From a virus (taxonomy: Duplodnaviria; Caudoviricetes), in the IMG/VR virus record IMGVR_UViG_3300001531_000060, positions 1-64,000 of that record: DNA of 64,000 nucleotides, one strand, 5' to 3'. Positions 1-64,000 of the stretch are shown here, one piece after another. The number at the start of each line of letters is the position of its first letter. Within the stretch, counting starts at the first letter, position 1. The translations under genes were made by a program, and so were the position numbers. Below the pieces are notes generated by a model. The model searched no databases and was not told the DNA's origin. It saw only the letters and a program-made list of their open reading frames with translations.

Positions 1-17
1 ACCATAATTTTCTCTCC

Positions 18-320
18 TTAATAACACCCCATTTTTATAGCTTCTTCTTTTGTTGGATGTTTTGCAACAAGTACAAAAGTTTTTACTTTGTTTTTCTTTA
101 ATGGAATATCATACCAATCTAAAAATTTATTCCAATTATCATGTAGTTTTCTTAATTTATTCTTAACTTGTATTAAATCAAGATATAATGAATTATTTGG
201 ATTATTATTTTTTGCAATTTCTTTTTCTAATCTATCTTCTTCTTTCCATAATTTAGCTTTTTGTTTAAGAAACTTTTCACCCTTATAAAATAAATATTCA
301 TCTGTTCTGCTTTTCTTCAT
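18..320 (-). CDS. hypothetical protein
   Basis: 100-aa ORF with upstream GAGG RBS, co-oriented with neighbours; no motif recognised. Confidence 0.6.
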   Translation of the reverse strand: MKKSRTDEYLFYKGEKFLKQKAKLWKEEDRLEKEIAKNNNPNNSLYLDLIQVKNKLRKLHDNWNKFLDWYDIPLKKNKVKTFVLVAKHPTKEEAIKMGCY

Positions 321-375
321 ATTATTTCCTCTTTATAATAAACCTTGTGCATCTTTTATTTTTGGTGGATTATAC

Positions 376-576
376 TTATAATTCTTTTATATATTTCTTT
401 GCATCATTCAAATCAAAAAATATTTTATCTCCATATTCTTCAATATGTTTTTCATGTTTTGTTTCTAATCGTAGTTTTTGTAATGTAACACATGTTATTA
501 ATGAATATGTTTTATATATTTTATCATAAAAACTCCACTCTACTTTCACGAGATATTTATATTTTTTATTTTCCAT
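376..576 (-). CDS. hypothetical protein
   Basis: 66-aa ORF, AAGG RBS, in leftward operon. Confidence 0.55.
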   Translation of the reverse strand: MENKKYKYLVKVEWSFYDKIYKTYSLITCVTLQKLRLETKHEKHIEEYGDKIFFDLNDAKKYIKEL

Positions 577-611
577 ATTCTTTTTCCTTTATTGTTTTTG
601 TTCTATTGCTT

Positions 612-770
612 TTATTGTTTTATCCTTTCTAATTCTTTAGTCAATTCAATTATTCGCTTCGTATAAAATGGTTTTGCATAACCATCTATACACATAATAT
701 CTCTTTGAAATTTTAATTTTTCTATTCTTTCTTTTAATTCTTCAATCTTCAATACTTTCTTTACATCCAT
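612..770 (-). CDS. small hypothetical protein (start re-called at MDVKK, 770)
   Basis: AGGAG RBS precedes ATG at 770; the longer track ORF overlaps the neighbouring gene. Confidence 0.5.
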   Translation of the reverse strand: MDVKKVLKIEELKERIEKLKFQRDIMCIDGYAKPFYTKRIIELTKELERIKQ

Positions 771-984
771 TGTTATGCTCCTTTTCTTCAAAATACATTG
801 GTAGCTCTTCATCTCCTTCATAGTTTGGCAATAAGCAATGATAATTATCATTGTTGTCTGCTTGTTCTAATGTATCAAACCAATACCCACACTTTATACA
901 TTTATAATGTTCTTCGTTAGGATACTCTTCATCTTTTTTCAAAAACTTACAATTTACACAACTGTATCTATCATATTTCTTCAT
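742..984 (-). CDS. small Cys-rich putative Zn-binding protein
   Basis: CxxC...CxxC (CVNC, CIKC); AGGAG RBS. Confidence 0.55.
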   Translation of the reverse strand: MKKYDRYSCVNCKFLKKDEEYPNEEHYKCIKCGYWFDTLEQADNNDNYHCLLPNYEGDEELPMYFEEKEHNNGCKESIED

Positions 985-992
985 TTCTTCTC

Positions 993-1295
993 CTAAAAAA
1001 ATTTAATCATGAAAATCATAATTATTATTAAAAACATTATTAACAATATCACTTCTAATAATTTATAAAACCAAAATACTTTAATATATCTAATTATCTT
1101 TTCTATTATATTCATCTTTAAATAATTATCACATTCAAATTTATCTGGCATATGTTCATACTCTTTTGACTCATATTGACAATCATATAATTTATATTGA
1201 CAATCATACTCTAACCAATAAGTATAAGAATGAAAACTATCTTCAATTACTTTTGAATTTCTACAATATTTACATAAAGTCTTTTTATTTTCCAT
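993..1295 (-). CDS. hypothetical protein with Cys cluster and C-terminal transmembrane helix
   Basis: CKYC near N-terminus; hydrophobic C-terminus LLEVILLIMFLIIIMIFMIKFF. Confidence 0.55.
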   Translation of the reverse strand: MENKKTLCKYCRNSKVIEDSFHSYTYWLEYDCQYKLYDCQYESKEYEHMPDKFECDNYLKMNIIEKIIRYIKVFWFYKLLEVILLIMFLIIIMIFMIKFF

Positions 1296-1569
1296 TCTCT
1301 AACCCCTTTATTTTATTATCTATCTCCTTTAATTCATTTTCAATACTTTCACAATATATTTCACTGCCATAAATATGTAAAGATTCAAGCAGTTCTAATC
1401 TTTCTTTCTTGAGTTGAGTTATTTTATTTTGTTCCTTTGTTTCCACTGTTTTACTCCTATTTTACAGAAATTATGTGCCTCTATTCGTTTGCTTCAATAA
1501 AATTTTTTATTTCTCCAAATAATTTTAATGTTTTTATTTTACTATAATTTCTTTTAAATGTCAACAGCC

Positions 1570-1956
1570 TTAATATTTTAAATTCTTACTTAATATTTCT
1601 CCGACATGTTCCCATGCTTTATATTTTTTCTTATAAACATGCGCATAATATATTTTTTGTAATTCTACTCCTAACTTTTCAGCTTCTGTACTATTCAATT
1701 CAATATATTCACAAATTTTAAATATATTCCAAGATGGTATTTCAATATCTATATCTACAAGTTCTTTTTTAGGAACAAACATTGCAGGATCGAAATACAT
1801 AAATATTCTTAAATATTTTCTAAAACCAAAAATATTTCTTTTATTAAAATAAAATTTAAACATCCAGTAACTACCTGTTTGGTCATAAATTTCTCTACAA
1901 TATTTTATTTTATCTTTGTTCTCTAAAATAACATCTATTATACTTCTACCCTTCAT
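1570..1956 (-). CDS. hypothetical protein
   Basis: 128-aa ORF abutting the phosphoesterase gene; GGAGG RBS. Confidence 0.6.
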   Translation of the reverse strand: MKGRSIIDVILENKDKIKYCREIYDQTGSYWMFKFYFNKRNIFGFRKYLRIFMYFDPAMFVPKKELVDIDIEIPSWNIFKICEYIELNSTEAEKLGVELQKIYYAHVYKKKYKAWEHVGEILSKNLKY

Positions 1957-2529
1957 TTATTTTTCCTCCTGCAACTCTATTGGTTTATAAGTATTTAAAG
2001 CAGTTTCCATTTGTCTTTGTAACCTTTCCAGATTTAATAATATAGTATTAAAATTTATTGGAGTATAATTCCATCTCTCTACACAACAGCAAACACTATT
2101 CTTAGTAAATGTTGGATAGTTTGGGCTGCCATGTATGTGACCATAAAGATTTATAAATGGTGCTTTCAAGTAAGTTATAGGTTCATGTGAGAATATAAAG
2201 AACTCTTTATAAAGTATAGGATAGTTATATACTTCATCAAAGCCACAGTCTAAATAATATTTTATACTGTGTCCTCTATCATGATTTCCCATAACCAATA
2301 TTTTTTTACCATTTAATTCTGAATTAATAGCAGAGATCATTTCCTTGTTTCCAAAACAAAAATCACCTAAATGAAATACAACATCATTATTAGTAACTTT
2401 TGTATTCCACCTTTTTATCATCTCTTTATCCATTTCATTTATAGAATTGAATGGACGATTTTCATACTGAATAATTCTTGTATGACCGAAATGTGTATCA
2501 CTTGTTATAAAGACTTTCTTCTCTGCCAT
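1957..2529 (-). CDS. calcineurin-like metallophosphoesterase
   Basis: Motifs SDTHFGH, HLGD, MGNHD, GHIH. Confidence 0.85.
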   Translation of the reverse strand: MAEKKVFITSDTHFGHTRIIQYENRPFNSINEMDKEMIKRWNTKVTNNDVVFHLGDFCFGNKEMISAINSELNGKKILVMGNHDRGHSIKYYLDCGFDEVYNYPILYKEFFIFSHEPITYLKAPFINLYGHIHGSPNYPTFTKNSVCCCVERWNYTPINFNTILLNLERLQRQMETALNTYKPIELQEEK

Positions 2530-2987
2530 TTACTTTTTCTCCTTTTAAATATAGAAATAAATTTATATTTATGTTTATACTCTTTCTTACACTTATTACA
2601 CATAGGTACAACATAGCCTTTGGTTAACCAATATGCTTTATTTCCACAAGCAACACAAGTCTTTGCTGAAAGTTTTTCATACTTATCTAATATTTGATCG
2701 ATTTCAGATGTATACATACTAAAATGTACTTGTAGCTTTCCAAACTTTTCTTTAATATCATAGATACGAAATGCTTTACGTTCTTCTCTAGGATATTTAT
2801 TTATAGCTTTCTGTAACTCTTTAAAGAATGCTATTCCAAAAGATTTACGCCAACCAACCGGTAAATTATCTAGCCAGGTATGACTAAAGAACTCTGTACA
2901 CATTTTGTTAGTATTTAACTTTCTTGGAATAATTATAGGGTACTTTATACATAATAAAAAATTATTCCAACGTTTTATTAAACTCAT
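2505..2987 (-). CDS. conserved phage hypothetical protein with C-terminal Zn ribbon
   Basis: DIKEKFGKL motif followed by CVACG...CNKC. Confidence 0.6.
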   Translation of the reverse strand: MSLIKRWNNFLLCIKYPIIIPRKLNTNKMCTEFFSHTWLDNLPVGWRKSFGIAFFKELQKAINKYPREERKAFRIYDIKEKFGKLQVHFSMYTSEIDQILDKYEKLSAKTCVACGNKAYWLTKGYVVPMCNKCKKEYKHKYKFISIFKRRKSKWQRRKSL

Positions 2988-3742
2988 TTCTTTTCCTCCA
3001 TCATATCATACGTACAAAATTTTCCACTAGAAGTTGTCTGTGATACCTTATCACATGTTACAAATTTACTACAATCTCTACAACTATGTTTTGCGAAACT
3101 AAACAAATAAGGATCTAATTGTTCACATATTTCTAGTATAGCTTTGGCTAATTCTCTAATTGGTTTATCAGCTCTTAAACAATTCCTTAAATCAAAAAAA
3201 TGAAATAGTTCTCTAGCATTCATTGTCATTATTAAATTAGTAAATGCTCCTTGAGGTAATATACCTCTTGCCACCTCTGGTTTAACACCATCATTTACTA
3301 AATCACTGTATTTATGAAAGGAAGTTATTAAAGAATCAAAAAATATTTTTTTTTGTTTCTCATTTAACTCCTGTGGTATATAACTAATATCTACCTCATT
3401 TCCTGTATCCTTCTTTGTAAGATTATTATATCTAAAACTTGTAACTGCAAATGAAGCCATTCTATGTCTTGTTAATTGAGATACTAGATATACTGGGACA
3501 TCTTCAATAGAAAAGGTAAAGCTTATATGTTCTAATATAGACATATGACCACTTTCTATAATTTTTTTCATAAGTTTTTCTGCATCTACTTGTTTAGTTT
3601 TTGGTTCCGCGCTATTAGGTATTACGGTATCTTTTATATGTGTAAATGGTTTAATACTATAACATCTTCTTGCAATACAAGCTAAAAATTCTGTATAGCT
3701 TAATATACCTGTATCGGGTTTACTTATTAAAGTTACGTTCAT
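2984..3742 (-). CDS. thyX: FAD-dependent thymidylate synthase
   Basis: GHxSILEH, signature QLTRHRMASFAVTSFRY, EVARGILP, LRNC. Confidence 0.9.
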   Translation of the reverse strand: MNVTLISKPDTGILSYTEFLACIARRCYSIKPFTHIKDTVIPNSAEPKTKQVDAEKLMKKIIESGHMSILEHISFTFSIEDVPVYLVSQLTRHRMASFAVTSFRYNNLTKKDTGNEVDISYIPQELNEKQKKIFFDSLITSFHKYSDLVNDGVKPEVARGILPQGAFTNLIMTMNARELFHFFDLRNCLRADKPIRELAKAILEICEQLDPYLFSFAKHSCRDCSKFVTCDKVSQTTSSGKFCTYDMMEEKK

Positions 3743-3753
3743 TTTATTTCTCC

Positions 3754-4551
3754 TTATTTTTTATTTGTACTTCCGAAGCCACCTTCTCCTCTTACAGACA
3801 ATGGCTTTTCTTTTATTACTTCTATAGGTAAATCATTTCTTTTTTTAATAATTAATTGTGCAATTTTACAAGGTAATTCTATTTCTGGTTTCATAACATC
3901 ATATTTATGCAATGCAACTTTCAAAGTACCTCTGTAAGCATTATCAATTATACCTTCACAATTCGCTAAAGTATATCCGGTTTTAGATATAGAACTTCTA
4001 CCAACTACATCTGTATAATATCCATCTGGAGGTACAACAACAACTCCTGTATCGTATAAAGCAGTTTTATTCCCAAGATCTTTTACTTTTTTTATTATAG
4101 TTAAATCATATCCTGTATCAGATAAATATGCTTTTGTTGGAAGAACTGCAGTTGTATCTTCTAAATAAAATTGCAAAGGAGGATTGTTTTTAAATACTTC
4201 ACCTTTAATTCCTTTTGCTATATCTTTATTTAAAGTAAATAAATTGTCGTCCATAAAATTATTATATAATATTCCAACAAAATCTATTGCTCTATCACCT
4301 TTTAATTCTATATACGGTTGTCCGGATATGGAATCACAAGCAATGGGTTTTTGCGTAAGAACACATAAATAATCCGTAAGTTTATTTGTGAAATTACCAT
4401 TTAATGTAAGTAATGAACCGAAATACATTCCACCAGATTCAAATAATCCTCTTATAAAACTTAATTTCTCTTCATTAGTATCTAATACATCAAAACTTAA
4501 GAAATCTTTGTTGTATCCTTTTCTATATGCTTCAACTAATTTTTTTTGCAT
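3754..4551 (-). CDS. dut: trimeric dUTPase with N-terminal extension (LAGLIDADG-like segment)
   Basis: dUTPase motifs DTGYDL, GRSSISK, GIIDNAYRG, IAQLI, RGEGGFGST in the C-terminal half; N-terminal FIRGLFESGG. Confidence 0.85.
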   Translation of the reverse strand: MQKKLVEAYRKGYNKDFLSFDVLDTNEEKLSFIRGLFESGGMYFGSLLTLNGNFTNKLTDYLCVLTQKPIACDSISGQPYIELKGDRAIDFVGILYNNFMDDNLFTLNKDIAKGIKGEVFKNNPPLQFYLEDTTAVLPTKAYLSDTGYDLTIIKKVKDLGNKTALYDTGVVVVPPDGYYTDVVGRSSISKTGYTLANCEGIIDNAYRGTLKVALHKYDVMKPEIELPCKIAQLIIKKRNDLPIEVIKEKPLSVRGEGGFGSTNKK

Positions 4552-4904
4552 TTTTTATTCTCCTTTTTATTTTTTTTAGGTACTTCTAGTAATAATGTTA
4601 TATAATCGTAAAGTTGCTCTGGTGTATGTAAATAGTAAGTTTTTTTATTTATTGAAACCTCAGATGTTCCCGCACCAAAGTTTTGCTCATATATCCACCA
4701 CCAAAGTAAATCATCATCAACTCCGGTAAGCCTCATAAGATCAGTGAGCATATAGACATACTGATCAATTATTGGTGATGCTATGCCAGAGATACCTGTA
4801 AATTCTGTACTAATTTTGTAGAGAACTTCATTTGCTTTCGTAAGTTTATCATCATAATTTTTTAGGAATTCAATATACTGTTTGAACTTTTTCTTTGATA
4901 TCAT
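4536..4904 (-). CDS. hypothetical protein
   Basis: 122-aa ORF, GGAGG RBS, first gene behind the 4932-4960 promoter. Confidence 0.6.
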   Translation of the reverse strand: MISKKKFKQYIEFLKNYDDKLTKANEVLYKISTEFTGISGIASPIIDQYVYMLTDLMRLTGVDDDLLWWWIYEQNFGAGTSEVSINKKTYYLHTPEQLYDYITLLLEVPKKNKKENKKCKKN

Positions 4905-4931
4905 TACGACCTCCTACAGCAATTTTAACGT

Positions 4932-4960
4932 ATTATACAATATTAGAAAATAAATGTCAA
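4932..4960 (-). promoter_or_regulatory. sigma70-type promoter
   Basis: Minus strand TTGACA (4960-4955), 17 nt, TATAAT (4937-4932). Confidence 0.85.
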
Positions 4961-5110
4961 TGAACTACCTTCTCCTGAAGGAGAAAGGTTTCCTACTTCA
5001 TAGCTTCTATGTTATTACTAGACAGCTCCATAGGCTTTACAAGACAGTTCCTGCCTTGTTTAAGAATATTAAGTGCTGCATTATAATCTCTATCAACTTC
5101 TGTATGACAT
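4961..5110 (-). ncRNA. predicted TnpB omega/reRNA scaffold (5' boundary approximate)
   Basis: By analogy with ISDra2-type TnpB, the RNA spans the tnpB 3' end and right-end hairpin, with the guide read from flanking DNA. Confidence 0.5.
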
Positions 5111-6159
5111 TTAGGACATATCCAGTTTCGATCTTTCAATGTTAAGTCTTGTTTAATGTAGCCACAATTATTACAGGTCTTTGAAGATGGGTAGAATCGA
5201 TCAACCTTAATTACAGATCGACCATACCACTTAGCTTTATATTCAAGCATTCTTATAAACTCGTACCAAGATAGTTCTTGAATACTTTTAGCTAAATGAT
5301 GATTTGAAAGCATACCTTTTATATTTAAGTCTTCAATATAAATCGTTTGGTTTTCACGAATTAATTGAGTACTTATTTTATGAAGATAATCTTTCTTACA
5401 ATTTGTTATATATTCAAATAGTTCTGCTACTTTTAAGTTAGCTTTCTTTCTGTTATTAGAACCTTTAACTTTTTTACTAGCTTGTCTTTGTAAGTATTTA
5501 AGTTTCGGTTCTACTTTCTTTAAGAAGTGCTTATTATCAAATACTTCTCCATTTGAAGTTATAGCAAAGTTTTTGATACCTAAATCTATACCTAGATCAG
5601 TATTTAATTTAGGAAGTTCTTTGATATCAAGCTCAACAGTTATATTAACAAAGTATTTATTGGTTTTTGTTTTAACTATTGAAGCTGTTACAAAATCTCC
5701 AACTAAGTCTCTGTGAAGGTTTATTTTTATACCTTCTTTAAACTTTGGAATATACAGTTTATTACTTTTAATAGATAAACTTTGAGGTATACAAAAAGAT
5801 TGTCTAGACTTTTTAGACTTAAATTTTGGAAATTTAGAACGTTTCTGAAAGAATCCTCTATATGCACTCTCTAAATTCTTTAAAGTTGCTTGTAAGGTTT
5901 GAGAATTAACTTCTTTTAACCAAAGTGTTGTTTGTTTAAGGTTAGTTAAATCTTTAGCATTATCATAATAATTAAGAAATCCTTTAACTCTTTTAGCTTC
6001 AATATCTTCTTTGTTATTAAGATAGTGCTGTTGTTCTTTATTTAGATAATAATTAAAGACAAAACGAGTGCATCCAAAGTGTTTATCAAGTAAAACACTT
6101 TGTTTCTTAGTTGGATATAAACGATAATTGTAAGTATAATGCTGTATCATTTTATACAA
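4993..6159 (-). CDS. tnpB: TnpB RNA-guided endonuclease (likely start ATG 6150)
   Basis: YRLYPT HTH N-terminus; RuvC residues in DLGIK, IEDL, DRD; zinc finger CNNC...CPKC. Confidence 0.93.
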   Translation of the reverse strand: MYKMIQHYTYNYRLYPTKKQSVLLDKHFGCTRFVFNYYLNKEQQHYLNNKEDIEAKRVKGFLNYYDNAKDLTNLKQTTLWLKEVNSQTLQATLKNLESAYRGFFQKRSKFPKFKSKKSRQSFCIPQSLSIKSNKLYIPKFKEGIKINLHRDLVGDFVTASIVKTKTNKYFVNITVELDIKELPKLNTDLGIDLGIKNFAITSNGEVFDNKHFLKKVEPKLKYLQRQASKKVKGSNNRKKANLKVAELFEYITNCKKDYLHKISTQLIRENQTIYIEDLNIKGMLSNHHLAKSIQELSWYEFIRMLEYKAKWYGRSVIKVDRFYPSSKTCNNCGYIKQDLTLKDRNWICPKCHTEVDRDYNAALNILKQGRNCLVKPMELSSNNIEAMK

Positions 6160-6200
6160 AAAGTAAATTATAGTATAAATATAGTTTTACTTTGAGTAAA

Positions 6201-6221
6201 ATTATGATACTTTTGTCAAGG
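6201..6221 (-). promoter_or_regulatory. repeated phage motif CCTTGACA-N4-TATCATAWT, copy upstream of tnpB
   Basis: Minus strand CCTTGACAAAAGTATCATAAT. Confidence 0.7.
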
Positions 6222-6227
6222 AAATTA

Positions 6228-6256
6228 TTGACAAAATATAAAAAATAATATATAAT
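6228..6256 (+). promoter_or_regulatory. sigma70-type promoter facing out of the IS left end
   Basis: TTGACA (6228-6233), 17 nt, TATAAT (6251-6256). Confidence 0.7.
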
Positions 6257-6311
6257 ATTAATTGTACAATTCATCTCTACCCCAAAGGATAGAGTCTTCT
6301 TGTATATAAAA

Positions 6312-6348
6312 ATAAAAAAATCCATAGGTACAATTTGTACCTATGGAT
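6312..6348 (-). terminator. intrinsic terminator downstream of the cold-shock gene
   Basis: AATCCATAGGTACA-x-TGTACCTATGGATT inverted repeat followed by a T run on the minus strand. Confidence 0.8.
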
Positions 6349-6375
6349 TAAAGCAAACAAATACTATGGAGAAAA

Positions 6376-6576
6376 TTATATTTTATTTACTTTCACAGCT
6401 TTATTTCCTTTTTCTGTTGCTTCTACATCAAAGCTTACTGGGTCGCCTTCATGTAAGGTTTTATGACCTTCCATTTGAATTTCAGAGAAGTGTAAGAAAT
6501 AATCATTCTTATCGTCTCCTGTAATAAATCCATACCCTTTTTGGTCATTAAACCATTTTACTTTTCCTTGATACAT
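6376..6576 (-). CDS. cold-shock domain protein (CspA family); start re-called at 6576
   Basis: GKVKWFNDQKGYGFI (RNP1) and YFLHFSEI (RNP2), 66 aa. Confidence 0.93.
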   Translation of the reverse strand: MYQGKVKWFNDQKGYGFITGDDKNDYFLHFSEIQMEGHKTLHEGDPVSFDVEATEKGNKAVKVNKI

Positions 6577-6628
6577 TTTTGTTTCTGTCTCCTTTTCTAA
6601 ATTTAACAACATCGTTATTATAACATTT

Positions 6629-6820
6629 TTATTTTTCTTTGTCAATAATATTCCAAGAAAAATCTATAAAGCAATTATTATCTTTACTATAAAGAACTAG
6701 AGCTTGTACGAAATGTATCTTAACTTCAGTAATTGTTTTACCTATAGCAGTAATATTTAGTTCCGTACATTTTGCAATATATTTATTATCTTTATAAAAG
6801 ATGTCGACTATATACTTCAT
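6629..6820 (-). CDS. HicB-like antitoxin N-terminal domain protein
   Basis: YIAKCTELNITAIGKTITEV..ALVLY matches the HicB-like YxAxxPELxxxxxGxTxEEA pattern. Confidence 0.55.
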   Translation of the reverse strand: MKYIVDIFYKDNKYIAKCTELNITAIGKTITEVKIHFVQALVLYSKDNNCFIDFSWNIIDKEK

Positions 6821-6828
6821 ATAATCTC

Positions 6829-7086
6829 CTAATCTTTTTCTTTCTCTAATCTTTTCTTTAAGATCTCTTTTGCTTTATTTACTTCTACTTTATTAGATAA
6901 ATTTTCACCGGCTCTATTAATATAGAAAGTAATCTTTTGAATTGCTTTACCTATATTACCTTTTGTTTGCTGAAGTAATACTCTAACAATCGTAGACGCT
7001 GGTTTTGTAAATAAATCTTTTGGAGTAGAATGTTTTGGCTCTACATCAGATAATTGTTTTTCTTTTGCAGTTAACCATCTAGACAT
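6829..7086 (-). CDS. MSRWL-tag protein, DUF3175-like
   Basis: Begins MSRWLTA; ITFYINRAGENL resembles the DUF3175 signature LxFYINRAGxNL (from memory). Confidence 0.55.
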   Translation of the reverse strand: MSRWLTAKEKQLSDVEPKHSTPKDLFTKPASTIVRVLLQQTKGNIGKAIQKITFYINRAGENLSNKVEVNKAKEILKKRLEKEKD

Positions 7087-7316
7087 TATTCTTTATCTCC
7101 TAATTTTTCTTTTATTATTTTGCTTTGTAATTCTTTGATATAGGGTCTAATCATCCCACCGAAATAATAAAATACTATAATTATTACGGCTACCCCTATA
7201 TAAATATTTCCATACAACAATCCTGATGCTACAAAACAAATAAAGAAACCCAATACCAATACCAATGCCAACTCAATTGCTTTAACTAAATTTGACCAAA
7301 ATGCTTTTTTAATCAT
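7086..7316 (-). CDS. small membrane protein
   Basis: Two hydrophobic stretches in 76 aa. Confidence 0.6.
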   Translation of the reverse strand: MIKKAFWSNLVKAIELALVLVLGFFICFVASGLLYGNIYIGVAVIIIVFYYFGGMIRPYIKELQSKIIKEKLGDKE

Positions 7317-7730
7317 CTTTACTTCCTCCTATTTCAGTTTTTTATTTAACCATAAACTTCCTATTATCATTATACCTACTACTATAAAATATAAAATATC
7401 CATTTTACTTTTTGCTAAATATCTTCTTAAAAATTAAAAATACAAAATAAAATGGAAGTATTGTAGCAATGACAAAAAGTGCAACTATTATTAATATTCC
7501 AGTTATTATTATCAATGGAATAATAACACACATAAATATTACAATTGCTATTAAAGACTCGAGTAAATCTTTCATTATTTTTCCTCCTTAGTAGACATCT
7601 TATCAAGTTCTTCCCTTGCTTTTTCTTCTAATCCAATCTTGTTAAGAAGATATACTTTTATTAAATTACAAGTATCTTCTATAATTGTACCTAATTTTTC
7701 TTTCATTTTATTAAGCATTATATCTCTCCT

Positions 7731-8186
7731 TTAAAAACTATAAATATAGTCTAACAATGCCATTGCTGCTTCTAATGGTGTTGTTACATTTTCTATCTTA
7801 TAAACATCCCCTTCTACAACCAAACTTCCCCCTGTAACAGCGGATATTCCTTCTGTATAATACCAAGCTTTACCATATCTATTAAATGTAGATGTTGAAA
7901 CAGATGTCCATGCTGTTGTTTCACAATATTGACTTACTTCTGAAACAAAACAAGGAAATCTCCATCCTCCTGAACCACCATCTCCTACCCAATATCCTCC
8001 ATAAGCTAAACCATCATATTTTTTTATAAATTTTCTTAGGCTACCATAATCATATAGTCCAATATATTGTCCTGCTAATGTAAATATAACATTTTCAGGT
8101 GGGTTTGGATTTAAATCTTTTATTCCATAATACTTATTATTTTTTTTAAGTGCATAATAATTATTATTCTTTTTAAATATTTTCAT
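7731..8186 (-). CDS. tail-associated protein, paralogue of the N-terminal domain of 8587-9657
   Basis: Shared KKYxGLxYGG, SEV..C, GKxWYY, LDYIYxF. Confidence 0.55.
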   Translation of the reverse strand: MKIFKKNNNYYALKKNNKYYGIKDLNPNPPENVIFTLAGQYIGLYDYGSLRKFIKKYDGLAYGGYWVGDGGSGGWRFPCFVSEVSQYCETTAWTSVSTSTFNRYGKAWYYTEGISAVTGGSLVVEGDVYKIENVTTPLEAAMALLDYIYSF

Positions 8187-8195
8187 TTTTAATCC

Positions 8196-8582
8196 TCATC
8201 TAAATTTTCTTCTTAAAGCTACAATATTATTTTCTATTGTTTCTGCAAATTCTAATGCTCCTTCTTTTTTAAGGTCAATTTCTCTTTGTCTTCTTGGTGT
8301 AATCTTATTTTCTTCTGCAACAATTTCAGCTTGAATAATAGTATTGTGTTCTGCGTCTGTAAGTGCTATTTTTTCATAACTGACTGTTATCTTATCTCCG
8401 TCAGTATATACTTCAACCAATTTTTCTTCTTCTTTATCGTAAGTCGGCTTTTTGGTATATTCTATTTCCTTATATCCGTTTGCCTTCAAATCTTCTTCGG
8501 TAGGATTAGTTGTCCAACCGTTTTCAACCTTTATTCTGTCTGTTACGATTGATAATCTACCCCCAATCATCTTACCATACAT
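8196..8582 (-). CDS. putative tail-fibre assembly/accessory protein
   Basis: Position in tail-fibre cluster; NPTEEDLKANGYKEI type sequence. Confidence 0.4.
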   Translation of the reverse strand: MYGKMIGGRLSIVTDRIKVENGWTTNPTEEDLKANGYKEIEYTKKPTYDKEEEKLVEVYTDGDKITVSYEKIALTDAEHNTIIQAEIVAEENKITPRRQREIDLKKEGALEFAETIENNIVALRRKFR

Positions 8583-8586
8583 ACTA

Positions 8587-9657
8587 TTATCCTCCTATAA
8601 AATCTCCACTTCCATCATTTGGACAGAAAATATTATTTACTTGCTCTAACATACCGACTTGTCCGTCAGAATTTCTAATAACAGGAGTATAATGTCTTAT
8701 CAAATTTCCATCAATATCATAGAATTTAGCATAATAAGTTTTGCCAACAAGTCCTTTACTACTATAATTTCCCCCTGAAAGACCGAATAAATTTATTTGT
8801 GATGTTCCACAAGAGCCTGCCGTATAAGGATAAGAGTTACCATTTATGATTATCTGACCATTTTGAATATCTACTTTAATTATGTAGTCAGTATTTGTTG
8901 ATATGTTTATTATATCAGAAGAACCTGAACTACTACCGTGCCATCTTATTTTACTTTGATAACACATTAAAAAATAAGCACTTGCAGACCAACTACTTAT
9001 TACTATTGCATTTTCACTAATATTAGAAAAGTTCACTTTGATTTCAAAAGAATAATTCTGTAAAGCAGTATTGTAAGCATACAATCCTGTTTTTATATAT
9101 TGACTACCACTTGTTTCAACATAATTTAAGTATGTATATTCTTTTGTTGAAGCTTCAACATCAAAAGTATAAATATAATCAAGAAAATCTTTTGCAACTT
9201 GTATAAATTTTTCGTTATTGTTGCTTCCTGTATATATCTTGTTTTCACCACCTATCCAATATCTGCCATTGTTTTTGTTAAACTCTATTATACTTGAAGT
9301 TATAGAACGATAATTATTTGCATTGCTATTTAATGAATAATACCAATCCTTCCCTTTATAATTCAATGTTGACGATGAAATTTCCAATGTAATATTGGTG
9401 TTACCATCATCTCTATACATAATACAATTATTTTTTACTTCTGAAATAGTAAAAGCAATTATCCAATTTTGTCCACCATCTTGAAACACGCAAAAACCAC
9501 CATAACATAAACCTGCATATTTTTTTCTCCAATATGTTTGCCCATCTCTTGATTTGTATGTAATATAATTATTACTGTCCACATTGGTAAATACGACATT
9601 TGCAGGAATAAGTTGCTTTCCTTTTACTCTCATCATTAGTTGATTAAACCCCGGCAT
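8587..9657 (-). CDS. putative receptor-binding tail protein (lectin-like C-terminal domain)
   Basis: Aromatic/Asn/Ser-rich beta content; YVETSGSQYIKTG...LIRHYTPV domain typical of phage tail proteins. Confidence 0.55.
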   Translation of the reverse strand: MPGFNQLMMRVKGKQLIPANVVFTNVDSNNYITYKSRDGQTYWRKKYAGLCYGGFCVFQDGGQNWIIAFTISEVKNNCIMYRDDGNTNITLEISSSTLNYKGKDWYYSLNSNANNYRSITSSIIEFNKNNGRYWIGGENKIYTGSNNNEKFIQVAKDFLDYIYTFDVEASTKEYTYLNYVETSGSQYIKTGLYAYNTALQNYSFEIKVNFSNISENAIVISSWSASAYFLMCYQSKIRWHGSSSGSSDIINISTNTDYIIKVDIQNGQIIINGNSYPYTAGSCGTSQINLFGLSGGNYSSKGLVGKTYYAKFYDIDGNLIRHYTPVIRNSDGQVGMLEQVNNIFCPNDGSGDFIGG

Positions 9658-9659
9658 TG

Positions 9660-10643
9660 TTATCTCCCAAATTTATCTATTTCTGCTAACCCATTTTTTA
9701 TTGCAATACAATAAGTTGTATTTGCTTCAAGTGAAGGTATTGAACCTCCTCCCCATTTTAAGGTAGAATTATCAACAAATGTAATGCTTGAACCTGTCGT
9801 AAAATAAATAAAACTTTCTAAATAACTTTTTACTACACTTGATATTGTCAATGAAGTTATTGCATTGCTAAACTCATATATTGTATTCTCTGCTACTGAT
9901 AATGTATATGTTGTATTTGTTAAAGTCGTTACTGTTGGCATTGGAATATAACCACTTCCACCACCGCCTTGAACTTCCGCCCACGCCACTGTACTTCCAT
10001 TAGTTGTCAAAAATTTTCCGCTGTTTCCGGTTTGTGTTGGTACAATATTATTTATATCTAATTCTTCCAAATCTTCTTCGTCAACTAAACCTAAATCAGA
10101 ACCTGTTTGATCTCCACTTAAAGTAACACTATTAATAGATGGTTTATTTGTTAAATCATTATAATCAGAAGTTCCTCCACTACCAACTGTTGCCCAACTC
10201 ATTGTAGTCCCATCTGTTGTTAAGAATTTTCCTGATTGTCCTGTCTGAGAAGGTAAAACATCTTGTTTATTCGACCATTCAGTAGTTGTAGGTAACTTAT
10301 ATCCTGAAGCTATACTTATTGTAGTATTTAAAGTTGATGTTTGAGCTGTATTTTGTGAAGACGATAAACCAGTACCAGCTTGAACTCGAACTGAAGTTAC
10401 TGTTCCAGCAGGAACAGCTCCCCATGATAAAGTAGATCCATTAGTAGTAAGAAATTTTCCAGACTGCCCTGTTTGGTCTGGTAAATCTGTTCCACCACCC
10501 GAACCACTATCAGGAGTTAAATATAACTCATCTGCATTTTTAACTGCTTGTTCATATTGTGCATCTGTAAGTTTATTGATGATAAGTTGTCTAATATTAT
10601 GATCTGTCGGCATTAGCTGCCCTCCAAACAATGTAATATACAT
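9660..10643 (-). CDS. tail-fibre protein with repeated linker modules
   Basis: Three PxQTGxSGKFLTTxGxTxxW repeats, Gly-rich linkers, Thr/Ser-rich. Confidence 0.7.
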   Translation of the reverse strand: MYITLFGGQLMPTDHNIRQLIINKLTDAQYEQAVKNADELYLTPDSGSGGGTDLPDQTGQSGKFLTTNGSTLSWGAVPAGTVTSVRVQAGTGLSSSQNTAQTSTLNTTISIASGYKLPTTTEWSNKQDVLPSQTGQSGKFLTTDGTTMSWATVGSGGTSDYNDLTNKPSINSVTLSGDQTGSDLGLVDEEDLEELDINNIVPTQTGNSGKFLTTNGSTVAWAEVQGGGGSGYIPMPTVTTLTNTTYTLSVAENTIYEFSNAITSLTISSVVKSYLESFIYFTTGSSITFVDNSTLKWGGGSIPSLEANTTYCIAIKNGLAEIDKFGR

Positions 10644-11224
10644 TTATCATTAGTTACTCCATCTATTTCAAATCTTGTCCATCTTAAATATATCTCTCCA
10701 TTCCATTTTTCTGTTCCACTATTATACCAAGAATGTCCCATACACATAGAAGAAACAGGATATATTTTTGTGCTATTATTTATTGTTATATCTGTTACCC
10801 AATTTATATTATCAAGTGAATACTTAAGATAGTATTTACTCCCATCATATTCAAAACATATATAATAAATAGTATTAACTAATAGAACATGTGTTCCATC
10901 AACTTCATTTGCTTTACTTGAACCATTAGTAGAAATATTTACTCTGAACTTTCCTGTCGTTCTAACTACTATTTGAAAACATCTTGTAGAAGAATTTCTA
11001 TCTATTAATGATATTTGTGTTGTATAATCATATATTTTAACTTTAGTTGTAAATTTCCATTTAGATGTTCCTGGGTTAAATGCTCCTAATATTAAGTAAT
11101 CATTTTTATCAGTAAAACCACTTGCAATGCCATCTTCAGTAATTGTAGGACTTCCTTTTACTGTATATGATATTGCTGTTGGACTATGTAGCTTTACTTT
11201 ATTTTCACCTAAATATAAAGACAT
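10613..11224 (-). CDS. putative ConA/LamG-like receptor-binding domain protein
   Basis: Paralogous to 13847-14554 (GSPTI, YYIxFxxDGxxY, NGxIYL). Confidence 0.5.
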   Translation of the reverse strand: MSLYLGENKVKLHSPTAISYTVKGSPTITEDGIASGFTDKNDYLILGAFNPGTSKWKFTTKVKIYDYTTQISLIDRNSSTRCFQIVVRTTGKFRVNISTNGSSKANEVDGTHVLLVNTIYYICFEYDGSKYYLKYSLDNINWVTDITINNSTKIYPVSSMCMGHSWYNSGTEKWNGEIYLRWTRFEIDGVTNDKCILHCLEGS

Positions 11225-11230
11225 ATATAA

Positions 11231-11455
11231 TTACCACTCTACTATTTTTAATACATATTCTACACTATCTAATGCTGCTTTAACTACTTTATTTTGAACT
11301 GGGTTTTCTGAAGTGTCTGATAAGGCACTATCTACAATAGTTTTATTATTATCTACATAAGTCTTAACTGCTTTTTGAGAGGCAACAGTTATATCACTAT
11401 TGTTGGCAAGTGTTCCATCTGTATCTAAATCATAATGTTTACCTATCGTTGGCAT
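11231..11455 (-). CDS. small tail-fibre-like protein
   Basis: ASQKAVKTYVD and VDSALSDTSENPVQNKVV fibre motifs. Confidence 0.6.
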   Translation of the reverse strand: MPTIGKHYDLDTDGTLANNSDITVASQKAVKTYVDNNKTIVDSALSDTSENPVQNKVVKAALDSVEYVLKIVEW

Positions 11456-11467
11456 TTATTTCTCCGA

Positions 11468-13144
11468 TTATGAATTTATTTTTTGTCCAATTACCACTGC
11501 TCTATATGTTCCTGCTGCTATATTTGTTGAACTGTTTATCTTAATTGTTATTGCAGATGTCGCATAAGTTATATTGCAATATACTTCTTCTCCTGTACTA
11601 ATTTCTCTAACACTACATATAACATCTGCGTTGTTCAATGTGTTTGTTATTGTCCATGTGCAAGTATTACCTGTTTGTGTTAATGCTGGATTATTAACTG
11701 CTAATGTTAAACTTGCATTACTTATAGCATCTTGAACAAATGCAGTAGTTGCTACTTGAGTTGTACTCGTTCCAGTTACTGCTGTCGGAGCAGTTGGTAT
11801 TCCTGTAAATGCAGGACTTGCTAAGTCTGCTTTTAAGTTTAATGCTGCATTTAAATTTGCATTATCAGAAGGTTGCCCAACTATCGAACTAAAACTTATT
11901 TCTCTTTGTGAATTTACTTGTAGTAACCAATTCGTCCCATCATAGTAATAAACATCATTCGCTGCAACTGATTCTGTTTCTACAGTAGTAGATGCTACTC
12001 CAGTATAAGAACTTCCATTTGGTCTATAATTTGTTGTACTGCTAGTATTATCTACTATGTAATAATCTCCTGTTTTATACTCAAAAGGCAATGTACTTGA
12101 TGGATCTGTTTCAGGTAAACCTGTTGCTCCATTCCATAAACTTAAAAATCTTCCTCTTGCCTGTAAATCATCTATCTGGTCTTGTATATTCCCAGTTACT
12201 CCACTTAAATACCCTAACTCTGTAGAAGTTATATCACTTACTGCAACTTTTCCAGAAGCATTCGAAATTAATGCTCTTGAAACAGTTAAATTATTAGTTG
12301 TAATAGTAGAAGCACCACCAGTAATTGTTGCTTGTTTTCCACTTAATGCTGCACTTATTGTTGAGTTCTGAACAGGATTAGATGAATTAGAACTTATTTC
12401 TGTATCTACTATAACGGCACCTTTTACTGAACTTGTTGCAGTTGGTAATTGTGAAGAGGGAACTAAAGTATTTACATCTAATGTTGCAACACCATTAGCA
12501 GAACCTTTTTGACTTACATTAATATAGGTTGAACTTAAATCTGGAATATCACTAGCTGCTAAATTTTCACCATCTGTTACTAATCCATCAGAATTATATG
12601 TTATTTTACATTTTGTTGCTGCTGTTATTGCTGATGATAATTTATTTATTTTATTATCTAATTGTGTTTGTATATTAGATGTAACACCATGAACATATCC
12701 TAACTCTGTTGATGTTGTATCACTTACTGCTATTTTACCATCCCCATTAGATATTACTGCCCTATTCTGCATTAAATCATCATCTTTAATAGTACTTGCT
12801 GCACCTGTAATTTCTATATCTAAATTATCAATATAATTTTTAACATTTGTATTATCTAAATTTGAAATAGGTATTTCTGTTGCATTTATTATTATATTTG
12901 AACTTAGAGCTTTTCCATTAACTGTAGTACTTGTTAATACAAAATTACCTTGTTCATCAACATCTAATAATTTTTTCCAAGCACCATTTTTATAAATATA
13001 TAAACCTTTAATACTGTTATCAGTATTATAATATATTTGTCCCTCTTTAGGGTTATCTGGTGCTATACCTTGATTTTCTATAACAGCCTGTTTTAATTCA
13101 TTTTTTTGTAGGTCAATATCGACAACAAATGATCTATCCGCCAT
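11468..13144 (-). CDS. tail-fibre protein
   Basis: Internal duplication GxASTI...STELGYxxGVTxNIQxQ; LASPAFTGIPTAPTA...TQVATTAFV fibre repeat. Confidence 0.8.
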   Translation of the reverse strand: MADRSFVVDIDLQKNELKQAVIENQGIAPDNPKEGQIYYNTDNSIKGLYIYKNGAWKKLLDVDEQGNFVLTSTTVNGKALSSNIIINATEIPISNLDNTNVKNYIDNLDIEITGAASTIKDDDLMQNRAVISNGDGKIAVSDTTSTELGYVHGVTSNIQTQLDNKINKLSSAITAATKCKITYNSDGLVTDGENLAASDIPDLSSTYINVSQKGSANGVATLDVNTLVPSSQLPTATSSVKGAVIVDTEISSNSSNPVQNSTISAALSGKQATITGGASTITTNNLTVSRALISNASGKVAVSDITSTELGYLSGVTGNIQDQIDDLQARGRFLSLWNGATGLPETDPSSTLPFEYKTGDYYIVDNTSSTTNYRPNGSSYTGVASTTVETESVAANDVYYYDGTNWLLQVNSQREISFSSIVGQPSDNANLNAALNLKADLASPAFTGIPTAPTAVTGTSTTQVATTAFVQDAISNASLTLAVNNPALTQTGNTCTWTITNTLNNADVICSVREISTGEEVYCNITYATSAITIKINSSTNIAAGTYRAVVIGQKINS

Positions 13145-13161
13145 AGTATATTCCCCTTATA

Positions 13162-13473
13162 TTAATTTAAATATGCTCTACCTTTAAATGCAAAATTAAA
13201 TCTTACTATTATTTTTGAATCATTTATATATTGTATATCCGGTGTTACTACCCTATCATACTCATCAACAACAGTAACAGATGGTTTTTTATTTAAATTA
13301 TGTATTATTGTCCACGCATTTTTTGATTCAGCTTGTTCAAATACAAAATACTTATCTTTATTTGCTTGAGCAATATCAAAAGTAACATGAATATCATTAT
13401 CTTGTATTGTAAAGTTCGCAGTTTCTCTCTGTGGTTGTTCTAGATTAAAAGTTGCAATAAATTCATTAGGCAT
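13162..13473 (-). CDS. tail-associated hypothetical protein
   Basis: WTIIHNLNKKPSVTVVD motif common beside phage fibre genes. Confidence 0.5.
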   Translation of the reverse strand: MPNEFIATFNLEQPQRETANFTIQDNDIHVTFDIAQANKDKYFVFEQAESKNAWTIIHNLNKKPSVTVVDEYDRVVTPDIQYINDSKIIVRFNFAFKGRAYLN

Positions 13474-13474
13474 A

Positions 13475-13765
13475 TTATACCACCTCCGGATTTGCTTTAA
13501 AGCTCAAAGTTCCTTCACAAGTGTACTTTTTTCCTTCACTATCATAGATAGCTAAATAACATTTATTATTATATTCATTTAATTGTTTTGTTTCTGTTCT
13601 ATTTAAAGAAACTTGTAATGGGAAAACCGGATTCATAAATGTTTTTTTAATAACACCTATTCTTACTTCTGCTTTTGAGATTACATAGTCTTGAGCGTTT
13701 TCTAAATTAATTGTTAGAAAACCAAAACCAAAAGCATCTGTATCGTCTCCTCTTCTTATTGTCAT
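13475..13765 (-). CDS. tail/baseplate-associated Ig-like hypothetical protein
   Basis: IRRGDD start and beta-rich pattern reminiscent of BppU N-terminal domains; weak. Confidence 0.35.
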   Translation of the reverse strand: MTIRRGDDTDAFGFGFLTINLENAQDYVISKAEVRIGVIKKTFMNPVFPLQVSLNRTETKQLNEYNNKCYLAIYDSEGKKYTCEGTLSFKANPEVV

Positions 13766-13846
13766 AATATTTACTCCATTTATATATTTAATTTAATTAT
13801 TTATTTTTATTCTACAAACCAAATAACTTGATTATTTGTCGTTTAA

Positions 13847-14554
13847 TTATTCTGCAACCTCAAAGACATAATCTGTATCATCTATTACACATCCCGATTT
13901 ATTTAAATATATTTTTCCATTAAAATACCAGTCAGCTGCTGCATGACCTTTCCCGAATGTAAGATTTAATTCCTGTCCGTTTCTGATTAAAGCAGTGGAA
14001 GAAACTACACACTCTGTTGTATAACTAATATCATCGGTAGATAATTCTAATTTATATTGAGTACCGTCAAAACTAAACTTAATATAATAGTCTGTATTTG
14101 TTTGAACATCACTGCTGCCTAATAGATTGGATATATTCCAAGAAAAGTCATTTGTTGATAAACCCATATACAGTTTGTTACTTCTATTAACTGCTATTGC
14201 TATTATACCGCCACTAGCAACCCATCCTATAAGGCAATTGTTTTCTCTATTAGCGGTATTACCGAAATATTGGAATTTCATTTTGAAAGAATAATGTTTA
14301 CTCGGATTAAAATTGTTAAATATAAGATAGTTTGAGTTTGAAAAATCATAAACTTCTCCATTGTTTATTGTCGGAGAGCCGTGTTTGGTAAGATATAATA
14401 CTTCAACTCCACCACCTGCAATTTGATTTTTATTCAACAAAGTTTGCCTTGAACTATCCCCACTCTGCCTTACTTGATTTGCTCCAATTAAGGTCTGTGT
14501 TGAAGTATCTCCACTTGCTCTTAATTGGTTAGAGTTAATTATAGTTTCTGCCAT
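13847..14554 (-). CDS. putative receptor-binding protein with N-terminal ~16-aa repeats
   Basis: Three NQxRxSGDxSxQTL-type repeats, then a domain paralogous to 10613-11224. Confidence 0.55.
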   Translation of the reverse strand: MAETIINSNQLRASGDTSTQTLIGANQVRQSGDSSRQTLLNKNQIAGGGVEVLYLTKHGSPTINNGEVYDFSNSNYLIFNNFNPSKHYSFKMKFQYFGNTANRENNCLIGWVASGGIIAIAVNRSNKLYMGLSTNDFSWNISNLLGSSDVQTNTDYYIKFSFDGTQYKLELSTDDISYTTECVVSSTALIRNGQELNLTFGKGHAAADWYFNGKIYLNKSGCVIDDTDYVFEVAE

Positions 14555-14556
14555 AA

Positions 14557-16611
14557 TTATTCTCCTTTGACTGTTATCTTATCCGTTGTAGATAATGCAG
14601 TAACAAAAGTTATCACACCACTTGATATTGTATAATCGTCTGTAAGTGCTAACTCTACACCGTTCTTCAATACATCTACTACCTTTGTGAAATCGGAACT
14701 TACATTTAGAGTTGAAGTATTATCTGCACTAATGGTATATACCTTTTTCGTTAAACTTCCACCGATTTTTACTAACTCATCATTTTCATACAAGTAAAGT
14801 ATTCCGTTGGTTTTGTCGGCTATCTCACTTTTATCTTCTATTGCTACACCACTATCCCAAGATAAATCTGAAGAAGGAACTAAAAATTCTCCTGAACTTT
14901 CTAAAAGATATATATCGCCACTTGTATATAACCCTCTACCATATTGGTCTATTATGTATGCAATACCGTATTCTATATAGGCACTTGTTGCAACAGACGA
15001 AAAATCGTTTATTGTAAAAGAAGTAGTCGCAACTTGTGTTTCGTTTTCTAATAAAGATACATTACAACTTGACGATGTTTTTTCTATCACAAGAGTATAT
15101 TTTTTGTTTTCGCTTATTTCAAAGAAATTTTCTTCTTTTTCTTTGTGATAAGAGCCTGAAGATATATATCCTTCTGTGTAAAAAATTTTTTTGTCTTTTG
15201 TTACTCCAAAACTTCTTTTATGTGTAGTGCTTGTATTTTTAGACGAATTAAAAGTTATTAAACCATTACCACCTATATCCGTTTGAGAAATAGAGGTCAT
15301 TTTAAATGTAACTTGATATGTCTTGTTTCCGTTCCAAAGAGTATTTCCAATTTGTCTGTGTAATATTCTTGGATTTGCATAGCCTTGAGATATATTAGTT
15401 ACTATTCCTGTTGTATAATCAATAGTTACTGCTCCGTAAGTAACATTTGTGTTCCACTCATAAGTGTCTGCCAATGTCTTATAAATCTTCTTATCGCTCG
15501 TATTCAAAAAAGTATCTTTCCACTCCATAGAACTCGCACTCGGTAAAGAACTACCACTATCCGTTACTATTGTTGGAAATGCACCTCCACTCACTGTTGC
15601 CCAACTCATTGTAGTTCCATCGGTTGTTAAAAATTTCCCGCTGTTTCCGGTTTGTGTTGGGAAATATTCCTGAACAAAAGGTTTATCGATCTCTGTTATT
15701 TCTATAGAAAATCTTGTGCTTCCACTACTTATTTGTTGAAAATTTAACTCATATACTGTATTAAACTTAAAATTATAATTTGTTAATATATCTAAATTTA
15801 AAATTTGCGCTGAAGTATAAGAACTTAAAATTACTGAAAAAGCATCAGTACCGTAAGGAGGAACACCTGTATAGGTTTTAAAAAATATTTTGCAACTCCC
15901 ATTTAAACTAGATACTAATTCCAAACTTTTTATTCTTCTCCAATCTAATGCATTGATATAACCTACGTTAATAACTGAATTGGATTCTGCATCAGAAAAA
16001 GTATTTAAATTTATAGACATATCTGCAGCTTCACTGGCAGGTGATTGATTAAAAATTCTTTCTGTAAGATTATCTAAGCGCTGCCATTTTTTATCGGTAT
16101 AAGTATAATCATTTATTTGTCTAACATACGTTTGCCATGCCTCTATTCTGGTTATACCTGTTGAGCTTAGGTAAGAAAATTTTCCAGTTTGAACATACCA
16201 GTAGGTTCCACGTGTATTATCAAAACATTTTTCTTGCGTTAATATACACCAATATGTATCATATTCAGGATCCAATTCAAATGTAGTAATTGAAGGTAAA
16301 GTTCCGGTAGGGTTTTTTATAAAGAAAGTACCTTCTTGTCTTAAATTATCAATATTAGTTCCTTCTTCTAATTCTATAACATTAACTTGTATATTACTTA
16401 AAGCCTCACTCACAGCCTTTTCAGTAGGTATCACTGTATCTAAAGCATTAGTTGTATCTCTTACTGTTGTTTGTATAACACCGGATTTAAAATTTGAAAC
16501 TTCTAAATTCGATATAGTATTTTCCTGAGCGTTGATTTTTGCATCAGTTATATTATTACTATCAAAATTTACATCAGATACAATGTTAATCTTTTTATTA
16601 TCAATACTCAT
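14557..16611 (-). CDS. long tail-fibre / receptor-binding protein
   Basis: 684 aa, shares PTQTGNSGKFLTTDGTTMSWATV with 9660-10643; beta-rich domains. Confidence 0.7.
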   Translation of the reverse strand: MSIDNKKINIVSDVNFDSNNITDAKINAQENTISNLEVSNFKSGVIQTTVRDTTNALDTVIPTEKAVSEALSNIQVNVIELEEGTNIDNLRQEGTFFIKNPTGTLPSITTFELDPEYDTYWCILTQEKCFDNTRGTYWYVQTGKFSYLSSTGITRIEAWQTYVRQINDYTYTDKKWQRLDNLTERIFNQSPASEAADMSINLNTFSDAESNSVINVGYINALDWRRIKSLELVSSLNGSCKIFFKTYTGVPPYGTDAFSVILSSYTSAQILNLDILTNYNFKFNTVYELNFQQISSGSTRFSIEITEIDKPFVQEYFPTQTGNSGKFLTTDGTTMSWATVSGGAFPTIVTDSGSSLPSASSMEWKDTFLNTSDKKIYKTLADTYEWNTNVTYGAVTIDYTTGIVTNISQGYANPRILHRQIGNTLWNGNKTYQVTFKMTSISQTDIGGNGLITFNSSKNTSTTHKRSFGVTKDKKIFYTEGYISSGSYHKEKEENFFEISENKKYTLVIEKTSSSCNVSLLENETQVATTSFTINDFSSVATSAYIEYGIAYIIDQYGRGLYTSGDIYLLESSGEFLVPSSDLSWDSGVAIEDKSEIADKTNGILYLYENDELVKIGGSLTKKVYTISADNTSTLNVSSDFTKVVDVLKNGVELALTDDYTISSGVITFVTALSTTDKITVKGE

Positions 16612-16688
16612 ATACTTACTCCATTATGCTGAATTTTTTACATTTTTCATAAAAATAACATATATAGCATATTTATAAAAAAAGCTAT

Positions 16689-16709
16689 ATTATGAGTGTT
16701 TTGTCAAGG
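16689..16709 (-). promoter_or_regulatory. repeated phage motif, variant copy upstream of the tail-fibre cluster
   Basis: Minus strand CCTTGACAAAACACTCATAAT. Confidence 0.6.
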
Positions 16710-16731
16710 GTAATAAAATTGAAAAAAGTAC

Positions 16732-16760
16732 TTGACATTATTTTTATTTTATATTATAAT
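16732..16760 (+). promoter_or_regulatory. sigma70-type promoter
   Basis: TTGACA, 17 nt, TATAAT. Confidence 0.85.
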
Positions 16761-16764
16761 AGTG

Positions 16765-17000
16765 GCCGTAGGATAAATCTGCTAGTAGTGTCTACGACTA
16801 TAATATCAGGAATGGTAAAGCTCCTGCTCACTACTACAGCGTTGGGAAATGGGAAGTATAACAACGTACAAATGTATATACGTAATGTATATAGTATGCA
16901 ACTCCCTTTGTATAATTGAGGGGAGCCCTAATACTGAAGGTTATTCATTAGCTTAATTTACCTAGAGACAGAAGAAGCTAACTACAGTTAATATAGGACA
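16765..17000 (+). ncRNA. candidate structured non-coding RNA
   Basis: Follows a consensus promoter, GC-richer than flanks, several helices and a possible pseudoknot, no credible RBS-led ORF. Confidence 0.5.
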
Positions 17001-17131
17001 ATAGTAATTAGAGTGTTAACATAATTCCACTTTAATTTCTTTTTTCTTTTCTAAGAAAAAAGAAAGCTGTGGGAAATAAAAAAATATTTGTTTACTTCTT
17101 ATAGTCTTTTATTTAAAATAGTATTTACCTA

Positions 17132-17160
17132 TTGACATTTCAAATTAAATTTACTATAAT
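17132..17160 (+). promoter_or_regulatory. sigma70-type promoter
   Basis: TTGACA, 17 nt, TATAAT. Confidence 0.85.
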
Positions 17161-17197
17161 CTTAAGAAATTCAAAAAATAATGGAGGAAGTTTAAAA

Positions 17198-17461
17198 ATG
17201 GATTTATTTGGAAAGAAGAAAATTAAAATGTTACAAGAAACTCTTAACAACACTATTCAAAGTAATATCGCTTTAGAAAAGATTTCTAAAACATTAACCT
17301 GCCTTAATGAACTTATTATAGCAGATAATGAAAGTTTGAAAAAAGAAAATGATGAACTTAAAGAATTGAATCAATTTTATAAGATGTTTTATGTACCTAA
17401 AGATGAAATAGAAAAGTCTAAAAAAGAAAAGAAAGCAAAATCCAAAAAAGTAAAAAAATAA
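17198..17461 (+). CDS. coiled-coil hypothetical protein (start re-called at MDLFGKK)
   Basis: GGAGG RBS before ATG 17198; heptad pattern. Confidence 0.6.
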   Translation: MDLFGKKKIKMLQETLNNTIQSNIALEKISKTLTCLNELIIADNESLKKENDELKELNQFYKMFYVPKDEIEKSKKEKKAKSKKVKK

Positions 17462-17520
17462 ATCAGACAGAGAGAGTATGGATTAGTAAATAGTTCATAC
17501 TCTCTTATTAGGAGTACTCT

Positions 17521-18303
17521 GTGCAAATTAGAGTTCTATCAGATATACATGAAGATATTAATGAAAGATATCCTTTGAATTATAACGATGATGTATTTAC
17601 AGTTATAGCTGGGGATATTAGCGGTGATCCGATTAATGGAGTTGTTTGGGTTAAAAAGAATATTAAAAATGGATTACTTGTTCATGGTAATCATGATTTT
17701 GTTTATAATACATTGGGTTTGACATTTCAAGAACAACAAGATGCTTATACTAATTGTTTCCCTTTGGATAGTAATGTTTCATATTTAAATAATCAGTATA
17801 AGATTATTGATGATATTGTATTTATCGGTTGCTGTTTATATACAAATTATAAATATAATGGTAGTGTTACCGGTAATATGAAACTTGCTTCAAAAGGTTT
17901 AAATGATTTTAGATGGGGACAGATAAAAGAAAATGATAACATTGTAAGACTTGAACCAAGACACTATCTTGCAATGTTTAAAGAATCATTTGACTTTATT
18001 AAACATACATTAAAAAAGTTTGAGGATAAGAAATGTGTTTTAATTACACATCATGGAGTTAGTCCTTTACAGATTGCTCCAAAATATTTTACAAGTAATA
18101 TTAACGCTTCTTATATTTCAGATTTAACAAAGTTTATTGAAAAACAAAAGAATTTGAAACTAATTGTTACCGGACATATACATACAAGTAGTGATATAAT
18201 GATAGGTAATACCAGAGTTATCTGTAATCCTTACGGTTATAGAAGTTCTGTTTATGGAGAATGTAATTTGAATTTTAATCCAAATTTAATTGTAGAGGTA
18301 TAA
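17521..18303 (+). CDS. calcineurin-like metallophosphoesterase
   Basis: SDIH, AGD, GNHD, THH, GHIH. Confidence 0.85.
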   Translation: MQIRVLSDIHEDINERYPLNYNDDVFTVIAGDISGDPINGVVWVKKNIKNGLLVHGNHDFVYNTLGLTFQEQQDAYTNCFPLDSNVSYLNNQYKIIDDIVFIGCCLYTNYKYNGSVTGNMKLASKGLNDFRWGQIKENDNIVRLEPRHYLAMFKESFDFIKHTLKKFEDKKCVLITHHGVSPLQIAPKYFTSNINASYISDLTKFIEKQKNLKLIVTGHIHTSSDIMIGNTRVICNPYGYRSSVYGECNLNFNPNLIVEV

Positions 18304-18312
18304 TTATATATC

Positions 18313-18618
18313 ATGCATGAAATAATTCGATTTGTACAAAATAATCCGCATGTAATATTATATTATAAAGTTGAAGGAGAAAGTTTACAAATATATACGT
18401 TATGTAATGAAATCATTAATATCAGACCAATTAAATTGAAACGTAAGAAAAATTTTTATGAGGTTATTGTAACCGTTATAGACGGTAATGATTGTGATTA
18501 CCAAGCCTATACATTAAATATTATTGACGTATTTAGATTACTTAACGATTATATCTGTAATTTTTACAGGGAACCATATTTTGAAGATGAAGAAGAAGGA
18601 GATTTAAATGAGTTATAA
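18313..18618 (+). CDS. hypothetical protein
   Basis: 101-aa ORF in operon. Confidence 0.55.
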   Translation: MHEIIRFVQNNPHVILYYKVEGESLQIYTLCNEIINIRPIKLKRKKNFYEVIVTVIDGNDCDYQAYTLNIIDVFRLLNDYICNFYREPYFEDEEEGDLNEL

Positions 18619-19225
18619 TTATATACTCGGTTTTGATAATGGAACCACCGCACATTTTACATTAGTTGATATTACCGGTAAATTACTTGCATTTGAGAAT
18701 GTACCTACATATCAACAAGTAAGTTGGAGTAAACCTACAAAGAGAAAATATAAAACGAAGAATGGCTACGTAACAAAACCATATCAGGCACATTTTACAT
18801 TTATAGATATTGATAAACTAAAGTCCAGACTTTCCGACTTAATTTCAGATTCAAAAGAAGTAATCTGTTATTTAGAAAGACCTGCAGTTAATTATCATGC
18901 AGGATGGGCAATGCAAAGTTCATTATCTGCTTTCGGTGCTTGGCTATCTGTATTATATGTATTAAATTCTTTAGGTATTAAATATGAGATGATTGATTCA
19001 AAACAATGGCAGAACGGAATGATACCGGAAGCTACCGGAAAGAATAATAAAGAATATGTAAGAAGTTTAGAGAAAGGCGAGAGAAATAAACTTCTTAAAA
19101 AAGCCGCAGATAAATTGGCAAAAGAATTGTATCCTTCAATTAAATTGCCTCGTGAAGGTGATGGTGATTCAATATGTATATCTGAATATTATCGAAGAGT
19201 GCAATTAAAAAATAAGTGTATTTAA
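18608..19225 (+). CDS. RuvC-like Holliday junction resolvase
   Basis: ILGFDNG (Asp1), CYLERP (Glu), C-terminal DGDSICI. Confidence 0.75.
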   Translation: MSYNYILGFDNGTTAHFTLVDITGKLLAFENVPTYQQVSWSKPTKRKYKTKNGYVTKPYQAHFTFIDIDKLKSRLSDLISDSKEVICYLERPAVNYHAGWAMQSSLSAFGAWLSVLYVLNSLGIKYEMIDSKQWQNGMIPEATGKNNKEYVRSLEKGERNKLLKKAADKLAKELYPSIKLPREGDGDSICISEYYRRVQLKNKCI

Positions 19226-20079
19226 CAAAGGTAATTTATATGAAATTATTTAGTAATTATGTTAGATCACATAAAAGATGCGAATTAAAAATTTTAGCAA
19301 AGTATTACTTAACACAAGAAGTTAAAGATGTTCTAAGTAAATATAATTTAACTTTGTATGAACTTTGTTATAGGATAAAGTATAATATTTCTTTAGATAA
19401 AATATTTGTATGTAAATATTGTGGTAAACCTACGCATTTTTTAGGTATGAAGGGTTACTCTAAAGCATGTAGTGTTAAGTGTGAATTAGTTAATAGAAAT
19501 AAGTCTCAAGAACATAAAGATAAAAAGAAACAAACTTGTTTAAAAAGATTTGGTGAAAGTAATTATGCAAAGACTCAAAAGTTTAAGGAGTTTATAAAAG
19601 ATCATATTAATGAAATACAAGTGAAGTCTTATAACACAAAAAAGAAGAATAATTCATTTCATACTTCAAAAGATGAAAATGAAGCATATGATTTACTTTT
19701 AACTAAATTTACTAAAGATGATATTATTAGGCAATATAAATCAGAAGTCTATCCCTTCGTCTGCGATTTTTATATTAAATCTCTAGACTTATATATAGAG
19801 TATAATGGGACTTGGACTCACGGCTATGATATAAATGGTAAATGTTTAGGTAGTTTTGATGAAAATAATTTAGAACATATTAAGTTATTAGAATTTTGGG
19901 AGAATAAATCTAAAGAAGTAAATTTTAAAAAGAAAGTTAAAACATATTATAAAAATGCAATTTATACCTGGACTGTATTAGATGTTAAGAAATTAGAAAC
20001 GTTTAGAAAGAATAACTTAAATTATAAAATATTTTGGAATTTAGAAGAAGTTAAAAATTGGATAGATAATCTTGTATAA
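19216..20079 (+). CDS. putative homing endonuclease, Vsr/DUF559-like PD-(D/E)xK domain
   Basis: CKYC..C..C Zn motif; CDFYIKSLDLYIEYNGTWTHG; paralogue of 37598-38548. Confidence 0.7.
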   Translation: MYLTKVIYMKLFSNYVRSHKRCELKILAKYYLTQEVKDVLSKYNLTLYELCYRIKYNISLDKIFVCKYCGKPTHFLGMKGYSKACSVKCELVNRNKSQEHKDKKKQTCLKRFGESNYAKTQKFKEFIKDHINEIQVKSYNTKKKNNSFHTSKDENEAYDLLLTKFTKDDIIRQYKSEVYPFVCDFYIKSLDLYIEYNGTWTHGYDINGKCLGSFDENNLEHIKLLEFWENKSKEVNFKKKVKTYYKNAIYTWTVLDVKKLETFRKNNLNYKIFWNLEEVKNWIDNLV

Positions 20080-20103
20080 ATTAAAAAATAAAGGTAATTA
20101 AAA

Positions 20104-20361
20104 ATGAGAAAAACTAAAAATATATGGTCAGTTAAATGTACAGCTACAGATCAAGATTTTGCAATAACAAAATATACAGATAATATAGTTTTAAATTTAA
20201 GAACCTTAGAAGTCAATGTAATTGTTTTAGCAGATAAAAAAGATTATGACTTGATTTTAAATGAAAAATATTATAAAATAATAGATACTTTCGATGTTTT
20301 TGATCTTAAAGTATTGTCAAAACTATTCGAAGGTAGAAGTATAAAATTTAAAAGGAAATAA
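20104..20361 (+). CDS. hypothetical protein
   Basis: 85-aa ORF, AAGG RBS. Confidence 0.55.
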   Translation: MRKTKNIWSVKCTATDQDFAITKYTDNIVLNLRTLEVNVIVLADKKDYDLILNEKYYKIIDTFDVFDLKVLSKLFEGRSIKFKRK

Positions 20362-20371
20362 GGAAACTAAA

Positions 20372-20698
20372 ATGAAACAGAAAAAAGAAACAGGATTTAG
20401 AAAGTATGATCAAGGCAAACTTCGTTATGATTTGATGCCTGCAAAAGTTTTAGAGCAAGTAGTAGATGTATTAACTTATGGAGCAAATAAATATACAACA
20501 AAAGATTCAGATGGTTCAAATAACTGGCATAAATGTCCAGATCCAAATAACAGATATTATGCCGCAGCTATGCGACATATACAAGCCTGGAGACAAGGAG
20601 AAATATTAGATAAAGAAAGTGGTAAGCCTCACCTAGCACATGCTATATGTTGCTTGACTTTTATTTTAGAATTTGCTAATATGCAAAACCATAAATAA
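20372..20698 (+). CDS. dATP/dGTP diphosphohydrolase-domain protein (DUF5664-like)
   Basis: KYDQGKLRYDL, YGANKY, NW, AAMRH, DxESGxPHLAHA. Confidence 0.8.
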   Translation: MKQKKETGFRKYDQGKLRYDLMPAKVLEQVVDVLTYGANKYTTKDSDGSNNWHKCPDPNNRYYAAAMRHIQAWRQGEILDKESGKPHLAHAICCLTFILEFANMQNHK

Positions 20699-20711
20699 GT
20701 GAGGTGATTCA

Positions 20712-21401
20712 ATGGAACTATATACACCGAAAGATATACAGGAATTAAAGATATTACAAGATAAGGTTATGAATTGTCCTAAATGTGGAGGTTCAGATTA
20801 TACTTGTGAGTGTGTTAAAGATTATAAATTTTTACACGGTATGATTATGTCTGCGATTCCATCCAAATATAGATATGCAGATATAAATAATATTCAAGTT
20901 GCTACATTAAAAGATAGTTTAAAAGCAATAAAAAATTATGTTAAGAATTTAAAAGAAAATAAAGAAGCAGGACTTGGCTTATATCTTTACGGTACAACCG
21001 GTACAGGTAAAAGTTATGTAGCTTGTTACGTATTAGAACAAGCATTACAGAAAGGTTATAGCGCATTTTTCTGTACAGTAGAACAATATAAGCGTGCTTT
21101 ATTTGATAAGGATTCGGATTACATTTATAATGTAAACGAATCTGACTTTACTTTAATAGACGATTATGGTAGAGAGTTTTCAGATACAAAAGGTTTTATA
21201 GATTCACAAGTAGATGAAATGCTTCGCTATAGATATGATAGAAATAAATCTACAATTATTACAAGTAATATACTTTCTAAAGATATAGAAAACTTAAGAA
21301 TAAAATCAATATTGTATGATGCTTATATTAAGTTACCGTTTGAAAGTGTTGACTATCGTAAATCATTAGGAGGTCTTAATGCCAAAAAAAGTATTAGGTA
21401 A
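20712..21401 (+). CDS. DnaC/IstB-like ATPase (helicase loader)
   Basis: Walker A GTTGTGKS, Walker B LIDDYG, TIITSN; N-terminal CPKC. Confidence 0.8.
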   Translation: MELYTPKDIQELKILQDKVMNCPKCGGSDYTCECVKDYKFLHGMIMSAIPSKYRYADINNIQVATLKDSLKAIKNYVKNLKENKEAGLGLYLYGTTGTGKSYVACYVLEQALQKGYSAFFCTVEQYKRALFDKDSDYIYNVNESDFTLIDDYGREFSDTKGFIDSQVDEMLRYRYDRNKSTIITSNILSKDIENLRIKSILYDAYIKLPFESVDYRKSLGGLNAKKSIR

Positions 21402-21675
21402 ACATCCGACAACAAAGAAACCTTTATATAAAAAAGATGTAGATGACTTAACTAACAACACTCTTAAAATAAAGAAAGAGTTAATTAAGCGATATAAAAA
21501 TGTTCCACCGGTAACATTATTACATTTAGCAATTGCTATATGTTTGAAGTATCCAATATATATTACAGAGTCACCGGATTTAAATGATGACAAAGCTTAT
21601 ATAAAAAAGAAATATAAAATACAAGTTGGTCATATGTATGAGTTTTCAAATATTAATGAAGGAGTAATATTGTAA
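21379..21675 (+). CDS. hypothetical protein
   Basis: 98-aa ORF with GGAGG RBS between loader and helicase. Confidence 0.5.
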   Translation: MPKKVLGKHPTTKKPLYKKDVDDLTNNTLKIKKELIKRYKNVPPVTLLHLAIAICLKYPIYITESPDLNDDKAYIKKKYKIQVGHMYEFSNINEGVIL

Positions 21676-21676
21676 C

Positions 21677-23002
21677 ATGGATTTAAATTTAGAATTCACA
21701 AGTCATATATTTAAAAATAAAGAAGATCTTTTATCTATACTTAGTAAACCTTTTGATTTTAATTGTATAGATTTCGTAACTCCAGGATTTTCAGCATCAA
21801 GATCAGCTTGTTATTGTATTATAAATTTTTATAAAACATATAATGAATTATTAACATTATCTCAAGCAGAAACATTTGTAACAAATATTTGTTCAAATCC
21901 AGAACAGATTGTACCTATATTACAATATTTAAAACAAGCAAATGATTATGTACCTACTACAAACTTTACATTTTTATTAGATACAATTAGAAAAGAATAT
22001 AGTTTGTATATAATAAAGAATTCTTTATTAGATGTAACAAACTCTCTAGACTCAGCAGATTTAGACTCTATAGTTTCTAAGATGCAGAAAGGTTTAAATA
22101 AAGTTAATTCTCTCGAGAATACTGAAGTTGTTGAAGGAGATTTAGCATTAAGTTTAGACGAGTTTTACGATAAGTATAAAAAAGTACAACAAGGTGAAAT
22201 GTCTGTTGGGTTACAAACAGGATTTCCTACATTTGATAAATCTACAGGTGGATTGAAAGCAGGTGAACTTGATATTGTTATTGCAGGTTCTAATGAAGGT
22301 AAATCAGTTTTCTTAATTAATGTGGCAAAACATTTATATTTACAAGGAAAGAATATTTTATATTTTTCAATTGAGTTACCTAAAGATCAAATTATTCGTA
22401 GATTTATTTCCTTAGCAGCAAATATAAATATTGATAGATTTAGAGATGGAATACTAACTCCGGATGAGAATACACGATTTATAAATACGATGCAAGAATT
22501 TAAACAGAGAGAAAATATATTTTATATTGTAGACAATCCTACTTGTAATGCTGATACAATTGCAGCTAAGTATGAAGAAATTTCAGCGAAACATAAAATA
22601 GATTTAATTCTAATAGATTATTTAGGTATTATGCGTCCTAAAAAATCAACAGGGCAGAAATGGGAAGAGCTTGGTAATATCGCTTTAGATGTAAGACATT
22701 TAGCAAGAACATTTAAAATACCTGTACTTACTGCTATGCAGGTTAAATCAGAAGCAGTAAAGAATTCAAAGAATCCGGTTTATAATATGACAGATATTGC
22801 CAATTCATTTATGGTTATACATCATGCTGATACAGTATTAGCTTTAAAACTCAAAGATCCAGTCTCTGCAATGCAAGGACTTTCTATCGTAGAGATGACT
22901 GCTTCAACTCCGAAAGTTAGAGATGGACAGAAATGTCAGTTTGATATAACGGCGATGTTTGCAAATATGTGTATGAAGGAGCCTGTAAATGCAACTTTCT
23001 AG
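21677..23002 (+). CDS. DnaB-like replicative helicase
   Basis: GLQTGFPTFD..TGGL..GEL, Walker A variant AGSNEGKS, FSIEL, LIDYL, PVLTAMQ. Confidence 0.88.
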   Translation: MDLNLEFTSHIFKNKEDLLSILSKPFDFNCIDFVTPGFSASRSACYCIINFYKTYNELLTLSQAETFVTNICSNPEQIVPILQYLKQANDYVPTTNFTFLLDTIRKEYSLYIIKNSLLDVTNSLDSADLDSIVSKMQKGLNKVNSLENTEVVEGDLALSLDEFYDKYKKVQQGEMSVGLQTGFPTFDKSTGGLKAGELDIVIAGSNEGKSVFLINVAKHLYLQGKNILYFSIELPKDQIIRRFISLAANINIDRFRDGILTPDENTRFINTMQEFKQRENIFYIVDNPTCNADTIAAKYEEISAKHKIDLILIDYLGIMRPKKSTGQKWEELGNIALDVRHLARTFKIPVLTAMQVKSEAVKNSKNPVYNMTDIANSFMVIHHADTVLALKLKDPVSAMQGLSIVEMTASTPKVRDGQKCQFDITAMFANMCMKEPVNATF

Positions 23003-23504
23003 TTTACCACAATTAGATATTGTTTCAATTTTTAAACATTATAACTTTGACTTAAAAGAGTCTGGTGATAGATATGTTTGCTTATGTCCGTTTCATAATG
23101 ATCGTAATACGCCGAACCTTACAATATATCCGAAAACAAATTCCTTCTATTGTTTTACTTGTAAGAAGTCCGGTGATGCTTTAACACTTATTTCTTTTAT
23201 GGAAAATAAACCGATTCATGTAATTAAACAAGAATTAGGTACAACATTTTTAAAATATAAATTGACTTCTCAGTATAAGAAACCAGTAGATTTTTTTCAA
23301 AGTTTATTGAAGGATAGTTCCGAACTATTTTATAATTATATTAGAGCATATCCAAATAATATACAACATTATACGTGGTGTATGCAACAGTTTGATATGT
23401 ATTTAGAAGAACTTATAACTAATAAGATTGAAATTGATTTTACAAAGTATACACAAATACTTGACAATTTAAAAAAGATATTATATAATTTAGAAATTAA
23501 ATAA
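22989..23504 (+). CDS. CHC2 zinc-finger protein (DnaG zinc-binding domain only)
   Basis: CPFHND..P......FYCFTC; no Toprim domain in this ORF. Confidence 0.8.
   Translation: MQLSSLPQLDIVSIFKHYNFDLKESGDRYVCLCPFHNDRNTPNLTIYPKTNSFYCFTCKKSGDALTLISFMENKPIHVIKQELGTTFLKYKLTSQYKKPVDFFQSLLKDSSELFYNYIRAYPNNIQHYTWCMQQFDMYLEELITNKIEIDFTKYTQILDNLKKILYNLEIK
23461..23489 (+). promoter_or_regulatory. sigma70-type promoter inside the end of the CHC2 gene
   Basis: TTGACA, 17 nt, TATAAT. Confidence 0.7.
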
Positions 23505-23520
23505 GTAACAGGAGAAACAA

Positions 23521-23721
23521 ATGAAACAAGTAACAGTAACAAAAGGTTATTCTCAAACGATCTCGCAAGATTATAATTCGTACAAGTTCAGCGTATCATT
23601 AACAGAAACGTTTGAAGTAGCAAATGGTGAGGAGTTAAATCAGAAGTCTGCAGAGTTATTTCAAAAATGTATTAATATGGTAAATGCAGACATAGCAAAT
23701 GTATTCGGAGGTAGAAAATAA
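23521..23721 (+). CDS. hypothetical protein
   Basis: 66 aa, AGGAG RBS. Confidence 0.6.
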   Translation: MKQVTVTKGYSQTISQDYNSYKFSVSLTETFEVANGEELNQKSAELFQKCINMVNADIANVFGGRK

Positions 23722-24248
23722 TGCAATTAGAAAACGCAGAATTATTATCTTATACAGATTGTGAGCAGTATATTACTGAAGCAAAAGGTTTACGTGATGC
23801 AGTTAAGCTAGTTGAAGATCCTATTGCTGAATTAGGATTTAATGGAATAAATAAACAGTTGTCAAAAATTCAAGCATCAAAAGAAAGGATGACAGATATA
23901 TTATTACATGCATTAAAAAATAAATCTAATGCGCAAAGATTGGCAAATAATTCTAAAGCAAGTTATGGTGCTGAGTATGCTATCTTAATGAGTTCTGATC
24001 CGGAGGTTTTAGCACAGACATCTAAAGAAAAAAGAGAAGCTGCAGCAGCAGTTAAACTTAAAGAACAATATACAGAATTGCAAATAGCTGAAGATAATTT
24101 ATCACAAGCAAATTTATTTAATCAAGTTATATCTACGATTGCAAAAGATTTAGAGAATAAACAAGATTTACTTGAGAAGCAAATCGATTTAATAAAGATG
24201 TCTATGGTTGTACATCCAGATGTACGTGAACGTATGTCTACTAATTAA
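23721..24248 (+). CDS. helical hypothetical protein
   Basis: 175 aa coiled-coil pattern, GGAGG RBS. Confidence 0.6.
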   Translation: MQLENAELLSYTDCEQYITEAKGLRDAVKLVEDPIAELGFNGINKQLSKIQASKERMTDILLHALKNKSNAQRLANNSKASYGAEYAILMSSDPEVLAQTSKEKREAAAAVKLKEQYTELQIAEDNLSQANLFNQVISTIAKDLENKQDLLEKQIDLIKMSMVVHPDVRERMSTN

Positions 24249-24310
24249 GAGAAAATCTGTGAGGACCTCACAGATAATATATAATATTTTTGAACATAGG
24301 AGAGTAAAAA

Positions 24311-24994
24311 ATGATTTTAACAAGACAAGAAGCAAAGGATTACAGTAACGAACCAAGACCAGATTTGAATTATGTAGAGGATGGAATTTATCCTGCATCA
24401 TTCGTAAAATGCACAGAAGAACAAGGACAGTATGGGCCACAAATTAAATGGTTGTTTACATTGGATGAAGTAAACAAAATTAAGATTTTCGTAAGTTTAT
24501 TTACTTCTACATCATGGGCACCAGGAAATAAACTTGATGGCTTACTTGTATCATTAGGTATTGATACTACAAATAATTTTGATTTATCAACATTCAATAC
24601 TGATATGATAAAAGGTGGAACAAAAATTCTTTTGATGGTTTCAAAAAAGAAAAGTCAGAAGGGAAATATATATTTGAAGGTTGATAAATATTTACCTTAT
24701 TCACCTAATGCAAGAGGAGCAGAACCATTGATGTTCCCACAAGAACATATGATTATGCCAGAACCTCAACAACAGCCGCAACAGTTTCAGCAACAGCAAC
24801 CACCATTGAAAGTTAATTATCAAACAATTAAACCAATTAACAATCAACCTAATGGTATGTACCAACAATTTCAACAACAGCCATACACTACACCTGCACC
24901 AAATGTTGGTCAGAGAGTAACAAATCCAGGTAATCAACAAGGTTTTGTTAACGCACCACAAATCAAAAAAGTAGATTTCAACAGTAACCTTTAA
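24311..24994 (+). CDS. putative single-stranded DNA-binding protein
   Basis: OB-fold-like aromatic beta region plus Gln/Pro-rich tail, directly upstream of recA. Confidence 0.5.
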   Translation: MILTRQEAKDYSNEPRPDLNYVEDGIYPASFVKCTEEQGQYGPQIKWLFTLDEVNKIKIFVSLFTSTSWAPGNKLDGLLVSLGIDTTNNFDLSTFNTDMIKGGTKILLMVSKKKSQKGNIYLKVDKYLPYSPNARGAEPLMFPQEHMIMPEPQQQPQQFQQQQPPLKVNYQTIKPINNQPNGMYQQFQQQPYTTPAPNVGQRVTNPGNQQGFVNAPQIKKVDFNSNL

Positions 24995-25004
24995 TACTAA
25001 ATTA

Positions 25005-25034
25005 TATACACCCTTGTTGAATTACAAGGGTGTA
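25005..25034 (+). terminator. hairpin between ssb-like gene and recA
   Basis: ATACACCCTTGT-TGAATT-ACAAGGGTGTAT 12-bp stem; weak U tract. Confidence 0.55.
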
Positions 25035-25055
25035 TTATCTTAAGAGGTAAATACA

Positions 25056-26081
25056 ATGACAGAATTAAATGATAAATTGAAAAAATTAAAAGATTTAGGT
25101 ATAAGTTTTTCTATGGGAAATGACCAAGTAGAAATTGAAAGAATACCTTCTGGTTCAATTGGACTTGATCGTATACTTGGTGGTGGTTATCCTAGAGGTA
25201 GAATGATAGAATTTTACGGAGATTTTTCTAGTGGTAAATCTTTGATGGCATATCTTGCAATTAAAGAAGCACAAAAGCGAGGACTAACAACTGCATTAGT
25301 AGATGCAGAAAATTCCTATACTCAAGACTGGGCTATTAATTTAGGTATTGATCCAGAAAGATTATATGTAATTAGTGCACAAAATGAAAAGGGTGCTCCA
25401 AGATCTGGTGAGTCTTTATTAGAAGACGTAAGTAAATTAATTGAAGCTGAAATAGATTTAATTGTAGTTGATTCTGTATCTGCATTAACTCCTCAAATTG
25501 CTTTAGAGAAAGCTTTAGATGAAAGTACTGCTATGGCAGAACATGCTAGAATGTTATCTAAATGTTTACAGAAAGTTAATGCATATTTAGGAGCACATAA
25601 TAAAACATCTTTAATATTCATCAACCAGCAACGTTCTAATCCAAATGTTATGTTTGGTAATCCTAATAAATCAACTGGTGGTAAAGCATTGGAGTTTTAT
25701 GATGCAATAAAGATGCTTGTATTTAAACGTACAGGTTCCGAGTTTACTTATTATAAGGATGAAAAGAATAAAGATGAAGGATTGGTAGGACAGAGAATTA
25801 AAATAACAACAGAAAAGAATAAACTTTTTAGACCTAAAATGTCTTGTGAGTTTGATGTATTCTTTGATATCGGACCTAGAAATTTGAGTGTAGGTGTAGA
25901 TACTGTTGGAGAATTATTAACTGAATGTCTTAAAGCAGATATTATTACAAGACCAAATAACGTAACATATACGTATAAAGATCAAAACTTTAAAGGTCAA
26001 ATGGCTATAATGAAAGCAATTAAAGAAGATATGAAATTACAACAAGAATTGTTTGAGGCGTTAGGTAATGTATCTAACTAA
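25056..26081 (+). CDS. recA: RecA-family recombinase
   Basis: IPSGSIGLD..LGGGYPRGR..E.YG..SSGKS, VVDSV, FINQ.R, TGGKALEFY. Confidence 0.93.
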   Translation: MTELNDKLKKLKDLGISFSMGNDQVEIERIPSGSIGLDRILGGGYPRGRMIEFYGDFSSGKSLMAYLAIKEAQKRGLTTALVDAENSYTQDWAINLGIDPERLYVISAQNEKGAPRSGESLLEDVSKLIEAEIDLIVVDSVSALTPQIALEKALDESTAMAEHARMLSKCLQKVNAYLGAHNKTSLIFINQQRSNPNVMFGNPNKSTGGKALEFYDAIKMLVFKRTGSEFTYYKDEKNKDEGLVGQRIKITTEKNKLFRPKMSCEFDVFFDIGPRNLSVGVDTVGELLTECLKADIITRPNNVTYTYKDQNFKGQMAIMKAIKEDMKLQQELFEALGNVSN

Positions 26082-27132
26082 GATAGAATTAGAAAATTTT
26101 CAATCACACAAATCCACCGCTATTAATTTAGATGGTGGATTTGTATGTATTGCAGGTAGAACAAGATCTGGTAAGAGTTCTGTTTTACGTGCATTAAATT
26201 TTTTATTCAATGATGTTTGGTCAGACTCTTTTATTAGAACTGGTGAGAAGTCAGTTAAAGTTGCTGTAACTTTAGATAATGGAATTAAAGTTGTTAGAGA
26301 AAAAGGAAACGGATTAAATAAGATTACAGTTATAAATTCAGATGGAATATCTAAAGAGTTTACTAATTTTGGTATACAAGCTCCTGTAGAAATAAAACAT
26401 ATATTAGGAGTGTCACCATTAGTAATAGATTCTGATTATTCAGAGAATATAAATATTCATATGCAAGATGATCCTCATTTCTTATTAACGAAGTCTGCAC
26501 CTATGAAAACAAAGTTTATAAATAGATTAACACAGTTGCATATTGTTGACGCTGTTAATCGTGAATTAACTAAAGAGATGCAGGATAATAAACAATCATT
26601 AGAAGGATTAGAAAAATCAATTATAGAGTTAAGAGAAGTTTTAAAACAGTATGATAATTTGGAATCACATAAAAATTTTATATTACAATTACAAGAGAAA
26701 CTAAATGATTTATTAAAAGCATTTGAGACAATAAATTTAAAGTATGTTAATTTATTTAAACTAGCTACGAAGATGGCATCATATTTAAAATTAAAATTGT
26801 TTTATGAAAAGCGTGAGAAATTAATTAAGAAAACAATTGCACTGAAAGGAATAGTTGTTGACTACAATCGTATAAACAATATTTTATTATTATATGCAAA
26901 ACGTTTATATTTAAATAGATTAATTACTCTGCAGGAGAATACTTTAAATGTATACAACGAATTGTTGCAATATTATAAAAATTATGGTATAATACAAAGA
27001 TTAGAAAATTTACAACAGGATTTAAAGAATAAAGAGTTAGAACTTAAAGATCAAGAAGAATTTATAAAGTTAGGTAAGCAGGTAACAAAAGTTTGTCCGA
27101 CATGTAAAAGACCTTTATGGGAGAAAAAATAA
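26068..27132 (+). CDS. SbcC/Rad50-like ATPase, N-terminal half
   Basis: IELENFQSH, Walker A GRTRSGKSS, coiled coil, ends in CPTC hook. Confidence 0.85.
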   Translation: MYLTKIELENFQSHKSTAINLDGGFVCIAGRTRSGKSSVLRALNFLFNDVWSDSFIRTGEKSVKVAVTLDNGIKVVREKGNGLNKITVINSDGISKEFTNFGIQAPVEIKHILGVSPLVIDSDYSENINIHMQDDPHFLLTKSAPMKTKFINRLTQLHIVDAVNRELTKEMQDNKQSLEGLEKSIIELREVLKQYDNLESHKNFILQLQEKLNDLLKAFETINLKYVNLFKLATKMASYLKLKLFYEKREKLIKKTIALKGIVVDYNRINNILLLYAKRLYLNRLITLQENTLNVYNELLQYYKNYGIIQRLENLQQDLKNKELELKDQEEFIKLGKQVTKVCPTCKRPLWEKK

Positions 27133-27281
27133 TGGCAGGTATATTATTGTTATTATTAGTTGTCTGTGTTTTAGGACAGAAACCTAAAAATAATTATAAT
27201 GATGAATCTAATGAAAATAATGTAGTAGATATTAAGAAAATAGAGTCATCAATAAATCTTGAGAATTTATTTGAGGATTAA
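27132..27281 (+). CDS. 49-aa membrane peptide (not in ORF track)
   Basis: TAATG overlap with the upstream stop; MAGILLLLLVVCVLG. Confidence 0.45.
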   Translation: MAGILLLLLVVCVLGQKPKNNYNDESNENNVVDIKKIESSINLENLFED

Positions 27282-27284
27282 TTT

Positions 27285-28205
27285 ATGAGTAAGTTTATAT
27301 TTACTACAGATTGGCATATATGTTTTCATCAACCTAGTTGTAGGGTTGATAATATAACAGAAACTCAACTGAATAAGTTGAGTTCTTTAGTTAATATATG
27401 TAATCAAGAGTTACCAGATTTTATTATTCATGGTGGAGATTTATTTGATGCTCCTAGATCTGCAGATCCATCAATACTTAATAATGTAATATCTATATTA
27501 AAGAACTTAAAATCGCCGTTCTTTTATGTTCCAGGCTCACATGATATTTATGGATATAATTTAGATTCTTATAAACAATCTTTTATTGGAACTTTAGAAG
27601 CTTCTGGCTGTATAAAGGTTTTGCATGATAAAGCTATATATAAATTTCCTTCAGACTTACTTTTAGGAGTTATGCCTTGTCAGTTGTCTAATAAAGTAGA
27701 AGACTATTTAGGATTTAAAGATTGTGATTTAATTGTTACACATAATTCTATTTCAGATATAAGTTTACCTTATGATCATATACTTATAAAAGATTTAGCA
27801 CAATACTTTAATGGTAAAATATTTTTGTGTGGACATATACATAAACCATTTTATATTATGGAAAACAATAATTTATTTGTGAATACAGGACCATTAATAA
27901 GAACATCAATTACAGAGAAAGATATTAAACCACATGTAGCAGTATTTAATAAAGTAAATACAAAGCTAGATTACAAAGATATTTTTATACCTGTATTAGA
28001 TAATATATTTGTTAATAAGAATATAACAACAGAAAGTAAAGAAGTCACTATGACATTTAATGATGCATTAAAAGATACGGATTTAGTTTTTAATGATATA
28101 TATGAGGTATTAGATCATATAGTAAAACAATTAAATGTAGATCCGAAGTACGCAGAGAAACTGAAATTGCGTTTAGAAACTGTAACAAAGAAATTGACTA
28201 AGTAA
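27285..28205 (+). CDS. SbcD/Mre11-like nuclease
   Basis: TDWH, GGDLFD, GSHD, THN, GHIH. Confidence 0.88.
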   Translation: MSKFIFTTDWHICFHQPSCRVDNITETQLNKLSSLVNICNQELPDFIIHGGDLFDAPRSADPSILNNVISILKNLKSPFFYVPGSHDIYGYNLDSYKQSFIGTLEASGCIKVLHDKAIYKFPSDLLLGVMPCQLSNKVEDYLGFKDCDLIVTHNSISDISLPYDHILIKDLAQYFNGKIFLCGHIHKPFYIMENNNLFVNTGPLIRTSITEKDIKPHVAVFNKVNTKLDYKDIFIPVLDNIFVNKNITTESKEVTMTFNDALKDTDLVFNDIYEVLDHIVKQLNVDPKYAEKLKLRLETVTKKLTK

Positions 28206-28216
28206 GAGAGGATAAT

Positions 28217-28651
28217 ATGGCACATAGTTCATCTACTAGAGAAGGTCGTGAATTTGGAGCAACATTAGAGAAGTTTGAAGAAACACAACAGAAGATGCAA
28301 TTAGATAAACAAATAGATGCTAGACTAAATGAAATAAAGAATATGTCACATGAGCAGATTGTTGAACGTATAACAAAGTTGACATCTGAAAGTTATGCAA
28401 CTAAGGCTCAGTTACAACAACTTGAGGCTGAGATAAAAGAGTGTGAAAAGGATTTAAATATTGAAGCTACTCCGGAGAATATAGTAGCTTATAAAAAACG
28501 TTTAGATACATCAATGAGAACAGCGTTATCTAATTTAGCACAATTTGAAGAAATGCTATTAGAAGAAACAAAAGATATGCATGATGATGCTAGACGTAAA
28601 TGGTTGGAAGATATTATTAATGAGGCACAAACAAATGCAAATACAAAATAA
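28217..28651 (+). CDS. coiled-coil protein, possibly an SbcC middle fragment
   Basis: Heptad repeats; lies between SbcD and the SbcC C-half. Confidence 0.5.
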   Translation: MAHSSSTREGREFGATLEKFEETQQKMQLDKQIDARLNEIKNMSHEQIVERITKLTSESYATKAQLQQLEAEIKECEKDLNIEATPENIVAYKKRLDTSMRTALSNLAQFEEMLLEETKDMHDDARRKWLEDIINEAQTNANTK

Positions 28652-29387
28652 AGTGCCAAAGATGCCTAGAAATAAACAGGCACTTGAAGAATATTTTGAA
28701 ATAAGACAACCTTATGTGACGCCGAAAGAAGAGTTCTGTGTTGACCAAAAGGTGTTGGATAAAGTTTATAAGTTAAAGAAGTATATAGAGGATATGCTTT
28801 TAGATATTGCAAAACGTGAAGGTGAATTTAATATTTATAGTTCACAGTTAAAGTCATTAGAAGATAAACAAAAAGAATTAGTAGAAGTTAAATTTGATTT
28901 AGAAAACGAAAAGGTTTTAGTTAAAGCATTATCAAAAATATCTCAGACGCAATTATCTAAGATAGAGAATTTATGTACAGTTGCATTACAAGATATTTTA
29001 CAAGATACGAATATTAAATTTAAAATTAGTATGGAAGAAACAAAGAAAGGTATAGATACATATTTTTATACAGTATCAGATGCAGGAGAGTCTGATATAT
29101 TACAATCTGAAGCAGGTGGAGTTAAGAACGTTTTATCTGTTTGTTTGCGTCTTATATTTCTTGAGTTCTGCAAACCAAAGATACAAGGTCCGGTTATATT
29201 GGATGAAGTAGGAGCCAATATATCTGCAGAGTATCAAAGTGCATTTGGAGAATTTTTAAGACAGTTTAGTGAGAAGAATAACAGACAAATAATATTAATT
29301 ACTCATAATAATAGTATAAAAGAAAAAGCACCAAATTTAATAACAATATATAAACATGGAAATGAATCTAAGGTAGGAGGTATATAA
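28581..29387 (+). CDS. SbcC/Rad50-like ATPase, C-terminal half (likely start 28635)
   Basis: Signature variant SEAGG, Walker B ILDE, IILITH. Confidence 0.82.
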   Translation: MMMLDVNGWKILLMRHKQMQIQNKVPKMPRNKQALEEYFEIRQPYVTPKEEFCVDQKVLDKVYKLKKYIEDMLLDIAKREGEFNIYSSQLKSLEDKQKELVEVKFDLENEKVLVKALSKISQTQLSKIENLCTVALQDILQDTNIKFKISMEETKKGIDTYFYTVSDAGESDILQSEAGGVKNVLSVCLRLIFLEFCKPKIQGPVILDEVGANISAEYQSAFGEFLRQFSEKNNRQIILITHNNSIKEKAPNLITIYKHGNESKVGGI

Positions 29388-29758
29388 TGCGTATAATAGA
29401 TGTAAGGAAATTAAATCGTGGGTACGTAGTTTATGTAAATGAAGATTATGATATTAAAACGTTAGATAATGATAAACGTTTTCAAGAGTTGACAACTTAT
29501 TATAAAAATCATAAACTATTAGGTAAAGAATATTACTTTACATTTGTTAAACCAGAAGCCTGTTCTAAAATTCAAACTTATTTACGTAAAAGAATTTTGG
29601 GTGTAGCACAGGAAAAGAAAGTTATAAAGCAAGATGTATTTACAGAAGGTCCATCAGAATCTTTTTTAAATAGAGGTGTTAATAAAGAACATAGAAAGAG
29701 ACAACCAAAAATAATAAAAGAAGCATTTAAAGTAACAAGAAAAAGGAGAAGAAAGTAA
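29387..29758 (+). CDS. basic hypothetical protein
   Basis: 123 aa, GGAGG RBS. Confidence 0.55.
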   Translation: MRIIDVRKLNRGYVVYVNEDYDIKTLDNDKRFQELTTYYKNHKLLGKEYYFTFVKPEACSKIQTYLRKRILGVAQEKKVIKQDVFTEGPSESFLNRGVNKEHRKRQPKIIKEAFKVTRKRRRK

Positions 29759-29760
29759 CA

Positions 29761-32223
29761 ATGAAACAATGTAACATTTGTGGTTTTAATTGTAAGAATA
29801 ATGTAGGTAGTTATATTGGAAGTAATGCAAAGGTATTATTTTTATTTGAAACACCTACATATCAAGCTGATCTAGAGAATAGAATTACAGCCGGTCCTGT
29901 AATGGAATTATTTAAACAATATTTAACGAAGCATAAAATATCATTTGATGATATAGCAATAACTTATATGTCACATTGCTTTTCCGGTACACCAACAAAA
30001 GACCAGGCATTTAAATTAACAAACAATCCTGTAAAGAAAAAATATTATGAGAATTGTAGACATCATCTAAATAAAATTTTAGAAGATGTTAAACCTAAAT
30101 TAGTTGTTTGTGTTGGAGATAGACCTACAAAGTATTTTCTTGGCGACACAAAAGCAAAGTTATTTGATGTTTATGGAGCAATAATAAAAAGTCCATTATA
30201 TAAAATAGATACATTTTGTATGTTGGATATGTATAAATTGTATTTGAAAACTCAGTATCGTTGTTACGGAGACAAATCATTTGAGTTTATTAAGAATTTT
30301 ATTGATGGTATAAAAGTACCTATGCAACAGACAAATTGTACTGTTACTGTAGATATTAAGTTATTACATGAAGCATTATCAAAGCTTTTAACATCAACAA
30401 AGACCGCTATAGATATTGAAACAAGTGGATTAAATTTTTTAAAAGATAAAATTATGGGTATAGGTTTTGCTCTTGACAAAGAGAATTCTTATTATATACC
30501 CTTACATAAATATGAGAATGATAAGATAGTTTCTTTCTGGGATGAACAAACTGAGAATTTAATTAAAGAAGATTTAAAAAAGTTTGTATCAAATGAAACA
30601 TTAAAGATTGCTTATAATGGTCAATTTGATTTTAAATTTATAAGACACTATTTAAATGTCGATAGAATTAATAATGCAAGTTTTGATGTAATGTTAGCTT
30701 CGCATTTATTAAATGAAAATTTAAATGGTATGCGTTCCTTAAAGTTATTATCTGTTTTATTTACGGATATGGGTGGATACGAATCCGTATTATATAATTG
30801 GTTACGAGAACATAAGATAGTTAAAGATGATATGTATAAAGCTCCAGTAGATATTCTTGGAACGTATTGTTGTTTAGATACGATAGCAACATATAGATTA
30901 TATAGTAAGTTTGATATACAACTTGAGAGAGAAGGTTTATTAGATGTATTTAAAAAATTAACCATGCCATTACAGAAAGTATTAATGGATGTTGAGTATG
31001 ATGGTGTACAAGTTGATATAAATCATTTAGCAGAAATTGAAAAGAATAATAAGAAAGCACTTGAAGATAAGTTAGCTGTTATTCGTGGAAAGGTTGGAGA
31101 TCCGGAATTTAATGTTAATTCAACTCAGCAGCTTGCAGATTTGATGTTTAAGAAATTAGGATGTAAAGTTTTAAGAACAACAGACTCTGGTAATCCTGCT
31201 ACAGATAAAGCAACAATTTCTAAGTATGCAAAGAAACATTCTGTACTACAAGATATACTTGATTATAAAAAGATTAGAACAGAAACATCTACATTTATAA
31301 CAGGTATGAAAGCTTTGTTAGATGATAACAACAAAGTGCATACGAATTATTTATTACATGGTACAGATTCTGGAAGATTGTCCTCAACAAATCCTAACTT
31401 ACAAAATATTCCTAGAGAGAAAACTATAAAGAATCTTTATATACCAGAACCTGGAAAGGTTATGATACAGTGCGATTTATCTCAAGGAGAGTTTAACGCT
31501 TGGGCTTCATATGCACAAGATGCAAAGATGTTAAATGATATTAAGAACGGATTAGATATTCATAGAACAGTTGCATCTAAAGTGTGGAATATGAAACCAG
31601 AAGACGTAACAAAAGAACTTCGTACATTTGCAAAGAGAGTTGTGTTTGGATTGATGTATGGTATATCTATAGAAGGTGCAGCCAAATTGGTAGGGTGTTC
31701 AGAATCCGAAGCACAAAGAATTCAAACTACGTTTTTTGGTATGTATCCAAAAGCAGCTGCTTGGTTAAAAAATATTCCGGTAGTAGCAAGAGCAAACGGT
31801 TATTTACAAACTGTATTCGGGAGAAAGAGAAGATTATCCCATCTATTTAATCATCCATTACAAAGCATAAGAAATTATGCAAATAGAGTTTCTTCTAATT
31901 TTCCTATGCAGTCGACAGTTGCAGATATTACAGCAAGGAATATGATTAATTTAAAACCATATTTAGATTCTGTAGGAGCACAAATTATATTAACTGTGCA
32001 TGATTCAATAATAGTTCAATGTGATAAAGCAATTGCAAAACAAGTATCAGAAGAAATGATGAAGATTGTTACACAACCGGTTCCAAATTATCATGGAATT
32101 ATTAGATGTGATATTGAAATTGGTGAAGCTTGGGGACATTTAGATAAAGTAGAATTTGACGAGGATACAGATAAGATTTTAAATGAGGATATTTTTTCAG
32201 AATTTGAACAAGAAAATACTTGA
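29761..32223 (+). CDS. polA: family A DNA polymerase with N-terminal uracil-DNA-glycosylase-like domain
   Basis: Exo DIETSG/YNGQFD/YCCLD; pol GRLSSTNPNLQNIP, DLSQGE, RTFAKRVVFGLMYG, HDS; N-terminal ~170 aa Cys-containing UDG family-4-like. Confidence 0.92.
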   Translation: MKQCNICGFNCKNNVGSYIGSNAKVLFLFETPTYQADLENRITAGPVMELFKQYLTKHKISFDDIAITYMSHCFSGTPTKDQAFKLTNNPVKKKYYENCRHHLNKILEDVKPKLVVCVGDRPTKYFLGDTKAKLFDVYGAIIKSPLYKIDTFCMLDMYKLYLKTQYRCYGDKSFEFIKNFIDGIKVPMQQTNCTVTVDIKLLHEALSKLLTSTKTAIDIETSGLNFLKDKIMGIGFALDKENSYYIPLHKYENDKIVSFWDEQTENLIKEDLKKFVSNETLKIAYNGQFDFKFIRHYLNVDRINNASFDVMLASHLLNENLNGMRSLKLLSVLFTDMGGYESVLYNWLREHKIVKDDMYKAPVDILGTYCCLDTIATYRLYSKFDIQLEREGLLDVFKKLTMPLQKVLMDVEYDGVQVDINHLAEIEKNNKKALEDKLAVIRGKVGDPEFNVNSTQQLADLMFKKLGCKVLRTTDSGNPATDKATISKYAKKHSVLQDILDYKKIRTETSTFITGMKALLDDNNKVHTNYLLHGTDSGRLSSTNPNLQNIPREKTIKNLYIPEPGKVMIQCDLSQGEFNAWASYAQDAKMLNDIKNGLDIHRTVASKVWNMKPEDVTKELRTFAKRVVFGLMYGISIEGAAKLVGCSESEAQRIQTTFFGMYPKAAAWLKNIPVVARANGYLQTVFGRKRRLSHLFNHPLQSIRNYANRVSSNFPMQSTVADITARNMINLKPYLDSVGAQIILTVHDSIIVQCDKAIAKQVSEEMMKIVTQPVPNYHGIIRCDIEIGEAWGHLDKVEFDEDTDKILNEDIFSEFEQENT

Positions 32224-32248
32224 CAAAATTTTAAAAATTATGTATAAT
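32220..32248 (+). promoter_or_regulatory. sigma70-type promoter with extended -10 for the chaperonin operon
   Basis: TTGACA, 17 nt ending TG, TATAAT. Confidence 0.85.
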
Positions 32249-32273
32249 TATTTTAAATTTATCGGAGGAATTC

Positions 32274-34203
<1,930 letters not shown>

Positions 34204-34204
<1 letters not shown>

Positions 34205-34893
34205 TGGTATACGGATTGAATTACTTACACCAACGCAATATAGATGATCAACAGATATCTGATTTTGGATTAGCATATCTGTATAATAATCAACTATATG
34301 GTGTAAGTAATTCACCTACATTTGAAAAACTTTGTCAGTTTATACATAAGTTATTTGAAGAAAAAATAGATTTAAATATATATGATAATTGTATACTTAT
34401 ACCTATTTTTGATTTATATAATAATATAATTTCATTTGCAGCTAGACACTTATCACCAAATGTAAAACAAAAATTTATTGGTGTAAAAGGATTTAAAAAA
34501 TCTTTATTATTGTTTGGCTTGAATTTAGCTTATGACGCAATACTTGAAATGGATGAAGTTATTTTAGTTGAAGGATATTGGGAAGTAATTGCGTTACATA
34601 AAGTAGGGATTCGAAACGTTGTAGCTTTATGTGGATGTTCCATTAAAGATGTACAAGTTTCTTATTTAATGAGATTTACAAAAAATTTTAAAATATTATT
34701 AGATCCAGATAAAGCAGGAATGGAAGGTAGTGAAAGAGTCGCTAAAACTATAAATAGTTTTGGTGGTAACGTAGAAATTTTACAGTTACAATCAAATGTC
34801 GATATTGATGAATTTTTAGCAAAAAATAATAAAGAGGAGTTTATACAAAAATGTGGACTATCGCAGAAGTATTTAAAAGAATCCCTCAAGTAA
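34204..34893 (+). CDS. DnaG-like primase catalytic (Toprim) domain without zinc finger
   Basis: ILIPIFD..ISFAAR, VILVEGYWEV, VVALCG, LLDPDKAG. Confidence 0.82.
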
Positions 34894-35411
34894 CTGTTTC
34901 AGATTATCGTTGGTATATTATAAATTTTTACTCGTTTGTAAAATTAAATCAGATAAGTAATGTACTTAAGTCTTATGACAATGACAATTTTTTATGGGTA
35001 CCTACTCATTTAGAAAAGAAGCGTTTACAAGAACGAAGTAATCAAATTATAACGGTTGATAAACCAAATTATTTTACATATGGATTTATTGCGATTAGAC
35101 CACAAAGTACAAATATAAAAGAGATTGCAAGTAGAATTAATTTTATTTATGGTGCACAAATACTTAAAGGTATGGTGTTTGATGATGAAGTTAAGCAAGC
35201 ATTAGAGGTTGCTTATAAATATAATGCAAAGAAAAAGGAAGTAAGTTTTCAACCCGGTACAACTGTCCGTATTAATTCCGGTGCCTTTTATGGATTAAAT
35301 GCTAAGGTTGTAGAAGTTAATGGCACTAAAGTATCTCTAGAAGTTGATATGTGGCAGAATACAATCCAAATAGTCACAAGTATATTAGATATTCAAAGCT
35401 TGGATGAATAA
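34851..35411 (+). CDS. NusG-like transcription factor (NGN + KOW)
   Basis: WYIIN...LWVP...KPNYFTYGFI (NGN-like); FQPGTTVRINSGAFYGLNAKVVEV (KOW). Confidence 0.75.
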   Translation: MWTIAEVFKRIPQVTVSDYRWYIINFYSFVKLNQISNVLKSYDNDNFLWVPTHLEKKRLQERSNQIITVDKPNYFTYGFIAIRPQSTNIKEIASRINFIYGAQILKGMVFDDEVKQALEVAYKYNAKKKEVSFQPGTTVRINSGAFYGLNAKVVEVNGTKVSLEVDMWQNTIQIVTSILDIQSLDE

Positions 35412-35913
35412 GGAGAGAACTATGTTTTCTGAGTTTAAACAAGCTGTTGAGAATATCTCTACAAGTACAGATATACTAGAAGTAATGTTTTTATTTTACT
35501 TCGATAAGAAAACTTTTATGTGGTATAAACATTTAATAGATAATAGGACTTCTCAGAAAAATCAAACTCAGTTAGGTATATTGTATGATATGGAGCAAAG
35601 TTTTATATGCAGAGAGCTACAGAAGGTTCAATCAAAGATAAAGAAATATATGTCAGATTTAGATAGAAACAGACCTTTATTAATAAATGTATTGAATTAT
35701 ATAGATAAAAATACAAATGAACATCAGAAGTTAGTACTTTCTTATATATTACAAAGAAAGTCTTATAGTAAGATTGCAAAGATACTTGGTGTAAGTAGAC
35801 AAGCAGTACACTGTTGTGTATCTGGTTTTTACCATAGAGTTGCCAAACAAACTGATCAAGAGTCAATTTTATTCAAAAATCAATATAAAAAATTATTTGG
35901 TATTGAATTTTAA
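35404..35913 (+). CDS. sigma70 region-4-like HTH regulator
   Basis: C-terminal HQKLVLSYILQRKSYSKIAKILGVSRQAVH. Confidence 0.65.
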   Translation: MNKERTMFSEFKQAVENISTSTDILEVMFLFYFDKKTFMWYKHLIDNRTSQKNQTQLGILYDMEQSFICRELQKVQSKIKKYMSDLDRNRPLLINVLNYIDKNTNEHQKLVLSYILQRKSYSKIAKILGVSRQAVHCCVSGFYHRVAKQTDQESILFKNQYKKLFGIEF

Positions 35914-35916
35914 CTC

Positions 35917-35937
35917 CCTTGACAAAACTATCATAAT
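35917..35937 (+). promoter_or_regulatory. repeated phage motif (candidate late promoter)
   Basis: CCTTGACAAAACTATCATAAT. Confidence 0.75.
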
Positions 35938-35976
35938 ATAGGTTTTTAAGATAGTTTTTATTATAAGGAGAGTACT

Positions 35977-36819
35977 ATGTCTATATTTGATAAGTTTAAG
36001 AAAATATTTAGTTCAGGGAGTGACGATTCATTTGAGGAAGCTAAATCACCAGAAGAACAAGTCTTGAATAAAGCTTTAGATGAAGAAGCTAAATTTCAAG
36101 ATGCTGTTGAAAAAGAACAAGCTACAATGCTTAAAAATGTTAATTGGTCTAAGATTATACAAAAAGTATTTTCAAATACTGAAATTAAAGAATTGATAAA
36201 GAAATTACGTGATAGCTATTCAAAAATTGATTACTCAGATATGAGTGTGTTTTTTGATGATATCTCTGATGGCGTTGATTTAATTATTGAGTTTATGTGT
36301 AAAGATGAGTCAGAAGATTTTGTAGAGCTTACAAAGATACCTATGTTTAAATCACAAGTTGCAGAAGCATTATTCAAAGTTATTTCTAAACCGGTTTCTG
36401 AAAAAACCAGTGATAAATATGATTATGACGCAGTTAATTTTAATAAAATTTTTAATCCTGAGATGAATAACTTAGCTTCTTTATGCAGATTCATTTCTGA
36501 ATTCTTGAGAAGCTACAGAAGAAATCCTAGAGTTGCTACTAATTTAATATTACCTTATTTTGAATCTAAAGAATATGTACAAAATTTTATAGAGCTTTGT
36601 TATAATATTGATATGTTTGTACAGAATTTTAGACAAATACCATACAACGATATTTCTAATGAAGAAAAGAAAAGATTTCTCGATACTATAAATAGTTTTG
36701 TTGCAGGATATTCTAAAAACAATATATTAACTGCATTAAATATTTTAATGAAAACACAAAAATATTACGAGCAAAGTAATCCGAAGGTAGATTATTCTGT
36801 TATTGGAGGAAGTCTTTAA
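35977..36819 (+). CDS. hypothetical protein
   Basis: 280 aa, AAGGAG RBS, starts MSIFDKFKKIF. Confidence 0.65.
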   Translation: MSIFDKFKKIFSSGSDDSFEEAKSPEEQVLNKALDEEAKFQDAVEKEQATMLKNVNWSKIIQKVFSNTEIKELIKKLRDSYSKIDYSDMSVFFDDISDGVDLIIEFMCKDESEDFVELTKIPMFKSQVAEALFKVISKPVSEKTSDKYDYDAVNFNKIFNPEMNNLASLCRFISEFLRSYRRNPRVATNLILPYFESKEYVQNFIELCYNIDMFVQNFRQIPYNDISNEEKKRFLDTINSFVAGYSKNNILTALNILMKTQKYYEQSNPKVDYSVIGGSL

Positions 36820-36822
36820 TTT

Positions 36823-37509
36823 ATGGCATCACATATATTTCAATATCCAGCTGATGTTTTAGAAGCATTGAACCAGAAGATTGATAGTGGAGCATCAGTT
36901 CGTGTTATACAACAATTCATAAAAGATAATTATAGTAACGTGGTAACAGTACCATCGTTAGATGCAATATCTTTGTATAGAAAACAATATCAATCAAAGA
37001 ATACTGCAATTACTTTACAAACAAATAAGACCGAAATAAGTAGAGAGTTTAATGAGGGATTAACAGAACTTGATAGATTACTTACACAAATTAAAGGAAG
37101 ACAAGAACTTAACTATAGTAATGTAAAGGTTTTGCAAGGTTTAATGGGTAAGTGCTTATTGAGGGAGTCCGCATTAGAACATCAACAGGCGAGTAATAGA
37201 GTTCCTGATATGATGGTTGAAAAACAAATACTTGCTTACATATCTGAAGCTAGAAACTATGTTAAAACAATTGTACAACTTACAGCAGATTTAGCGTCAC
37301 AGCAGGCTAAACTCGATGAGCTTGTAAAAAAAGAAACTAAGTTTTTATTACAAACTGTTTCTAATATTGTTTTACAAATCTGTCCACAACATTACGATCA
37401 ATTTACTAAACTATTTAAACAAGCATTAATAAATGAATCTAGTAATCTAAATATGTTAGTATCACAAGAAGAAGCTTCTGAAAATGAAAAAGAGTTAAAA
37501 AATTTTTAA
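36823..37509 (+). CDS. helical protein, possible terminase small subunit
   Basis: HTH-like N-terminus, all-helical; nearest non-HEG gene upstream of TerL (positional inference). Confidence 0.35.
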   Translation: MASHIFQYPADVLEALNQKIDSGASVRVIQQFIKDNYSNVVTVPSLDAISLYRKQYQSKNTAITLQTNKTEISREFNEGLTELDRLLTQIKGRQELNYSNVKVLQGLMGKCLLRESALEHQQASNRVPDMMVEKQILAYISEARNYVKTIVQLTADLASQQAKLDELVKKETKFLLQTVSNIVLQICPQHYDQFTKLFKQALINESSNLNMLVSQEEASENEKELKNF

Positions 37510-37515
37510 TAATTA

Positions 37516-37597
37516 ATGTAGCTAGGTTCGCTACCGAAAAGGATGCAACTCACATCCCTGCTACATATTAAATTTTGAGTAATTACAGGAGTGTAAT
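37516..37597 (+). promoter_or_regulatory. structured RNA leader of homing endonuclease gene (copy 1)
   Basis: Three-way junction covarying with 54837-54924. Confidence 0.65.
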
Positions 37598-38548
37598 ATG
37601 GAAGAATTAATTAAGTATTTAAATGGTCATAAGAATTATAGAGTTTCAACTATAGAGAAAGATTACTTAACTCAAGAAGTTAAAGATACGTTAACTAAGT
37701 ATAGTTTAACTTTAAAAGAGTTGTGTTATAGAATAATACATAATATAGCTTTAGATAAAGTGTTTACTTGTAAATATTGCGGTAAACGTGTTGGGTTGAG
37801 AAAAGGTAAAAATAAATATAAAGAGTTTTGTGACCTTAAATGTTCTGGTGATTATATAAATAATTTAAAAGAAGTTAAAGAAAAAAAGCAACAAACTTTG
37901 ATAGAAAAGTATGGCGTAAATAACCCTACTAAATTAAAAGAGTTTAAAATTAAGATAAAAAATACTTGTTTAAATAAATATGGTGTAGATCATTATTCTA
38001 AAACCCAGAAGTGGAAAGATAGATATAAACAAACTTGTAATAAGCGCTATGGTACAGATTATTATTTACAGTCTCAAGAACGTAAGAATAGAAATGATGA
38101 AATACAAGAGAAGGCTTATAATACAAAGAAAAGCAATAATACATGTAATACATCAAAACAAGAAGAAGCAGTATATAAATTGCTTTTAACTAAATTTCAA
38201 TCAGATGATATTGTAAGATATTATAAATCTAAGCTATACCCTTTTAACTGTGATTTTTATATTAAGAGTTTGGATTTATATATTGAGTATAATGGTAATT
38301 GGACTCATGGCAAGGAACCTTTTGACAAGAATAATTTAAAACATTTAAAACTATTGGAATATTGGAAGATTAAATCTAAAGAAACAAATTTTAAAAAGAA
38401 AACAAAGAACTATTATAGAAGTGCTATTTATACTTGGACAGTAAGAGATGTTAAGAAGTTAGAAACTTTCAAAAAGAATAAGCTTAATTATAAAATATTT
38501 TGGAATATTGAAGAAGTGAAAATTTGGATTAAAGAACAGGAAGTATGA
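37598..38548 (+). CDS. putative homing endonuclease, Vsr/DUF559-like PD-(D/E)xK domain
   Basis: CKYC Zn motif, KYGVxNP/KYGVDHY repeats, CDFYIKSLDLYIEYNGNWTHG. Confidence 0.72.
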   Translation: MEELIKYLNGHKNYRVSTIEKDYLTQEVKDTLTKYSLTLKELCYRIIHNIALDKVFTCKYCGKRVGLRKGKNKYKEFCDLKCSGDYINNLKEVKEKKQQTLIEKYGVNNPTKLKEFKIKIKNTCLNKYGVDHYSKTQKWKDRYKQTCNKRYGTDYYLQSQERKNRNDEIQEKAYNTKKSNNTCNTSKQEEAVYKLLLTKFQSDDIVRYYKSKLYPFNCDFYIKSLDLYIEYNGNWTHGKEPFDKNNLKHLKLLEYWKIKSKETNFKKKTKNYYRSAIYTWTVRDVKKLETFKKNKLNYKIFWNIEEVKIWIKEQEV

Positions 38549-38549
38549 T

Positions 38550-41423
38550 ATGACAGATAGAAGTTCCGCATCAATTAGACAACAGTTGTGTGAATCTGCA
38601 CTTGGTGATATAGATAAAATTTTTAAAACAGATAATAAAGTATGGAATGAAGATCCAATTTCGTTCAGGGACTTCATAATTTCGAAAGATCACATGAATT
38701 TTGTTCCGTTATCAGAAAGACAGGAAGCTCCGTTTGATTTCTTGTTTGGCAATGATTCAAAAAAGATATTTGATAATGGAAATACTACAGCAGTATTATG
38801 TTGGGGAAAAGGATGTGTTTCAGCAGAAACAGTTTTAGAAGATGCTTTGACTCATGAAAAGTATACTGTTGGTGATCTTTATAAGAATCAAAAAAGTATT
38901 TTTGTTAATTGCTATGATGAGAATACTAAAAGGTCTACTATAGAGGTTGCTTCAGTTCCATGGATTTCTGGTAATGGCGAAATTTATAAAGTTGAAACTG
39001 AGAGTGGCAAAACTATAAATGTTTATAAATTTCATAAGTTTTTAACTAGAAATGGTTGGAAAAGATTATCTGAATTGAGTGTAGGTGACGAGATATTAGA
39101 TGATAATATTGATATAGAAACATCTAATATTATAAGTAATGTAATTAATGAGTTTAAAGAAACGCACAAAACATATACAGAAGTTGAAGTAAAGACCTAT
39201 TTACTTGAAAGATTTTCTTGGAAAAAGAAATCAAAAGAAGAGAAACTTAGAAATAAACTAATATATTATAAAAGTTTATATGGTATAATGGGTGAAGATT
39301 GGAGAAGCAAAAAATTTGGTTCACAGAAAGAAAAGCATCCTTTGTGGGGTACATATCAATCTGAAGAATTAAAGAAAAGAAATAGTGAATCAAATAAGAT
39401 TTCTATTAGGAAATTGTATGCAAGTGAACGTGGTGAAGAAGTAAAAAGAAAAATATCTTTAAAAACAAAAGGTGAGTTAAATCCTATGTACGGTAAGCCA
39501 GCACCTTTTGGTAGTGGGAAATGTGATTATTTTAAATTCAAAAATAATAAAGGTGAAGAATTTTATATACAAGGTACATGGGAATTAAAGTTTGCAGAAT
39601 TTTTAAATGATAAGAACATTAATTGGGAAAAGAATTTTGATAGATTTAATTATATTGCAAAAGATGGAAGTGAGAGAACTTATTGTCCAGATTTTAAATT
39701 GTTTTTTGAACATAAAAGTATTTATGTAGAGATAAAAGGTTTAGAAGACGAGAATGTTAATATAAAGTTACAGGCTGTAAGAGATGCTGGAAAAGAAATT
39801 ATAATAATTCGCCAGGATACATTTAGACAATACTATAAGAATTATGAAACACCTGAATTGAAATTTGAAAAAATAAAAGCAATTACTTATTTACGTAACG
39901 ATAATTATTATGATTTAGAAGTTGCTAAGTATCACAACTATTTAGCTCATGGGTTATATAATCATAATTCAGGTAAAGATACAATAACATCTTTATTGAT
40001 GTGCTATGTTGTCTATGTACTACTTTGTTTAAGGTCTCCACAGAAGTTTCTTAATTTACCTGAAGGTGAAGCTATAGACTTGCTTAATGTGGCAGTTAAT
40101 GCACAACAAGCCTCAGGTGTTTTCTTTGAGAAGTTTAAACAAAGATTAATACGTTGGCAATGGTTAAGAGATAAATATCCGGTTAAGTTTTCCGGTTCAT
40201 TTCTTGGACAGGCAAGAATAGATGATATATTAAATACAGTTACAATAACGCAAAACGCAGCTATATTTCCAAATAATATAAGAGCTATTTCAGGACATTC
40301 AGGAGCTAATTCACAGGAAGGTAAGAATATATTATTTTTTGTATGTGATGAGATTGCAGGCTTTGATGAAACTCCAGCTACAAATAAAGGTATAACAATT
40401 TTTAACATGATGAAATCTTCTGCGATTTCTCGTTTTGGAAACAGATATAAAGGTGTAGCATTAAGCTTTTCCAGATATGAAGGTGATGCAATACTTAGAT
40501 TATATGATCAAGGACAATCTGAGTTACATTGGTTTTGTGATAAAGCCTGTACATGGGAAGTAAAACCTGCACATTGTTTTAAAGATTATCCTCAGAAGTA
40601 TTTTGAGTTTCAAGGACACAAGATTCCGTTGGAATATCAATCTGAGTTTAAAGCAGATCCGGAAAATGCTAAAACAAAATATATGTGTTTACCATCTTCT
40701 ATATCAAGTGTGTTTATTGAGAAGCCTGAAAAGATTAGAGCTTGTATAGATCCAAATAGATTACCATTAGTTGATACACAAGATTATGAAGAAGATGGTT
40801 ATGTTAAGAAATTAATTACCAATTATAATATAAGTAGAACAGATATAGATTATACAATAACAATCGATTTAGGATTAAGGAGTGACTCTGCAGCGTTATC
40901 AATATTTCATACAGAGTCCACAGCTACTGGATTAAAAGCAATACAAGATTTAATGATATCTTGGGTGCCTAATCCAGAAAAGAAGTTAGAAGTTTCAATG
41001 CATAATGTGAAACAGTTTTTGGTTGATATAAGTAAGCATATAAATATAAATAGAGTTTATTTTGACCAATGGAACAGTGCTTTACTTATTGAACAGTTAA
41101 ATGAGTTGCATATACCTTCTGAAGAATATAGGCTCAATTTTGCAGATTATAAACATGCAAAAGAAATGATGTATGAAGGTAGAGTATCTTTGCAGCCTAG
41201 TGAGAGACTTCAGGAAGAGTTTAGAAGACTGATATTAACTAGATCAAAACGTGTAGATCACCCAGCAGATTTCCATAATGATAACTGTGATACAGTTGTA
41301 GGTGCAATAAAGATTTTACTTACAAAGAAAGCATTGAATAGCAATATAAATATGGAAGGTGGAATTTATATACAGAATAACTTAAGTTCAATAGGTGGAA
41401 CAATTATTGGACAACAGGAGTAA
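38550..41423 (+). CDS. terL: terminase large subunit (intein-containing)
   Basis: Spliced P-loop CWGKG|SGKD, Walker B FVCDE, nuclease TIDLG..SD, YFDQW, DHP..HND.CD. Confidence 0.9.
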   Translation: MTDRSSASIRQQLCESALGDIDKIFKTDNKVWNEDPISFRDFIISKDHMNFVPLSERQEAPFDFLFGNDSKKIFDNGNTTAVLCWGKGCVSAETVLEDALTHEKYTVGDLYKNQKSIFVNCYDENTKRSTIEVASVPWISGNGEIYKVETESGKTINVYKFHKFLTRNGWKRLSELSVGDEILDDNIDIETSNIISNVINEFKETHKTYTEVEVKTYLLERFSWKKKSKEEKLRNKLIYYKSLYGIMGEDWRSKKFGSQKEKHPLWGTYQSEELKKRNSESNKISIRKLYASERGEEVKRKISLKTKGELNPMYGKPAPFGSGKCDYFKFKNNKGEEFYIQGTWELKFAEFLNDKNINWEKNFDRFNYIAKDGSERTYCPDFKLFFEHKSIYVEIKGLEDENVNIKLQAVRDAGKEIIIIRQDTFRQYYKNYETPELKFEKIKAITYLRNDNYYDLEVAKYHNYLAHGLYNHNSGKDTITSLLMCYVVYVLLCLRSPQKFLNLPEGEAIDLLNVAVNAQQASGVFFEKFKQRLIRWQWLRDKYPVKFSGSFLGQARIDDILNTVTITQNAAIFPNNIRAISGHSGANSQEGKNILFFVCDEIAGFDETPATNKGITIFNMMKSSAISRFGNRYKGVALSFSRYEGDAILRLYDQGQSELHWFCDKACTWEVKPAHCFKDYPQKYFEFQGHKIPLEYQSEFKADPENAKTKYMCLPSSISSVFIEKPEKIRACIDPNRLPLVDTQDYEEDGYVKKLITNYNISRTDIDYTITIDLGLRSDSAALSIFHTESTATGLKAIQDLMISWVPNPEKKLEVSMHNVKQFLVDISKHININRVYFDQWNSALLIEQLNELHIPSEEYRLNFADYKHAKEMMYEGRVSLQPSERLQEEFRRLILTRSKRVDHPADFHNDNCDTVVGAIKILLTKKALNSNINMEGGIYIQNNLSSIGGTIIGQQE
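38814..39968 (+). mobile_element. intein (385 aa) in the TerL Walker A
   Basis: Starts CVSAET, block B HKFLT, ends YDLEV..HNYLAHGLYNHN followed by Ser. Confidence 0.9.
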
Positions 41424-41425
41424 AA

Positions 41426-41674
41426 ATGTCTAGATGGTTAATTGCAAATGATATGAAAGGTGTAGATCAAGATCCAAATACATTTCAAAACGAAGTTAAA
41501 GTAGTTGAGCAAAAACAAAATAGTTTGTCTGAACATCCGAATGAAGGTAAAGATGTTGAAGTTAAAATAAGTTTTGATGCGAAAGAAAATAATCCGGAGG
41601 GCAAAGATATCAGTAATGTTCCTATAGGAATATCCCCAAACGGACAGCAACAAACAAAAGATGCTATTGCGTAG
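41426..41674 (+). CDS. MSRWL-tag small protein
   Basis: Begins MSRWLIAND; AGGAG RBS. Confidence 0.7.
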   Translation: MSRWLIANDMKGVDQDPNTFQNEVKVVEQKQNSLSEHPNEGKDVEVKISFDAKENNPEGKDISNVPIGISPNGQQQTKDAIA

Positions 41675-41695
41675 CCTTGACATTTTTATCATAAT
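41675..41695 (+). promoter_or_regulatory. repeated phage motif (candidate late promoter)
   Basis: CCTTGACATTTTTATCATAAT. Confidence 0.75.
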
Positions 41696-41730
41696 ATCTA
41701 GATTTTTAAATATTTATTAGGAGTTTTCAT

Positions 41731-43266
41731 ATGGGTTTATTTGATAATTTTAAAAAGATATTAGCTATAGATGAATCTGATTTTGTATCTGAAGATGAAT
41801 TAGGATCTAATGAACAGTCAGATTTTGATGACGAAGAAGATAATATAGAGTTATTTGAAAAAAATGTAATAAGTAAGATTTCAAATATGAAACAGTTATT
41901 ATCTGCTGGAAAAGTTGATTTAGATGCTTTGAATTCTGAGTTGAAAGAGATTGAGAATTATATTGATTCTGCAGATTATATAAGTTCAAATCTAAAATTA
42001 GATTTTAAAGATCAAATAAATATAACAATTAATAGTTTAAATAAAGAAACAGAACTTCAGTTACCAGATTATATTTTAGATATTGGTCGCAAATATTATT
42101 GTTTGTCAGACTATATTGAAAATAATTTAGCTAATTTAGAAACTTCAAAATATAATTTAGAAAGTTTACAGAGTGCATTAAAAAGTCTTACAAATGAAAT
42201 GCAAAGAATTTTATATTCATATTCTTTCCAATCAGATATTGAACTTTCTAAAAATGCAATAAACGAATTTGAAAGTATATTCGATAATATAATAGCAAGT
42301 ATGCTAGATAAAGATTCTGCTATTGGGATTAATAACAAATTAAATGAGATTACAAATCAGGATGTAGAAGAATTTTTAAAAGTTCGTTTTAGTAATTTGC
42401 TTTCAAATATCGGTTCAGATAGTTGGTCATTTAAATTAAAAACTTTATCTAAGCATTTAACCAAACTTGAAATGCTTTGTTCTTCTGTTATAGAACTTTT
42501 AGATAAAGAAGATATGAAAGCACCTTTAAGAAATAAATTATATGATATCTTATGTTCTGAACAATATATAATTACTAATATTTGGCGTAATAGAAATGAC
42601 AGAGATTCACTATTTAGAACATTAGCTTATAATTTTGAAGGTGCATTTGTAGCGTCTGATTACACACAGAATTCTGAAGTAAGACAACTTTTAAAAGAGT
42701 TAACTACTAAATTAACTGATATAACGAAATCGGCTAATATTAGAGATATAAACTATAATAAGATTATTAGCGAAATAAATTTAGCTGGTATTAAAACCGC
42801 TATAAAAGAATTAAATTATTATTTTGTTAATAATGCTGAGAAGTTTAAAACATTAGTAAATAAATTAAACAATATAGGAAATGTTAACGGTAAGTTTGTT
42901 GCATCAAAACGTGAATACAATGAGATTAATCAGATCTGGAATTCAATTTTCAATAAATTATATAAAGTTGTAGAACCTATCTATAGTTTGAAAAATAAAG
43001 TGAAAGACAATGTATCTGATATAAATATAACATTAGGTTCAGGACAATCTTTAACAGCGCCCGAATTAGTAGATTTTTTATGTGAATTTAGAGATTTTGT
43101 ATTTAAAGAATCAATGAGTCCAGATTTAAGTGTTAATATAGAATCTCAAACAGATGCTGTACAACCGATGGAAGTAAGTGAAAAAGTTTTGAATAATTTT
43201 AAATTAACTTATTCACAGTTAGTTAATTTTGAGAGAAAAATAAAAACGTATAATAATATTAATTAG
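41731..43266 (+). CDS. large helical hypothetical protein (possible virion protein)
   Basis: 511 aa, starts MGLFDNFKKIL, in head module. Confidence 0.6.
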   Translation: MGLFDNFKKILAIDESDFVSEDELGSNEQSDFDDEEDNIELFEKNVISKISNMKQLLSAGKVDLDALNSELKEIENYIDSADYISSNLKLDFKDQINITINSLNKETELQLPDYILDIGRKYYCLSDYIENNLANLETSKYNLESLQSALKSLTNEMQRILYSYSFQSDIELSKNAINEFESIFDNIIASMLDKDSAIGINNKLNEITNQDVEEFLKVRFSNLLSNIGSDSWSFKLKTLSKHLTKLEMLCSSVIELLDKEDMKAPLRNKLYDILCSEQYIITNIWRNRNDRDSLFRTLAYNFEGAFVASDYTQNSEVRQLLKELTTKLTDITKSANIRDINYNKIISEINLAGIKTAIKELNYYFVNNAEKFKTLVNKLNNIGNVNGKFVASKREYNEINQIWNSIFNKLYKVVEPIYSLKNKVKDNVSDINITLGSGQSLTAPELVDFLCEFRDFVFKESMSPDLSVNIESQTDAVQPMEVSEKVLNNFKLTYSQLVNFERKIKTYNNIN

Positions 43267-43280
43267 ATAAGGAGTAGATT

Positions 43281-43628
43281 ATGGAAGATATAAAAAAGGA
43301 AGCAAGATTTAATTTATTTGCAGAGTTCGATGATGTTGGTGATGACAATACTTGGGAAGTTGTTGAAGATGAGAACGGTAATAAAGTTCTCGGAAGAATG
43401 GCATCAGCAAAAGATGTGACAAATAAAGAAGCAATTAAGGCCGGTGGAGCCTGGGCATATAAAGAAGGAGATAATGTTTATATTGATACAGGTGATACGA
43501 TGCTTCATAAAGCAACTATTTTAGACAGAAGAGCTAACTTAAAATACGGTATTGTTTGTGAAGGAAGTTCTTTAGTTCATGAAATAGAAGAAGCAGATAT
43601 TATAGATGTAGATGAAAATTTATTTTAA
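43281..43628 (+). CDS. acidic hypothetical protein
   Basis: 115 aa, AAGGAG RBS. Confidence 0.6.
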   Translation: MEDIKKEARFNLFAEFDDVGDDNTWEVVEDENGNKVLGRMASAKDVTNKEAIKAGGAWAYKEGDNVYIDTGDTMLHKATILDRRANLKYGIVCEGSSLVHEIEEADIIDVDENLF

Positions 43629-43641
43629 TAGGAGTGAGAAT

Positions 43642-44910
43642 ATGTCAGATTTAAATAAAAAAGAAGCTGGTATACAAGAAATTACACAGATGCTCTTTAA
43701 TGTGAATTTTGCAGGAACAAATTCAAAGGAAGAGTTTACAGAATTACAAAATAACATGATTAAGATGTTGAGTCAACATCAGTATTCTTACTCTGATATT
43801 GAAAATTATTTTATTGGTTGGGGCTATCAAGTTCCTATGATAAAAGAAATTTATAAACATCTTACAGGATTAGATCCGGAAAGAGTTAATTCAACAGATT
43901 ATTTATTGAATATGCCTGGATGTATTCCTGGATTTAATTATGGTTGGGGAGAAGGTAAAGGTAGTAAATATAAATATGTATTTATTATAGGATATAAACT
44001 CGGATTCGGTGTGTTTGGTCAAATCGATGATTTGTCTAGAGAACTTATACAGTATACATTGGATCTTGAAGAAGCATTAAATGTTTTAAATAAAAATGCA
44101 AAGGATATAAAGACTTGCAAATCTATTATATCTGTTCCTGAAAAAGATATTAATAAGAGTTTGGAAGTACCTTATCTTTGTACAGATGCTCCTATAACAC
44201 AGAAGGTTTTATTCAAAGGTAGAACCGCTTCTCTTGCAAAGAGTATTGATTCTTATCAAATGCAACCTCATGAAGTAAGAGCAATGTTAAGAGTTGCTTA
44301 TGATCAAAATGAAATTACAGCACAAGAACACAAAGACTTGTACGATTATTATTTAAAGAGATATGCAGAGGAAGATGAAGCTTCTGATATAACAAAAGAA
44401 CTCGAGAAAGAAGATATTAAAACAAATCAAACAGATAAAGATTTACAAAAAGAAGTAGTTAATGAAGATAAAGCTGCGTTTGATTTGGATAAAATTGCTT
44501 TTTACATAAAAGAAATCAATAAGTATTTTGAAGATAATCTGTCAGAATTATTGTCAAAAGCTTTGATAGAAGTTAAAGAAGTAAAGTATGTTAATAAAAA
44601 TGTAGATAATTCAATCGAAAAAACTCCGGAAGTTCCGGGACAAAATCCAATTCAATATTTTAATAAAGCTGCAAAACTTTCTGTAGTTTTAGGTGTTACT
44701 TGGAATGATAAAGCAAATTTAGGACAACAGTTTGTTCTAGCGATGTTCGCTATAGATGATAAAGGCAATGTTGAAACAGACGGTAACTTCAAAGGTGTTG
44801 ATGAAGAAATTTATCCTTTGAATGCATCTGGTCTTGAAAATTATTTTTCTAAACTTGAAGAGTTAGATAAATCTGGAAATGTAAAAGATGATGTAAAGGA
44901 AGAAGAATAA
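43642..44910 (+). CDS. hypothetical head-module protein (start re-called at MSDLNKK)
   Basis: AGGAG RBS before ATG 43642. Confidence 0.6.
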   Translation: MSDLNKKEAGIQEITQMLFNVNFAGTNSKEEFTELQNNMIKMLSQHQYSYSDIENYFIGWGYQVPMIKEIYKHLTGLDPERVNSTDYLLNMPGCIPGFNYGWGEGKGSKYKYVFIIGYKLGFGVFGQIDDLSRELIQYTLDLEEALNVLNKNAKDIKTCKSIISVPEKDINKSLEVPYLCTDAPITQKVLFKGRTASLAKSIDSYQMQPHEVRAMLRVAYDQNEITAQEHKDLYDYYLKRYAEEDEASDITKELEKEDIKTNQTDKDLQKEVVNEDKAAFDLDKIAFYIKEINKYFEDNLSELLSKALIEVKEVKYVNKNVDNSIEKTPEVPGQNPIQYFNKAAKLSVVLGVTWNDKANLGQQFVLAMFAIDDKGNVETDGNFKGVDEEIYPLNASGLENYFSKLEELDKSGNVKDDVKEEE

Positions 44911-45104
44911 TGTCTAGATGGTTGATTACATCAGAAATCAATAAATCAAATGAGATAGATAACAACTCTAATAAAAGTTTAGAAGATAATCAAGTTATGG
45001 AAGCGTTACCAACAGGTGAGTTAGGGAATGGTACATTTGAAGGTAATGAAAATAAATGGAAAGAAGAACAAGAAAAGAATAAGGTACAAATAAATGCAAA
45101 ATGA
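44910..45104 (+). CDS. MSRWL-tag small protein
   Basis: Begins MSRWLITSE; TAATG overlap with the upstream stop. Confidence 0.7.
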   Translation: MSRWLITSEINKSNEIDNNSNKSLEDNQVMEALPTGELGNGTFEGNENKWKEEQEKNKVQINAK

Positions 45105-45285
45105 TTTACTATATATAATAGAAGATATAGAAAAGCGTGTATATTACTTATCTCAAGAATTAAATAAAAATAATATTAATGCAAATATAGATATAAGTAA
45201 TATACAATATGCTTTAATAAATGGTATAAAGCCAAAGGTAAATGAATACACTGAAAAAATGAAAAAATTAGAAAATGAAAATTAA
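45094..45285 (+). CDS. hypothetical protein
   Basis: 63 aa, overlaps the upstream stop. Confidence 0.45.
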   Translation: MQNDLLYIIEDIEKRVYYLSQELNKNNINANIDISNIQYALINGIKPKVNEYTEKMKKLENEN

Positions 45286-45302
45286 ATTAAGGAAGATTAC
45301 AT

Positions 45303-47039
45303 ATGCCAAATATAAAAGAGATAAAAAGTAGTAAGGGTTTTAATAGAAGAGCAAATACAATAATGATGGATGGCGGAATGGGAATGATGGGTAACCCAAA
45401 CAGTTCCATTAACCGTGTTCCTATGATGTACGTTGATCCTTTAATGGATCCAGTATTGATGATATTTCCTCGTGAAAATGATACACAGTTAAACGCGAGA
45501 TTAAGACATTATTATATGTACAATCCTTTGGTACATTCTGTAATAGATTTGCATTCATCTTATGCTTTAAGTGATTTTGAGTTAAGATGTGATGACAGAG
45601 AAATTGAACAATATTATAATGATATAAAAGATAGATTAGATATTTTAACTATGATGATTAATCTCAATAGAGATTTTTGGTTATTAGGTAATGCTTATAT
45701 GTATGGTGATTGGGATGAAACAAATGCTGAGTGGATAAGATTTAACCAATTCCCTCCGGAAAATATTGAGATACACAGATCATATGCTGGTGGAAATGCT
45801 GTATATTTTCTTAAGCCAGACGAATCAACAAAGAAAGTTTTACAATCAAGTAGTGCTGCAGATCAAGCAGTTGCTTCAACTATACCAATAGAATTTAGAA
45901 ATTCAATTTTAACTGGAACGCCTTATCAATTAGCAAATGAAAGAGTTATTCATTTTGCAAATAGACCTGCTCAATATTCATTACAAGGCGAATCAATACT
46001 TAAATCTTGTTTAAAAGATTTAATGTATGAGGATAAGTTAAGATTATTACAATTTACTTTTGCAGATAGAGCAATGTATCCAATTAAACATTGGAAAGTT
46101 GGATCAGAAGCAAAAGGTTGGTTTCCAGATAAAAGACAATTTAATGAAACCAAAGCATTAATTATGGCTGGAATAAATGATCCGGATTATAATTTAATAA
46201 CACATCCATTTGTTAATCTTGAAATAAAAGACCAACATGGTAATTGGCAAGATTTGAAAGCAGAATTTGATTTTGCACAAAAGAGAATAATGATTGGATT
46301 GTTCTGTAATGACGCAATGCTTGGTGGCGAGGCCGGACCCTATGCAAAAGATATGATTAATATGAAAGTTGTTATGCATAGATATTTAATGAACAGAAAT
46401 TTACTTGAAAGACTTATAAGAGAAAAAGTATTTTTACCAATTGCAAGAGAACATGGATTGATAAAAAGAACTCAAGCTGAAGTTCAACATAAATTAAGAT
46501 TAAGTTCATCCTATAATAATTTTATATTACCTAAATTCTTTTATAAAGAAAGAGTTAATCTTCTTAGTTCACAATCAGAACAAGAAATGTTGCTTAGACT
46601 TAGAGATAAAAAAGAAATTCCATTTGAACTTGTTGCAGATATGTTTGGTTGGGATATGGATCAACTTCAAGAGAAGTTTAATAGAGAAGCTGATACAGTA
46701 TTTGATCCATTATATAAAGCAGCCAAAGATGATTTAGCTAAAGAAAAAGCAATGAGAAATAGAATTTTGAATGGTGATTTTAAAGATAATAATTATAAAG
46801 ATTTGGCAAAGACAAAAGAAAATCCACAAGGTAAAGCAGGTAGAGAAACAGGTGGTGCAGCTAATGGTGGTGGAAGACCTCCGTTATCGGAAGATGAATT
46901 AAAGACAGAAGAACCTGCAATACTTCCAAATGGTGAAGGTGATTTAAGTCCAAGAGGTAAGCAAGAAGAAACAGGTGAATTGCCTGCTCCGGAAGGCGGT
47001 GGAGATTTAGGTGATATATTAAGTGGTATCGGAGGATAG
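45303..47039 (+). CDS. portal protein
   Basis: NPLVHSVID, FWLLGNAY, PPENIEI, VIHF, GESILKS pattern; between TerL and protease. Confidence 0.82.
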   Translation: MPNIKEIKSSKGFNRRANTIMMDGGMGMMGNPNSSINRVPMMYVDPLMDPVLMIFPRENDTQLNARLRHYYMYNPLVHSVIDLHSSYALSDFELRCDDREIEQYYNDIKDRLDILTMMINLNRDFWLLGNAYMYGDWDETNAEWIRFNQFPPENIEIHRSYAGGNAVYFLKPDESTKKVLQSSSAADQAVASTIPIEFRNSILTGTPYQLANERVIHFANRPAQYSLQGESILKSCLKDLMYEDKLRLLQFTFADRAMYPIKHWKVGSEAKGWFPDKRQFNETKALIMAGINDPDYNLITHPFVNLEIKDQHGNWQDLKAEFDFAQKRIMIGLFCNDAMLGGEAGPYAKDMINMKVVMHRYLMNRNLLERLIREKVFLPIAREHGLIKRTQAEVQHKLRLSSSYNNFILPKFFYKERVNLLSSQSEQEMLLRLRDKKEIPFELVADMFGWDMDQLQEKFNREADTVFDPLYKAAKDDLAKEKAMRNRILNGDFKDNNYKDLAKTKENPQGKAGRETGGAANGGGRPPLSEDELKTEEPAILPNGEGDLSPRGKQEETGELPAPEGGGDLGDILSGIGG

Positions 47040-47041
47040 AG

Positions 47042-47263
47042 ATGAGTAGATGGTTACAGGCAGAATATACAGGTAAAGTGTTATTTGATTTAATAGATAA
47101 AAAAATTACTAGAGATGATCCTAATTTTATGGAAGCGTTGAAAGAAGCGATAGAATATAAAGGGCTTGAACAAGCTCACACACTTATTGATGATGGAATA
47201 GCTACACAAGAAGAAGTGAGTCAAGCTATTACGGAATTGAATAAAAGTAACATGGAGGAATAA
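47042..47263 (+). CDS. MSRWL-tag small protein
   Basis: Begins MSRWLQAEY. Confidence 0.7.
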   Translation: MSRWLQAEYTGKVLFDLIDKKITRDDPNFMEALKEAIEYKGLEQAHTLIDDGIATQEEVSQAITELNKSNMEE

Positions 47264-47264
47264 T

Positions 47265-47396
47265 ATGTTTAAAAGATCTGGAGTAGTTACTCCAATGAAG
47301 GTTTTGAAAAAGATTACATCTGAAGATATGCCAAGTAAGAAGATGAAGAAAGTTGCTGAAGATGAGCAACAAACAAAAACTACTAAGGAAAAATAA
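47265..47396 (+). CDS. 43-aa basic peptide (not in ORF track)
   Basis: GGAGG RBS; MFKRSGVVTPMKVLKKITSEDMPSKKMKKVAE...; fills the gap between two MSRWL genes. Confidence 0.5.
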   Translation: MFKRSGVVTPMKVLKKITSEDMPSKKMKKVAEDEQQTKTTKEK

Positions 47397-47397
47397 T

Positions 47398-47682
47398 ATG
47401 TCTAGATGGTTAGTGCAAGCTTTTTACAATGAACCAAATACTATTGAGATTGATAAACCTAACTCAAGTGATGAGAAAGCTAATAAAAAATTGCAATATA
47501 TTTTTGATATGTTAGAAAATATACAAGCATCAGATAAGTATTATACATACGAAAAAACTGAGTTAGATGATAAATATATATTAACAATTAAACGTGAACG
47601 CACACCAAAATCCGGTGAAGAAACAATGCCTATGGTGAAAGATATATTAAATAGATATAAGATCAATTATAGGGAGATATAA
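47398..47682 (+). CDS. MSRWL-tag small protein (start re-called at 47398)
   Basis: Begins MSRWLVQAF; AAGG RBS. Confidence 0.7.
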   Translation: MSRWLVQAFYNEPNTIEIDKPNSSDEKANKKLQYIFDMLENIQASDKYYTYEKTELDDKYILTIKRERTPKSGEETMPMVKDILNRYKINYREI

Positions 47683-47683
47683 A

Positions 47684-48448
47684 ATGTTTAAAAGATTGTG
47701 TATGGCAGAACCAATAGAAGTCTATGCTTCAGCAAATGATATGCTTGAAGGTTGGTATGGATTTAATAGACAAGCTTCAAAAAAGATAGTAAAAGCTTTT
47801 GAGTTTGATCCGGATAACTATTTGTATTATAGAAACAGAGCTATTACAGCGGATGAAAGAAATGCAAATGGAGATATATTTCCTCACGATGAAATAAAGA
47901 AAGCATATACTACTTTTATAGGAAAAGGTATATTTTATAATCATAATTCTGATGATCCTAATAACTCTATGGGAATTATATTGGATGCTAATTTTGTTGA
48001 ACCAGCACAAAAACATGCTTATGTAGAATTACTTTGTGCTATTGATAAACAATTAGCAGAACAAAAATATCCTGGATTGTTACATAGAGTTGAATCAGGA
48101 TTGGTTTCAGGTACTTCGATGGGTACATTTGCAGGAGCTGCACAGTGCTGTATTTGTGGAAACTATACAACTACATTAGAAGGATTATGTGAACATATGA
48201 ATCCGGATGATATGCATTATTGTAAAGGTAAACTTATAAATGCTTCTACAAATGAGTATGGTGCAGAAATTAATTACGGATTATGTTTCTGTGAAGATAG
48301 TATTGTTAATGAACCAGCAGATCCAACTGCACATATTTTCCAAGTTTATGCAAGTACAAAAGATAAATTAGATGTCAATAATCCAAATAAAGAAATAATT
48401 GCAAGTTTAATAAATACTTTACAAACAATGTTAAAGGTATTGAAGTAA
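47684..48448 (+). CDS. prohead (capsid maturation) protease with Zn-finger insertion
   Basis: IFYNHN (His), GTSMG (Ser), CCICG..CEH, EDSIVNEPADP; downstream of portal. Confidence 0.78.
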   Translation: MFKRLCMAEPIEVYASANDMLEGWYGFNRQASKKIVKAFEFDPDNYLYYRNRAITADERNANGDIFPHDEIKKAYTTFIGKGIFYNHNSDDPNNSMGIILDANFVEPAQKHAYVELLCAIDKQLAEQKYPGLLHRVESGLVSGTSMGTFAGAAQCCICGNYTTTLEGLCEHMNPDDMHYCKGKLINASTNEYGAEINYGLCFCEDSIVNEPADPTAHIFQVYASTKDKLDVNNPNKEIIASLINTLQTMLKVLK

Positions 48449-48460
48449 AATAAGAAAATA

Positions 48461-48560
48461 ATCATTATCAGGTAGCATTAACCTAGCTAGTTAATGAGAT
48501 AATAGTATACCTTGAAATACTAAGCTGATAATGATATAATATCTTTCAAGGAGATAATTA
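48461..48560 (+). promoter_or_regulatory. structured leader upstream of endonuclease gene
   Basis: ATCATTATCAG/CTGATAATGAT closing stem with two inner hairpins. Confidence 0.55.
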
Positions 48561-50216
48561 ATGCAAAGAGATGATTATACAAAAGAAATATTAATAAATA
48601 TTATAAAAGATTTGAAACAGAGAAATTTAGAATTTGATTTACAAGCTAAAGTTTTTGGGTTTTCTAAAAAGAATAAGTTAATTTATAAGCAAGTTAATAG
48701 TCAATATCCAAATGCATTTATTAATGTTTCTGAATTGCATAAAGCATTAAATTGTGATATGGATGAATTATTTTGTAAGAATTGTGGTAAACGCGTAACG
48801 TTTATTAGTGAGAAACGATCTAGACAATTTTGTTCAGTATCATGCAAGTCAAAATATATGTTAAAGACAGGTAAAGTTGTTAATCCATCTTTACGTTCAG
48901 AATGTGTAGCTAAGAGAAATAGAACATTTATAGATAAATTTGGTTGCAATCCTTCACAATTATTAGAAATTAAAAATAAAAAAGAAGCAACATGTTTTAA
49001 ACATTTTGGTGTGAAGTTTCCAGGTCAAGTTGAAAGTGGGAAATTAAAGTCTAAACAAACTTGTCTAGAAAAATATGGTGTAGAATATTACAATCAGTCA
49101 GAAATTGCTAAGGAAAAACAAAGACAATTTAATTTACTGAAGTTTGGTGTTGAAAATATGAATCAAGTGCACATTAAGAACTATAATAATTTGCATGAGG
49201 ATTATGTTAGAAGCAATTTCATAAAAGATAATAAATTTTTAATACAAGAATTTCAAGCTTACTTTAATCTACAATATAAGGCAGCGTCACAATATAAGAA
49301 ACAGTTTAATATACAAGAACAAAATAAATTAGATGTACAAAAAACACAGCAAGAGCTATACAGGTTTATAAAATCTTTAAATATAAGTAAAGTTAACTAT
49401 AATGATAGAAGTGTTTTAAATGGTAAAGAATTGGATATTTACATACCAGATAAGAAATTAGCTATAGAGTTTGATGGATTAATGTTTCATTCATTTGGTA
49501 AGTCAAAGCATACAATATTTAATAACTTTATTGAAGAAGATCGGAATATACATTTATCTAAAACTAATGTTTGTCAAGAAAAAGGAATACAATTACTCCA
49601 TATATTTGAAAACGAATGGTTAACTAAAAAAGACATATGGAAGTCTGTGATTAAAAATAAACTTGGTTTGATTGACAAAAAAATATATGCAAGAAAATGT
49701 GAAATAAAGAAAGTTCAGAATTCAGAAAAGGAGACCTTCTTAAATACAAATCATTTACAAGGTAGCTGTCAATCAAGTATAGATATAGGTTTGTATTACA
49801 ATAATGAATTAGTATCGTTAATGACTTTCGGTAAGTCAAGATTCAATAAAAAATATAAATATGAATTACTTAGATTTTGTAATAAATTAGATATAATTGT
49901 AGTTGGTGGAGCTTCCAAGTTATTAAGCTACTTCAGAAAACATTATAACGGTAATATTATAAGTTACGCAAATAGACGTTGGAGTAACGGTGACTTATAC
50001 CAAAAATTAGGATTTAGTTTTGTAGAAGTGTCGGAGCCAAATTACTTCTATTTTAATCTTAAAGATAGAGTACTTATAAGTCGTATACAGTTTCAAAAAC
50101 ATAAATTACATAAAAAATTAAGTACATTTAATTCTAGCCTTTCAGAAACACAAAATATGTACAATAATGGTTATCGTAAGATTTATGATTGTGGTAATTA
50201 TACATTTAGTTTGTAG
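48561..50216 (+). CDS. putative homing endonuclease (Hef-like PD-(D/E)xK core with C-terminal accessory domain)
   Basis: KYGVE/KFGVE repeats, ELDIYIPDKKLAIEFDG, YARKC...NHLQG...VVGGASKLL...YQKLGF. Confidence 0.72.
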   Translation: MQRDDYTKEILINIIKDLKQRNLEFDLQAKVFGFSKKNKLIYKQVNSQYPNAFINVSELHKALNCDMDELFCKNCGKRVTFISEKRSRQFCSVSCKSKYMLKTGKVVNPSLRSECVAKRNRTFIDKFGCNPSQLLEIKNKKEATCFKHFGVKFPGQVESGKLKSKQTCLEKYGVEYYNQSEIAKEKQRQFNLLKFGVENMNQVHIKNYNNLHEDYVRSNFIKDNKFLIQEFQAYFNLQYKAASQYKKQFNIQEQNKLDVQKTQQELYRFIKSLNISKVNYNDRSVLNGKELDIYIPDKKLAIEFDGLMFHSFGKSKHTIFNNFIEEDRNIHLSKTNVCQEKGIQLLHIFENEWLTKKDIWKSVIKNKLGLIDKKIYARKCEIKKVQNSEKETFLNTNHLQGSCQSSIDIGLYYNNELVSLMTFGKSRFNKKYKYELLRFCNKLDIIVVGGASKLLSYFRKHYNGNIISYANRRWSNGDLYQKLGFSFVEVSEPNYFYFNLKDRVLISRIQFQKHKLHKKLSTFNSSLSETQNMYNNGYRKIYDCGNYTFSL

Positions 50217-50266
50217 TCTTAAAAATTTCATAAAATATTAAAATACTATATAAAAATTGTAGAAAC

Positions 50267-50287
50267 CCTTGACAAAAGTATCATATT
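50267..50287 (+). promoter_or_regulatory. repeated phage motif (candidate late promoter)
   Basis: CCTTGACAAAAGTATCATATT. Confidence 0.75.
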
Positions 50288-50323
50288 ACACTTGTATATA
50301 TAAGTATTTTTTTGGAGGATACT

Positions 50324-51025
50324 ATGGCTGATCAATTTAACAGATTAGCACAACATTATTCAAATTATTGGAAAGATAAAGGAGAGAATGCTCCTGCTAT
50401 CAATTTTGATACAAAACAAATAGAAAGAACAGCTGAGCAAGCTTTTAGATCAGCAGCTGAATCTGATACATCCGATAAAGATTCTGCTCCATCTGTAGCT
50501 GATAAAGGCGCAAGTAAACCAAAAGATAAGGGTTTGAATCTTGCCGGATTGTTTTCAAATATAGATGAGATGATTGAAAAAGCAGCTGAGAATAAGGTTA
50601 AAAGAATTTTGGATAGAATAATAGATGATAAGTTACGTTCTGAATATAGTAACGATTTATCTTTATTTGAAAAATCAATGGCAAATAAAGTACAAGAAAA
50701 AGTTAAAAGTATGTCTCCAAAATTTCTTGAAGGTTTAAAAACAGTTGCTCCTGATGTAGGAAAAGGTACAGGAAGTAAAACACCTACTTCATTTACAGAA
50801 GGTGTATTAGATGAAGTTGATGAAGAAATAGTTGATAAGAAAGCTTCTGTAGAAGTATTTCCAGGGATTTATGTAAAGGCTTCTAAAGAAGATGAAACAG
50901 TTGGTGAAGTATTTGTGAAAGACAATGACTCATTACAAAAAATGAGTTATGTTGTTAATTTACCAAAAACAAATTCTAAAAAAGAATATATAGAAGAATT
51001 ACAAAATACATTTGAATCATTATAA
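50324..51025 (+). CDS. head-associated hypothetical protein (start re-called at MADQF)
   Basis: GGAGG RBS before ATG 50324; charged, upstream of scaffold. Confidence 0.55.
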   Translation: MADQFNRLAQHYSNYWKDKGENAPAINFDTKQIERTAEQAFRSAAESDTSDKDSAPSVADKGASKPKDKGLNLAGLFSNIDEMIEKAAENKVKRILDRIIDDKLRSEYSNDLSLFEKSMANKVQEKVKSMSPKFLEGLKTVAPDVGKGTGSKTPTSFTEGVLDEVDEEIVDKKASVEVFPGIYVKASKEDETVGEVFVKDNDSLQKMSYVVNLPKTNSKKEYIEELQNTFESL

Positions 51026-51141
51026 AATAATAGAAAATCTAGAACAAAGAAGAAAAAAGAACAGAGAAAAATAGAAAGGTAATAGAAGTTATTTTATATG
51101 GTCTAAATTATATTTAAATTTAATTAAATAGGAGATACTAA

Positions 51142-52341
51142 ATGTTTGAATTATTTTATAAAGCAGGTAAATCACTTGCTGACTCTTTCTTTATTGGAAG
51201 AGAAGGTAAAGATGACGTATTAGTTATAAGTGCTTCTGAAGTTTTGCCGTTAGAAATGCAAAAGAAAATCGAAGCAGCTGAAGAAGAATTAAATAAGGTT
51301 GAAGTAGAAAATACAGTTGAAGGAACACCTGCAACTGAAGATAAAGCTATTGAAAATTTAAATGAAGCAGAAGTTAAATTAGATAGCGTAAAAGAAGATA
51401 TTCAAGAAGCAAAAGGTCATGAAGAAATGGAAAAAGCTGAAGAAGTTGTTGAAGCTTCTAAAGTTGATGTAGATGCTATATATAAAAAAGCAGGTGTACC
51501 TACACCAGAATTTATAGCAAAACAGATTGCTTCTGTATGTAAAGATTTTAAAGGTTTCGAACAATTCTGTAAAGAAGCTAAAGCAAACAAAGCTGAAATG
51601 GTTAAAAAAGCTTCATTAAAGAAAGAAGCTGCTAAAGAAGATGAGACAGTATTTACATTTAATAAAGAAGAAGATGGTAAAAATAAACCAGCAAAAGCAA
51701 CTGAAGGTGCGATAGTTTCTGTAAATGAAAAAGAAGCTAAAGCAGATGCAGGTAAGGGTGTTAAAGACGCTAATGCAGTTTCTTCACCGGTTAAATCATA
51801 TTTTGGTAGATTGCCAGGAAATGGTGGTGGAGATGCAGTAGAATCTATAAATAGACAATCTTCATTGAAAGAACAATTCCTTAAACTTACAGCAGAATTA
51901 GATGAAATGAAAAAGAAAGATGAAGAAAAAACTGAAAAGTTAGGAAAGATGGAAGATGAAAACAAGAACTTGAAAGAAGAAATTTCCAATGGAAACAAAG
52001 ACAAAGACATCAATGCAATTATCTCTGAAATCAAGAAAGTAGTTAAGGTACAAAAAGAAAATGTTTTCAAAGATAAACTTGTAAAAGCAGATGAAAAAGC
52101 TTTGAAAGTTGTATTAGATGTTGTAAAAGAAATTGCAAAACTTTCTGATGGAGAAAAAGCTGATAAAGACGCAGCAAGTCTTTTCGGTGGAGAAGCAAAG
52201 AAAGATAACAAAAAAGAAGAAGTTGTAGATTTCACAGAAGTAAAAGCATCAAGAAGAATGCCTGGACAAAACATACCACAAGTATTTTCACAATATAACG
52301 GTGGAGATGTTTCAGGATTAAATTCATTATTCGAAGACTAA
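51142..52341 (+). CDS. putative capsid scaffolding protein
   Basis: Highly charged E/K coiled coil, between protease and capsid genes. Confidence 0.65.
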   Translation: MFELFYKAGKSLADSFFIGREGKDDVLVISASEVLPLEMQKKIEAAEEELNKVEVENTVEGTPATEDKAIENLNEAEVKLDSVKEDIQEAKGHEEMEKAEEVVEASKVDVDAIYKKAGVPTPEFIAKQIASVCKDFKGFEQFCKEAKANKAEMVKKASLKKEAAKEDETVFTFNKEEDGKNKPAKATEGAIVSVNEKEAKADAGKGVKDANAVSSPVKSYFGRLPGNGGGDAVESINRQSSLKEQFLKLTAELDEMKKKDEEKTEKLGKMEDENKNLKEEISNGNKDKDINAIISEIKKVVKVQKENVFKDKLVKADEKALKVVLDVVKEIAKLSDGEKADKDAASLFGGEAKKDNKKEEVVDFTEVKASRRMPGQNIPQVFSQYNGGDVSGLNSLFED

Positions 52342-52376
52342 TCTAGTCTTAAAAATTTAAAAGGAGAATATAAATC

Positions 52377-52880
52377 ATGGGTATAATGTATTCAGTTCAA
52401 GAAGATAATTTAACAACCGACTTTGGTATATCATCTTTGTTCCCTACAACAATTGAAGATAATACTAAAGTTTTCAAAGGAACAGCAGTAATAGCAGGTC
52501 AATGCTTGGAAAACACAACTGAAGGTTTGGTATTGGCAAATGCTTCTTCTACAGTTTATGGTTTGGCAAAAGAATCAGTAAACGTTGAAGCAAATGTAAA
52601 CGAAGTTTCAGATAACGGATGGGGCATTTTCGGTTCAAAGAAAATAACAGCTTGTATGTTTGGTGTATACAGCGTTAAAAACTTTGAATATACGAAAGGT
52701 GATGGCGATGTTGTAGAATTTACAGCTATAGATACAAATGCTATAAATGCAAATACTACATTAGGTGTAGCTTTGGCTTCTAATGCTAGTGGAAACATTA
52801 CAGTAGCATCTGGTGATGGCTTCGGTACATTGCTTGCTGTATCTGCAGACGGAAAAGAAATTCAAGTATTTATAAAGTAA
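52377..52880 (+). CDS. putative capsid decoration/cement protein
   Basis: Gly/Ala/Thr-rich beta protein immediately before the capsid gene. Confidence 0.55.
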   Translation: MGIMYSVQEDNLTTDFGISSLFPTTIEDNTKVFKGTAVIAGQCLENTTEGLVLANASSTVYGLAKESVNVEANVNEVSDNGWGIFGSKKITACMFGVYSVKNFEYTKGDGDVVEFTAIDTNAINANTTLGVALASNASGNITVASGDGFGTLLAVSADGKEIQVFIK

Positions 52881-52914
52881 TTATTTAAAAAATTTTAAAA
52901 GGAGATAATAAATC

Positions 52915-53895
52915 ATGGGTACAATAGATAATATATCATTATGGGGCGATACAGCATTAGCAAGAAAAGCTTCAGTTAATGCATCTGCTACACCTGTATC
53001 AATGGAAGCAAAAGAACAAAAATTTAACATGTACTGGAATGCACCAGGCGGATATCAAAGAATAGCTTTCGCATTGTCTGGTCCGTTGAAAACAAGATTG
53101 GATTACGTTGGTGTTGGAAGAAAACTTTTGATGGTTGATACCATACCTACCGGAGATATTCCTGTATACGATATGGATATGCCAGAATTTGGTGCTGTTA
53201 AAATAGCTGCTAGAGGTCAAGCTCCAGTATTTGAACAAGGCATCAAGAGAATTGGAATTCCTACATTTGAAGTAACAGTAAATGAAGTTATTAAGAAACA
53301 AGAATTAGCTGTAAGAAAATATCCTGTATTCGACAGAGCAAAAGAAAGAGCTGCAATAGCTATGGCTATAGCTGAAGATGACATGATATTTGATTTGGTT
53401 AAATCAGCAGCAGTTAAGAATCCTAACCCAGCTACAATGGCTACATATGGTTCTGCTACAACATCAATAACAAAAGCAGATTTTGCTGAAATGTTCGGTG
53501 ATATAACTGAAAGACAGTTGATTGCTAAAACATATTTGTTAGGTGCAAAAACATATGCAGATATATTGAAATGGAATTCTCAAGATTTGGATCCAGTATC
53601 TTTGAACATCCAATTGGAAACAGGAAATTTTGGTTCTATATTTGGTGTTAGAGCTATTGCTTCTACAAGACTTGATAAAAACTATGGTTATGATACAAAC
53701 GGAAAGAATCAACAACCAGTATTTACATTGACAACTCCTGATAAACTCGGAAGATTGCCAGAAAGAAAAGCTGTTGAAGTTTCCATATTTGATAACATTC
53801 CTAAACTTCAGTATGATATAATTCCTTACGAAATAATCGGTATGGGTATTTATAACTGTGCTGGTGTATCTGGAAGAGTTAGAAGTTTGGCTTAA
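52915..53895 (+). CDS. major capsid protein (HK97 fold)
   Basis: RLDYVGVGRKLLMVDTIPTGDIPVYD, PTFEV, AEDDMIF; strong RBS, biased codons, followed by a terminator. Confidence 0.85.
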   Translation: MGTIDNISLWGDTALARKASVNASATPVSMEAKEQKFNMYWNAPGGYQRIAFALSGPLKTRLDYVGVGRKLLMVDTIPTGDIPVYDMDMPEFGAVKIAARGQAPVFEQGIKRIGIPTFEVTVNEVIKKQELAVRKYPVFDRAKERAAIAMAIAEDDMIFDLVKSAAVKNPNPATMATYGSATTSITKADFAEMFGDITERQLIAKTYLLGAKTYADILKWNSQDLDPVSLNIQLETGNFGSIFGVRAIASTRLDKNYGYDTNGKNQQPVFTLTTPDKLGRLPERKAVEVSIFDNIPKLQYDIIPYEIIGMGIYNCAGVSGRVRSLA

Positions 53896-53908
53896 TCAGT
53901 TTAGTATT

Positions 53909-53943
53909 AAAAAGCTACCGAGGAATCCTCGGTAGCTTTTTTT
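53909..53943 (+). terminator. intrinsic terminator after capsid gene
   Basis: AAAAGCTACCGAGG-AAT-CCTCGGTAGCTTTT plus T run. Confidence 0.9.
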
Positions 53944-53950
53944 ATATACC

Positions 53951-53971
53951 CCTTGACATTTATATCATATT
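53951..53971 (+). promoter_or_regulatory. repeated phage motif (candidate late promoter)
   Basis: CCTTGACATTTATATCATATT, immediately after the terminator. Confidence 0.75.
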
Positions 53972-54021
53972 ATAGATAGATTGTAGATGGGCATAAATTA
54001 TTTTTATTTGAGGAATGAACT

Positions 54022-54429
54022 ATGAATAATGAAAAAGACGTTAAAGATACAGGAATAGTATCACAAGAATCAATTAATAGAGCAATTGAAGACACAACGC
54101 AGTCCGAATATTATCAACAAAATAGAATTCCTTTACTAACAGGTGAATATAGAAAGGAAGCATTTCTTAAATTAAAAGGATTATTTTTAAAAGAGTTATA
54201 TAAAGCAGTAGATGAAGAAGAAAAAGCTTGTAGAAAGGCTGATTTAGAGCCACAAATGAAAGGTGATAAGCTTAAATATATAGAAGACATGGTTGAGACA
54301 TTTGACAATATGTTTCAACTAGAAGCACTAGCACAGTATTTATATCAAGAAAATATTATACCGACATTAGACGAAGTTAATACAAGAGCAAATAAACTAA
54401 ACGAAAATCTCGGTAAACTTGAACTTTAA
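54022..54429 (+). CDS. hypothetical protein
   Basis: 135 aa, GAGG RBS. Confidence 0.6.
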   Translation: MNNEKDVKDTGIVSQESINRAIEDTTQSEYYQQNRIPLLTGEYRKEAFLKLKGLFLKELYKAVDEEEKACRKADLEPQMKGDKLKYIEDMVETFDNMFQLEALAQYLYQENIIPTLDEVNTRANKLNENLGKLEL

Positions 54430-54443
54430 TTTTGGAGTATATC

Positions 54444-54779
54444 ATGCTTAAGAAAACTGTAAAATTTTTAAAAGATGTTAAGACAATTATTTGGGCAATC
54501 GTATTAAGTGGAACAGTTTTAATATTTATTTATGGAACGTATCTTAAAGTTGCAGAAACGGTACCGACAAAAGTATATGCAATGGAACAAGATTTAAATG
54601 ACGTTAAGTATCGTGTAACTGATCTTGAAACTGAAAAACTTATTATAAATAAAGACTTAAGCGTGATGCAAACAGAATTAAAAGAGATAAAGGCACAAAT
54701 TGCAGAGAATCAAAAAGAAACAAGAGCAGCTTTAAAAGAGATAAATAGAGATGTAAAAGACATCCTTAAAACCATATAA
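54444..54779 (+). CDS. membrane-anchored coiled-coil protein, possible holin
   Basis: One TM helix (IIWAIVLSGTVLIFIYG) plus coiled coil, near endolysin. Confidence 0.45.
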   Translation: MLKKTVKFLKDVKTIIWAIVLSGTVLIFIYGTYLKVAETVPTKVYAMEQDLNDVKYRVTDLETEKLIINKDLSVMQTELKEIKAQIAENQKETRAALKEINRDVKDILKTI

Positions 54780-54836
54780 TTATTGTTGATAAATGACAAC
54801 ACAGCTATCACCTAATTTCACATTGTAGTTTAGATA

Positions 54837-54924
54837 ATAGTGGCTAGGGTAGCTCCCGAAAAAACAGCAACTCACTGTTCTGCCACTATAAATTATATGA
54901 GTAATATTTTACAGGAGTGTAAAA
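54837..54924 (+). promoter_or_regulatory. structured RNA leader of homing endonuclease gene (copy 2)
   Basis: Three-way junction covarying with 37516-37597. Confidence 0.65.
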
Positions 54925-55575
54925 ATGACTAAATTAAATTTAGAAGTAGGACAAAAGTTTGGAAGGTGGACAGTTTTAGAAATTTCAAAGAAAATAAAAG
55001 GTCATGGCAATATTTTAGTAAGATGTAAATGTGATTGTGGTACAATAAAAGAAATTAGTCACTACACATTATTAAACGGTAAATCTGTTAGTTGCGGTTG
55101 TTTACGAAAAGAATTGTTAAGTAATAGAGAAAACGCTCACCATAAAACAAATACAAAGCTTTATCAAATTCATGCAGCAATGAAAGCTCGTTGTTTTAGT
55201 AAAAATCATAAAAATTATAAACAATATGGTGGTCGTGGGATAACAGTTTGTGATGAATGGAAAAATGACTTCGTGGCTTTCTATAATTGGGCAATGAGCA
55301 ATGGTTATAAGGAAGGTCTTACAATAGACAGAATAGATGTGAATGGTAATTACGAGCCAAATAATTGTAGATGGGTTACTAGAAAAGAGCAGGCAAATAA
55401 TACTAGAAAAAATTGTTTTATTGAATATAATAATGAAAGACATACTATTGCTGAATGGTGTGATATTTTAGGTATAACATACAGCAAACTATTTAGCAGA
55501 CTACGTAAAGGTCTTCCTCTAGATAAATGTTTTTACCCTGGTAAAATATCAAATAATGGAATAGATTTACTATGA
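54925..55575 (+). CDS. HNH homing endonuclease
   Basis: CKCDCG, YGGRGITVCDEW, LTIDRIDVNGNYEPNNCRW..EQANN. Confidence 0.9.
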   Translation: MTKLNLEVGQKFGRWTVLEISKKIKGHGNILVRCKCDCGTIKEISHYTLLNGKSVSCGCLRKELLSNRENAHHKTNTKLYQIHAAMKARCFSKNHKNYKQYGGRGITVCDEWKNDFVAFYNWAMSNGYKEGLTIDRIDVNGNYEPNNCRWVTRKEQANNTRKNCFIEYNNERHTIAEWCDILGITYSKLFSRLRKGLPLDKCFYPGKISNNGIDLL

Positions 55576-56036
55576 TATATTTAGCACCTTCGTTCACTCT
55601 CGATGAGCTATTAACTACTTCACATAAGGATTTACTTCCTAAACAAAATGAGGAAGTGAAGCCTTATGTGAATAACTTATATATACTTGCCAATTATATA
55701 CTTCAACCAATCCGTAATTACTATAAAGTACCTATAACAGTTACAAGTGGATTCAGAGGAAAAGCATTAAATGAAAGAGTTGGTGGAAATAAAACCAGTC
55801 AACATTGTTTAGGTGAAGCAGTAGACTTTATAGTTAAAGGCAAGACAGTTGATGAAGTATTTGAAGATATTAGAACAGGTAAGATTGATATTTGTTATAA
55901 ACAGCTGATTAAGGAAAAAATATCTGGAAAGTTTTGGATTCATATAGGGATGGTCAAGATACCCTTTAAACCTAAAGATAAGTATTTGCAGAAGTTAACT
56001 ACAACTGATGGTAAAAAATATACAGAAGTAAAATAG
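55572..56036 (+). CDS. endolysin, peptidase M15A-like
   Basis: TSGFR..LN..VGG..SQH..GEAVDF...WIHI. Confidence 0.85.
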   Translation: MIYLAPSFTLDELLTTSHKDLLPKQNEEVKPYVNNLYILANYILQPIRNYYKVPITVTSGFRGKALNERVGGNKTSQHCLGEAVDFIVKGKTVDEVFEDIRTGKIDICYKQLIKEKISGKFWIHIGMVKIPFKPKDKYLQKLTTTDGKKYTEVK

Positions 56037-56057
56037 AATAAAGGAGAAAAATGAACA

Positions 56058-56774
56058 ATGAAAATTAGATCAAACATGGACAGAGTTTGGAGTTTGGCAG
56101 GAATTAGATTTGAGCCAGGAATGGTTATTACATTTGATATTTTGAAATGTAATGACTTAAGACAATTAAAAGCAGTAGTTGAAGAAATTAGAAAAGGTAA
56201 TATAACGGTAGTTGAGCAGGATGACTATTTTAAACCAGCTTCAATTACAAAGGTTGAACAACCACAAGTAATTAAAAAAGAATCTCAAGAAGATATAGTT
56301 GTAGTTACAAGAGGTGGAACATTTACAGATGAGATACCGAAAGATGTTTTGACTGAGAATACAATACAATCTGTTCCGGTAACTATAGATGTAGAGAAAC
56401 AATCAGAACCAGTAGTTGGTGAAGGTAATATAAAAAATGAATCTTCAACGGAAGCCGGATTTGTAGTGCTTCCGGGAAAGAAACCAGGTGAAGGACAATT
56501 AAAATCAGTTAGTGAAGTCATACAAGAAAAGACAGACGAAATTGCAGATGTGTTAAAAGATGCTGCAAAGGATTTAGAAGAGCTTAACAAAAAAGAAGAA
56601 GTAATAGAGCAAGTTCCAGAAGACGTTGATAAGATACTGAAGATGAAAGCTAACGAAAGAAAATTGTATATAGCTAAATTAGATGATAAAGAGTTGTTAC
56701 TTAAGATAAGTAAATATACAAAAGTAAAAACTATATTAAATATAATTAATCAAAGGTTGGAAGAACTAAAATAA
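56058..56774 (+). CDS. hypothetical protein
   Basis: 238 aa acidic. Confidence 0.6.
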   Translation: MKIRSNMDRVWSLAGIRFEPGMVITFDILKCNDLRQLKAVVEEIRKGNITVVEQDDYFKPASITKVEQPQVIKKESQEDIVVVTRGGTFTDEIPKDVLTENTIQSVPVTIDVEKQSEPVVGEGNIKNESSTEAGFVVLPGKKPGEGQLKSVSEVIQEKTDEIADVLKDAAKDLEELNKKEEVIEQVPEDVDKILKMKANERKLYIAKLDDKELLLKISKYTKVKTILNIINQRLEELK

Positions 56775-56790
56775 AGGAGAACAATGAAAA

Positions 56791-57222
56791 ATGAAAAGTA
56801 TTAATTTGAGAGTATTTAGAAGAACAAACAATAGTATATCATGTTTATTTAATGATAATGCAGTATCAGGTATTAAGCTTGAGGATTTAAAGATTTATGA
56901 TATAGAGGATAAGGAAAAGAAAAATCCTTTGATATATAAGATTGGGGTTGATCAAGAAACACAAACCGTTCAAGTCGTACTTGATCATCAAATAAATAAG
57001 TTAGATGCAAATAAAACATACGTATTTGTTTTTGATTTTAAAACATTCGATGTAAACATAAAAGTATATCCTTCAGAGGTATTACCTTTGTTTGAGAAAG
57101 ATTCTGTTAATAAAAATCAGCACGTAATGGGTTGGGTAGAGTCTGAGAGAAAATGGGTGAAGCTTAAAGCAGTTAAAGATGCTTCTGGAGATTATGTACT
57201 CGCAGTTAAATCTGTTAAATAG
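56791..57222 (+). CDS. hypothetical protein
   Basis: 143 aa, AAGGAG RBS. Confidence 0.6.
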   Translation: MKSINLRVFRRTNNSISCLFNDNAVSGIKLEDLKIYDIEDKEKKNPLIYKIGVDQETQTVQVVLDHQINKLDANKTYVFVFDFKTFDVNIKVYPSEVLPLFEKDSVNKNQHVMGWVESERKWVKLKAVKDASGDYVLAVKSVK

Positions 57223-57231
57223 GAGTTTAAA

Positions 57232-57417
57232 ATGAGTAGATGGTTGCAAGCATCTTTAAAAAAGAAATCCAATTTATATAAAATGAAAGACAAATATGGA
57301 CATTATTTCAAATGTCCACCTATAGAAGCAGCGAGTGAAGAAGAAGCAAGAATAAAATGTGCCAATAGTACTATAAATTTAACACCTGATGATGTGGTAG
57401 CTGAAGAAGTAAAATAA
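57232..57417 (+). CDS. MSRWL-tag small protein
   Basis: Begins MSRWLQASL; AGGAG RBS. Confidence 0.7.
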   Translation: MSRWLQASLKKKSNLYKMKDKYGHYFKCPPIEAASEEEARIKCANSTINLTPDDVVAEEVK

Positions 57418-57438
57418 TTGAAAATAAGGATTTTAACA

Positions 57439-57906
57439 ATGAGTAGATGGTTAATTAAAGCAGAAACTCAATTAGAATTACCTTTAGGTACAGAACACGT
57501 ATATTATCCAACTTTGGTTAGAGAAATTAGTTTTAAAGATAAGATGTCAAAGTTGAAAGATAAGAATATACAATATGTACAGAAAGTCATTTACGATTGT
57601 TTAAATGATGTATCTAATAATAAAATTTCAGATAGATTTTATGATGATATAGAAGCAGACTTAATAGAGGGCGCTTTTAAAGAATTTGCAAAGAAGTATG
57701 CAGATAGTAACTATAAAGTATATGATGTAACTATTAGTGAAGTAGAGAAAGAGAATCATAATATTATAAAAGATAATACAGAGAAAAGATATTTAATATG
57801 TCCTTTTGTAAGTCAAACAAAGCTTTATGATATATCTGAATTTAATACGTTGGTAGAAGCTCTTTCTATAAAAATATTCTATCATTTGAAGTCACTTAAT
57901 AAGTAG
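57439..57906 (+). CDS. MSRWL-tag protein (start re-called at 57439)
   Basis: Begins MSRWLIKAE; AAGGA RBS. Confidence 0.7.
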   Translation: MSRWLIKAETQLELPLGTEHVYYPTLVREISFKDKMSKLKDKNIQYVQKVIYDCLNDVSNNKISDRFYDDIEADLIEGAFKEFAKKYADSNYKVYDVTISEVEKENHNIIKDNTEKRYLICPFVSQTKLYDISEFNTLVEALSIKIFYHLKSLNK

Positions 57907-57915
57907 GAGGTCGTA

Positions 57916-59121
57916 ATGTCATTAAGATTACCAGTTGAAATATCATGGTGTCCGGATGATGCAATAACATCTGCTGTAGATGAAAACGGTAATGCATTGT
58001 ATCCATATGTGAGAATATATAGATCTAGACATGAAACATTTGGTTATGATTTAGTAAGCGCAGATGTAGTTATATCAGACAATAAATATCCTATACAGTT
58101 TGTTGAAGGCGAGTCATGTAGAAATTTGAGCTTTAATAAAGGGTTTGAGATAGATACATTCCTAGATTCGATACATAGTGGTGGAAATAATAAAGTAGTT
58201 CTACTTACTTTAGGTTCACAAGAACCTGAAAAGGTAGAACTTTTCTCAATTAAAGACGATCAAGGTGGCTACAGACTTTGTTTAGATGATAATAGAATAG
58301 TATATAATTCAGTTCAATATGGATATATAAAACCAGGTTGGCATTGTTTACACTATAACGTAGGTAATTTAATTTTAAATATGACAGAGTTACCTATAGT
58401 TTATGTTAATCCTGCACTAACAAATGAGTTGGTAAGTAACAGTATTAACTACGACGAAAGAAATCCTTATGTTGAGAACAGAGTTATATCAGAAATAAGT
58501 TCTCAAATAAATGGATATTGGGTTAACAAGTGGACAGATCCAACAATAGATATTAGATGTAAAGATTCTTACTATTATATTATAAAATATTTAAATGCAG
58601 ATAAAACATATGAATCTAAATTCTTTTTACCTAGAAAATCATTAACACCGAAGGAACAAAGACTAGTTAATCATTTAAAGATCTGGCTTACAAATTGGAT
58701 AACAAATTGCGCAACTGACGATGAAATTCGTGCAGGTATTAAATTTGCTTTGGAATCTTTAAATATTAAGTCTCCAGTTACACATTTTACAATAGAATCC
58801 CTTCCAGAAATATTAGAGTCTGTTCTTATGGTAGGAAGTGCAATATATACATTAATGGTACACTACTTAGGTATTGCGTTTACAGATGTTTCTTACACAG
58901 ATTCTGGCGTATCTATTACAATTGATAGAGGACAGAAAATTCAAAACGCTATAGATAAAGCTACAGCATATTATGATAAATTGATTGATGTAGCAAAATT
59001 GCATTACTTGAATGCAGGGTGTTCGATCGGAAGCATCCCATTAAACTTAAGCTTGGGTGGGCGTTTATCAGGAAATATATTAGGAGCAATTTCCAACCTT
59101 TTCAATGCTATAGGTAGATAG
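57916..59121 (+). CDS. putative virion structural protein (head-tail joining/neck candidate)
   Basis: 401 aa, AGGAGG RBS; helical C-terminus with SYTDSGVSITIDR; positional inference. Confidence 0.4.
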   Translation: MSLRLPVEISWCPDDAITSAVDENGNALYPYVRIYRSRHETFGYDLVSADVVISDNKYPIQFVEGESCRNLSFNKGFEIDTFLDSIHSGGNNKVVLLTLGSQEPEKVELFSIKDDQGGYRLCLDDNRIVYNSVQYGYIKPGWHCLHYNVGNLILNMTELPIVYVNPALTNELVSNSINYDERNPYVENRVISEISSQINGYWVNKWTDPTIDIRCKDSYYYIIKYLNADKTYESKFFLPRKSLTPKEQRLVNHLKIWLTNWITNCATDDEIRAGIKFALESLNIKSPVTHFTIESLPEILESVLMVGSAIYTLMVHYLGIAFTDVSYTDSGVSITIDRGQKIQNAIDKATAYYDKLIDVAKLHYLNAGCSIGSIPLNLSLGGRLSGNILGAISNLFNAIGR

Positions 59122-59158
59122 TTGAATTTAATCTAATATTTTAATATAATATACTGTT

Positions 59159-60187
59159 ATGAATAATTATATAGTTTATAAACATACTTTTCCTAATGGT
59201 AAAATTTATATAGGTATAACCTGTCGTAAACCTAAACTTCGTTGGAAAAATGGTAATGGTTATTCTAGTAATATTTATATGCAAAATGCTATTAATAAAT
59301 ATGGCTGGAATAATATAAAGCATGAGATTTTAAAAACAGGTTTAACATTAAATGAAGCTTGTAAATTAGAGCGTCAGTTTATTAATGATTTTAAAAGTAA
59401 TGAACGTGAGTTTGGATACAATATAGAGTCTGGTGGTACTCAAGGTAAAGAAATATCTGATGAAACGCGTTTAAAATTAAGCAACGCTATTAAGAAAATT
59501 AGATATAAATATAGTAAAAAAGTATATCAGTATGATCTTCAAGGAAATTTTATAAAAACTTGGTACTGTATTGCTGATGCAGTAAGTGCTTTAAATTTAA
59601 AAGAAAAAGCACGTGATGCAATAACAGAATGTTGTAAAGGTAGTTCATCTAAATGTCTAAGGTTGACAGCTTATAATTATATTTGGTTATATGATAATAA
59701 TATAGAAGAGCGTTTAAAGCAAATATCTAATATAAAAACAGCAAAATATAATAGCCATATTGTACCTATAATTCAATATACATTAGACGGAAAATTTTTA
59801 CATAAATTTGATAATGGTTCAGATGCAGCTAGATATATAAGCACCAAATTAAATAAAGATTATATTAATGTACATAGAAATATTCACGCTACTTGTGATG
59901 GTAGACAGAAATCCGCTTTCGGTTATATTTGGTTAAAGGATACAGATGATATTCAAGAACGTTTGAAAGAAATACAATCTAGTAGATATAATAAAATGAT
60001 TGGTATTCGTAGTAAACGTATTCAACAATATACCTTAACAGGTGATTTTATTACAGAATATAATTCTTTAACGGATGCTTGTAAAGCTTTAAAATTAGAT
60101 ATGAATTGTCGACCAACTATTTCACAATGCGGTAATGGTATTAAAAAATCTGCTTATGGTTATAAATGGAAGTATATTAACGAATAA
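59159..60187 (+). CDS. GIY-YIG homing endonuclease with NUMOD1-like repeats
   Basis: YIVYKH..NGKIYIGIT; three QYxLxGxF...AYxYxW repeats. Confidence 0.88.
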   Translation: MNNYIVYKHTFPNGKIYIGITCRKPKLRWKNGNGYSSNIYMQNAINKYGWNNIKHEILKTGLTLNEACKLERQFINDFKSNEREFGYNIESGGTQGKEISDETRLKLSNAIKKIRYKYSKKVYQYDLQGNFIKTWYCIADAVSALNLKEKARDAITECCKGSSSKCLRLTAYNYIWLYDNNIEERLKQISNIKTAKYNSHIVPIIQYTLDGKFLHKFDNGSDAARYISTKLNKDYINVHRNIHATCDGRQKSAFGYIWLKDTDDIQERLKEIQSSRYNKMIGIRSKRIQQYTLTGDFITEYNSLTDACKALKLDMNCRPTISQCGNGIKKSAYGYKWKYINE

Positions 60188-60189
60188 AC

Positions 60190-60210
60190 CCTTGACATAA
60201 CTATCATAAT
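60190..60210 (+). promoter_or_regulatory. repeated phage motif (candidate late promoter)
   Basis: CCTTGACATAACTATCATAAT. Confidence 0.75.
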
Positions 60211-60239
60211 ATGAGTAAAAACATTAGGAGTTTCTGTAA

Positions 60240-60746
60240 ATGTTTAAAATTTCTACATTCAAAATACAATCAAAAAGAGTTGAACTTCCTAAAGGGAATC
60301 TTAACTTAGATTCTCTTATAGTTTCATTTAATGAGATGTATCGCGATTATGTTATTTATTATCCAGGCTCAATAGATAAATATATAACAAATATAGGAGA
60401 TATTGAATTAGGCTTCGGACCAAGATATCTTCTGCATAAACTTTTAAGAGAAGTTAGAAAGGCAAATCCAGATGGTACTGTTGATAATGGTTCTGTTGTT
60501 GTAAAAACTATTCCACAGTTACCAGAACCTTTAGTTAGAAGACTTGGTAGTTTAAATAGAGAAGCTTGTGGTGAAGATTTTCCCACAAGCAATAAATCTA
60601 TTCCAGGTAGTTTTGGTGAACCAGAACACATGTTTATAGATACAGATGTAGAAGATAAAGCAGAAAGACATACACAAGAAACAAATGATCCAGACGGAAA
60701 AACAATAAAAGTTGTGATAAAAGATCCAAATAAACTTTTTGAATAG
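60240..60746 (+). CDS. hypothetical protein
   Basis: 168 aa, AGGAG RBS. Confidence 0.6.
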   Translation: MFKISTFKIQSKRVELPKGNLNLDSLIVSFNEMYRDYVIYYPGSIDKYITNIGDIELGFGPRYLLHKLLREVRKANPDGTVDNGSVVVKTIPQLPEPLVRRLGSLNREACGEDFPTSNKSIPGSFGEPEHMFIDTDVEDKAERHTQETNDPDGKTIKVVIKDPNKLFE

Positions 60747-60756
60747 GAGAGTATAT

Positions 60757-61752
60757 ATGTTTGATTTCTTTAAGAAAAAATCTTATACAGTTACACAGGA
60801 GAACGGAATGGAAAAATTAGTTACTGCTGCAGATATGAATAAAGCTGCAGAAGATGCTTTGAAAGCATTGGAAGCTTTGCCGGAGAATTATATTAAAGAT
60901 TTGATTGATTATACAAAATCTAGTATTGATCATGGAAATATTTCAAAAGAATTTTTAAAAATGATTATAAAAATTGTTGACGCAGTAAGTACAAAGAAAG
61001 CAAAAGAAGTTCAAAAAAGTTTAGATGATGAAGCTCCTGCTCCTAAACCAAAAGAAGAGAAGAAGGAAGAACCTAAAAAAGAAGAAGAGTCTAAGGAAGA
61101 ACTCAAGAAAGATGATATCTTAGATTTAGATAAAGTAGCAAGTGTTAATAAAGAATCTATTGTAAGATCTGCTGCAGATACAAATCCAGCAAGTTCTAAA
61201 TATAGAGCAGAAGGTATAAAGGAAAAACTTCTTGAAATTAATAAAGAAGTTGCAGTTAAATCAGATAATAAAGTTCAGAATATAGGTAATAATACGAAAG
61301 GAATTATAACTCCTGGAGATAAAAGTACAGTTGTTAAAGTTAAAGAAGAAACTGTAAAACCGGATATAGTTGTTGAAAATGTAAAAATAAAAATTATTAG
61401 AGATGACGGTGAGTTTGAAAAATTATTCCCGGAAAAGAATATAAAATTTCCTACCGGAGATAAAGTAGTTATTAAAGCTAGTGATAATAATGTAGAAATA
61501 GATACAGCTGTATTACAAACAAAACCAGAAGAGATTAAAGATAAAGTTGCTAAAGCAGTTGAGAAAGGTAATCCTACAGAAATAGAGCAAGTTGTTAATG
61601 AAACAGGTGTTGGAAAAACAGGAACGGCATCAATTTATGATCAAGTAATGAATACAGTTTTCAATAGAAGTGCGGAAGCTGATACTGAAGACACTGATAA
61701 ATTTGAAGAAGAGGTAAAAGAAGATTTGTCTTTATTAAATAATAAGGAGTAG
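60757..61752 (+). CDS. charged hypothetical protein (start re-called at MFDFFKK)
   Basis: AGGAG RBS before ATG 60757. Confidence 0.6.
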   Translation: MFDFFKKKSYTVTQENGMEKLVTAADMNKAAEDALKALEALPENYIKDLIDYTKSSIDHGNISKEFLKMIIKIVDAVSTKKAKEVQKSLDDEAPAPKPKEEKKEEPKKEEESKEELKKDDILDLDKVASVNKESIVRSAADTNPASSKYRAEGIKEKLLEINKEVAVKSDNKVQNIGNNTKGIITPGDKSTVVKVKEETVKPDIVVENVKIKIIRDDGEFEKLFPEKNIKFPTGDKVVIKASDNNVEIDTAVLQTKPEEIKDKVAKAVEKGNPTEIEQVVNETGVGKTGTASIYDQVMNTVFNRSAEADTEDTDKFEEEVKEDLSLLNNKE

Positions 61753-61755
61753 TTT

Positions 61756-62040
61756 ATGGAATTTGAAACTATTTTAACTGATATAGATAAATTAACAGAA
61801 GAACTCGATGTACTTGAGAAAGAGATTACTATAAATGCAAGTTCCCTATTTAATAATTTTTTAAATAAAGTTTTTGCAACAGGTATGTCTACGCAAGAAG
61901 TTTTAGAAATTAGCGAGTCAGATAATAATACTACAAAAAATAATCCGACAAATACAGAGAGTAATCAAATACCGATCATAGATAAAATAAATAATAAAGA
62001 AATTCCTTATGAAAATTCAATAATTAATGAGGTACAATAA
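61756..62040 (+). CDS. hypothetical protein
   Basis: 94 aa, AAGGAG RBS. Confidence 0.55.
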   Translation: MEFETILTDIDKLTEELDVLEKEITINASSLFNNFLNKVFATGMSTQEVLEISESDNNTTKNNPTNTESNQIPIIDKINNKEIPYENSIINEVQ

Positions 62041-62041
62041 T

Positions 62042-64000
62042 ATGGCTGATAACTTTAGTGATATAAAAGTGTCACAATTAGATGCATTCTTACAGAAATT
62101 TCCTAAATTAGATGCTTTATTGAAAGATAATGAAGGAATTTCTTTTTCTAGTTTCGAAATAATACTTCCTATTATTTTAGATAATTTTAATGAAATAAAA
62201 ACTAATATAGAAACATTTGCAAATGCAAATAGAAAAAATGCATTTGGTCAAATTGTTCTTTGGTTAAAAGATAATGGTTATATAGTAGATAATAAATTTG
62301 TTAATAAAGATATTAGCGTCGCAGATTTAACAAATTTTGCTGCATTTTATTGTAATACATTATTTAAAAATAATTTAATATCTACACAAGCTGGTAGTTT
62401 AAAAGATGCAACTTCAGGCGCAACAGAGTTGGCTCCGAATTTTTTTAACAAACAATTCGATATCGAAGGATTAACTAATGATAATGGTGAACAAGTTTCA
62501 TTAAGTTTGCATGACGGTATTTCAAAATTAAGATCACAACAGATATTATATTCAGATACTACAGATAAAGTATTGAGAGATCTTGTTGTCGATAGATTTA
62601 ATATCGGTGATTCAAAGAAAATAGGTGTAGATCCTTCCGGAAAATCAGTATTTTTCGGATCATATGTTAATACACAAATAACAAATAACTGGAATAAATT
62701 AATTCATAAAGAAAATATAATAAAGAAATTGTTATCTGTTCCTGAATTACAAGATGAAGCTTGGGTTAATAAAGATGTAGATTCAATTTCTTTTTATGAA
62801 CATTTAAAAGAGTGTGTTAAAAATAATGTTGGAAATTTAAAAGATGATGCTGAGATAAAAAATATAGTTGATAACTTTGATCCTAGATCAGTATTATTTT
62901 TGACTCAGAAATTAGAGGATACAGCTACTAAAAATTATGTTCCAGATAATCGTTATAAAGATACAAAAATATTTGTAGGTCTTATAGATGATGTTAAAAA
63001 ACATATTTCGAAAATAGGTTTTATTATTAAGAAACTTGAATTGAAAGAACCAGGAAGTATGTCAGAGAAAATTTATGATTCAAGAGAAGATACATTTACA
63101 ATACCAAAACCAACAACTTCTGCAGATACAGATGCTTTTAAACAATTATTAGTAAGTGACATTAATACAGATGAAGATTCTATAAAACAAAGAATAGATG
63201 CTATAGATGATCAAACTTTATATTCGATAGATCATAATTTAGCTAACCCATATACAGAATCTTATTTAGTGAAATGGTTTACTACATTATTTACAAAAAA
63301 GGTTTTAGCAGAGCAATACGGTTTTACTGCAGTTGAGAAAGGAAATGAATTAGTTTTTAGATATTCTGGTGAAGAAAAAACAGATGCGTCAGATTCTTTA
63401 AGTGCATACTTAAGTAAATTAAGAGGCATTATAAAAAAGTATAAAGATTATTTAGCAGTTTTAAAATATATCGTTAAATCTATTACTTCTGGTAAATATA
63501 ATTTTGATACATCAGAACTTGCTACAATACATGCATCAACCACACAGCTTTACTTACGTGGTTACGCAACTACTTTCGGTGAGAAATTAGGAGATTTAGC
63601 AGAGTATTCGAAATCAAAAGATTTGAATGATGTTAATTTTAAATCAATTGTAGATAGTAATGAATTACAAAAATTTGTTTTAGACGCTGCATCTTTAGCA
63701 GCTAATACATTACTCCCTATTAATGATGATTTAGAAGAAATTGCGAGTATGGAATATAAAAAATTTAAAATGGATCAGCCGTTGGATAAAGAAGAATTTA
63801 ATGCTATTTATAAAGAAAAACAACAAGAAGCAGAGTTATTTATTCAAAGTATAAAATCTTATGTCAATGAAAAGTTGAATAATTTACAAACTACACCGAC
63901 AGAGTCTGTTGAAGATTTAGATTTGTATTTAGGTAAGTACAGTAATTTCATCAATGCTTTAACTTTAAAAAGAGAAGCAGCACATAAATTTGATGAATCA
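62042..64000 (+). CDS. large hypothetical protein, 3'-truncated by the window (not in ORF track)
   Basis: ATG 62042 (MADNFSDIKV), GAGG RBS; frame open at every point spot-checked, including the last codons (TLKREAAHKFDES). Confidence 0.7.
   Translation, partial: MADNFSDIKVSQLDAFLQKFPKLDALLKDNEGISFSSFEIILPIILDNFNEIKTNIETFANANRKNAFGQIVLWLKDNGYIVDNKFVNKDISVADLTNFAAFYCNTLFKNNLISTQAGSLKDATSGATELAPNFFNKQFDIEGLTNDNGEQVSLSLHDGISKLRSQQILYSDTTDKVLRDLVVDRFNIGDSKKIGVDPSGKSVFFGSYVNTQITNNWNKLIHKENIIKKLLSVPELQDEAWVNKDVDSISFYEHLKECVKNNVGNLKDDAEIKNIVDNFDPRSVLFLTQKLEDTATKNYVPDNRYKDTKIFVGLIDDVKKHISKIGFIIKKLELKEPGSMSEKIYDSREDTFTIPKPTTSADTDAFKQLLVSDINTDEDSIKQRIDAIDDQTLYSIDHNLANPYTESYLVKWFTTLFTKKVLAEQYGFTAVEKGNELVFRYSGEEKTDASDSLSAYLSKLRGIIKKYKDYLAVLKYIVKSITSGKYNFDTSELATIHASTTQLYLRGYATTFGEKLGDLAEYSKSKDLNDVNFKSIVDSNELQKFVLDAASLAANTLLPINDDLEEIASMEYKKFKMDQPLDKEEFNAIYKEKQQEAELFIQSIKSYVNEKLNNLQTTPTESVEDLDLYLGKYSNFINALTLKREAAHKFDES

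Follow-up and report, generated by a model that had tools for sequence, protein, structure and literature searches.

A non-autonomous IS605-family TnpB element behind TTTAT in a large phage genome

An element of 1352 bp on the minus strand of a large phage genome (4960..6311 of the 64,000 nucleotides analysed here, called the window) is very probably a non-autonomous IS200/IS605-family element of the ISGst2/IS608 type, located behind the motif TTTAT and combining TnpB with a predicted omega RNA, such that the TnpB-RNA complex would cut element-free alleles. The kind of element is already known: it is an ordinary IS605-family TnpB transposon, here in a large phage genome. Its boundaries, its empty sites, the architecture of its ends, its intact nuclease motifs and the purifying selection on its gene emerge from comparison with relatives, and the naturally occurring filled and empty alleles of two related large phages give the exact ends, the TAM, the terminal motif and the predicted guide for a TnpB of 385 amino acids. 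The element is also an insertion sequence whose left end appears to have acquired promoter motifs typical of the phage that carries it.

The window belongs to a 73-kb IMG/VR virus record that is rated 45% complete, has 29% G+C and dense coding, and holds a single copy of the tnpB element. A megablast search of the INPHARED phage collection with window positions 3500-8000 gave no match. The comparison phage (G001) is a 300-kb virus record, 98% complete by CheckV, that holds the two loci discussed below, L004 and L084; the comparison of filled and empty sites rests on this one related phage lineage. Searches for more phage relatives via the protein of 122 amino acids encoded downstream and via the gene beside the second insertion site yielded nothing new. 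The possibility that the 300-kb contig is a concatemer of 73-kb units was rejected, given its CheckV completeness and the fact that it contains a single close copy and a single empty site.

Filled and empty sites in two related phages

The comparison phage is collinear with the window across the insertion region, at about 79% nucleotide identity, and its allele at this position (L084) is empty. It reads GGATTTTTTTAT|TGACATTT, that is, hairpin-GGATTTTTTTAT TGACATTTAATTTTAAATATTATATAAT. In the filled allele of the window, GGATTTTTTTAT (..6312) is followed by 1352 bp and these by TGACATTTATTTTCTAATATTGTATAAT (4959..); joining its two flanks gives the L084 empty allele at TTTAT|TGACA, with zero leftover bases and no indel. 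The element is inserted 3' of TTTAT without a target-site duplication, and the empty site consists of TTTAT plus the right-end flank. An earlier reading made from the letters of the window (the sequence-only reading) had placed the left boundary at 6302|6301, had reconstructed the site before insertion as ATAC|TTGACA, and had proposed that these ends be checked against an empty allele in relatives. Such an allele is present in L084, and its alignment places the ends elsewhere: the element starts at 6311, in line with the layout of the ends in relatives, and the empty allele lacks TTTTATATAC.

A second copy of the element is located at another genomic site of the comparison phage (L004), with 92% nucleotide and 95% protein identity to the element in the window. 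Its sequence is GGCACTTTAT|TTGGCAC......GAGTAATTCAT|TTTGCATTTG, with flanks that read TTTAT|...AATTCAT|TTTGCA and no ATAC at the junction. At this site it is the window that is empty, L004 1-2844 corresponding to window 31489..28646 and L004 4182-5540 to window 28641..27285; filled and empty sites are reciprocal in the two related phages. By alignment to L004, the empty site of the window (28621..28652, minus strand) consists of TTTAT (28652..28648), a 6-nt insertion, TTTGTA, and TTTGCATTTGTTTGTGCC. The insertion (28642-28647, minus strand) is in-frame, is a near-repeat of the TTTGCA that follows, and sits exactly between TTTAT and the guide-matching sequence. It would uncouple the TAM from the target of the G001 copy, and could be a resistance allele or plain variation.

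The G001 copy has no left-end hairpin, and its right-end hairpin is shortened to 5 bp. At its left junction (L004:2829-2852) there is a 12-nt tandem duplication of the flank, TTTGGCACTTTA TTTGGCACTTTA, and the outermost 65-70 nt of the left ends are unrelated between the two copies, the remainder being 92% identical. These oddities of the left junction may reflect capture or remodelling of flank sequence. Because of the missing hairpin, the shortened right-end hairpin and the 12-nt duplicate, the left boundary of this copy is fixed only to about 3 nt. The copy lies inside the last codons of an opposite-strand gene of 144 amino acids (L004:4170-4200, compared with window 28630-28655), where TCA from its right end supplies a new stop codon (TGA); the protein then ends in ...EAQTNAK, and that of the uninterrupted gene in the window in ...EAQTNANTK.

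Architecture of the ends and the target motif

The left end follows a layout that is shared by about 20 non-redundant relatives, namely TTTAT or TTTAC, 16-20 nt, an imperfect hairpin and ATGAA. The window fits it exactly. Its outermost 17 nt, TTTTATATACAAGAAGA (6295..6311, minus strand; assigned from the layout in relatives), end in AAGA (6298..6295), a presumed left-end DNA guide that would pair with TTAT, judging from relatives and from the IS608/ISGst model. The subterminal hairpin, CTCTATCC-tttg-GGGTAGAG (6275..6294, minus strand), contains a T.G wobble and has a DNA fold of -5.8 kcal/mol (z -2.8). It is followed by the conserved ATGAA (6274..6270, minus strand). Among the relatives, AAAA or AAGA occurs with TTTAT, and AAAG with TTTAC. 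An outer stem (6263..6306, minus strand), in which TATACAA (6306..6300) pairs with TTGTACA (6269..6263), encloses the DNA guide, the hairpin and ATGAA. The sequences of this stem differ widely among relatives, and pairing holds at 5.6 of 7 positions across 18 of them, compared with 3.3 when partners are shuffled (maximum 4.4 in 1000 shuffles).

The right end reads ...GGAGAAGGTAGTTCA on the minus strand (last A at 4961), followed by TTGACATTTATTTTCTAATATTGTATAAT (4960..4932). It comprises a DNA guide, GAAA (4989..4992), a subterminal hairpin with a bulged T, CCTTTCTCC-ttca-GGAGAAGG (4968..4988), and the terminal transposon-encoded motif TTCAT (4960..4964), all on the minus strand. The subterminal hairpins at both ends are homologous to those of relatives, with compensatory changes; at the right end these affect 7 of the 13 consensus pairs in 20 relatives. 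The right-end hairpin would in addition form the final stem of the guide-RNA (omega RNA) scaffold. The GTAGTTCA that follows it is conserved in about 125 relatives, and sequences diverge beyond that point.

The position of the right boundary follows from covariation, counted over 110 non-redundant ends from relatives of 40-58% protein identity. The base after TTCA pairs with the fourth base of GAAN: A with T in 13 of 16 cases, G with C in 23 of 24, and T with A in 37 of 45. The same relationship between DNA guide and cleavage motif is known from IS608 and the ISGst elements. It assigns the T at 4960 to the element, and the flank starts at 4959 (TGACAT). The sequence-only reading had correctly observed that the right end (...GGTAGTTCA, 4961) is immediately followed by a perfect TTGACA-N17-TATAAT promoter at 4960..4932 of the minus strand, and its right boundary was accurate to within one base, the T at 4960 having been assigned to the flank. 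The junction falls inside the -35 hexamer, whose first T, at 4960, is the last base of the element in the filled allele and comes from the TAM in the empty one. Because TTTAT and TTCAT end alike, the hexamer TTGACA is preserved.

TTTAT (6312..6316, minus strand), phage DNA located directly 5' of the left end, is taken as the probable TAM because in this family TnpA targets the motif that TnpB uses as its TAM, and the TAM of ISGst2 TnpB2 is TTTAT. Four lines agree on the motif: the empty-site join, the second copy, the left-end layout in relatives, and the covariation at the right end. With 796 occurrences of TTTAT in the window, the target motif is not limiting.

These four lines speak against the TAM of about (T)ATAC that had been proposed from the window. 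The corresponding model, in which the element spans 4962..6301, the site is ATAC|TTGACA, and the 10-11 nt missing from the relative are an unrelated indel in a T-rich spacer, is very improbable. It can draw on the strings ATACTTGACA (23457 and 32216) and GTACTTGACA (16728), which are present as the sequence-only reading had noted and head three other perfect promoters, and on the fact that the relative is only about 79% identical here, where an indel is possible in principle. However, the join is exact with no indel, the junction of the G001 copy has TTTAT and no ATAC, and about 20 relatives have TTTAT or TTTAC at a distance of 16-20 nt from the left-end hairpin, whereas ATAC is only 7 nt away; the base after TTCA, moreover, belongs to the element. 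A boundary at 6302|6301 would also cut the covarying outer stem, and ATAC is therefore element and not flank. The promoters of similar context had been offered as independent support for the boundaries, but that support is void because ATAC lies inside the conserved left-end stem, and ATACTTGACA with at most one mismatch is not enriched in any case (6 found, 8.8 expected). The perfect promoters of the phage split between ...TA-TTGACA and ...TAC-TTGACA contexts, which makes the resemblance to a string within the left end a coincidence.

Two further candidates were considered and rejected. A TAM of TTTA with a guide starting at TTGACA fits the empty site equally well, and is ruled out by the right-end covariation and the conserved TTTAT. 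ATCC in L006 and L007 was considered as support for an AT[A/C]C TAM; it was dropped because L007, in common with the other relatives, has (A)TTAT 18 nt 5' of its hairpin.

Terminator, promoters and neighbouring genes

Upstream of the element is csp, a cold-shock-protein gene (about 6573..6376, minus strand; phrog_729 match), with a perfect promoter (6645..6617, minus strand) and, by terminator scan, an intrinsic terminator consisting of a hairpin and T-tract (6319..6349, minus strand). A homologous hairpin and T-tract are present in L084. In the window the T-tract runs into the TTTAT motif (6316..6312). Downstream of the element, the perfect sigma70-type promoter TTGACA-N17-TATAAT (4932..4960, minus strand), which has a homologue at the empty site of L084, begins 33 nt past the tnpB stop codon and serves the next operon; 3' of it are an AGGAGG ribosome-binding site and the ATG (4904, minus strand) of the gene encoding the protein of 122 amino acids. 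Perfect sites of this type occur 7 times in the window, compared with 0.30 expected by chance. Several phage promoters read TTA-TTGACA, and so the -35 box often overlaps the TTAT target motif.

Promoter motifs also occur inside the left end. A perfect TTGACA-N17-TATAAT promoter (6228..6256, plus strand; motif scan) is directed outward, antisense to tnpB, and on a reading of the sequence is kept in the G001 copy, where it faces a neighbouring gene. A second motif, CTTGACA-N7-CATAAT (6201..6220, minus strand), is located 50 nt 5' of the tnpB start codon and is specific to these phages: it is found, among 261 loci, only in theirs, including the G001 element copy, and in the form CTTGACA-N7-CATAWT it occurs 7 times in the window (0.43 expected). 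These left-end motifs suggest adaptation of the element to this phage lineage.

Several minor observations concern the same region. The two TTGACA boxes of the left end, placed back to back, both recur in the G001 copy, and TnpB relatives elsewhere lack them. The gene that the outward promoter faces in that phage has been severed from its upstream gene by the insertion. The csp promoter (6617-6645, minus strand) and the outward left-end promoter (6228-6256, plus strand) have a common extended upstream context, GGAA(T)ATTATTGACAAA. In the related phage, L084:3430-4540 contains an extra free-standing gene of 351 amino acids (Pfam DUF7487) with its own terminator, which separates the stop codon of csp from the terminator of csp. 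This insertion repeats the last ~10 nt of csp (AAAATATAAT) and resembles free-standing insertions of the homing-endonuclease type.

TnpB, its predicted guide and possible roles

The open reading frame at 6150..4993, which the sequence-only reading had already identified as TnpB, encodes 385 amino acids (tnpB, 4993..6150, minus strand) and scores above the cut-offs of three Pfam domains: PF12323 (HTH_OrfB_IS605), PF01385 (OrfB_IS605) and PF07282 (Cas12f1-like TNB, zinc ribbon). It aligns with the ISDra2 TnpB structures 8BF8/8EXA/8H1J over 365 residues (E 2.8e-64), and alignment to 8BF8 indicates that the RuvC Asp-Glu-Asp triad and the zinc ribbon are intact, with GIDLGIK, (IY)IEDLN and (V)DRDYNAALNI kept. 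Copies with more than about 58% amino acid identity were absent from the viral, metagenome and genome collections outside the G001 lineage (L004 = L005 = L089). Between the window and that lineage, dN/dS is 0.089 at a dS of 0.31, both reading frames being full length with intact catalytic motifs; by this codon comparison tnpB is under purifying selection. The last 250 nt of the gene, which form the predicted guide-RNA region, show 96-97% identity between the two copies, compared with 86-94% in most of the gene. The low dN/dS, the two intact reading frames and the conserved 3' end support continued function.

An Rfam scan of 4500-6800 by E-value found no guide-RNA family, returning only a chance snoRNA match. 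The consensus fold of the scaffold from 20 relatives recovered the terminal hairpin only, and the upstream scaffold of the window copy is too diverged to align. The family mechanism predicts that the guide would be templated by the flank directly 3' of the right end, TGACATTTATTTTCTAATAT (4940..4959, minus strand). The sequence-only reading had proposed a guide that carries a -35 box, and the templating flank does hold -35 sequence because the right end sits against that box; the predicted guide would start at TGACAT, however, and not at TTGACA. The empty allele of the comparison phage differs from this guide at positions 10, 14 and 15, and with three mismatches its present-day cleavage is uncertain.

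It may be asked whether the element is instead a fixed, decaying passenger whose TnpB and guide RNA no longer act in the phage. The three guide mismatches of the empty allele, the degenerate ends of the G001 copy and the lack of TnpA in cis would all fit such a state. It is nevertheless unlikely, since the dN/dS of 0.089 has been maintained over a dS of 0.31 with both reading frames full length and catalytically intact, the 3' end of tnpB is better conserved than most of the gene, and the phage-specific motif and the consensus promoter are kept in the left ends of both copies.

Y1 TnpA (PF01797) has no match in records G000 and G002 and none in the 73-kb fragment; the comparison phage contains a sub-threshold 22-bit fragment with an internal stop codon (G001:251522-251638, L261). 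With no intact TnpA, the element is non-autonomous and would have been mobilised in trans or in the past. Absence of TnpA is common in the IS200/IS605 family and is compatible with membership. A weak (71%) match to the 3' region of tnpB was also observed at G001:164372-164500 (L257), and this locus and L261 may be remnants of other IS605-family elements.

The element very probably entered by single-strand 'peel-and-paste' transposition, with Y1 TnpA acting in trans, directly 3' of TTTAT. The target used here is the tail of the csp terminator T-tract, directly before the TGACA of an early sigma70-type promoter. The TTCAT end of the element rebuilds TTGACA, so that the downstream promoter core survives, and the A/T-rich DNA upstream of the -35 box is replaced by the right end of the element. 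The gap between terminator and promoter is probably among the few places that tolerate 1.35 kb in a densely coding phage. The presence of a -35 box in the guide is attributed to the location of this tolerated TTTAT site, and is no sign of promoter regulation.

Production of a guide RNA, cleavage, and homing or retention would be expected by analogy with characterised relatives. Transcription of tnpB through the right end would yield a guide RNA whose guide starts with TGACATTTATTTTC, and the TnpB-RNA complex would cut TTTAT+TGACATTT..., the sequence left behind by scarless excision or present in a co-infecting relative with an empty allele. Repair by recombination with a genome that carries the element would then put it back or copy it across.

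The closest model is ISGst2 of Geobacillus stearothermophilus. Plasmid interference, a TAM library and ChIP-seq established TTTAT as the TAM of its TnpB2, its terminal motif is TTCAC, its TAM and terminal motif covary with DNA guides, and in E. coli recombination after TnpB cutting restores or spreads the element (Meers et al. 2023, bioRxiv 10.1101/2023.03.14.532601). ISGst2 is TnpB-only and is mobilised by a TnpA in trans. The element described here is likewise TnpB-only, presumably mobilised in trans, with TTTAT as the probable TAM, a terminal motif close to the TAM and covarying subterminal guides. The excision joint (TAM plus right-end flank) is the TnpB target in ISGst2 and would be so here. 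It differs in its terminal motif (TTCAT), its right-end guide (GAAA), its location in a jumbo-phage genome and the phage-type promoter motifs of its left end. The Geobacillus relatives in the locus set have about 41-43% protein identity to the TnpB of the window.

The ends also resemble those of IS608 from Helicobacter pylori, in which the target motif is about 17-19 nt 5' of the left-end hairpin, the cleavage motif follows the right-end hairpin after a few nt, and each hairpin foot has a 4-nt DNA guide on its 5' side. The guide pairs of IS608 are TTAC/AAAG and TCAA/GAAT, and relatives with GGAAT...TTCAA and AAAG...TTTAC reproduce them. IS608 carries tnpA in cis and uses TTAC, whereas the element in the window has no tnpA and is found behind TTTAT. 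The RuvC triad and zinc ribbon are shared with ISDra2 TnpB, which has TTGAT as its TAM and takes its guide from the right-end flank, as is predicted here; the guide-RNA sequence of the window element cannot be aligned.

If cleavage occurs in mixed infections, the phage-adapted insertion sequence, with tnpB under CTTGACA-N7-CATAAT and an outward promoter, could act between co-infecting jumbo phages as a device for RNA-guided homing or marker exclusion, a suggestion that is tentative and rather doubtful. Rivals without the element would then be cut at the terminator-promoter junction (TTTAT+TGACAT...), and the reciprocal filled and empty sites, together with the 6-nt insertion that separates TAM from target, would be traces of conflict. 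The predicted scheme is similar to that of SegF, a free-standing homing endonuclease of phage T4, in that the element-free allele of a co-infecting phage would be cut and the element copied by recombination. Unlike with SegF, specificity would come from an RNA guide and a TAM and not from protein-DNA recognition, and new sites would be reached by TnpA transposition. TnpB-driven homing or competition between co-infecting phages has been proposed by analogy with homing endonucleases, and the pair of phages may offer a convenient case in which to examine it.

A regulatory role has also been considered. TldRs are RNA-guided, TAM-dependent proteins that target promoter DNA (PMC13565253). A TnpB-RNA complex that similarly occludes RNA polymerase, either at its own TTCAT+TGACAT junction or at other promoters with TTAT-TGACA, is highly unlikely here, although the predicted guide would span the -35 box of a perfect promoter together with its spacer, a single base distinguishes the terminal motif from the TAM, several phage promoters read ..TTA-TTGACA, and in ChIP-seq nuclease-dead TnpB2 bound many TAM sites with little seed requirement (bioRxiv 10.1101/2023.03.14.532601). 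TldRs lack RuvC catalysis and transposon ends, whereas this TnpB keeps its Asp-Glu-Asp triad and sits in an element with complete ends, TAM and terminal motif; cleavage by TnpB2 is, in addition, reported to be highly sensitive to TAM mutations (bioRxiv 10.1101/2023.03.14.532601). Nor is a position beside a promoter a property of the element, given that the target of the G001 copy is the 3' end of a coding sequence, and with its corrected anatomy, that of a textbook IS605/ISGst2-type element, the promoter-seed idea loses its basis.

The proposal that the complex might bind other promoters finds no support in the window. The promoters that the sequence-only reading had named (16732, 23461 and 32220) are preceded by TAC and not by TTTAT or TTAT. 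Every TTAT-flanked site in the window has at least two mismatches in the first 12 nt; the best such partial match, at 48377 on the minus strand, mismatches at 2 of the first 12 nt and at 6 of 20. The promoter at 17132 combines CTAT with an 8-nt guide match.

Follow-up and report, generated by a model that had tools for sequence, protein, structure and literature searches.

Two members of the int-alpA RNA family precede homing-endonuclease genes within cassettes of an uncultured phage

The two leaders and their genes

The window, which is the whole stretch of DNA analysed (64,000 nucleotides; positions 1 to 64,000 of the IMG/VR record IMGVR_UViG_3300001531_000060, Caudoviricetes), contains two structured RNA leaders, each located immediately upstream of a homing-endonuclease gene (HEG). 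Copy A spans positions 37516-37597 and copy B spans positions 54837-54924. The features at the two loci are as follows.

37507-37509, + strand: TAA that terminates the upstream gene (36823-37509); P1 of copy A follows after 6 nt
37516-37566, + strand: three-way junction of copy A (37.3 bits with RF02996, 80.5 bits with our own model; covariation; MFE fold)
37516-37522 with 37560-37566, + strand: P1 of copy A; joints J12 and J31 of this copy are UA and CU
37525-37527 with 37533-37535, + strand: P2 of copy A, loop UCGCU
37536-37540, + strand: J23 of copy A, GAAAA
37541-37545 with 37553-37557, + strand: P3 of copy A, loop CAACUCA at 37546-37552
37576-37580, + strand: site 1 (decoy) of copy A, UGAGU, pseudoknot partner of ACUCA in the P3 loop
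37582-37597, + strand: P4 hairpin of copy A, AUUACA-GGAG-UGUAAU, with the SD as tetraloop and AUG directly after it at 37598
37598-38548, + strand: homing-endonuclease gene A, 316 aa (Pfam DUF7487, phrog_3339)
54837-54889, + strand: three-way junction of copy B (42.3 bits with RF02996, 82.3 bits with our own model)
54837-54844 with 54882-54889, + strand: P1 of copy B
54847-54849 with 54855-54857, + strand: P2 of copy B, loop UAGCU
54858-54862, + strand: J23 of copy B, GAAAA
54863-54867 with 54875-54879, + strand: P3 of copy B, loop CAACUCA at 54868-54874, the same as in copy A
54898-54902, + strand: site 1 (decoy) of copy B, UGAGU
54907-54924, + strand: P4 hairpin of copy B, UUUUACA-GGAG-UGUAAAA, with AUG at 54925
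54925-55575, + strand: HNH homing-endonuclease gene B, 216 aa (phrog_374/3377)

The elements are arranged in the same order in both copies: a stop codon 6-8 nt upstream, the junction, the decoy (9 and 8 nt past P1 in copies A and B, respectively), then, after one to four bases, hairpin P4 and the AUG codon. The conserved joints of the junction are C-UA-GG, CC-GAAAA and CU-G. The P3 loop CAACUCA resembles the 16S anti-SD sequence, and its duplex with the decoy was calculated at about -5.4 kcal/mol in copy A. The shared tail TACAGGAGTGTAA is the core of the fourth hairpin, P4, the 3' strand of which reaches the AUG. The P4 stem is A/U-rich (-3.6 to -4.1 kcal/mol, with about -3.6 kcal/mol in copy A), and the SD sequence GGAG lies unpaired in its loop in both copies. 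This hairpin was absent from an earlier sequence-only reading of the same DNA and is added here.

That reading had described a three-way-junction RNA in both copies, with compensatory changes in P1, P2 and P3, and every stem that it had named was recovered: eight pairs are changed on both sides between copies A and B (three in P1, one in P2 and four in P3), and no shared pair is broken. P1 of copy B has one additional outer pair, the equivalent position being A·A in copy A. The core pattern matches the window exactly twice, and our own covariance model, run with filters off on the 73-kb record, scored the two copies at 82 and 80 bits and the runner-up at 13.7 bits. Single-sequence folding recovers the same junction with z-scores of only -1.0 and -1.7, so the case for this structure rests on covariation and not on stability. 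When P1-P3 and the pseudoknot were aligned in 14 phage leaders and two leaders of Escherichia coli, 91.6% of the cells were paired, versus 68.3% in shuffles, and double changes were found in 17 of the 20 pairs (slid controls reached 45% at most). The helix formed by the P3 loop and the decoy was paired in 98%, and three of its four pairs have changed on both sides. For P4, compared among 13 leaders, 90.1% were paired (53.5% when shuffled), with double changes in six of seven pairs. The presence of G-U pairs, the fixed orientation and the fixed spacing to the AUG indicate that the element acts as RNA rather than as DNA.

Membership in the int-alpA family

Each copy is a member of the int-alpA RNA family (RF02996), both scores (37.3 bits for copy A and 42.3 bits for copy B) being above the gathering cut-off of 35.8 bits. 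With permissive filters, the matches cover the full model (positions 1-71) in both copies. The sequence-only reading had regarded the RNA as novel unless it matched a described Rfam family, and the claim of novelty is given up here because of these scores. The default-filter Rfam scan of the whole window returned nothing, which was a false negative of the speed filters; since these filters lose AT-rich members, routine annotation will under-report RF02996 in phages.

Alignment to the model consensus places P1, P2 and P3 with the joints UA, GAAAA and CU in both copies, and the pseudoknot between the P3 loop and the 3' tail corresponds to ACUCA:UGAGU in the window. In two E. coli members (L018 and L019) the equivalent pairings are ACCUUA:UAAGGU and GCCUUA:UAAGGC. 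As loop and site differ from those of the window and still match each other, the pseudoknot covaries across the family, and the earlier proposal that the loop ACUCA faces a downstream UGAGU is borne out as a conserved site. The E. coli members share the whole plan, i.e. the junction, the pseudoknot and, ahead of the AUG, a hairpin whose loop contains AAGG.

The adjacency to integrase and alpA genes, from which the family takes its name, was not seen in the window, where late or structural phage genes flank the leaders and nuclease genes stand behind them. In the E. coli islands (L018 3082-4035, L019 3082-3963), int-alpA RNA begins 6-8 nt past the integrase stop and heads a protein of 317 or 293 aa; the alpA-like HTH gene comes only after that protein. 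The E. coli proteins behind the RNA had no family match in Pfam, PHROG, PADLOC or NCBIfam. int-alpA is reportedly among the 224 candidate RNAs described by Weinberg et al. 2017. It is typed as an sRNA in Rfam, and no published function of the family was found; the main text of PMC5737381 does not discuss it.

A profile search of genome records with the Rfam model never returned more than one copy per record and overlooked copy B, being too insensitive for copy counts. Four true members were located in genome bins assigned to Clostridia or Eubacteriales and to rumen 'Alphaproteobacteria' MAGs, although the binning of phage DNA is unreliable. A pattern match in L017 and nine of 13 genome matches were rejected as chance hits lacking the stems. 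Isolated phages gave no match by blastn of the region or by tblastn of a structural protein.

Mobile cassettes and empty sites

Comparison with related phages delimits the inserted units.

37510-38549, + strand: inserted cassette A (leader and HEG); the site is empty in relatives L148-L150
54793-54828, + strand: mini-ORF MTTQLSPNFTL followed by a stop codon, the original endolysin start severed by cassette B
54826-55601, + strand: inserted cassette B (stop codon, leader, HNH gene and 10 recoded endolysin codons); the site is empty in L143-L145

At both loci the inserted unit is RNA plus nuclease gene. In L148-L150 the upstream stop and the downstream ATG are fused as TAA-TA-ATG, and between these two codons the window carries leader A and its nuclease gene. 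In L143-L145 the endolysin gene is uninterrupted and starts with MTTQLSPNFTL(D/E)ELL; in the window a TAG interrupts this start after codon 11, leaving 8 nt to P1 of copy B, and the working endolysin gene restarts as MIYLAPSFTL with recoded codons (55572-55601). A near-identical cassette A is located elsewhere in a related phage (L006), directly after a TTGACA-N7-CATAAT motif, the sequence identity starting about 10 nt before P1. The empty sites and the relocated cassette A indicate that the RNA travels with the nuclease gene. The cassette boundaries, together with the covariation, agree with the earlier proposal of a portable leader that adjoins its gene and is common to unrelated HEGs. The HEG stops abut the starts of downstream essential genes, with TGA-T-ATG after gene A and an overlap of the gene B stop with the new endolysin start (ATGA). 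The gene that follows cassette A (38550-41423, 957 aa) encodes an intein splicing domain with a NUMOD3 motif and is a second selfish element at this locus.

Gene A had been described as encoding a nuclease of PD-(D/E)xK type. A Vsr-like motif, D...IE(Y/F)(N/D)G...H, weakly supports this assignment, but the best fold matches, I-Bth0305I and Vsr, were not significant; the structure model is poor (pLDDT 68, pTM 0.32), and a sequence search against solved structures gave no match. This nuclease domain may be Vsr/EDxHD-like. The window encodes a further two paralogues of nuclease A, at 19240-20079 and 48561-50216. The former is 52% identical to gene A and is located directly after its upstream gene, with AAGG as a simple SD and without a structured leader; thus, the leader is optional for this nuclease family. 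Members of the family (37598-38548, 19240-20079 and one in L016) contain two to several K-x-K-Q-T-C-L-x-K-Y-G repeats before the nuclease domain. The number of repeats varies between paralogues, and they possibly form a modular DNA-binding array.

Relatives: one P3 loop and two downstream partners

Pattern scans of viral contigs identified 13 leaders of the window's subgroup, and a looser pattern added more than 120 others. In all 15 subgroup leaders scanned the gene that follows is nuclease-like, and at least four unrelated nuclease families are represented: phrog_374/3377 HNH, DUF7487/phrog_3339, NUMOD4+HNH_3 or HNH+AP2, and T5orf172. The downstream genes in L006 and L013/L016 are homologues of gene A. 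Among 109 relatives, the downstream genes encode DUF1376 (19), DUF927 (17), HNH types, DUF7487, DUF559, antirepressors, Dam and others, those of DUF1376 and DUF927 being replication genes headed by int-alpA-type leaders. Two earlier suggestions find no support here. The RNA is not specific for toxic nucleases, as the presence of DUF1376, DUF927, antirepressors and Dam demonstrates, and a guide-like or nuclease-bound RNA is not favoured, one leader serving at least four unrelated nuclease families and the window having no excess of target-like sites. The genes upstream of the leaders in the wider set are often small Cro/YdaS/AlpA-like regulators.

Complementarity of the P3 loop was analysed in 109 non-redundant phage leaders with an assigned start codon. 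A Watson-Crick run of at least 6 between the loop and the downstream region was found in 74 of them, versus a mean of 6.9 and a maximum of 15 when loops were permuted among leaders, and a second, non-overlapping complementary site of at least 5 was present in 59 (permuted mean 4.0, maximum 9), although the permutation overstates independence, because the leaders of the set are related to one another and were collected by means of a pattern in which the junction is fixed. Site 1, the decoy, starts at a median of 9 nt past P1. The median distance from the end of site 2 to the start codon is 7 nt. Site 2 and the predicted SD overlap in 59 of 83 leaders, and a local hairpin, present in 70 of the 83, mostly holds site 2 in its loop. 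The decoy duplex is the stronger of the two in 61/83.

Within the window's subgroup (13 leaders), every stem varies but neither the loop nor the decoy does, as would fit a loop tied to a fixed SD. Pairing of the loop with the SD in the window copies involves 3-4 bp (about -5.0 kcal/mol) and requires the opening of P4 and of the closing P3 pair. The sequence-only reading had proposed GAGT at the RBS as the alternative partner of the loop, and such a duplex of 3-4 bp is possible; since a U follows GGAG in just six of these 13 leaders, the fourth pair is not under selection.

Transcriptional setting

A same-strand ORF stops 5-24 nt before the junction in 56 of the 109 leaders, versus 4.4 at random positions, and this tight spacing partly reflects the tight packing of phage genes. 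A search for sigma-70-like promoters upstream gave none above shuffles (16 vs 19.8; 12 vs 12.9), the consensus used being possibly not that of this phage; the sole promoter-like match beside an element is a minimal one (9/12, at 37484-37513). The scan therefore lends no support to a promoter of their own directly upstream of the leaders. The leader interiors contain neither a sigma-70-like site nor the repeated motif of the phage, whose own promoter types may differ.

The repeated motif, TTGACA-N7-CATAWT, lies 1.6 and 0.9 kb upstream of copies A and B, respectively. It is a candidate phage-specific promoter, with seven exact occurrences in the window, and eight within one mismatch versus 2.8 expected. 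The exact occurrences are located as follows.

35919, 41677, 50269, 53953 and 60192, + strand: TTGACA-N7-CATAWT
6201 and 16689, - strand: TTGACA-N7-CATAWT

Both leaders are inside units that start with this motif, and in L006 it stands about 20 nt before the leader.

Possible function of the leaders

To our judgement, there is a slightly better than even chance that the element is a portable leader which works on the mRNA that carries it and governs how the cassette gene is translated within a polycistronic message. From the fold and the family membership, the pair of sites complementary to the P3 loop, the placement of the SD in the loop of a hairpin and the limits of the cassettes, we infer that the leader throttles or switches ribosome access. 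The 30S subunit would have to melt P4 before binding. With the P3 loop on the decoy the RBS would be free, and with the loop on the SD region it would be masked. In this way, the leader might set or gate the nuclease output from the long late transcripts that hold the cassette, and might shield the RBS from whatever sequence surrounds the landing site. Ribosomes terminating just before P1, and thereby opening the junction, are a candidate trigger.

Several observations constrain this scheme. Because the loop-SD pairing is calculated at -5.0 kcal/mol versus -5.4 kcal/mol for the decoy duplex, masking may rarely form in the window copies, and P4 alone may throttle. The predominance of the stronger decoy duplex in the wider set suggests that the RBS-free form is the ground state, in which site 2 would have no obvious purpose. 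Finally, as the HEG stops abut essential gene starts, a full shut-off of translation would be impossible if the downstream genes need coupling.

A broader version, which we regard as possible but doubtful, is that leaders of the int-alpA type serve selfish or accessory cassettes as a universal plug-in gate of translation, operating as a ligand-free switch coupled to termination. The stop located 6-8 nt ahead of P1 would come with the cassette; on completing the host gene, ribosomes would open the junction, and the P3 loop would shift between the decoy and the RBS hairpin. The cassette gene, as well as the essential gene coupled to its stop, would then be translated in step with the upstream gene.

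The conservation of the junction could alternatively point to a riboswitch-like RNA, in which a small molecule or a universal factor of host or phage binds the junction and decides between decoy and RBS pairing. Across a range from E. coli islands to AT-rich rumen phages, all stems drift, yet the joint nucleotides (CUAGG, CCGAAAAG and CCUGC) and the U(A/C)GCU loop of P2 are conserved, and the two alternative partners of the P3 loop resemble an expression platform. A multistem junction with a pseudoknot is also a criterion of Weinberg et al. for biochemically sophisticated RNAs (PMC5737381). We consider this reading unlikely, as nucleases, replication proteins and antirepressors share no common metabolic theme, no protein consistently co-occurs with the leader at the loci examined, Rfam types the family as an sRNA and no ligand is known.

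About as unlikely is a passive insulator or stabiliser, i.e. a compact fold that keeps the RBS apart from the sequence and the ribosomes upstream, or that protects the ends of the mRNA, and so gives a fixed translation level. The SD lies in a hairpin loop in all members examined, an arrangement that resembles the synthetic RiboJ design. Such a role would fit a leader that is the first part of the cassette, 6-8 nt behind a stop codon, and that is found both after an ORF, as in the window, and just after a promoter-like motif, as in L006. However, an insulator needs neither a loop that matches two covarying sites nor joints so strictly conserved.

The leader might also be processed to an antisense RNA similar to C4 of phages P1 and P7 or CI of P4, the excised junction repressing the RBS of matching cassettes. 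C4 has a1/b1 and a2/b2 complementarity and CI has seqA/seqC; here a single loop matches two sites of its own leader. The sRNA typing in Rfam, the presence of E. coli members in islands with icd-like and antirepressor genes, and the loop and SD context shared by both window copies, so that cross-talk is possible, are consistent with such an RNA. Against it, there was no match to C4 (RF01695) at E-values up to 10, and ARAGORN found no tRNA-like gene. Sites complementary to the loop (TGAGTTG) are not in excess in the window (12 vs 8 expected, two of the 12 being the loops themselves), and the junction is always directly before a gene. Nor is there a terminator or U-tract that would release a small RNA: at least six U in the 9 nt after P1 were found in only 10 of the 109 leaders, so a U-tract is not a feature of the family (34% U in these 9 nt family-wide), and no + strand terminator was predicted at either copy. 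An antisense RNA is therefore improbable to a marked degree.

A terminator or attenuator, or a site of recombination or homing at the DNA level, is scarcely credible, since the G+C-rich P1 followed by UUUAUUUUU in E. coli members has no counterpart in a general U-tract or in the window copies, G-U pairs and the fixed link to SD and AUG favour RNA read by ribosomes, and the target sites of HEGs are the flanks and not the leader. The terminator reading was rejected on the lack of a general U-tract and of a predicted + strand terminator.

If control of translation by the leader is true, it would explain how homing-endonuclease genes and further add-on genes land between essential phage genes without upsetting expression, and the leader would be a compact natural part for context-independent translation control.

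Comparison with known systems

A second type of three-way-junction leader (48461-48535) heads the nuclease gene 48561-50216, which is paralogous to gene A. In this leader P1 comprises 11 bp, the joints are GUAGCA, UGAGAUAA and AG, and the P2 loop is CUAGCUA; its P3 loop, ACCUUGAA, is complementary to UUCAAGG at the SD, which lies in the following hairpin. The z-score of its fold is -3.0. Its relatives L152 and L153 have compensatory stems, and L153 also has a matching change of loop and SD; neither a downstream site nor an ORF is present in L152. This leader is similar to the int-alpA copies in its three-way junction, in UAGCU of the P2 loop and in a P3 loop that faces the SD region, but its joints are different and it has no decoy site. 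It was not detected by RF02996 or by our own covariance model.

RBS-sequestering hairpins are used by HEGs of T4-type phages (I-TevI, I-TevII, I-TevIII, segB and mobE of Aeh1; Edgell et al. 2010, PMC2988022), which confirms the earlier remark that these systems rely on simpler structures that hide the RBS. In both cases, an RNA structure is located at the RBS of a nuclease gene on long polycistronic transcripts, where it presumably serves to limit or to time the production of nuclease. Each T4 hairpin consists of one stable stem in which the SD is paired, and a late promoter located within that stem allows it to be bypassed. In contrast, the leaders of the window present the SD in the loop of a weak hairpin, have a conserved junction and a pseudoknot upstream, and gave no internal match to a sigma-70-like promoter or to the repeated motif of the phage; GGAG is not paired inside a stable stem in either copy.

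C4 and CI are phage RNAs that derive from the leader of the operon they control and have loops complementary to two sites, one of them at the RBS. C4 pairs through two loops and, once cut by RNase P, targets other transcripts. The window leaders have a single varying loop, both sites are downstream of it and there is no sign of processing; they also do not match RF01695 in sequence or structure. The C4 antisense RNA family (RF01695) is listed in PMC2864571.

The closest system is int-alpA itself, with the same three-way junction, joints and pseudoknot to the 3' tail, and the hairpin with the SD in its loop is also present in the E. coli members that were retrieved. The family is named for integrase/alpA islands of Proteobacteria, whereas the copies described here belong to late-gene operons and homing-endonuclease cassettes of an uncultured phage with 28-30% G+C. 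Unlike the E. coli members, they have ACUCA/UGAGU as P3 loop and decoy instead of CCUUA/UAAGG, and their P4 loop consists of merely four bases, GGAG. The two copies alone add little; together with about 120 relatives, they give int-alpA a setting, as the first part of mobile gene cassettes within phage operons, an anatomy, consisting of the junction, the pseudoknot to the decoy and the RBS hairpin, and a testable mechanism, in which one loop has two competing partners. The family is said to have been an orphan since 2017. Thus, the two leaders are further members of a known orphan family, and what they contribute is the evidence for cassettes, the fuller anatomy and a mechanism that can be tested.

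Follow-up and report, generated by a model that had tools for sequence, protein, structure and literature searches.

An N-terminal MSRWL-type start that looks like an undescribed address tag on unrelated, fast-swapping late proteins of rumen jumbo phages

In phage T4, the genes for gp67 and gp68 lie between those for the portal and the prohead protease, and the internal proteins are basic. The T4 protease gp21 cuts after Glu according to the rule L/I-x-E, and the capsid-targeting sequence (CTS) ends in Ala-Glu. To our knowledge, the propeptides on head and ejection proteins of the phiKZ-like giant phages are long and have no N-terminal peptide in common, and their targeting has not been ascribed to a short tag. 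The T-even internal proteins have diverse bodies with nothing in common but a conserved targeting sequence (PMC3012670), and gp67 and gp68 belong to the T4 core proteins (PMC9026906). For the phiKZ-like phages, three papers place the cleavage after Glu, in a short motif that has a small residue close by (PMC5694885, PMC7411985, PMC10052503).

The locus described here comes from a clade of uncultured rumen jumbo phages. The window, which is the whole stretch of DNA analysed, comprises 64,000 nt of a contig that is a 73-kb fragment of the genome of a phage of about 300 kb. An MSRWL-type start recurs in the window and in its relatives, and looks like an undescribed address tag on no fewer than 25 late proteins that are unrelated and swap rapidly.

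Tagged genes of the window

A sequence-only reading of the window had listed seven ORFs which begin with MSRWL. Six-frame translation and the DNA agree on this start in all of them:

6829..7086, minus strand: tagged ORF of 85 aa, basic (pI 10), in a minus-strand operon with a tail-fibre-like gene
41426..41674, plus strand: tagged ORF of 82 aa, acidic and of low complexity, directly 3' of the large terminase gene
44910..45104, plus strand: tagged ORF of 64 aa, acidic, its start overlapping the stop of a 432-aa gene upstream of the portal gene
47042..47263, plus strand: tagged ORF of 73 aa, directly 3' of the portal gene
47398..47682, plus strand: tagged ORF of 94 aa, directly 5' of the prohead protease gene
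57232..57417, plus strand: tagged ORF of 61 aa, basic, 3' of a conserved 143-aa gene
57439..57906, plus strand: tagged ORF of 155 aa with a folded alpha/beta body in a structure model, the sole tagged family present in every relative

In each of these ORFs, MSRWL is followed by Ala as residue 7 or 8. The codon usage had also been read correctly: four ORFs have TCT for Ser and three have AGT, and Leu is encoded by TTA or TTG. The bodies are dissimilar, as had been judged by eye: without their first 10 residues, each of the seven ORFs is assigned by BLASTP to a family of its own. Over all frames of the window, SRWL occurs in one other place, a 9-codon stretch at 58260 that is no real ORF, and the 9 kb of the contig outside the window contain no further SRWL ORF. 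Based on residue frequencies from a sister genome (S 0.063, R 0.030, W 0.009, L 0.083), the chance of an MSRWL start is about 1.5e-6 per ORF, so that seven such starts among roughly 120 ORFs are far beyond chance.

The ORF at 47398 also has an in-frame ATG upstream, within the preceding gene; the tagged ATG was preferred because it directly follows the stop of that gene, is accompanied by a Shine-Dalgarno-like site and is retained among the relatives. The ORF at 41426 was found in every relative covering that site, the ORF at 44910 is missing in L162, a more distant relative, and the minus-strand ORF has an orthologue at 296 kb in a 300-kb relative. The tagged genes are located in morphogenesis operons, in agreement with the placement first noted for six of them, and the same promoter-like motif heads the operons of all seven. 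Searches against Pfam and PHROG returned no significant match for any of them.

Retention of the tag and exchange of the bodies among relatives

The clade contains 44 distinct tagged proteins of 57-425 aa, none of them annotated, with at least 25 body families. The first 35 were clustered by BLASTP into 18 body families, a few of which are weakly similar to each other, and more distant contigs add at least seven bodies. The relatives covered diverge down to 68% identity in the protease and down to 28% in one tagged family. Their tags follow the consensus M-[STG]-[RG]-W-[LF]-x-x-[AS], often continued by Glu, and Trp and Arg are almost invariant across the clade. Loss of the motif in related phages had been named as an observation that would speak against a targeting function; the motif is instead retained in orthologues and in remote homologues. 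It is also strictly placed, as the core motif was found 53 times directly after a start Met and once internally in six frames of about 620 kb. Of the 44 tags, 34 have Ala or Ser at position 8 and 21 have Glu at position 9, the latter an enrichment over the background of 6.5%. Most of the tagged proteins are acidic (35 of 44, median pI 5.2). A Tat or Sec signal peptide, for which an Arg-Arg pair and a subsequent hydrophobic core of at least 12 residues would be expected, was rejected on the basis of the single Arg, the polar or acidic residues after position 8 and the negative GRAVY values of all 44 proteins.

The codons of the tag differ where its residues do not. Position 2 is encoded by AGT in 23 tags, TCT in 12, ACT in eight and TCA in one, Arg by AGA in 38 and AGG in four, and position 5 by TTA, TTG, CTT, CTA or TTT. 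Synonymous codons thus vary freely while the peptide holds, which indicates selection for the peptide rather than for the DNA sequence and extends to 44 tags what had been concluded from seven. A feature of the RNA or of translation initiation, such as a downstream box, a coupling signal or a structure at the start codon, might be expected from the tight packing of the tagged genes behind the preceding gene and from the short, purine-rich mRNA stretch. Synonymous and conservative changes are nevertheless found at every degenerate position, the pattern reaches position 8 at the amino-acid level only, and most other genes of the same operons lack the tag. An RNA-level motif was rejected for these reasons, and a role in translation initiation appears extremely improbable.

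The conserved head, lysis and neck genes are separated by variable inserts, which are mainly tagged genes, and the number of tagged genes varies among relatives at five or more intergenic sites. The densest hot spot is the interval from portal to protease, where the relatives have between one and four tagged genes. The 300-kb relative, which is 98% complete, has six tagged genes, five of them situated within 16 kb of the head/neck module. Between genomes of 95% identity, homology stops 13-14 nt into a tagged gene and restarts before the next gene. For instance, G002 carries the same tag on a different 120-aa body in place of the ORF at 47398, with the homology break at 47411, and a 209-aa body in place of the ORF at 57232, with the break at 57246.

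These breakpoints exactly behind the tag are what would be expected if the shared start were a by-product of cassette movement, either by recombination between short conserved 5' ends or by descent from one duplicated gene, with no reader of the peptide. The by-product explanation is also favoured by a 27-nt tag variant that is near-identical in DNA on several unrelated bodies, by the 155-aa family gene of L160, which bears the tag variant of a neighbouring cassette, and by the weak mutual similarity of a few body families. It is opposed by the two classes of Ser codons, which do not interconvert silently, by the variation of the Arg and Leu codons next to the near-invariance of Trp and Arg, and by the invariance of the tag in homologues of 28% identity. 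Moreover, 15 nt with four variable positions would be a poor recombination substrate, and the Ala or Ser at position 8 would be left unaccounted for. A pure recombination scar was rejected for these reasons; an origin of the shared start as a by-product is improbable.

When IMG/VR was scanned for the tag in its two commonest DNA spellings, only members of this clade had several tagged genes on one contig, and the other matches were single-gene families in unrelated phages which have the same start by coincidence, in numbers at chance level. A full-text search of the literature for the tag string yielded nothing relevant. Seventeen tagged proteins searched against Pfam and PHROGs gave sub-threshold noise only, and the 425-aa tagged protein matched only unnamed viral clusters in the ESM Atlas.

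Head loading and other possible roles of the tag

The head genes around the tagged cassettes are recognisable:

38550..41423, plus strand: large terminase (PHROG terminase), with an intein-like insert at about 38813-39969
45303..47039, plus strand: portal protein (PHROG portal, E 1e-45), 29% identical to the portal of Bacillus phage G
47684..48448, plus strand: prohead protease of 254 aa (PHROG head maturation protease, alignment and AF2 model)
51142..52341, plus strand: 399-aa protein with 14% Glu, between the protease and capsid genes, singled out by composition and position
52915..53895, plus strand: major capsid protein (PHROG major head protein, E 4e-32)

Among deposited phages, the portals nearest to this one are those of Bacillus phage G and the cluster-C mycobacteriophages (21-29% identity), and megablast against deposited phages found no close relative. 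The intein-like insert of the terminase is absent from G001, and the L162 orthologue matches Intein_splicing. In the protease, the alignment shows no variation at His87, Ser145 or His171. Its model, which is of moderate quality (pLDDT 70, TM 0.35-0.5), has T4 gp21 as best fold match in the PDB (5jbl, E 8e-4, probability 1.0), followed by herpesvirus assemblins. The protease is a candidate processor of the tags. Small-residue-x-Glu sites near the N-terminus of the capsid protein are candidates for cleavage and do not prove a cleavage rule of the protease. The 399-aa protein had no family match and is, from its composition and position, a candidate scaffold or core protein and a possible receptor of the tag. 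None of the recognised head proteins (protease, scaffold candidate, capsid protein and portal) carries the tag itself.

We tentatively propose that the tag may be a signal analogous to the T4 capsid-targeting sequence and unrelated to it in sequence. According to this head-loading reading, the first 8-9 residues would be a short linear motif for docking, located on a free and flexible N-terminus. Through it, many accessory proteins that are unrelated and expressed late would be brought to the same receptor, most likely the assembling prohead core, i.e. the complex of scaffold, protease and portal. The tagged proteins would end up enclosed in the head, some of them possibly trimmed by the gp21-like protease, and would exit with the DNA at the next infection. 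Secondarily, the conserved tag DNA could serve as an in-frame recombination joint at which bodies are swapped or deleted. The complete scenario, in which a new capsid-loading and ejection tag packs any of at least 25 interchangeable accessory proteins, plausibly with counter-defence functions, and its DNA is the in-frame joint for cassette exchange between phages, is more doubtful.

Head loading is supported by the selection at the peptide level, the strictly N-terminal tag, the interchangeable cassettes in morphogenesis operons and the gp21-like protease. In these respects, as well as in the conservation of the motif and the turnover of bodies behind a constant tag, the T4-like mechanism put forward by the sequence-only reading is partly supported. 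The cleavage proposed at MSRWLx(1-2)A gained no support: the tags have no uniform cleavage motif, about half of them lack Glu9, and the L/I-x-E rule is fitted only by tags with Ile or Val three residues before the Glu. Head loading is further opposed by the mostly acidic nature of the tagged proteins, given that the internal proteins of T4 are basic, by the conserved, folded 57439 family, by the lack of the tag on the recognised head proteins and by the moderate quality of the protease model.

The 57439 family lies between the conserved 143-aa gene and a likewise conserved 401-aa gene, and adjoins the neck and tail genes. In its remote homologues (28-48% identity), M1, R3, W4, A8 and Q11 are invariant columns, and a metagenome scan with the profile of the family found no contigs beyond those already known. 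Residues 1-14 of the 155-aa model have a pLDDT below 50 and the body one above 90; in this one model, the tag would be a flexible tail on a folded body. Since the family is present in every relative and lies among neck and tail genes, it has more the appearance of a fixed protein with a role in structure or assembly, and fits poorly with disposable cargo.

Such a protein would be expected if the tag docked proteins not to the head interior but to another part of the assembling virion, e.g. the portal exterior, the neck, the tail or a shared chaperone, with the tagged proteins as assembly helpers or minor decorations. Docking of this kind would also agree with the operon that one tagged gene shares with a tail-fibre-like gene and with the placement of all tagged genes in morphogenesis operons. 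The strain-specific presence and absence of unrelated bodies of 57-425 aa would be unusual for structural parts, however, and the densest hot spot is the portal-protease interval. In inconclusive searches by Foldseek against the PDB and by VIA-align wide, no fold was convincing for the 155-aa model (best Z 4.6), and no known neck or tail fold was matched. We regard docking outside the head as quite unlikely.

Alternatively, the tag could be read by a factor outside the virion, as a degradation signal (e.g. a pro-N-degron uncovered by Met removal or trimming, or a ClpX-type motif at the N-terminus), as the site of a modifying enzyme or as a handle for a host protein to which all of the accessory proteins have to be brought. 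Methionine aminopeptidase removes the start Met when the second residue is small, and position 2 of the tag is always Ser, Thr or Gly; an exposed Arg-Trp-Leu would be destabilising by the bacterial N-end rule. The 300-kb relative, however, has no ClpP homologue. A radical-SAM partner was also looked for in it, and the one candidate, a Radical_SAM match of 17.8 bits, is below the threshold and separated from the nearest tagged gene by about 50 kb. A non-virion reader would also leave the clustering of tagged genes in the head module and late operons unaccounted for, and there would be no reason for a degradation signal to make at least 25 accessory proteins unstable. A reader of this type is considered unlikely.

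If the head-loading reading is true, T4-style cargo addressing would be general among large phages and would have evolved independently. The tagged proteins, all of them unannotated, would then be likely first-minute effectors delivered with the DNA, and thus prime candidates for new counter-defence functions, and a portable tag of 5-8 residues would offer a simple handle for the packaging of foreign proteins. Even with a different reader, a near-invariant Arg-Trp motif strictly at the N-terminus of so many unrelated proteins points to a common partner.

Comparison with described targeting systems

The phiKZ-like giant phages (phiKZ, 201phi2-1, SPN3US) resemble the rumen phages in being jumbo phages with a gp21-family protease, which in theirs is of the gp175/gp245 type, and in packaging many non-structural proteins, as proposed here for the tagged ones. 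Their A/S/G-x-E rule, in contrast, fits only a minority of the rumen tags. The cargo-loading peptides of encapsulins are likewise short, flexible terminal peptides which suffice to address diverse cargo into an HK97-fold shell, a role that is proposed for the rumen tag. The encapsulin peptide differs in that it is usually C-terminal, has a Gly/Leu-rich consensus and undergoes no protease processing, and encapsulins are not viruses.

The closest parallel is the CTS of T4, which is present on IPI, IPII and IPIII and in the propeptides of Alt, gp67 and gp68, and is removed by gp21. Both are peptides of about 10 residues at the extreme N-terminus of otherwise unrelated proteins, both stay constant while the bodies vary between close relatives, and both are found on products of late genes. 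A prohead protease of the gp21/assemblin fold occurs in both phages, for the rumen phage according to a moderate-quality model. Many rumen tags end in Ala-Glu as well, and small tagged genes occupy the site between portal and protease where T4 encodes gp67 and gp68. The two phage lineages are unrelated, however, and the tagged families number at least 25 here and a handful in T4. The rumen proteins are mostly acidic and show no consistent L/I-x-E site, and one of their families is a conserved core gene. Packaging, cleavage and ejection are predictions for the rumen proteins. By eye, the targeting parts have no sequence similarity apart from the terminal Ala-Glu of some rumen tags, and the rumen tag is defined by its invariant Arg-Trp core. 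The tag is at most an analogue of the T4 CTS and not a homologue.

Distribution and conservation of the N-terminal tag

Six-frame translation of the window recovered the seven open reading frames beginning with Met-Ser-Arg-Trp-Leu that the sequence-only reading had described, at 41426, 44910, 47042, 47398, 57232 and 57439 on the plus strand and at 7086 on the minus strand; the sole further SRWL in any frame is within a 9-codon stretch at 58260. Based on the residue frequencies of the sister genome, the probability of such a start is about 1.5e-6 per ORF, which excludes chance for seven of them. After removal of the first ten residues, the proteins fell into seven separate BLASTP families, in agreement with the earlier view that the bodies behind the tag are unrelated, and none of the seven had a significant Pfam or PHROG match. 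For several tagged genes an upstream in-frame start codon lies within the preceding gene (47353-47397 in the window; also in the related contigs G002, L148, L157 and L165), and automatic gene callers may therefore extend these genes and hide the tag. A basic ORF of 43 amino acids (47265-47396), located between two tagged genes downstream of the portal gene, is conserved in the relatives G001, G002 and L162. Its first four residues (Met-Phe-Lys-Arg) are identical to those of the predicted prohead protease (47684-48448), which may have arisen by chance or may represent another small shared start.

Absence of the motif from orthologues in related phages had been set beforehand as a refutation of the proposed signal. 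The tag was found at orthologous sites in the close IMG/VR relatives G001-G003, where the variants seen are Thr (position 2), Gly (position 3) and Phe (position 5), and in homologues of the 155-amino-acid protein encoded at 57439..57906 that share 28-48% identity with it (profile search, 1.8 billion representatives). All 16 full-length close homologues of this protein carry the tag, and since the invariant columns of the joint family alignment include M1, R3, W4, A8 and Q11, the tag is its best-conserved part. In the wider clade, contig L162 (protease 68% identical) contains eight tagged genes in 20 kb, and the more distant fragments L164-L166 contain one to three each. Across the clade 44 distinct tagged proteins of 57-425 amino acids were gathered, with 18 body families among the first 35 and at least seven more from later contigs. 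Their consensus extends to M-[STG]-[RG]-W-[LF]-x-x-[AS], with Ala or Ser at position 8 in 34 of 44 tags and Glu at position 9 in 21. In IMG/VR scans with the tag's two commonest DNA spellings, contigs with more than one tagged gene came from this clade alone; all other hits were single genes, about as many as chance would produce. Several unrelated phage groups in IMG/VR (loci L041-L120 and L168-L240; 31-39% G+C) each possess one gene family with the same five-residue start. No second tagged gene was present near these loci, and the counts fit chance.

The codon counts given earlier for the window were correct when checked in the DNA (Ser as TCT in four and AGT in three ORFs, Leu as TTA or TTG), and the claim of selection on the peptide rather than on a DNA or RNA motif held across the 44 tags. 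Position 2 is encoded by AGT (23), TCT (12), ACT (8) and TCA (1), Arg by AGA (38) and AGG (4), and position 5 by TTA (24), TTG (9), TTT (8), CTT (2) and CTA (1). Codons thus vary behind constant residues, so that conservation acts on the peptide; an RNA feature is a highly improbable account of the conserved stretch. A path between the two classes of Ser codon exists only through Thr, a variant that does occur. In six frames of about 620 kb of clade sequence, [STG]-R-W-[LF] occurred 53 times directly after a start Met and once internally.

Genomic setting and turnover of tagged cassettes

The source contig of the window has 72,999 bp and 28.7% G+C. The window is a piece of a jumbo phage, given that its close relative G001 is a 300,445-bp IMG/VR contig rated 98% complete; G002 and G003, also close relatives, are fragments. 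Related ENA and Logan contigs apparently originate from ruminant gut assemblies, judged by sample names. Recognisable genes near the tags encode a large terminase that carries an intein-like insert, the portal (29% identity to the Bacillus phage G portal), prohead protease, major capsid protein, an M15 endolysin and several homing endonucleases. A promoter-like motif heads the plus-strand morphogenesis blocks, and a minus-strand site at 16707 heads the operon with the tagged gene at 7086 and a tail-fibre-like gene:

6201, 16689, 35919, 41677, 50269, 53953 and 60192, both strands: seven exact copies of TTGACA-7 bases-CATAWT

The expected count is 2.8 at one mismatch, versus seven exact sites in the window, and for a sigma-70-type promoter a seven-base spacer would be unusually short.

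The terminase insert of about 1.16 kb (38813-39969) is absent from G001, where the flanks are contiguous, and the equally long terminase orthologue of L162 matches Intein_splicing. By these comparisons the insert is probably an intein. An intein also appears to interrupt the prohead protease in some relatives, since the 401-amino-acid homologue P0029 from a JGI metagenome has Hint/intein domains.

Of the six tagged genes in G001, five are found no more than 16 kb from the head/neck module. When the modules were mapped with conserved genes as anchors, tagged genes emerged, alongside homing endonucleases, as the main variable inserts. The tagged genes are located behind the terminase, on either side of the portal, ahead of the protease, around the endolysin and ahead of the conserved 155-amino-acid gene. 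Their number varies among relatives; the portal-protease interval, for example, contains one to four. Homology with the 95%-identical G002 ends at 47411 and 57246, 13-14 nt into tagged genes, and returns just before the next gene, while the bodies in between differ. In contig L160, the conserved gene of the 155-amino-acid family (L160:3192-3665) starts with a 27-nt tag variant typical of a different, neighbouring cassette type, followed by the family's own body; comparison with L148:9510-9986 and L148:10001-10465 indicates recombination between tags. That the shared start as such is a by-product of recombination or ancestry appears improbable. Three homing-endonuclease genes (HNH and GIY-YIG-like; 48561-50216, 54925-55575 and 59159-60187) are free-standing and separate head from tail genes. 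G001 and G002 lack the first two, and the three occupy the same kind of intergenic site as the tagged cassettes.

Structure models and candidate functions of the tag

The best PDB fold match of the protease model (pLDDT 70) was T4 gp21 (5jbl; E 8e-4, probability 1.0), followed by herpesvirus assemblins, and His87, Ser145 and His171 are invariant in the alignment. The model of the 155-amino-acid protein was confident (pLDDT 86) except for residues 1-14, which are below 50, so that in this model the tag is a flexible extension on a folded alpha/beta body. Fold searches with this model gave no convincing match for the body.

In its anatomy the tag corresponds to a short linear address signal, which a common partner would read. 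A reader outside the virion, acting in degradation, modification or as a host partner, is unlikely; G001 contains no ClpP, and a radical-SAM-like match there was only sub-threshold. A full-text literature search returned nothing relevant on the tag. One tagged family, that of the 155-amino-acid protein, belongs to the conserved core genes and lies among neck and tail genes, which disfavours head loading. That the tag docks its bearers elsewhere in virion assembly is rather improbable.

Loading into the head is the preferred reading of the function, which we propose tentatively by analogy with the capsid-targeting sequence of T4 internal proteins. This analogy, drawn earlier, is favoured by the gp21-type protease, the clustering of tagged genes in late head operons, especially in the portal-protease interval, the turnover of cassettes behind a constant tag and the enrichment of Glu at position 9. 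The tags share no uniform cleavage motif, which counts against it. Most tagged proteins are also acidic (median pI 5.2) and the tag occurs on no recognised head protein, both of which argue against head loading. The T4 sequence is the closest precedent: a ten-residue N-terminal propeptide, sufficient for packaging and removed by gp21 after Glu (PMC9026906), which is common to internal proteins whose bodies differ among T-even phages (PMC3012670). The tag described here may be regarded as a comparable form of addressing with a putative function.
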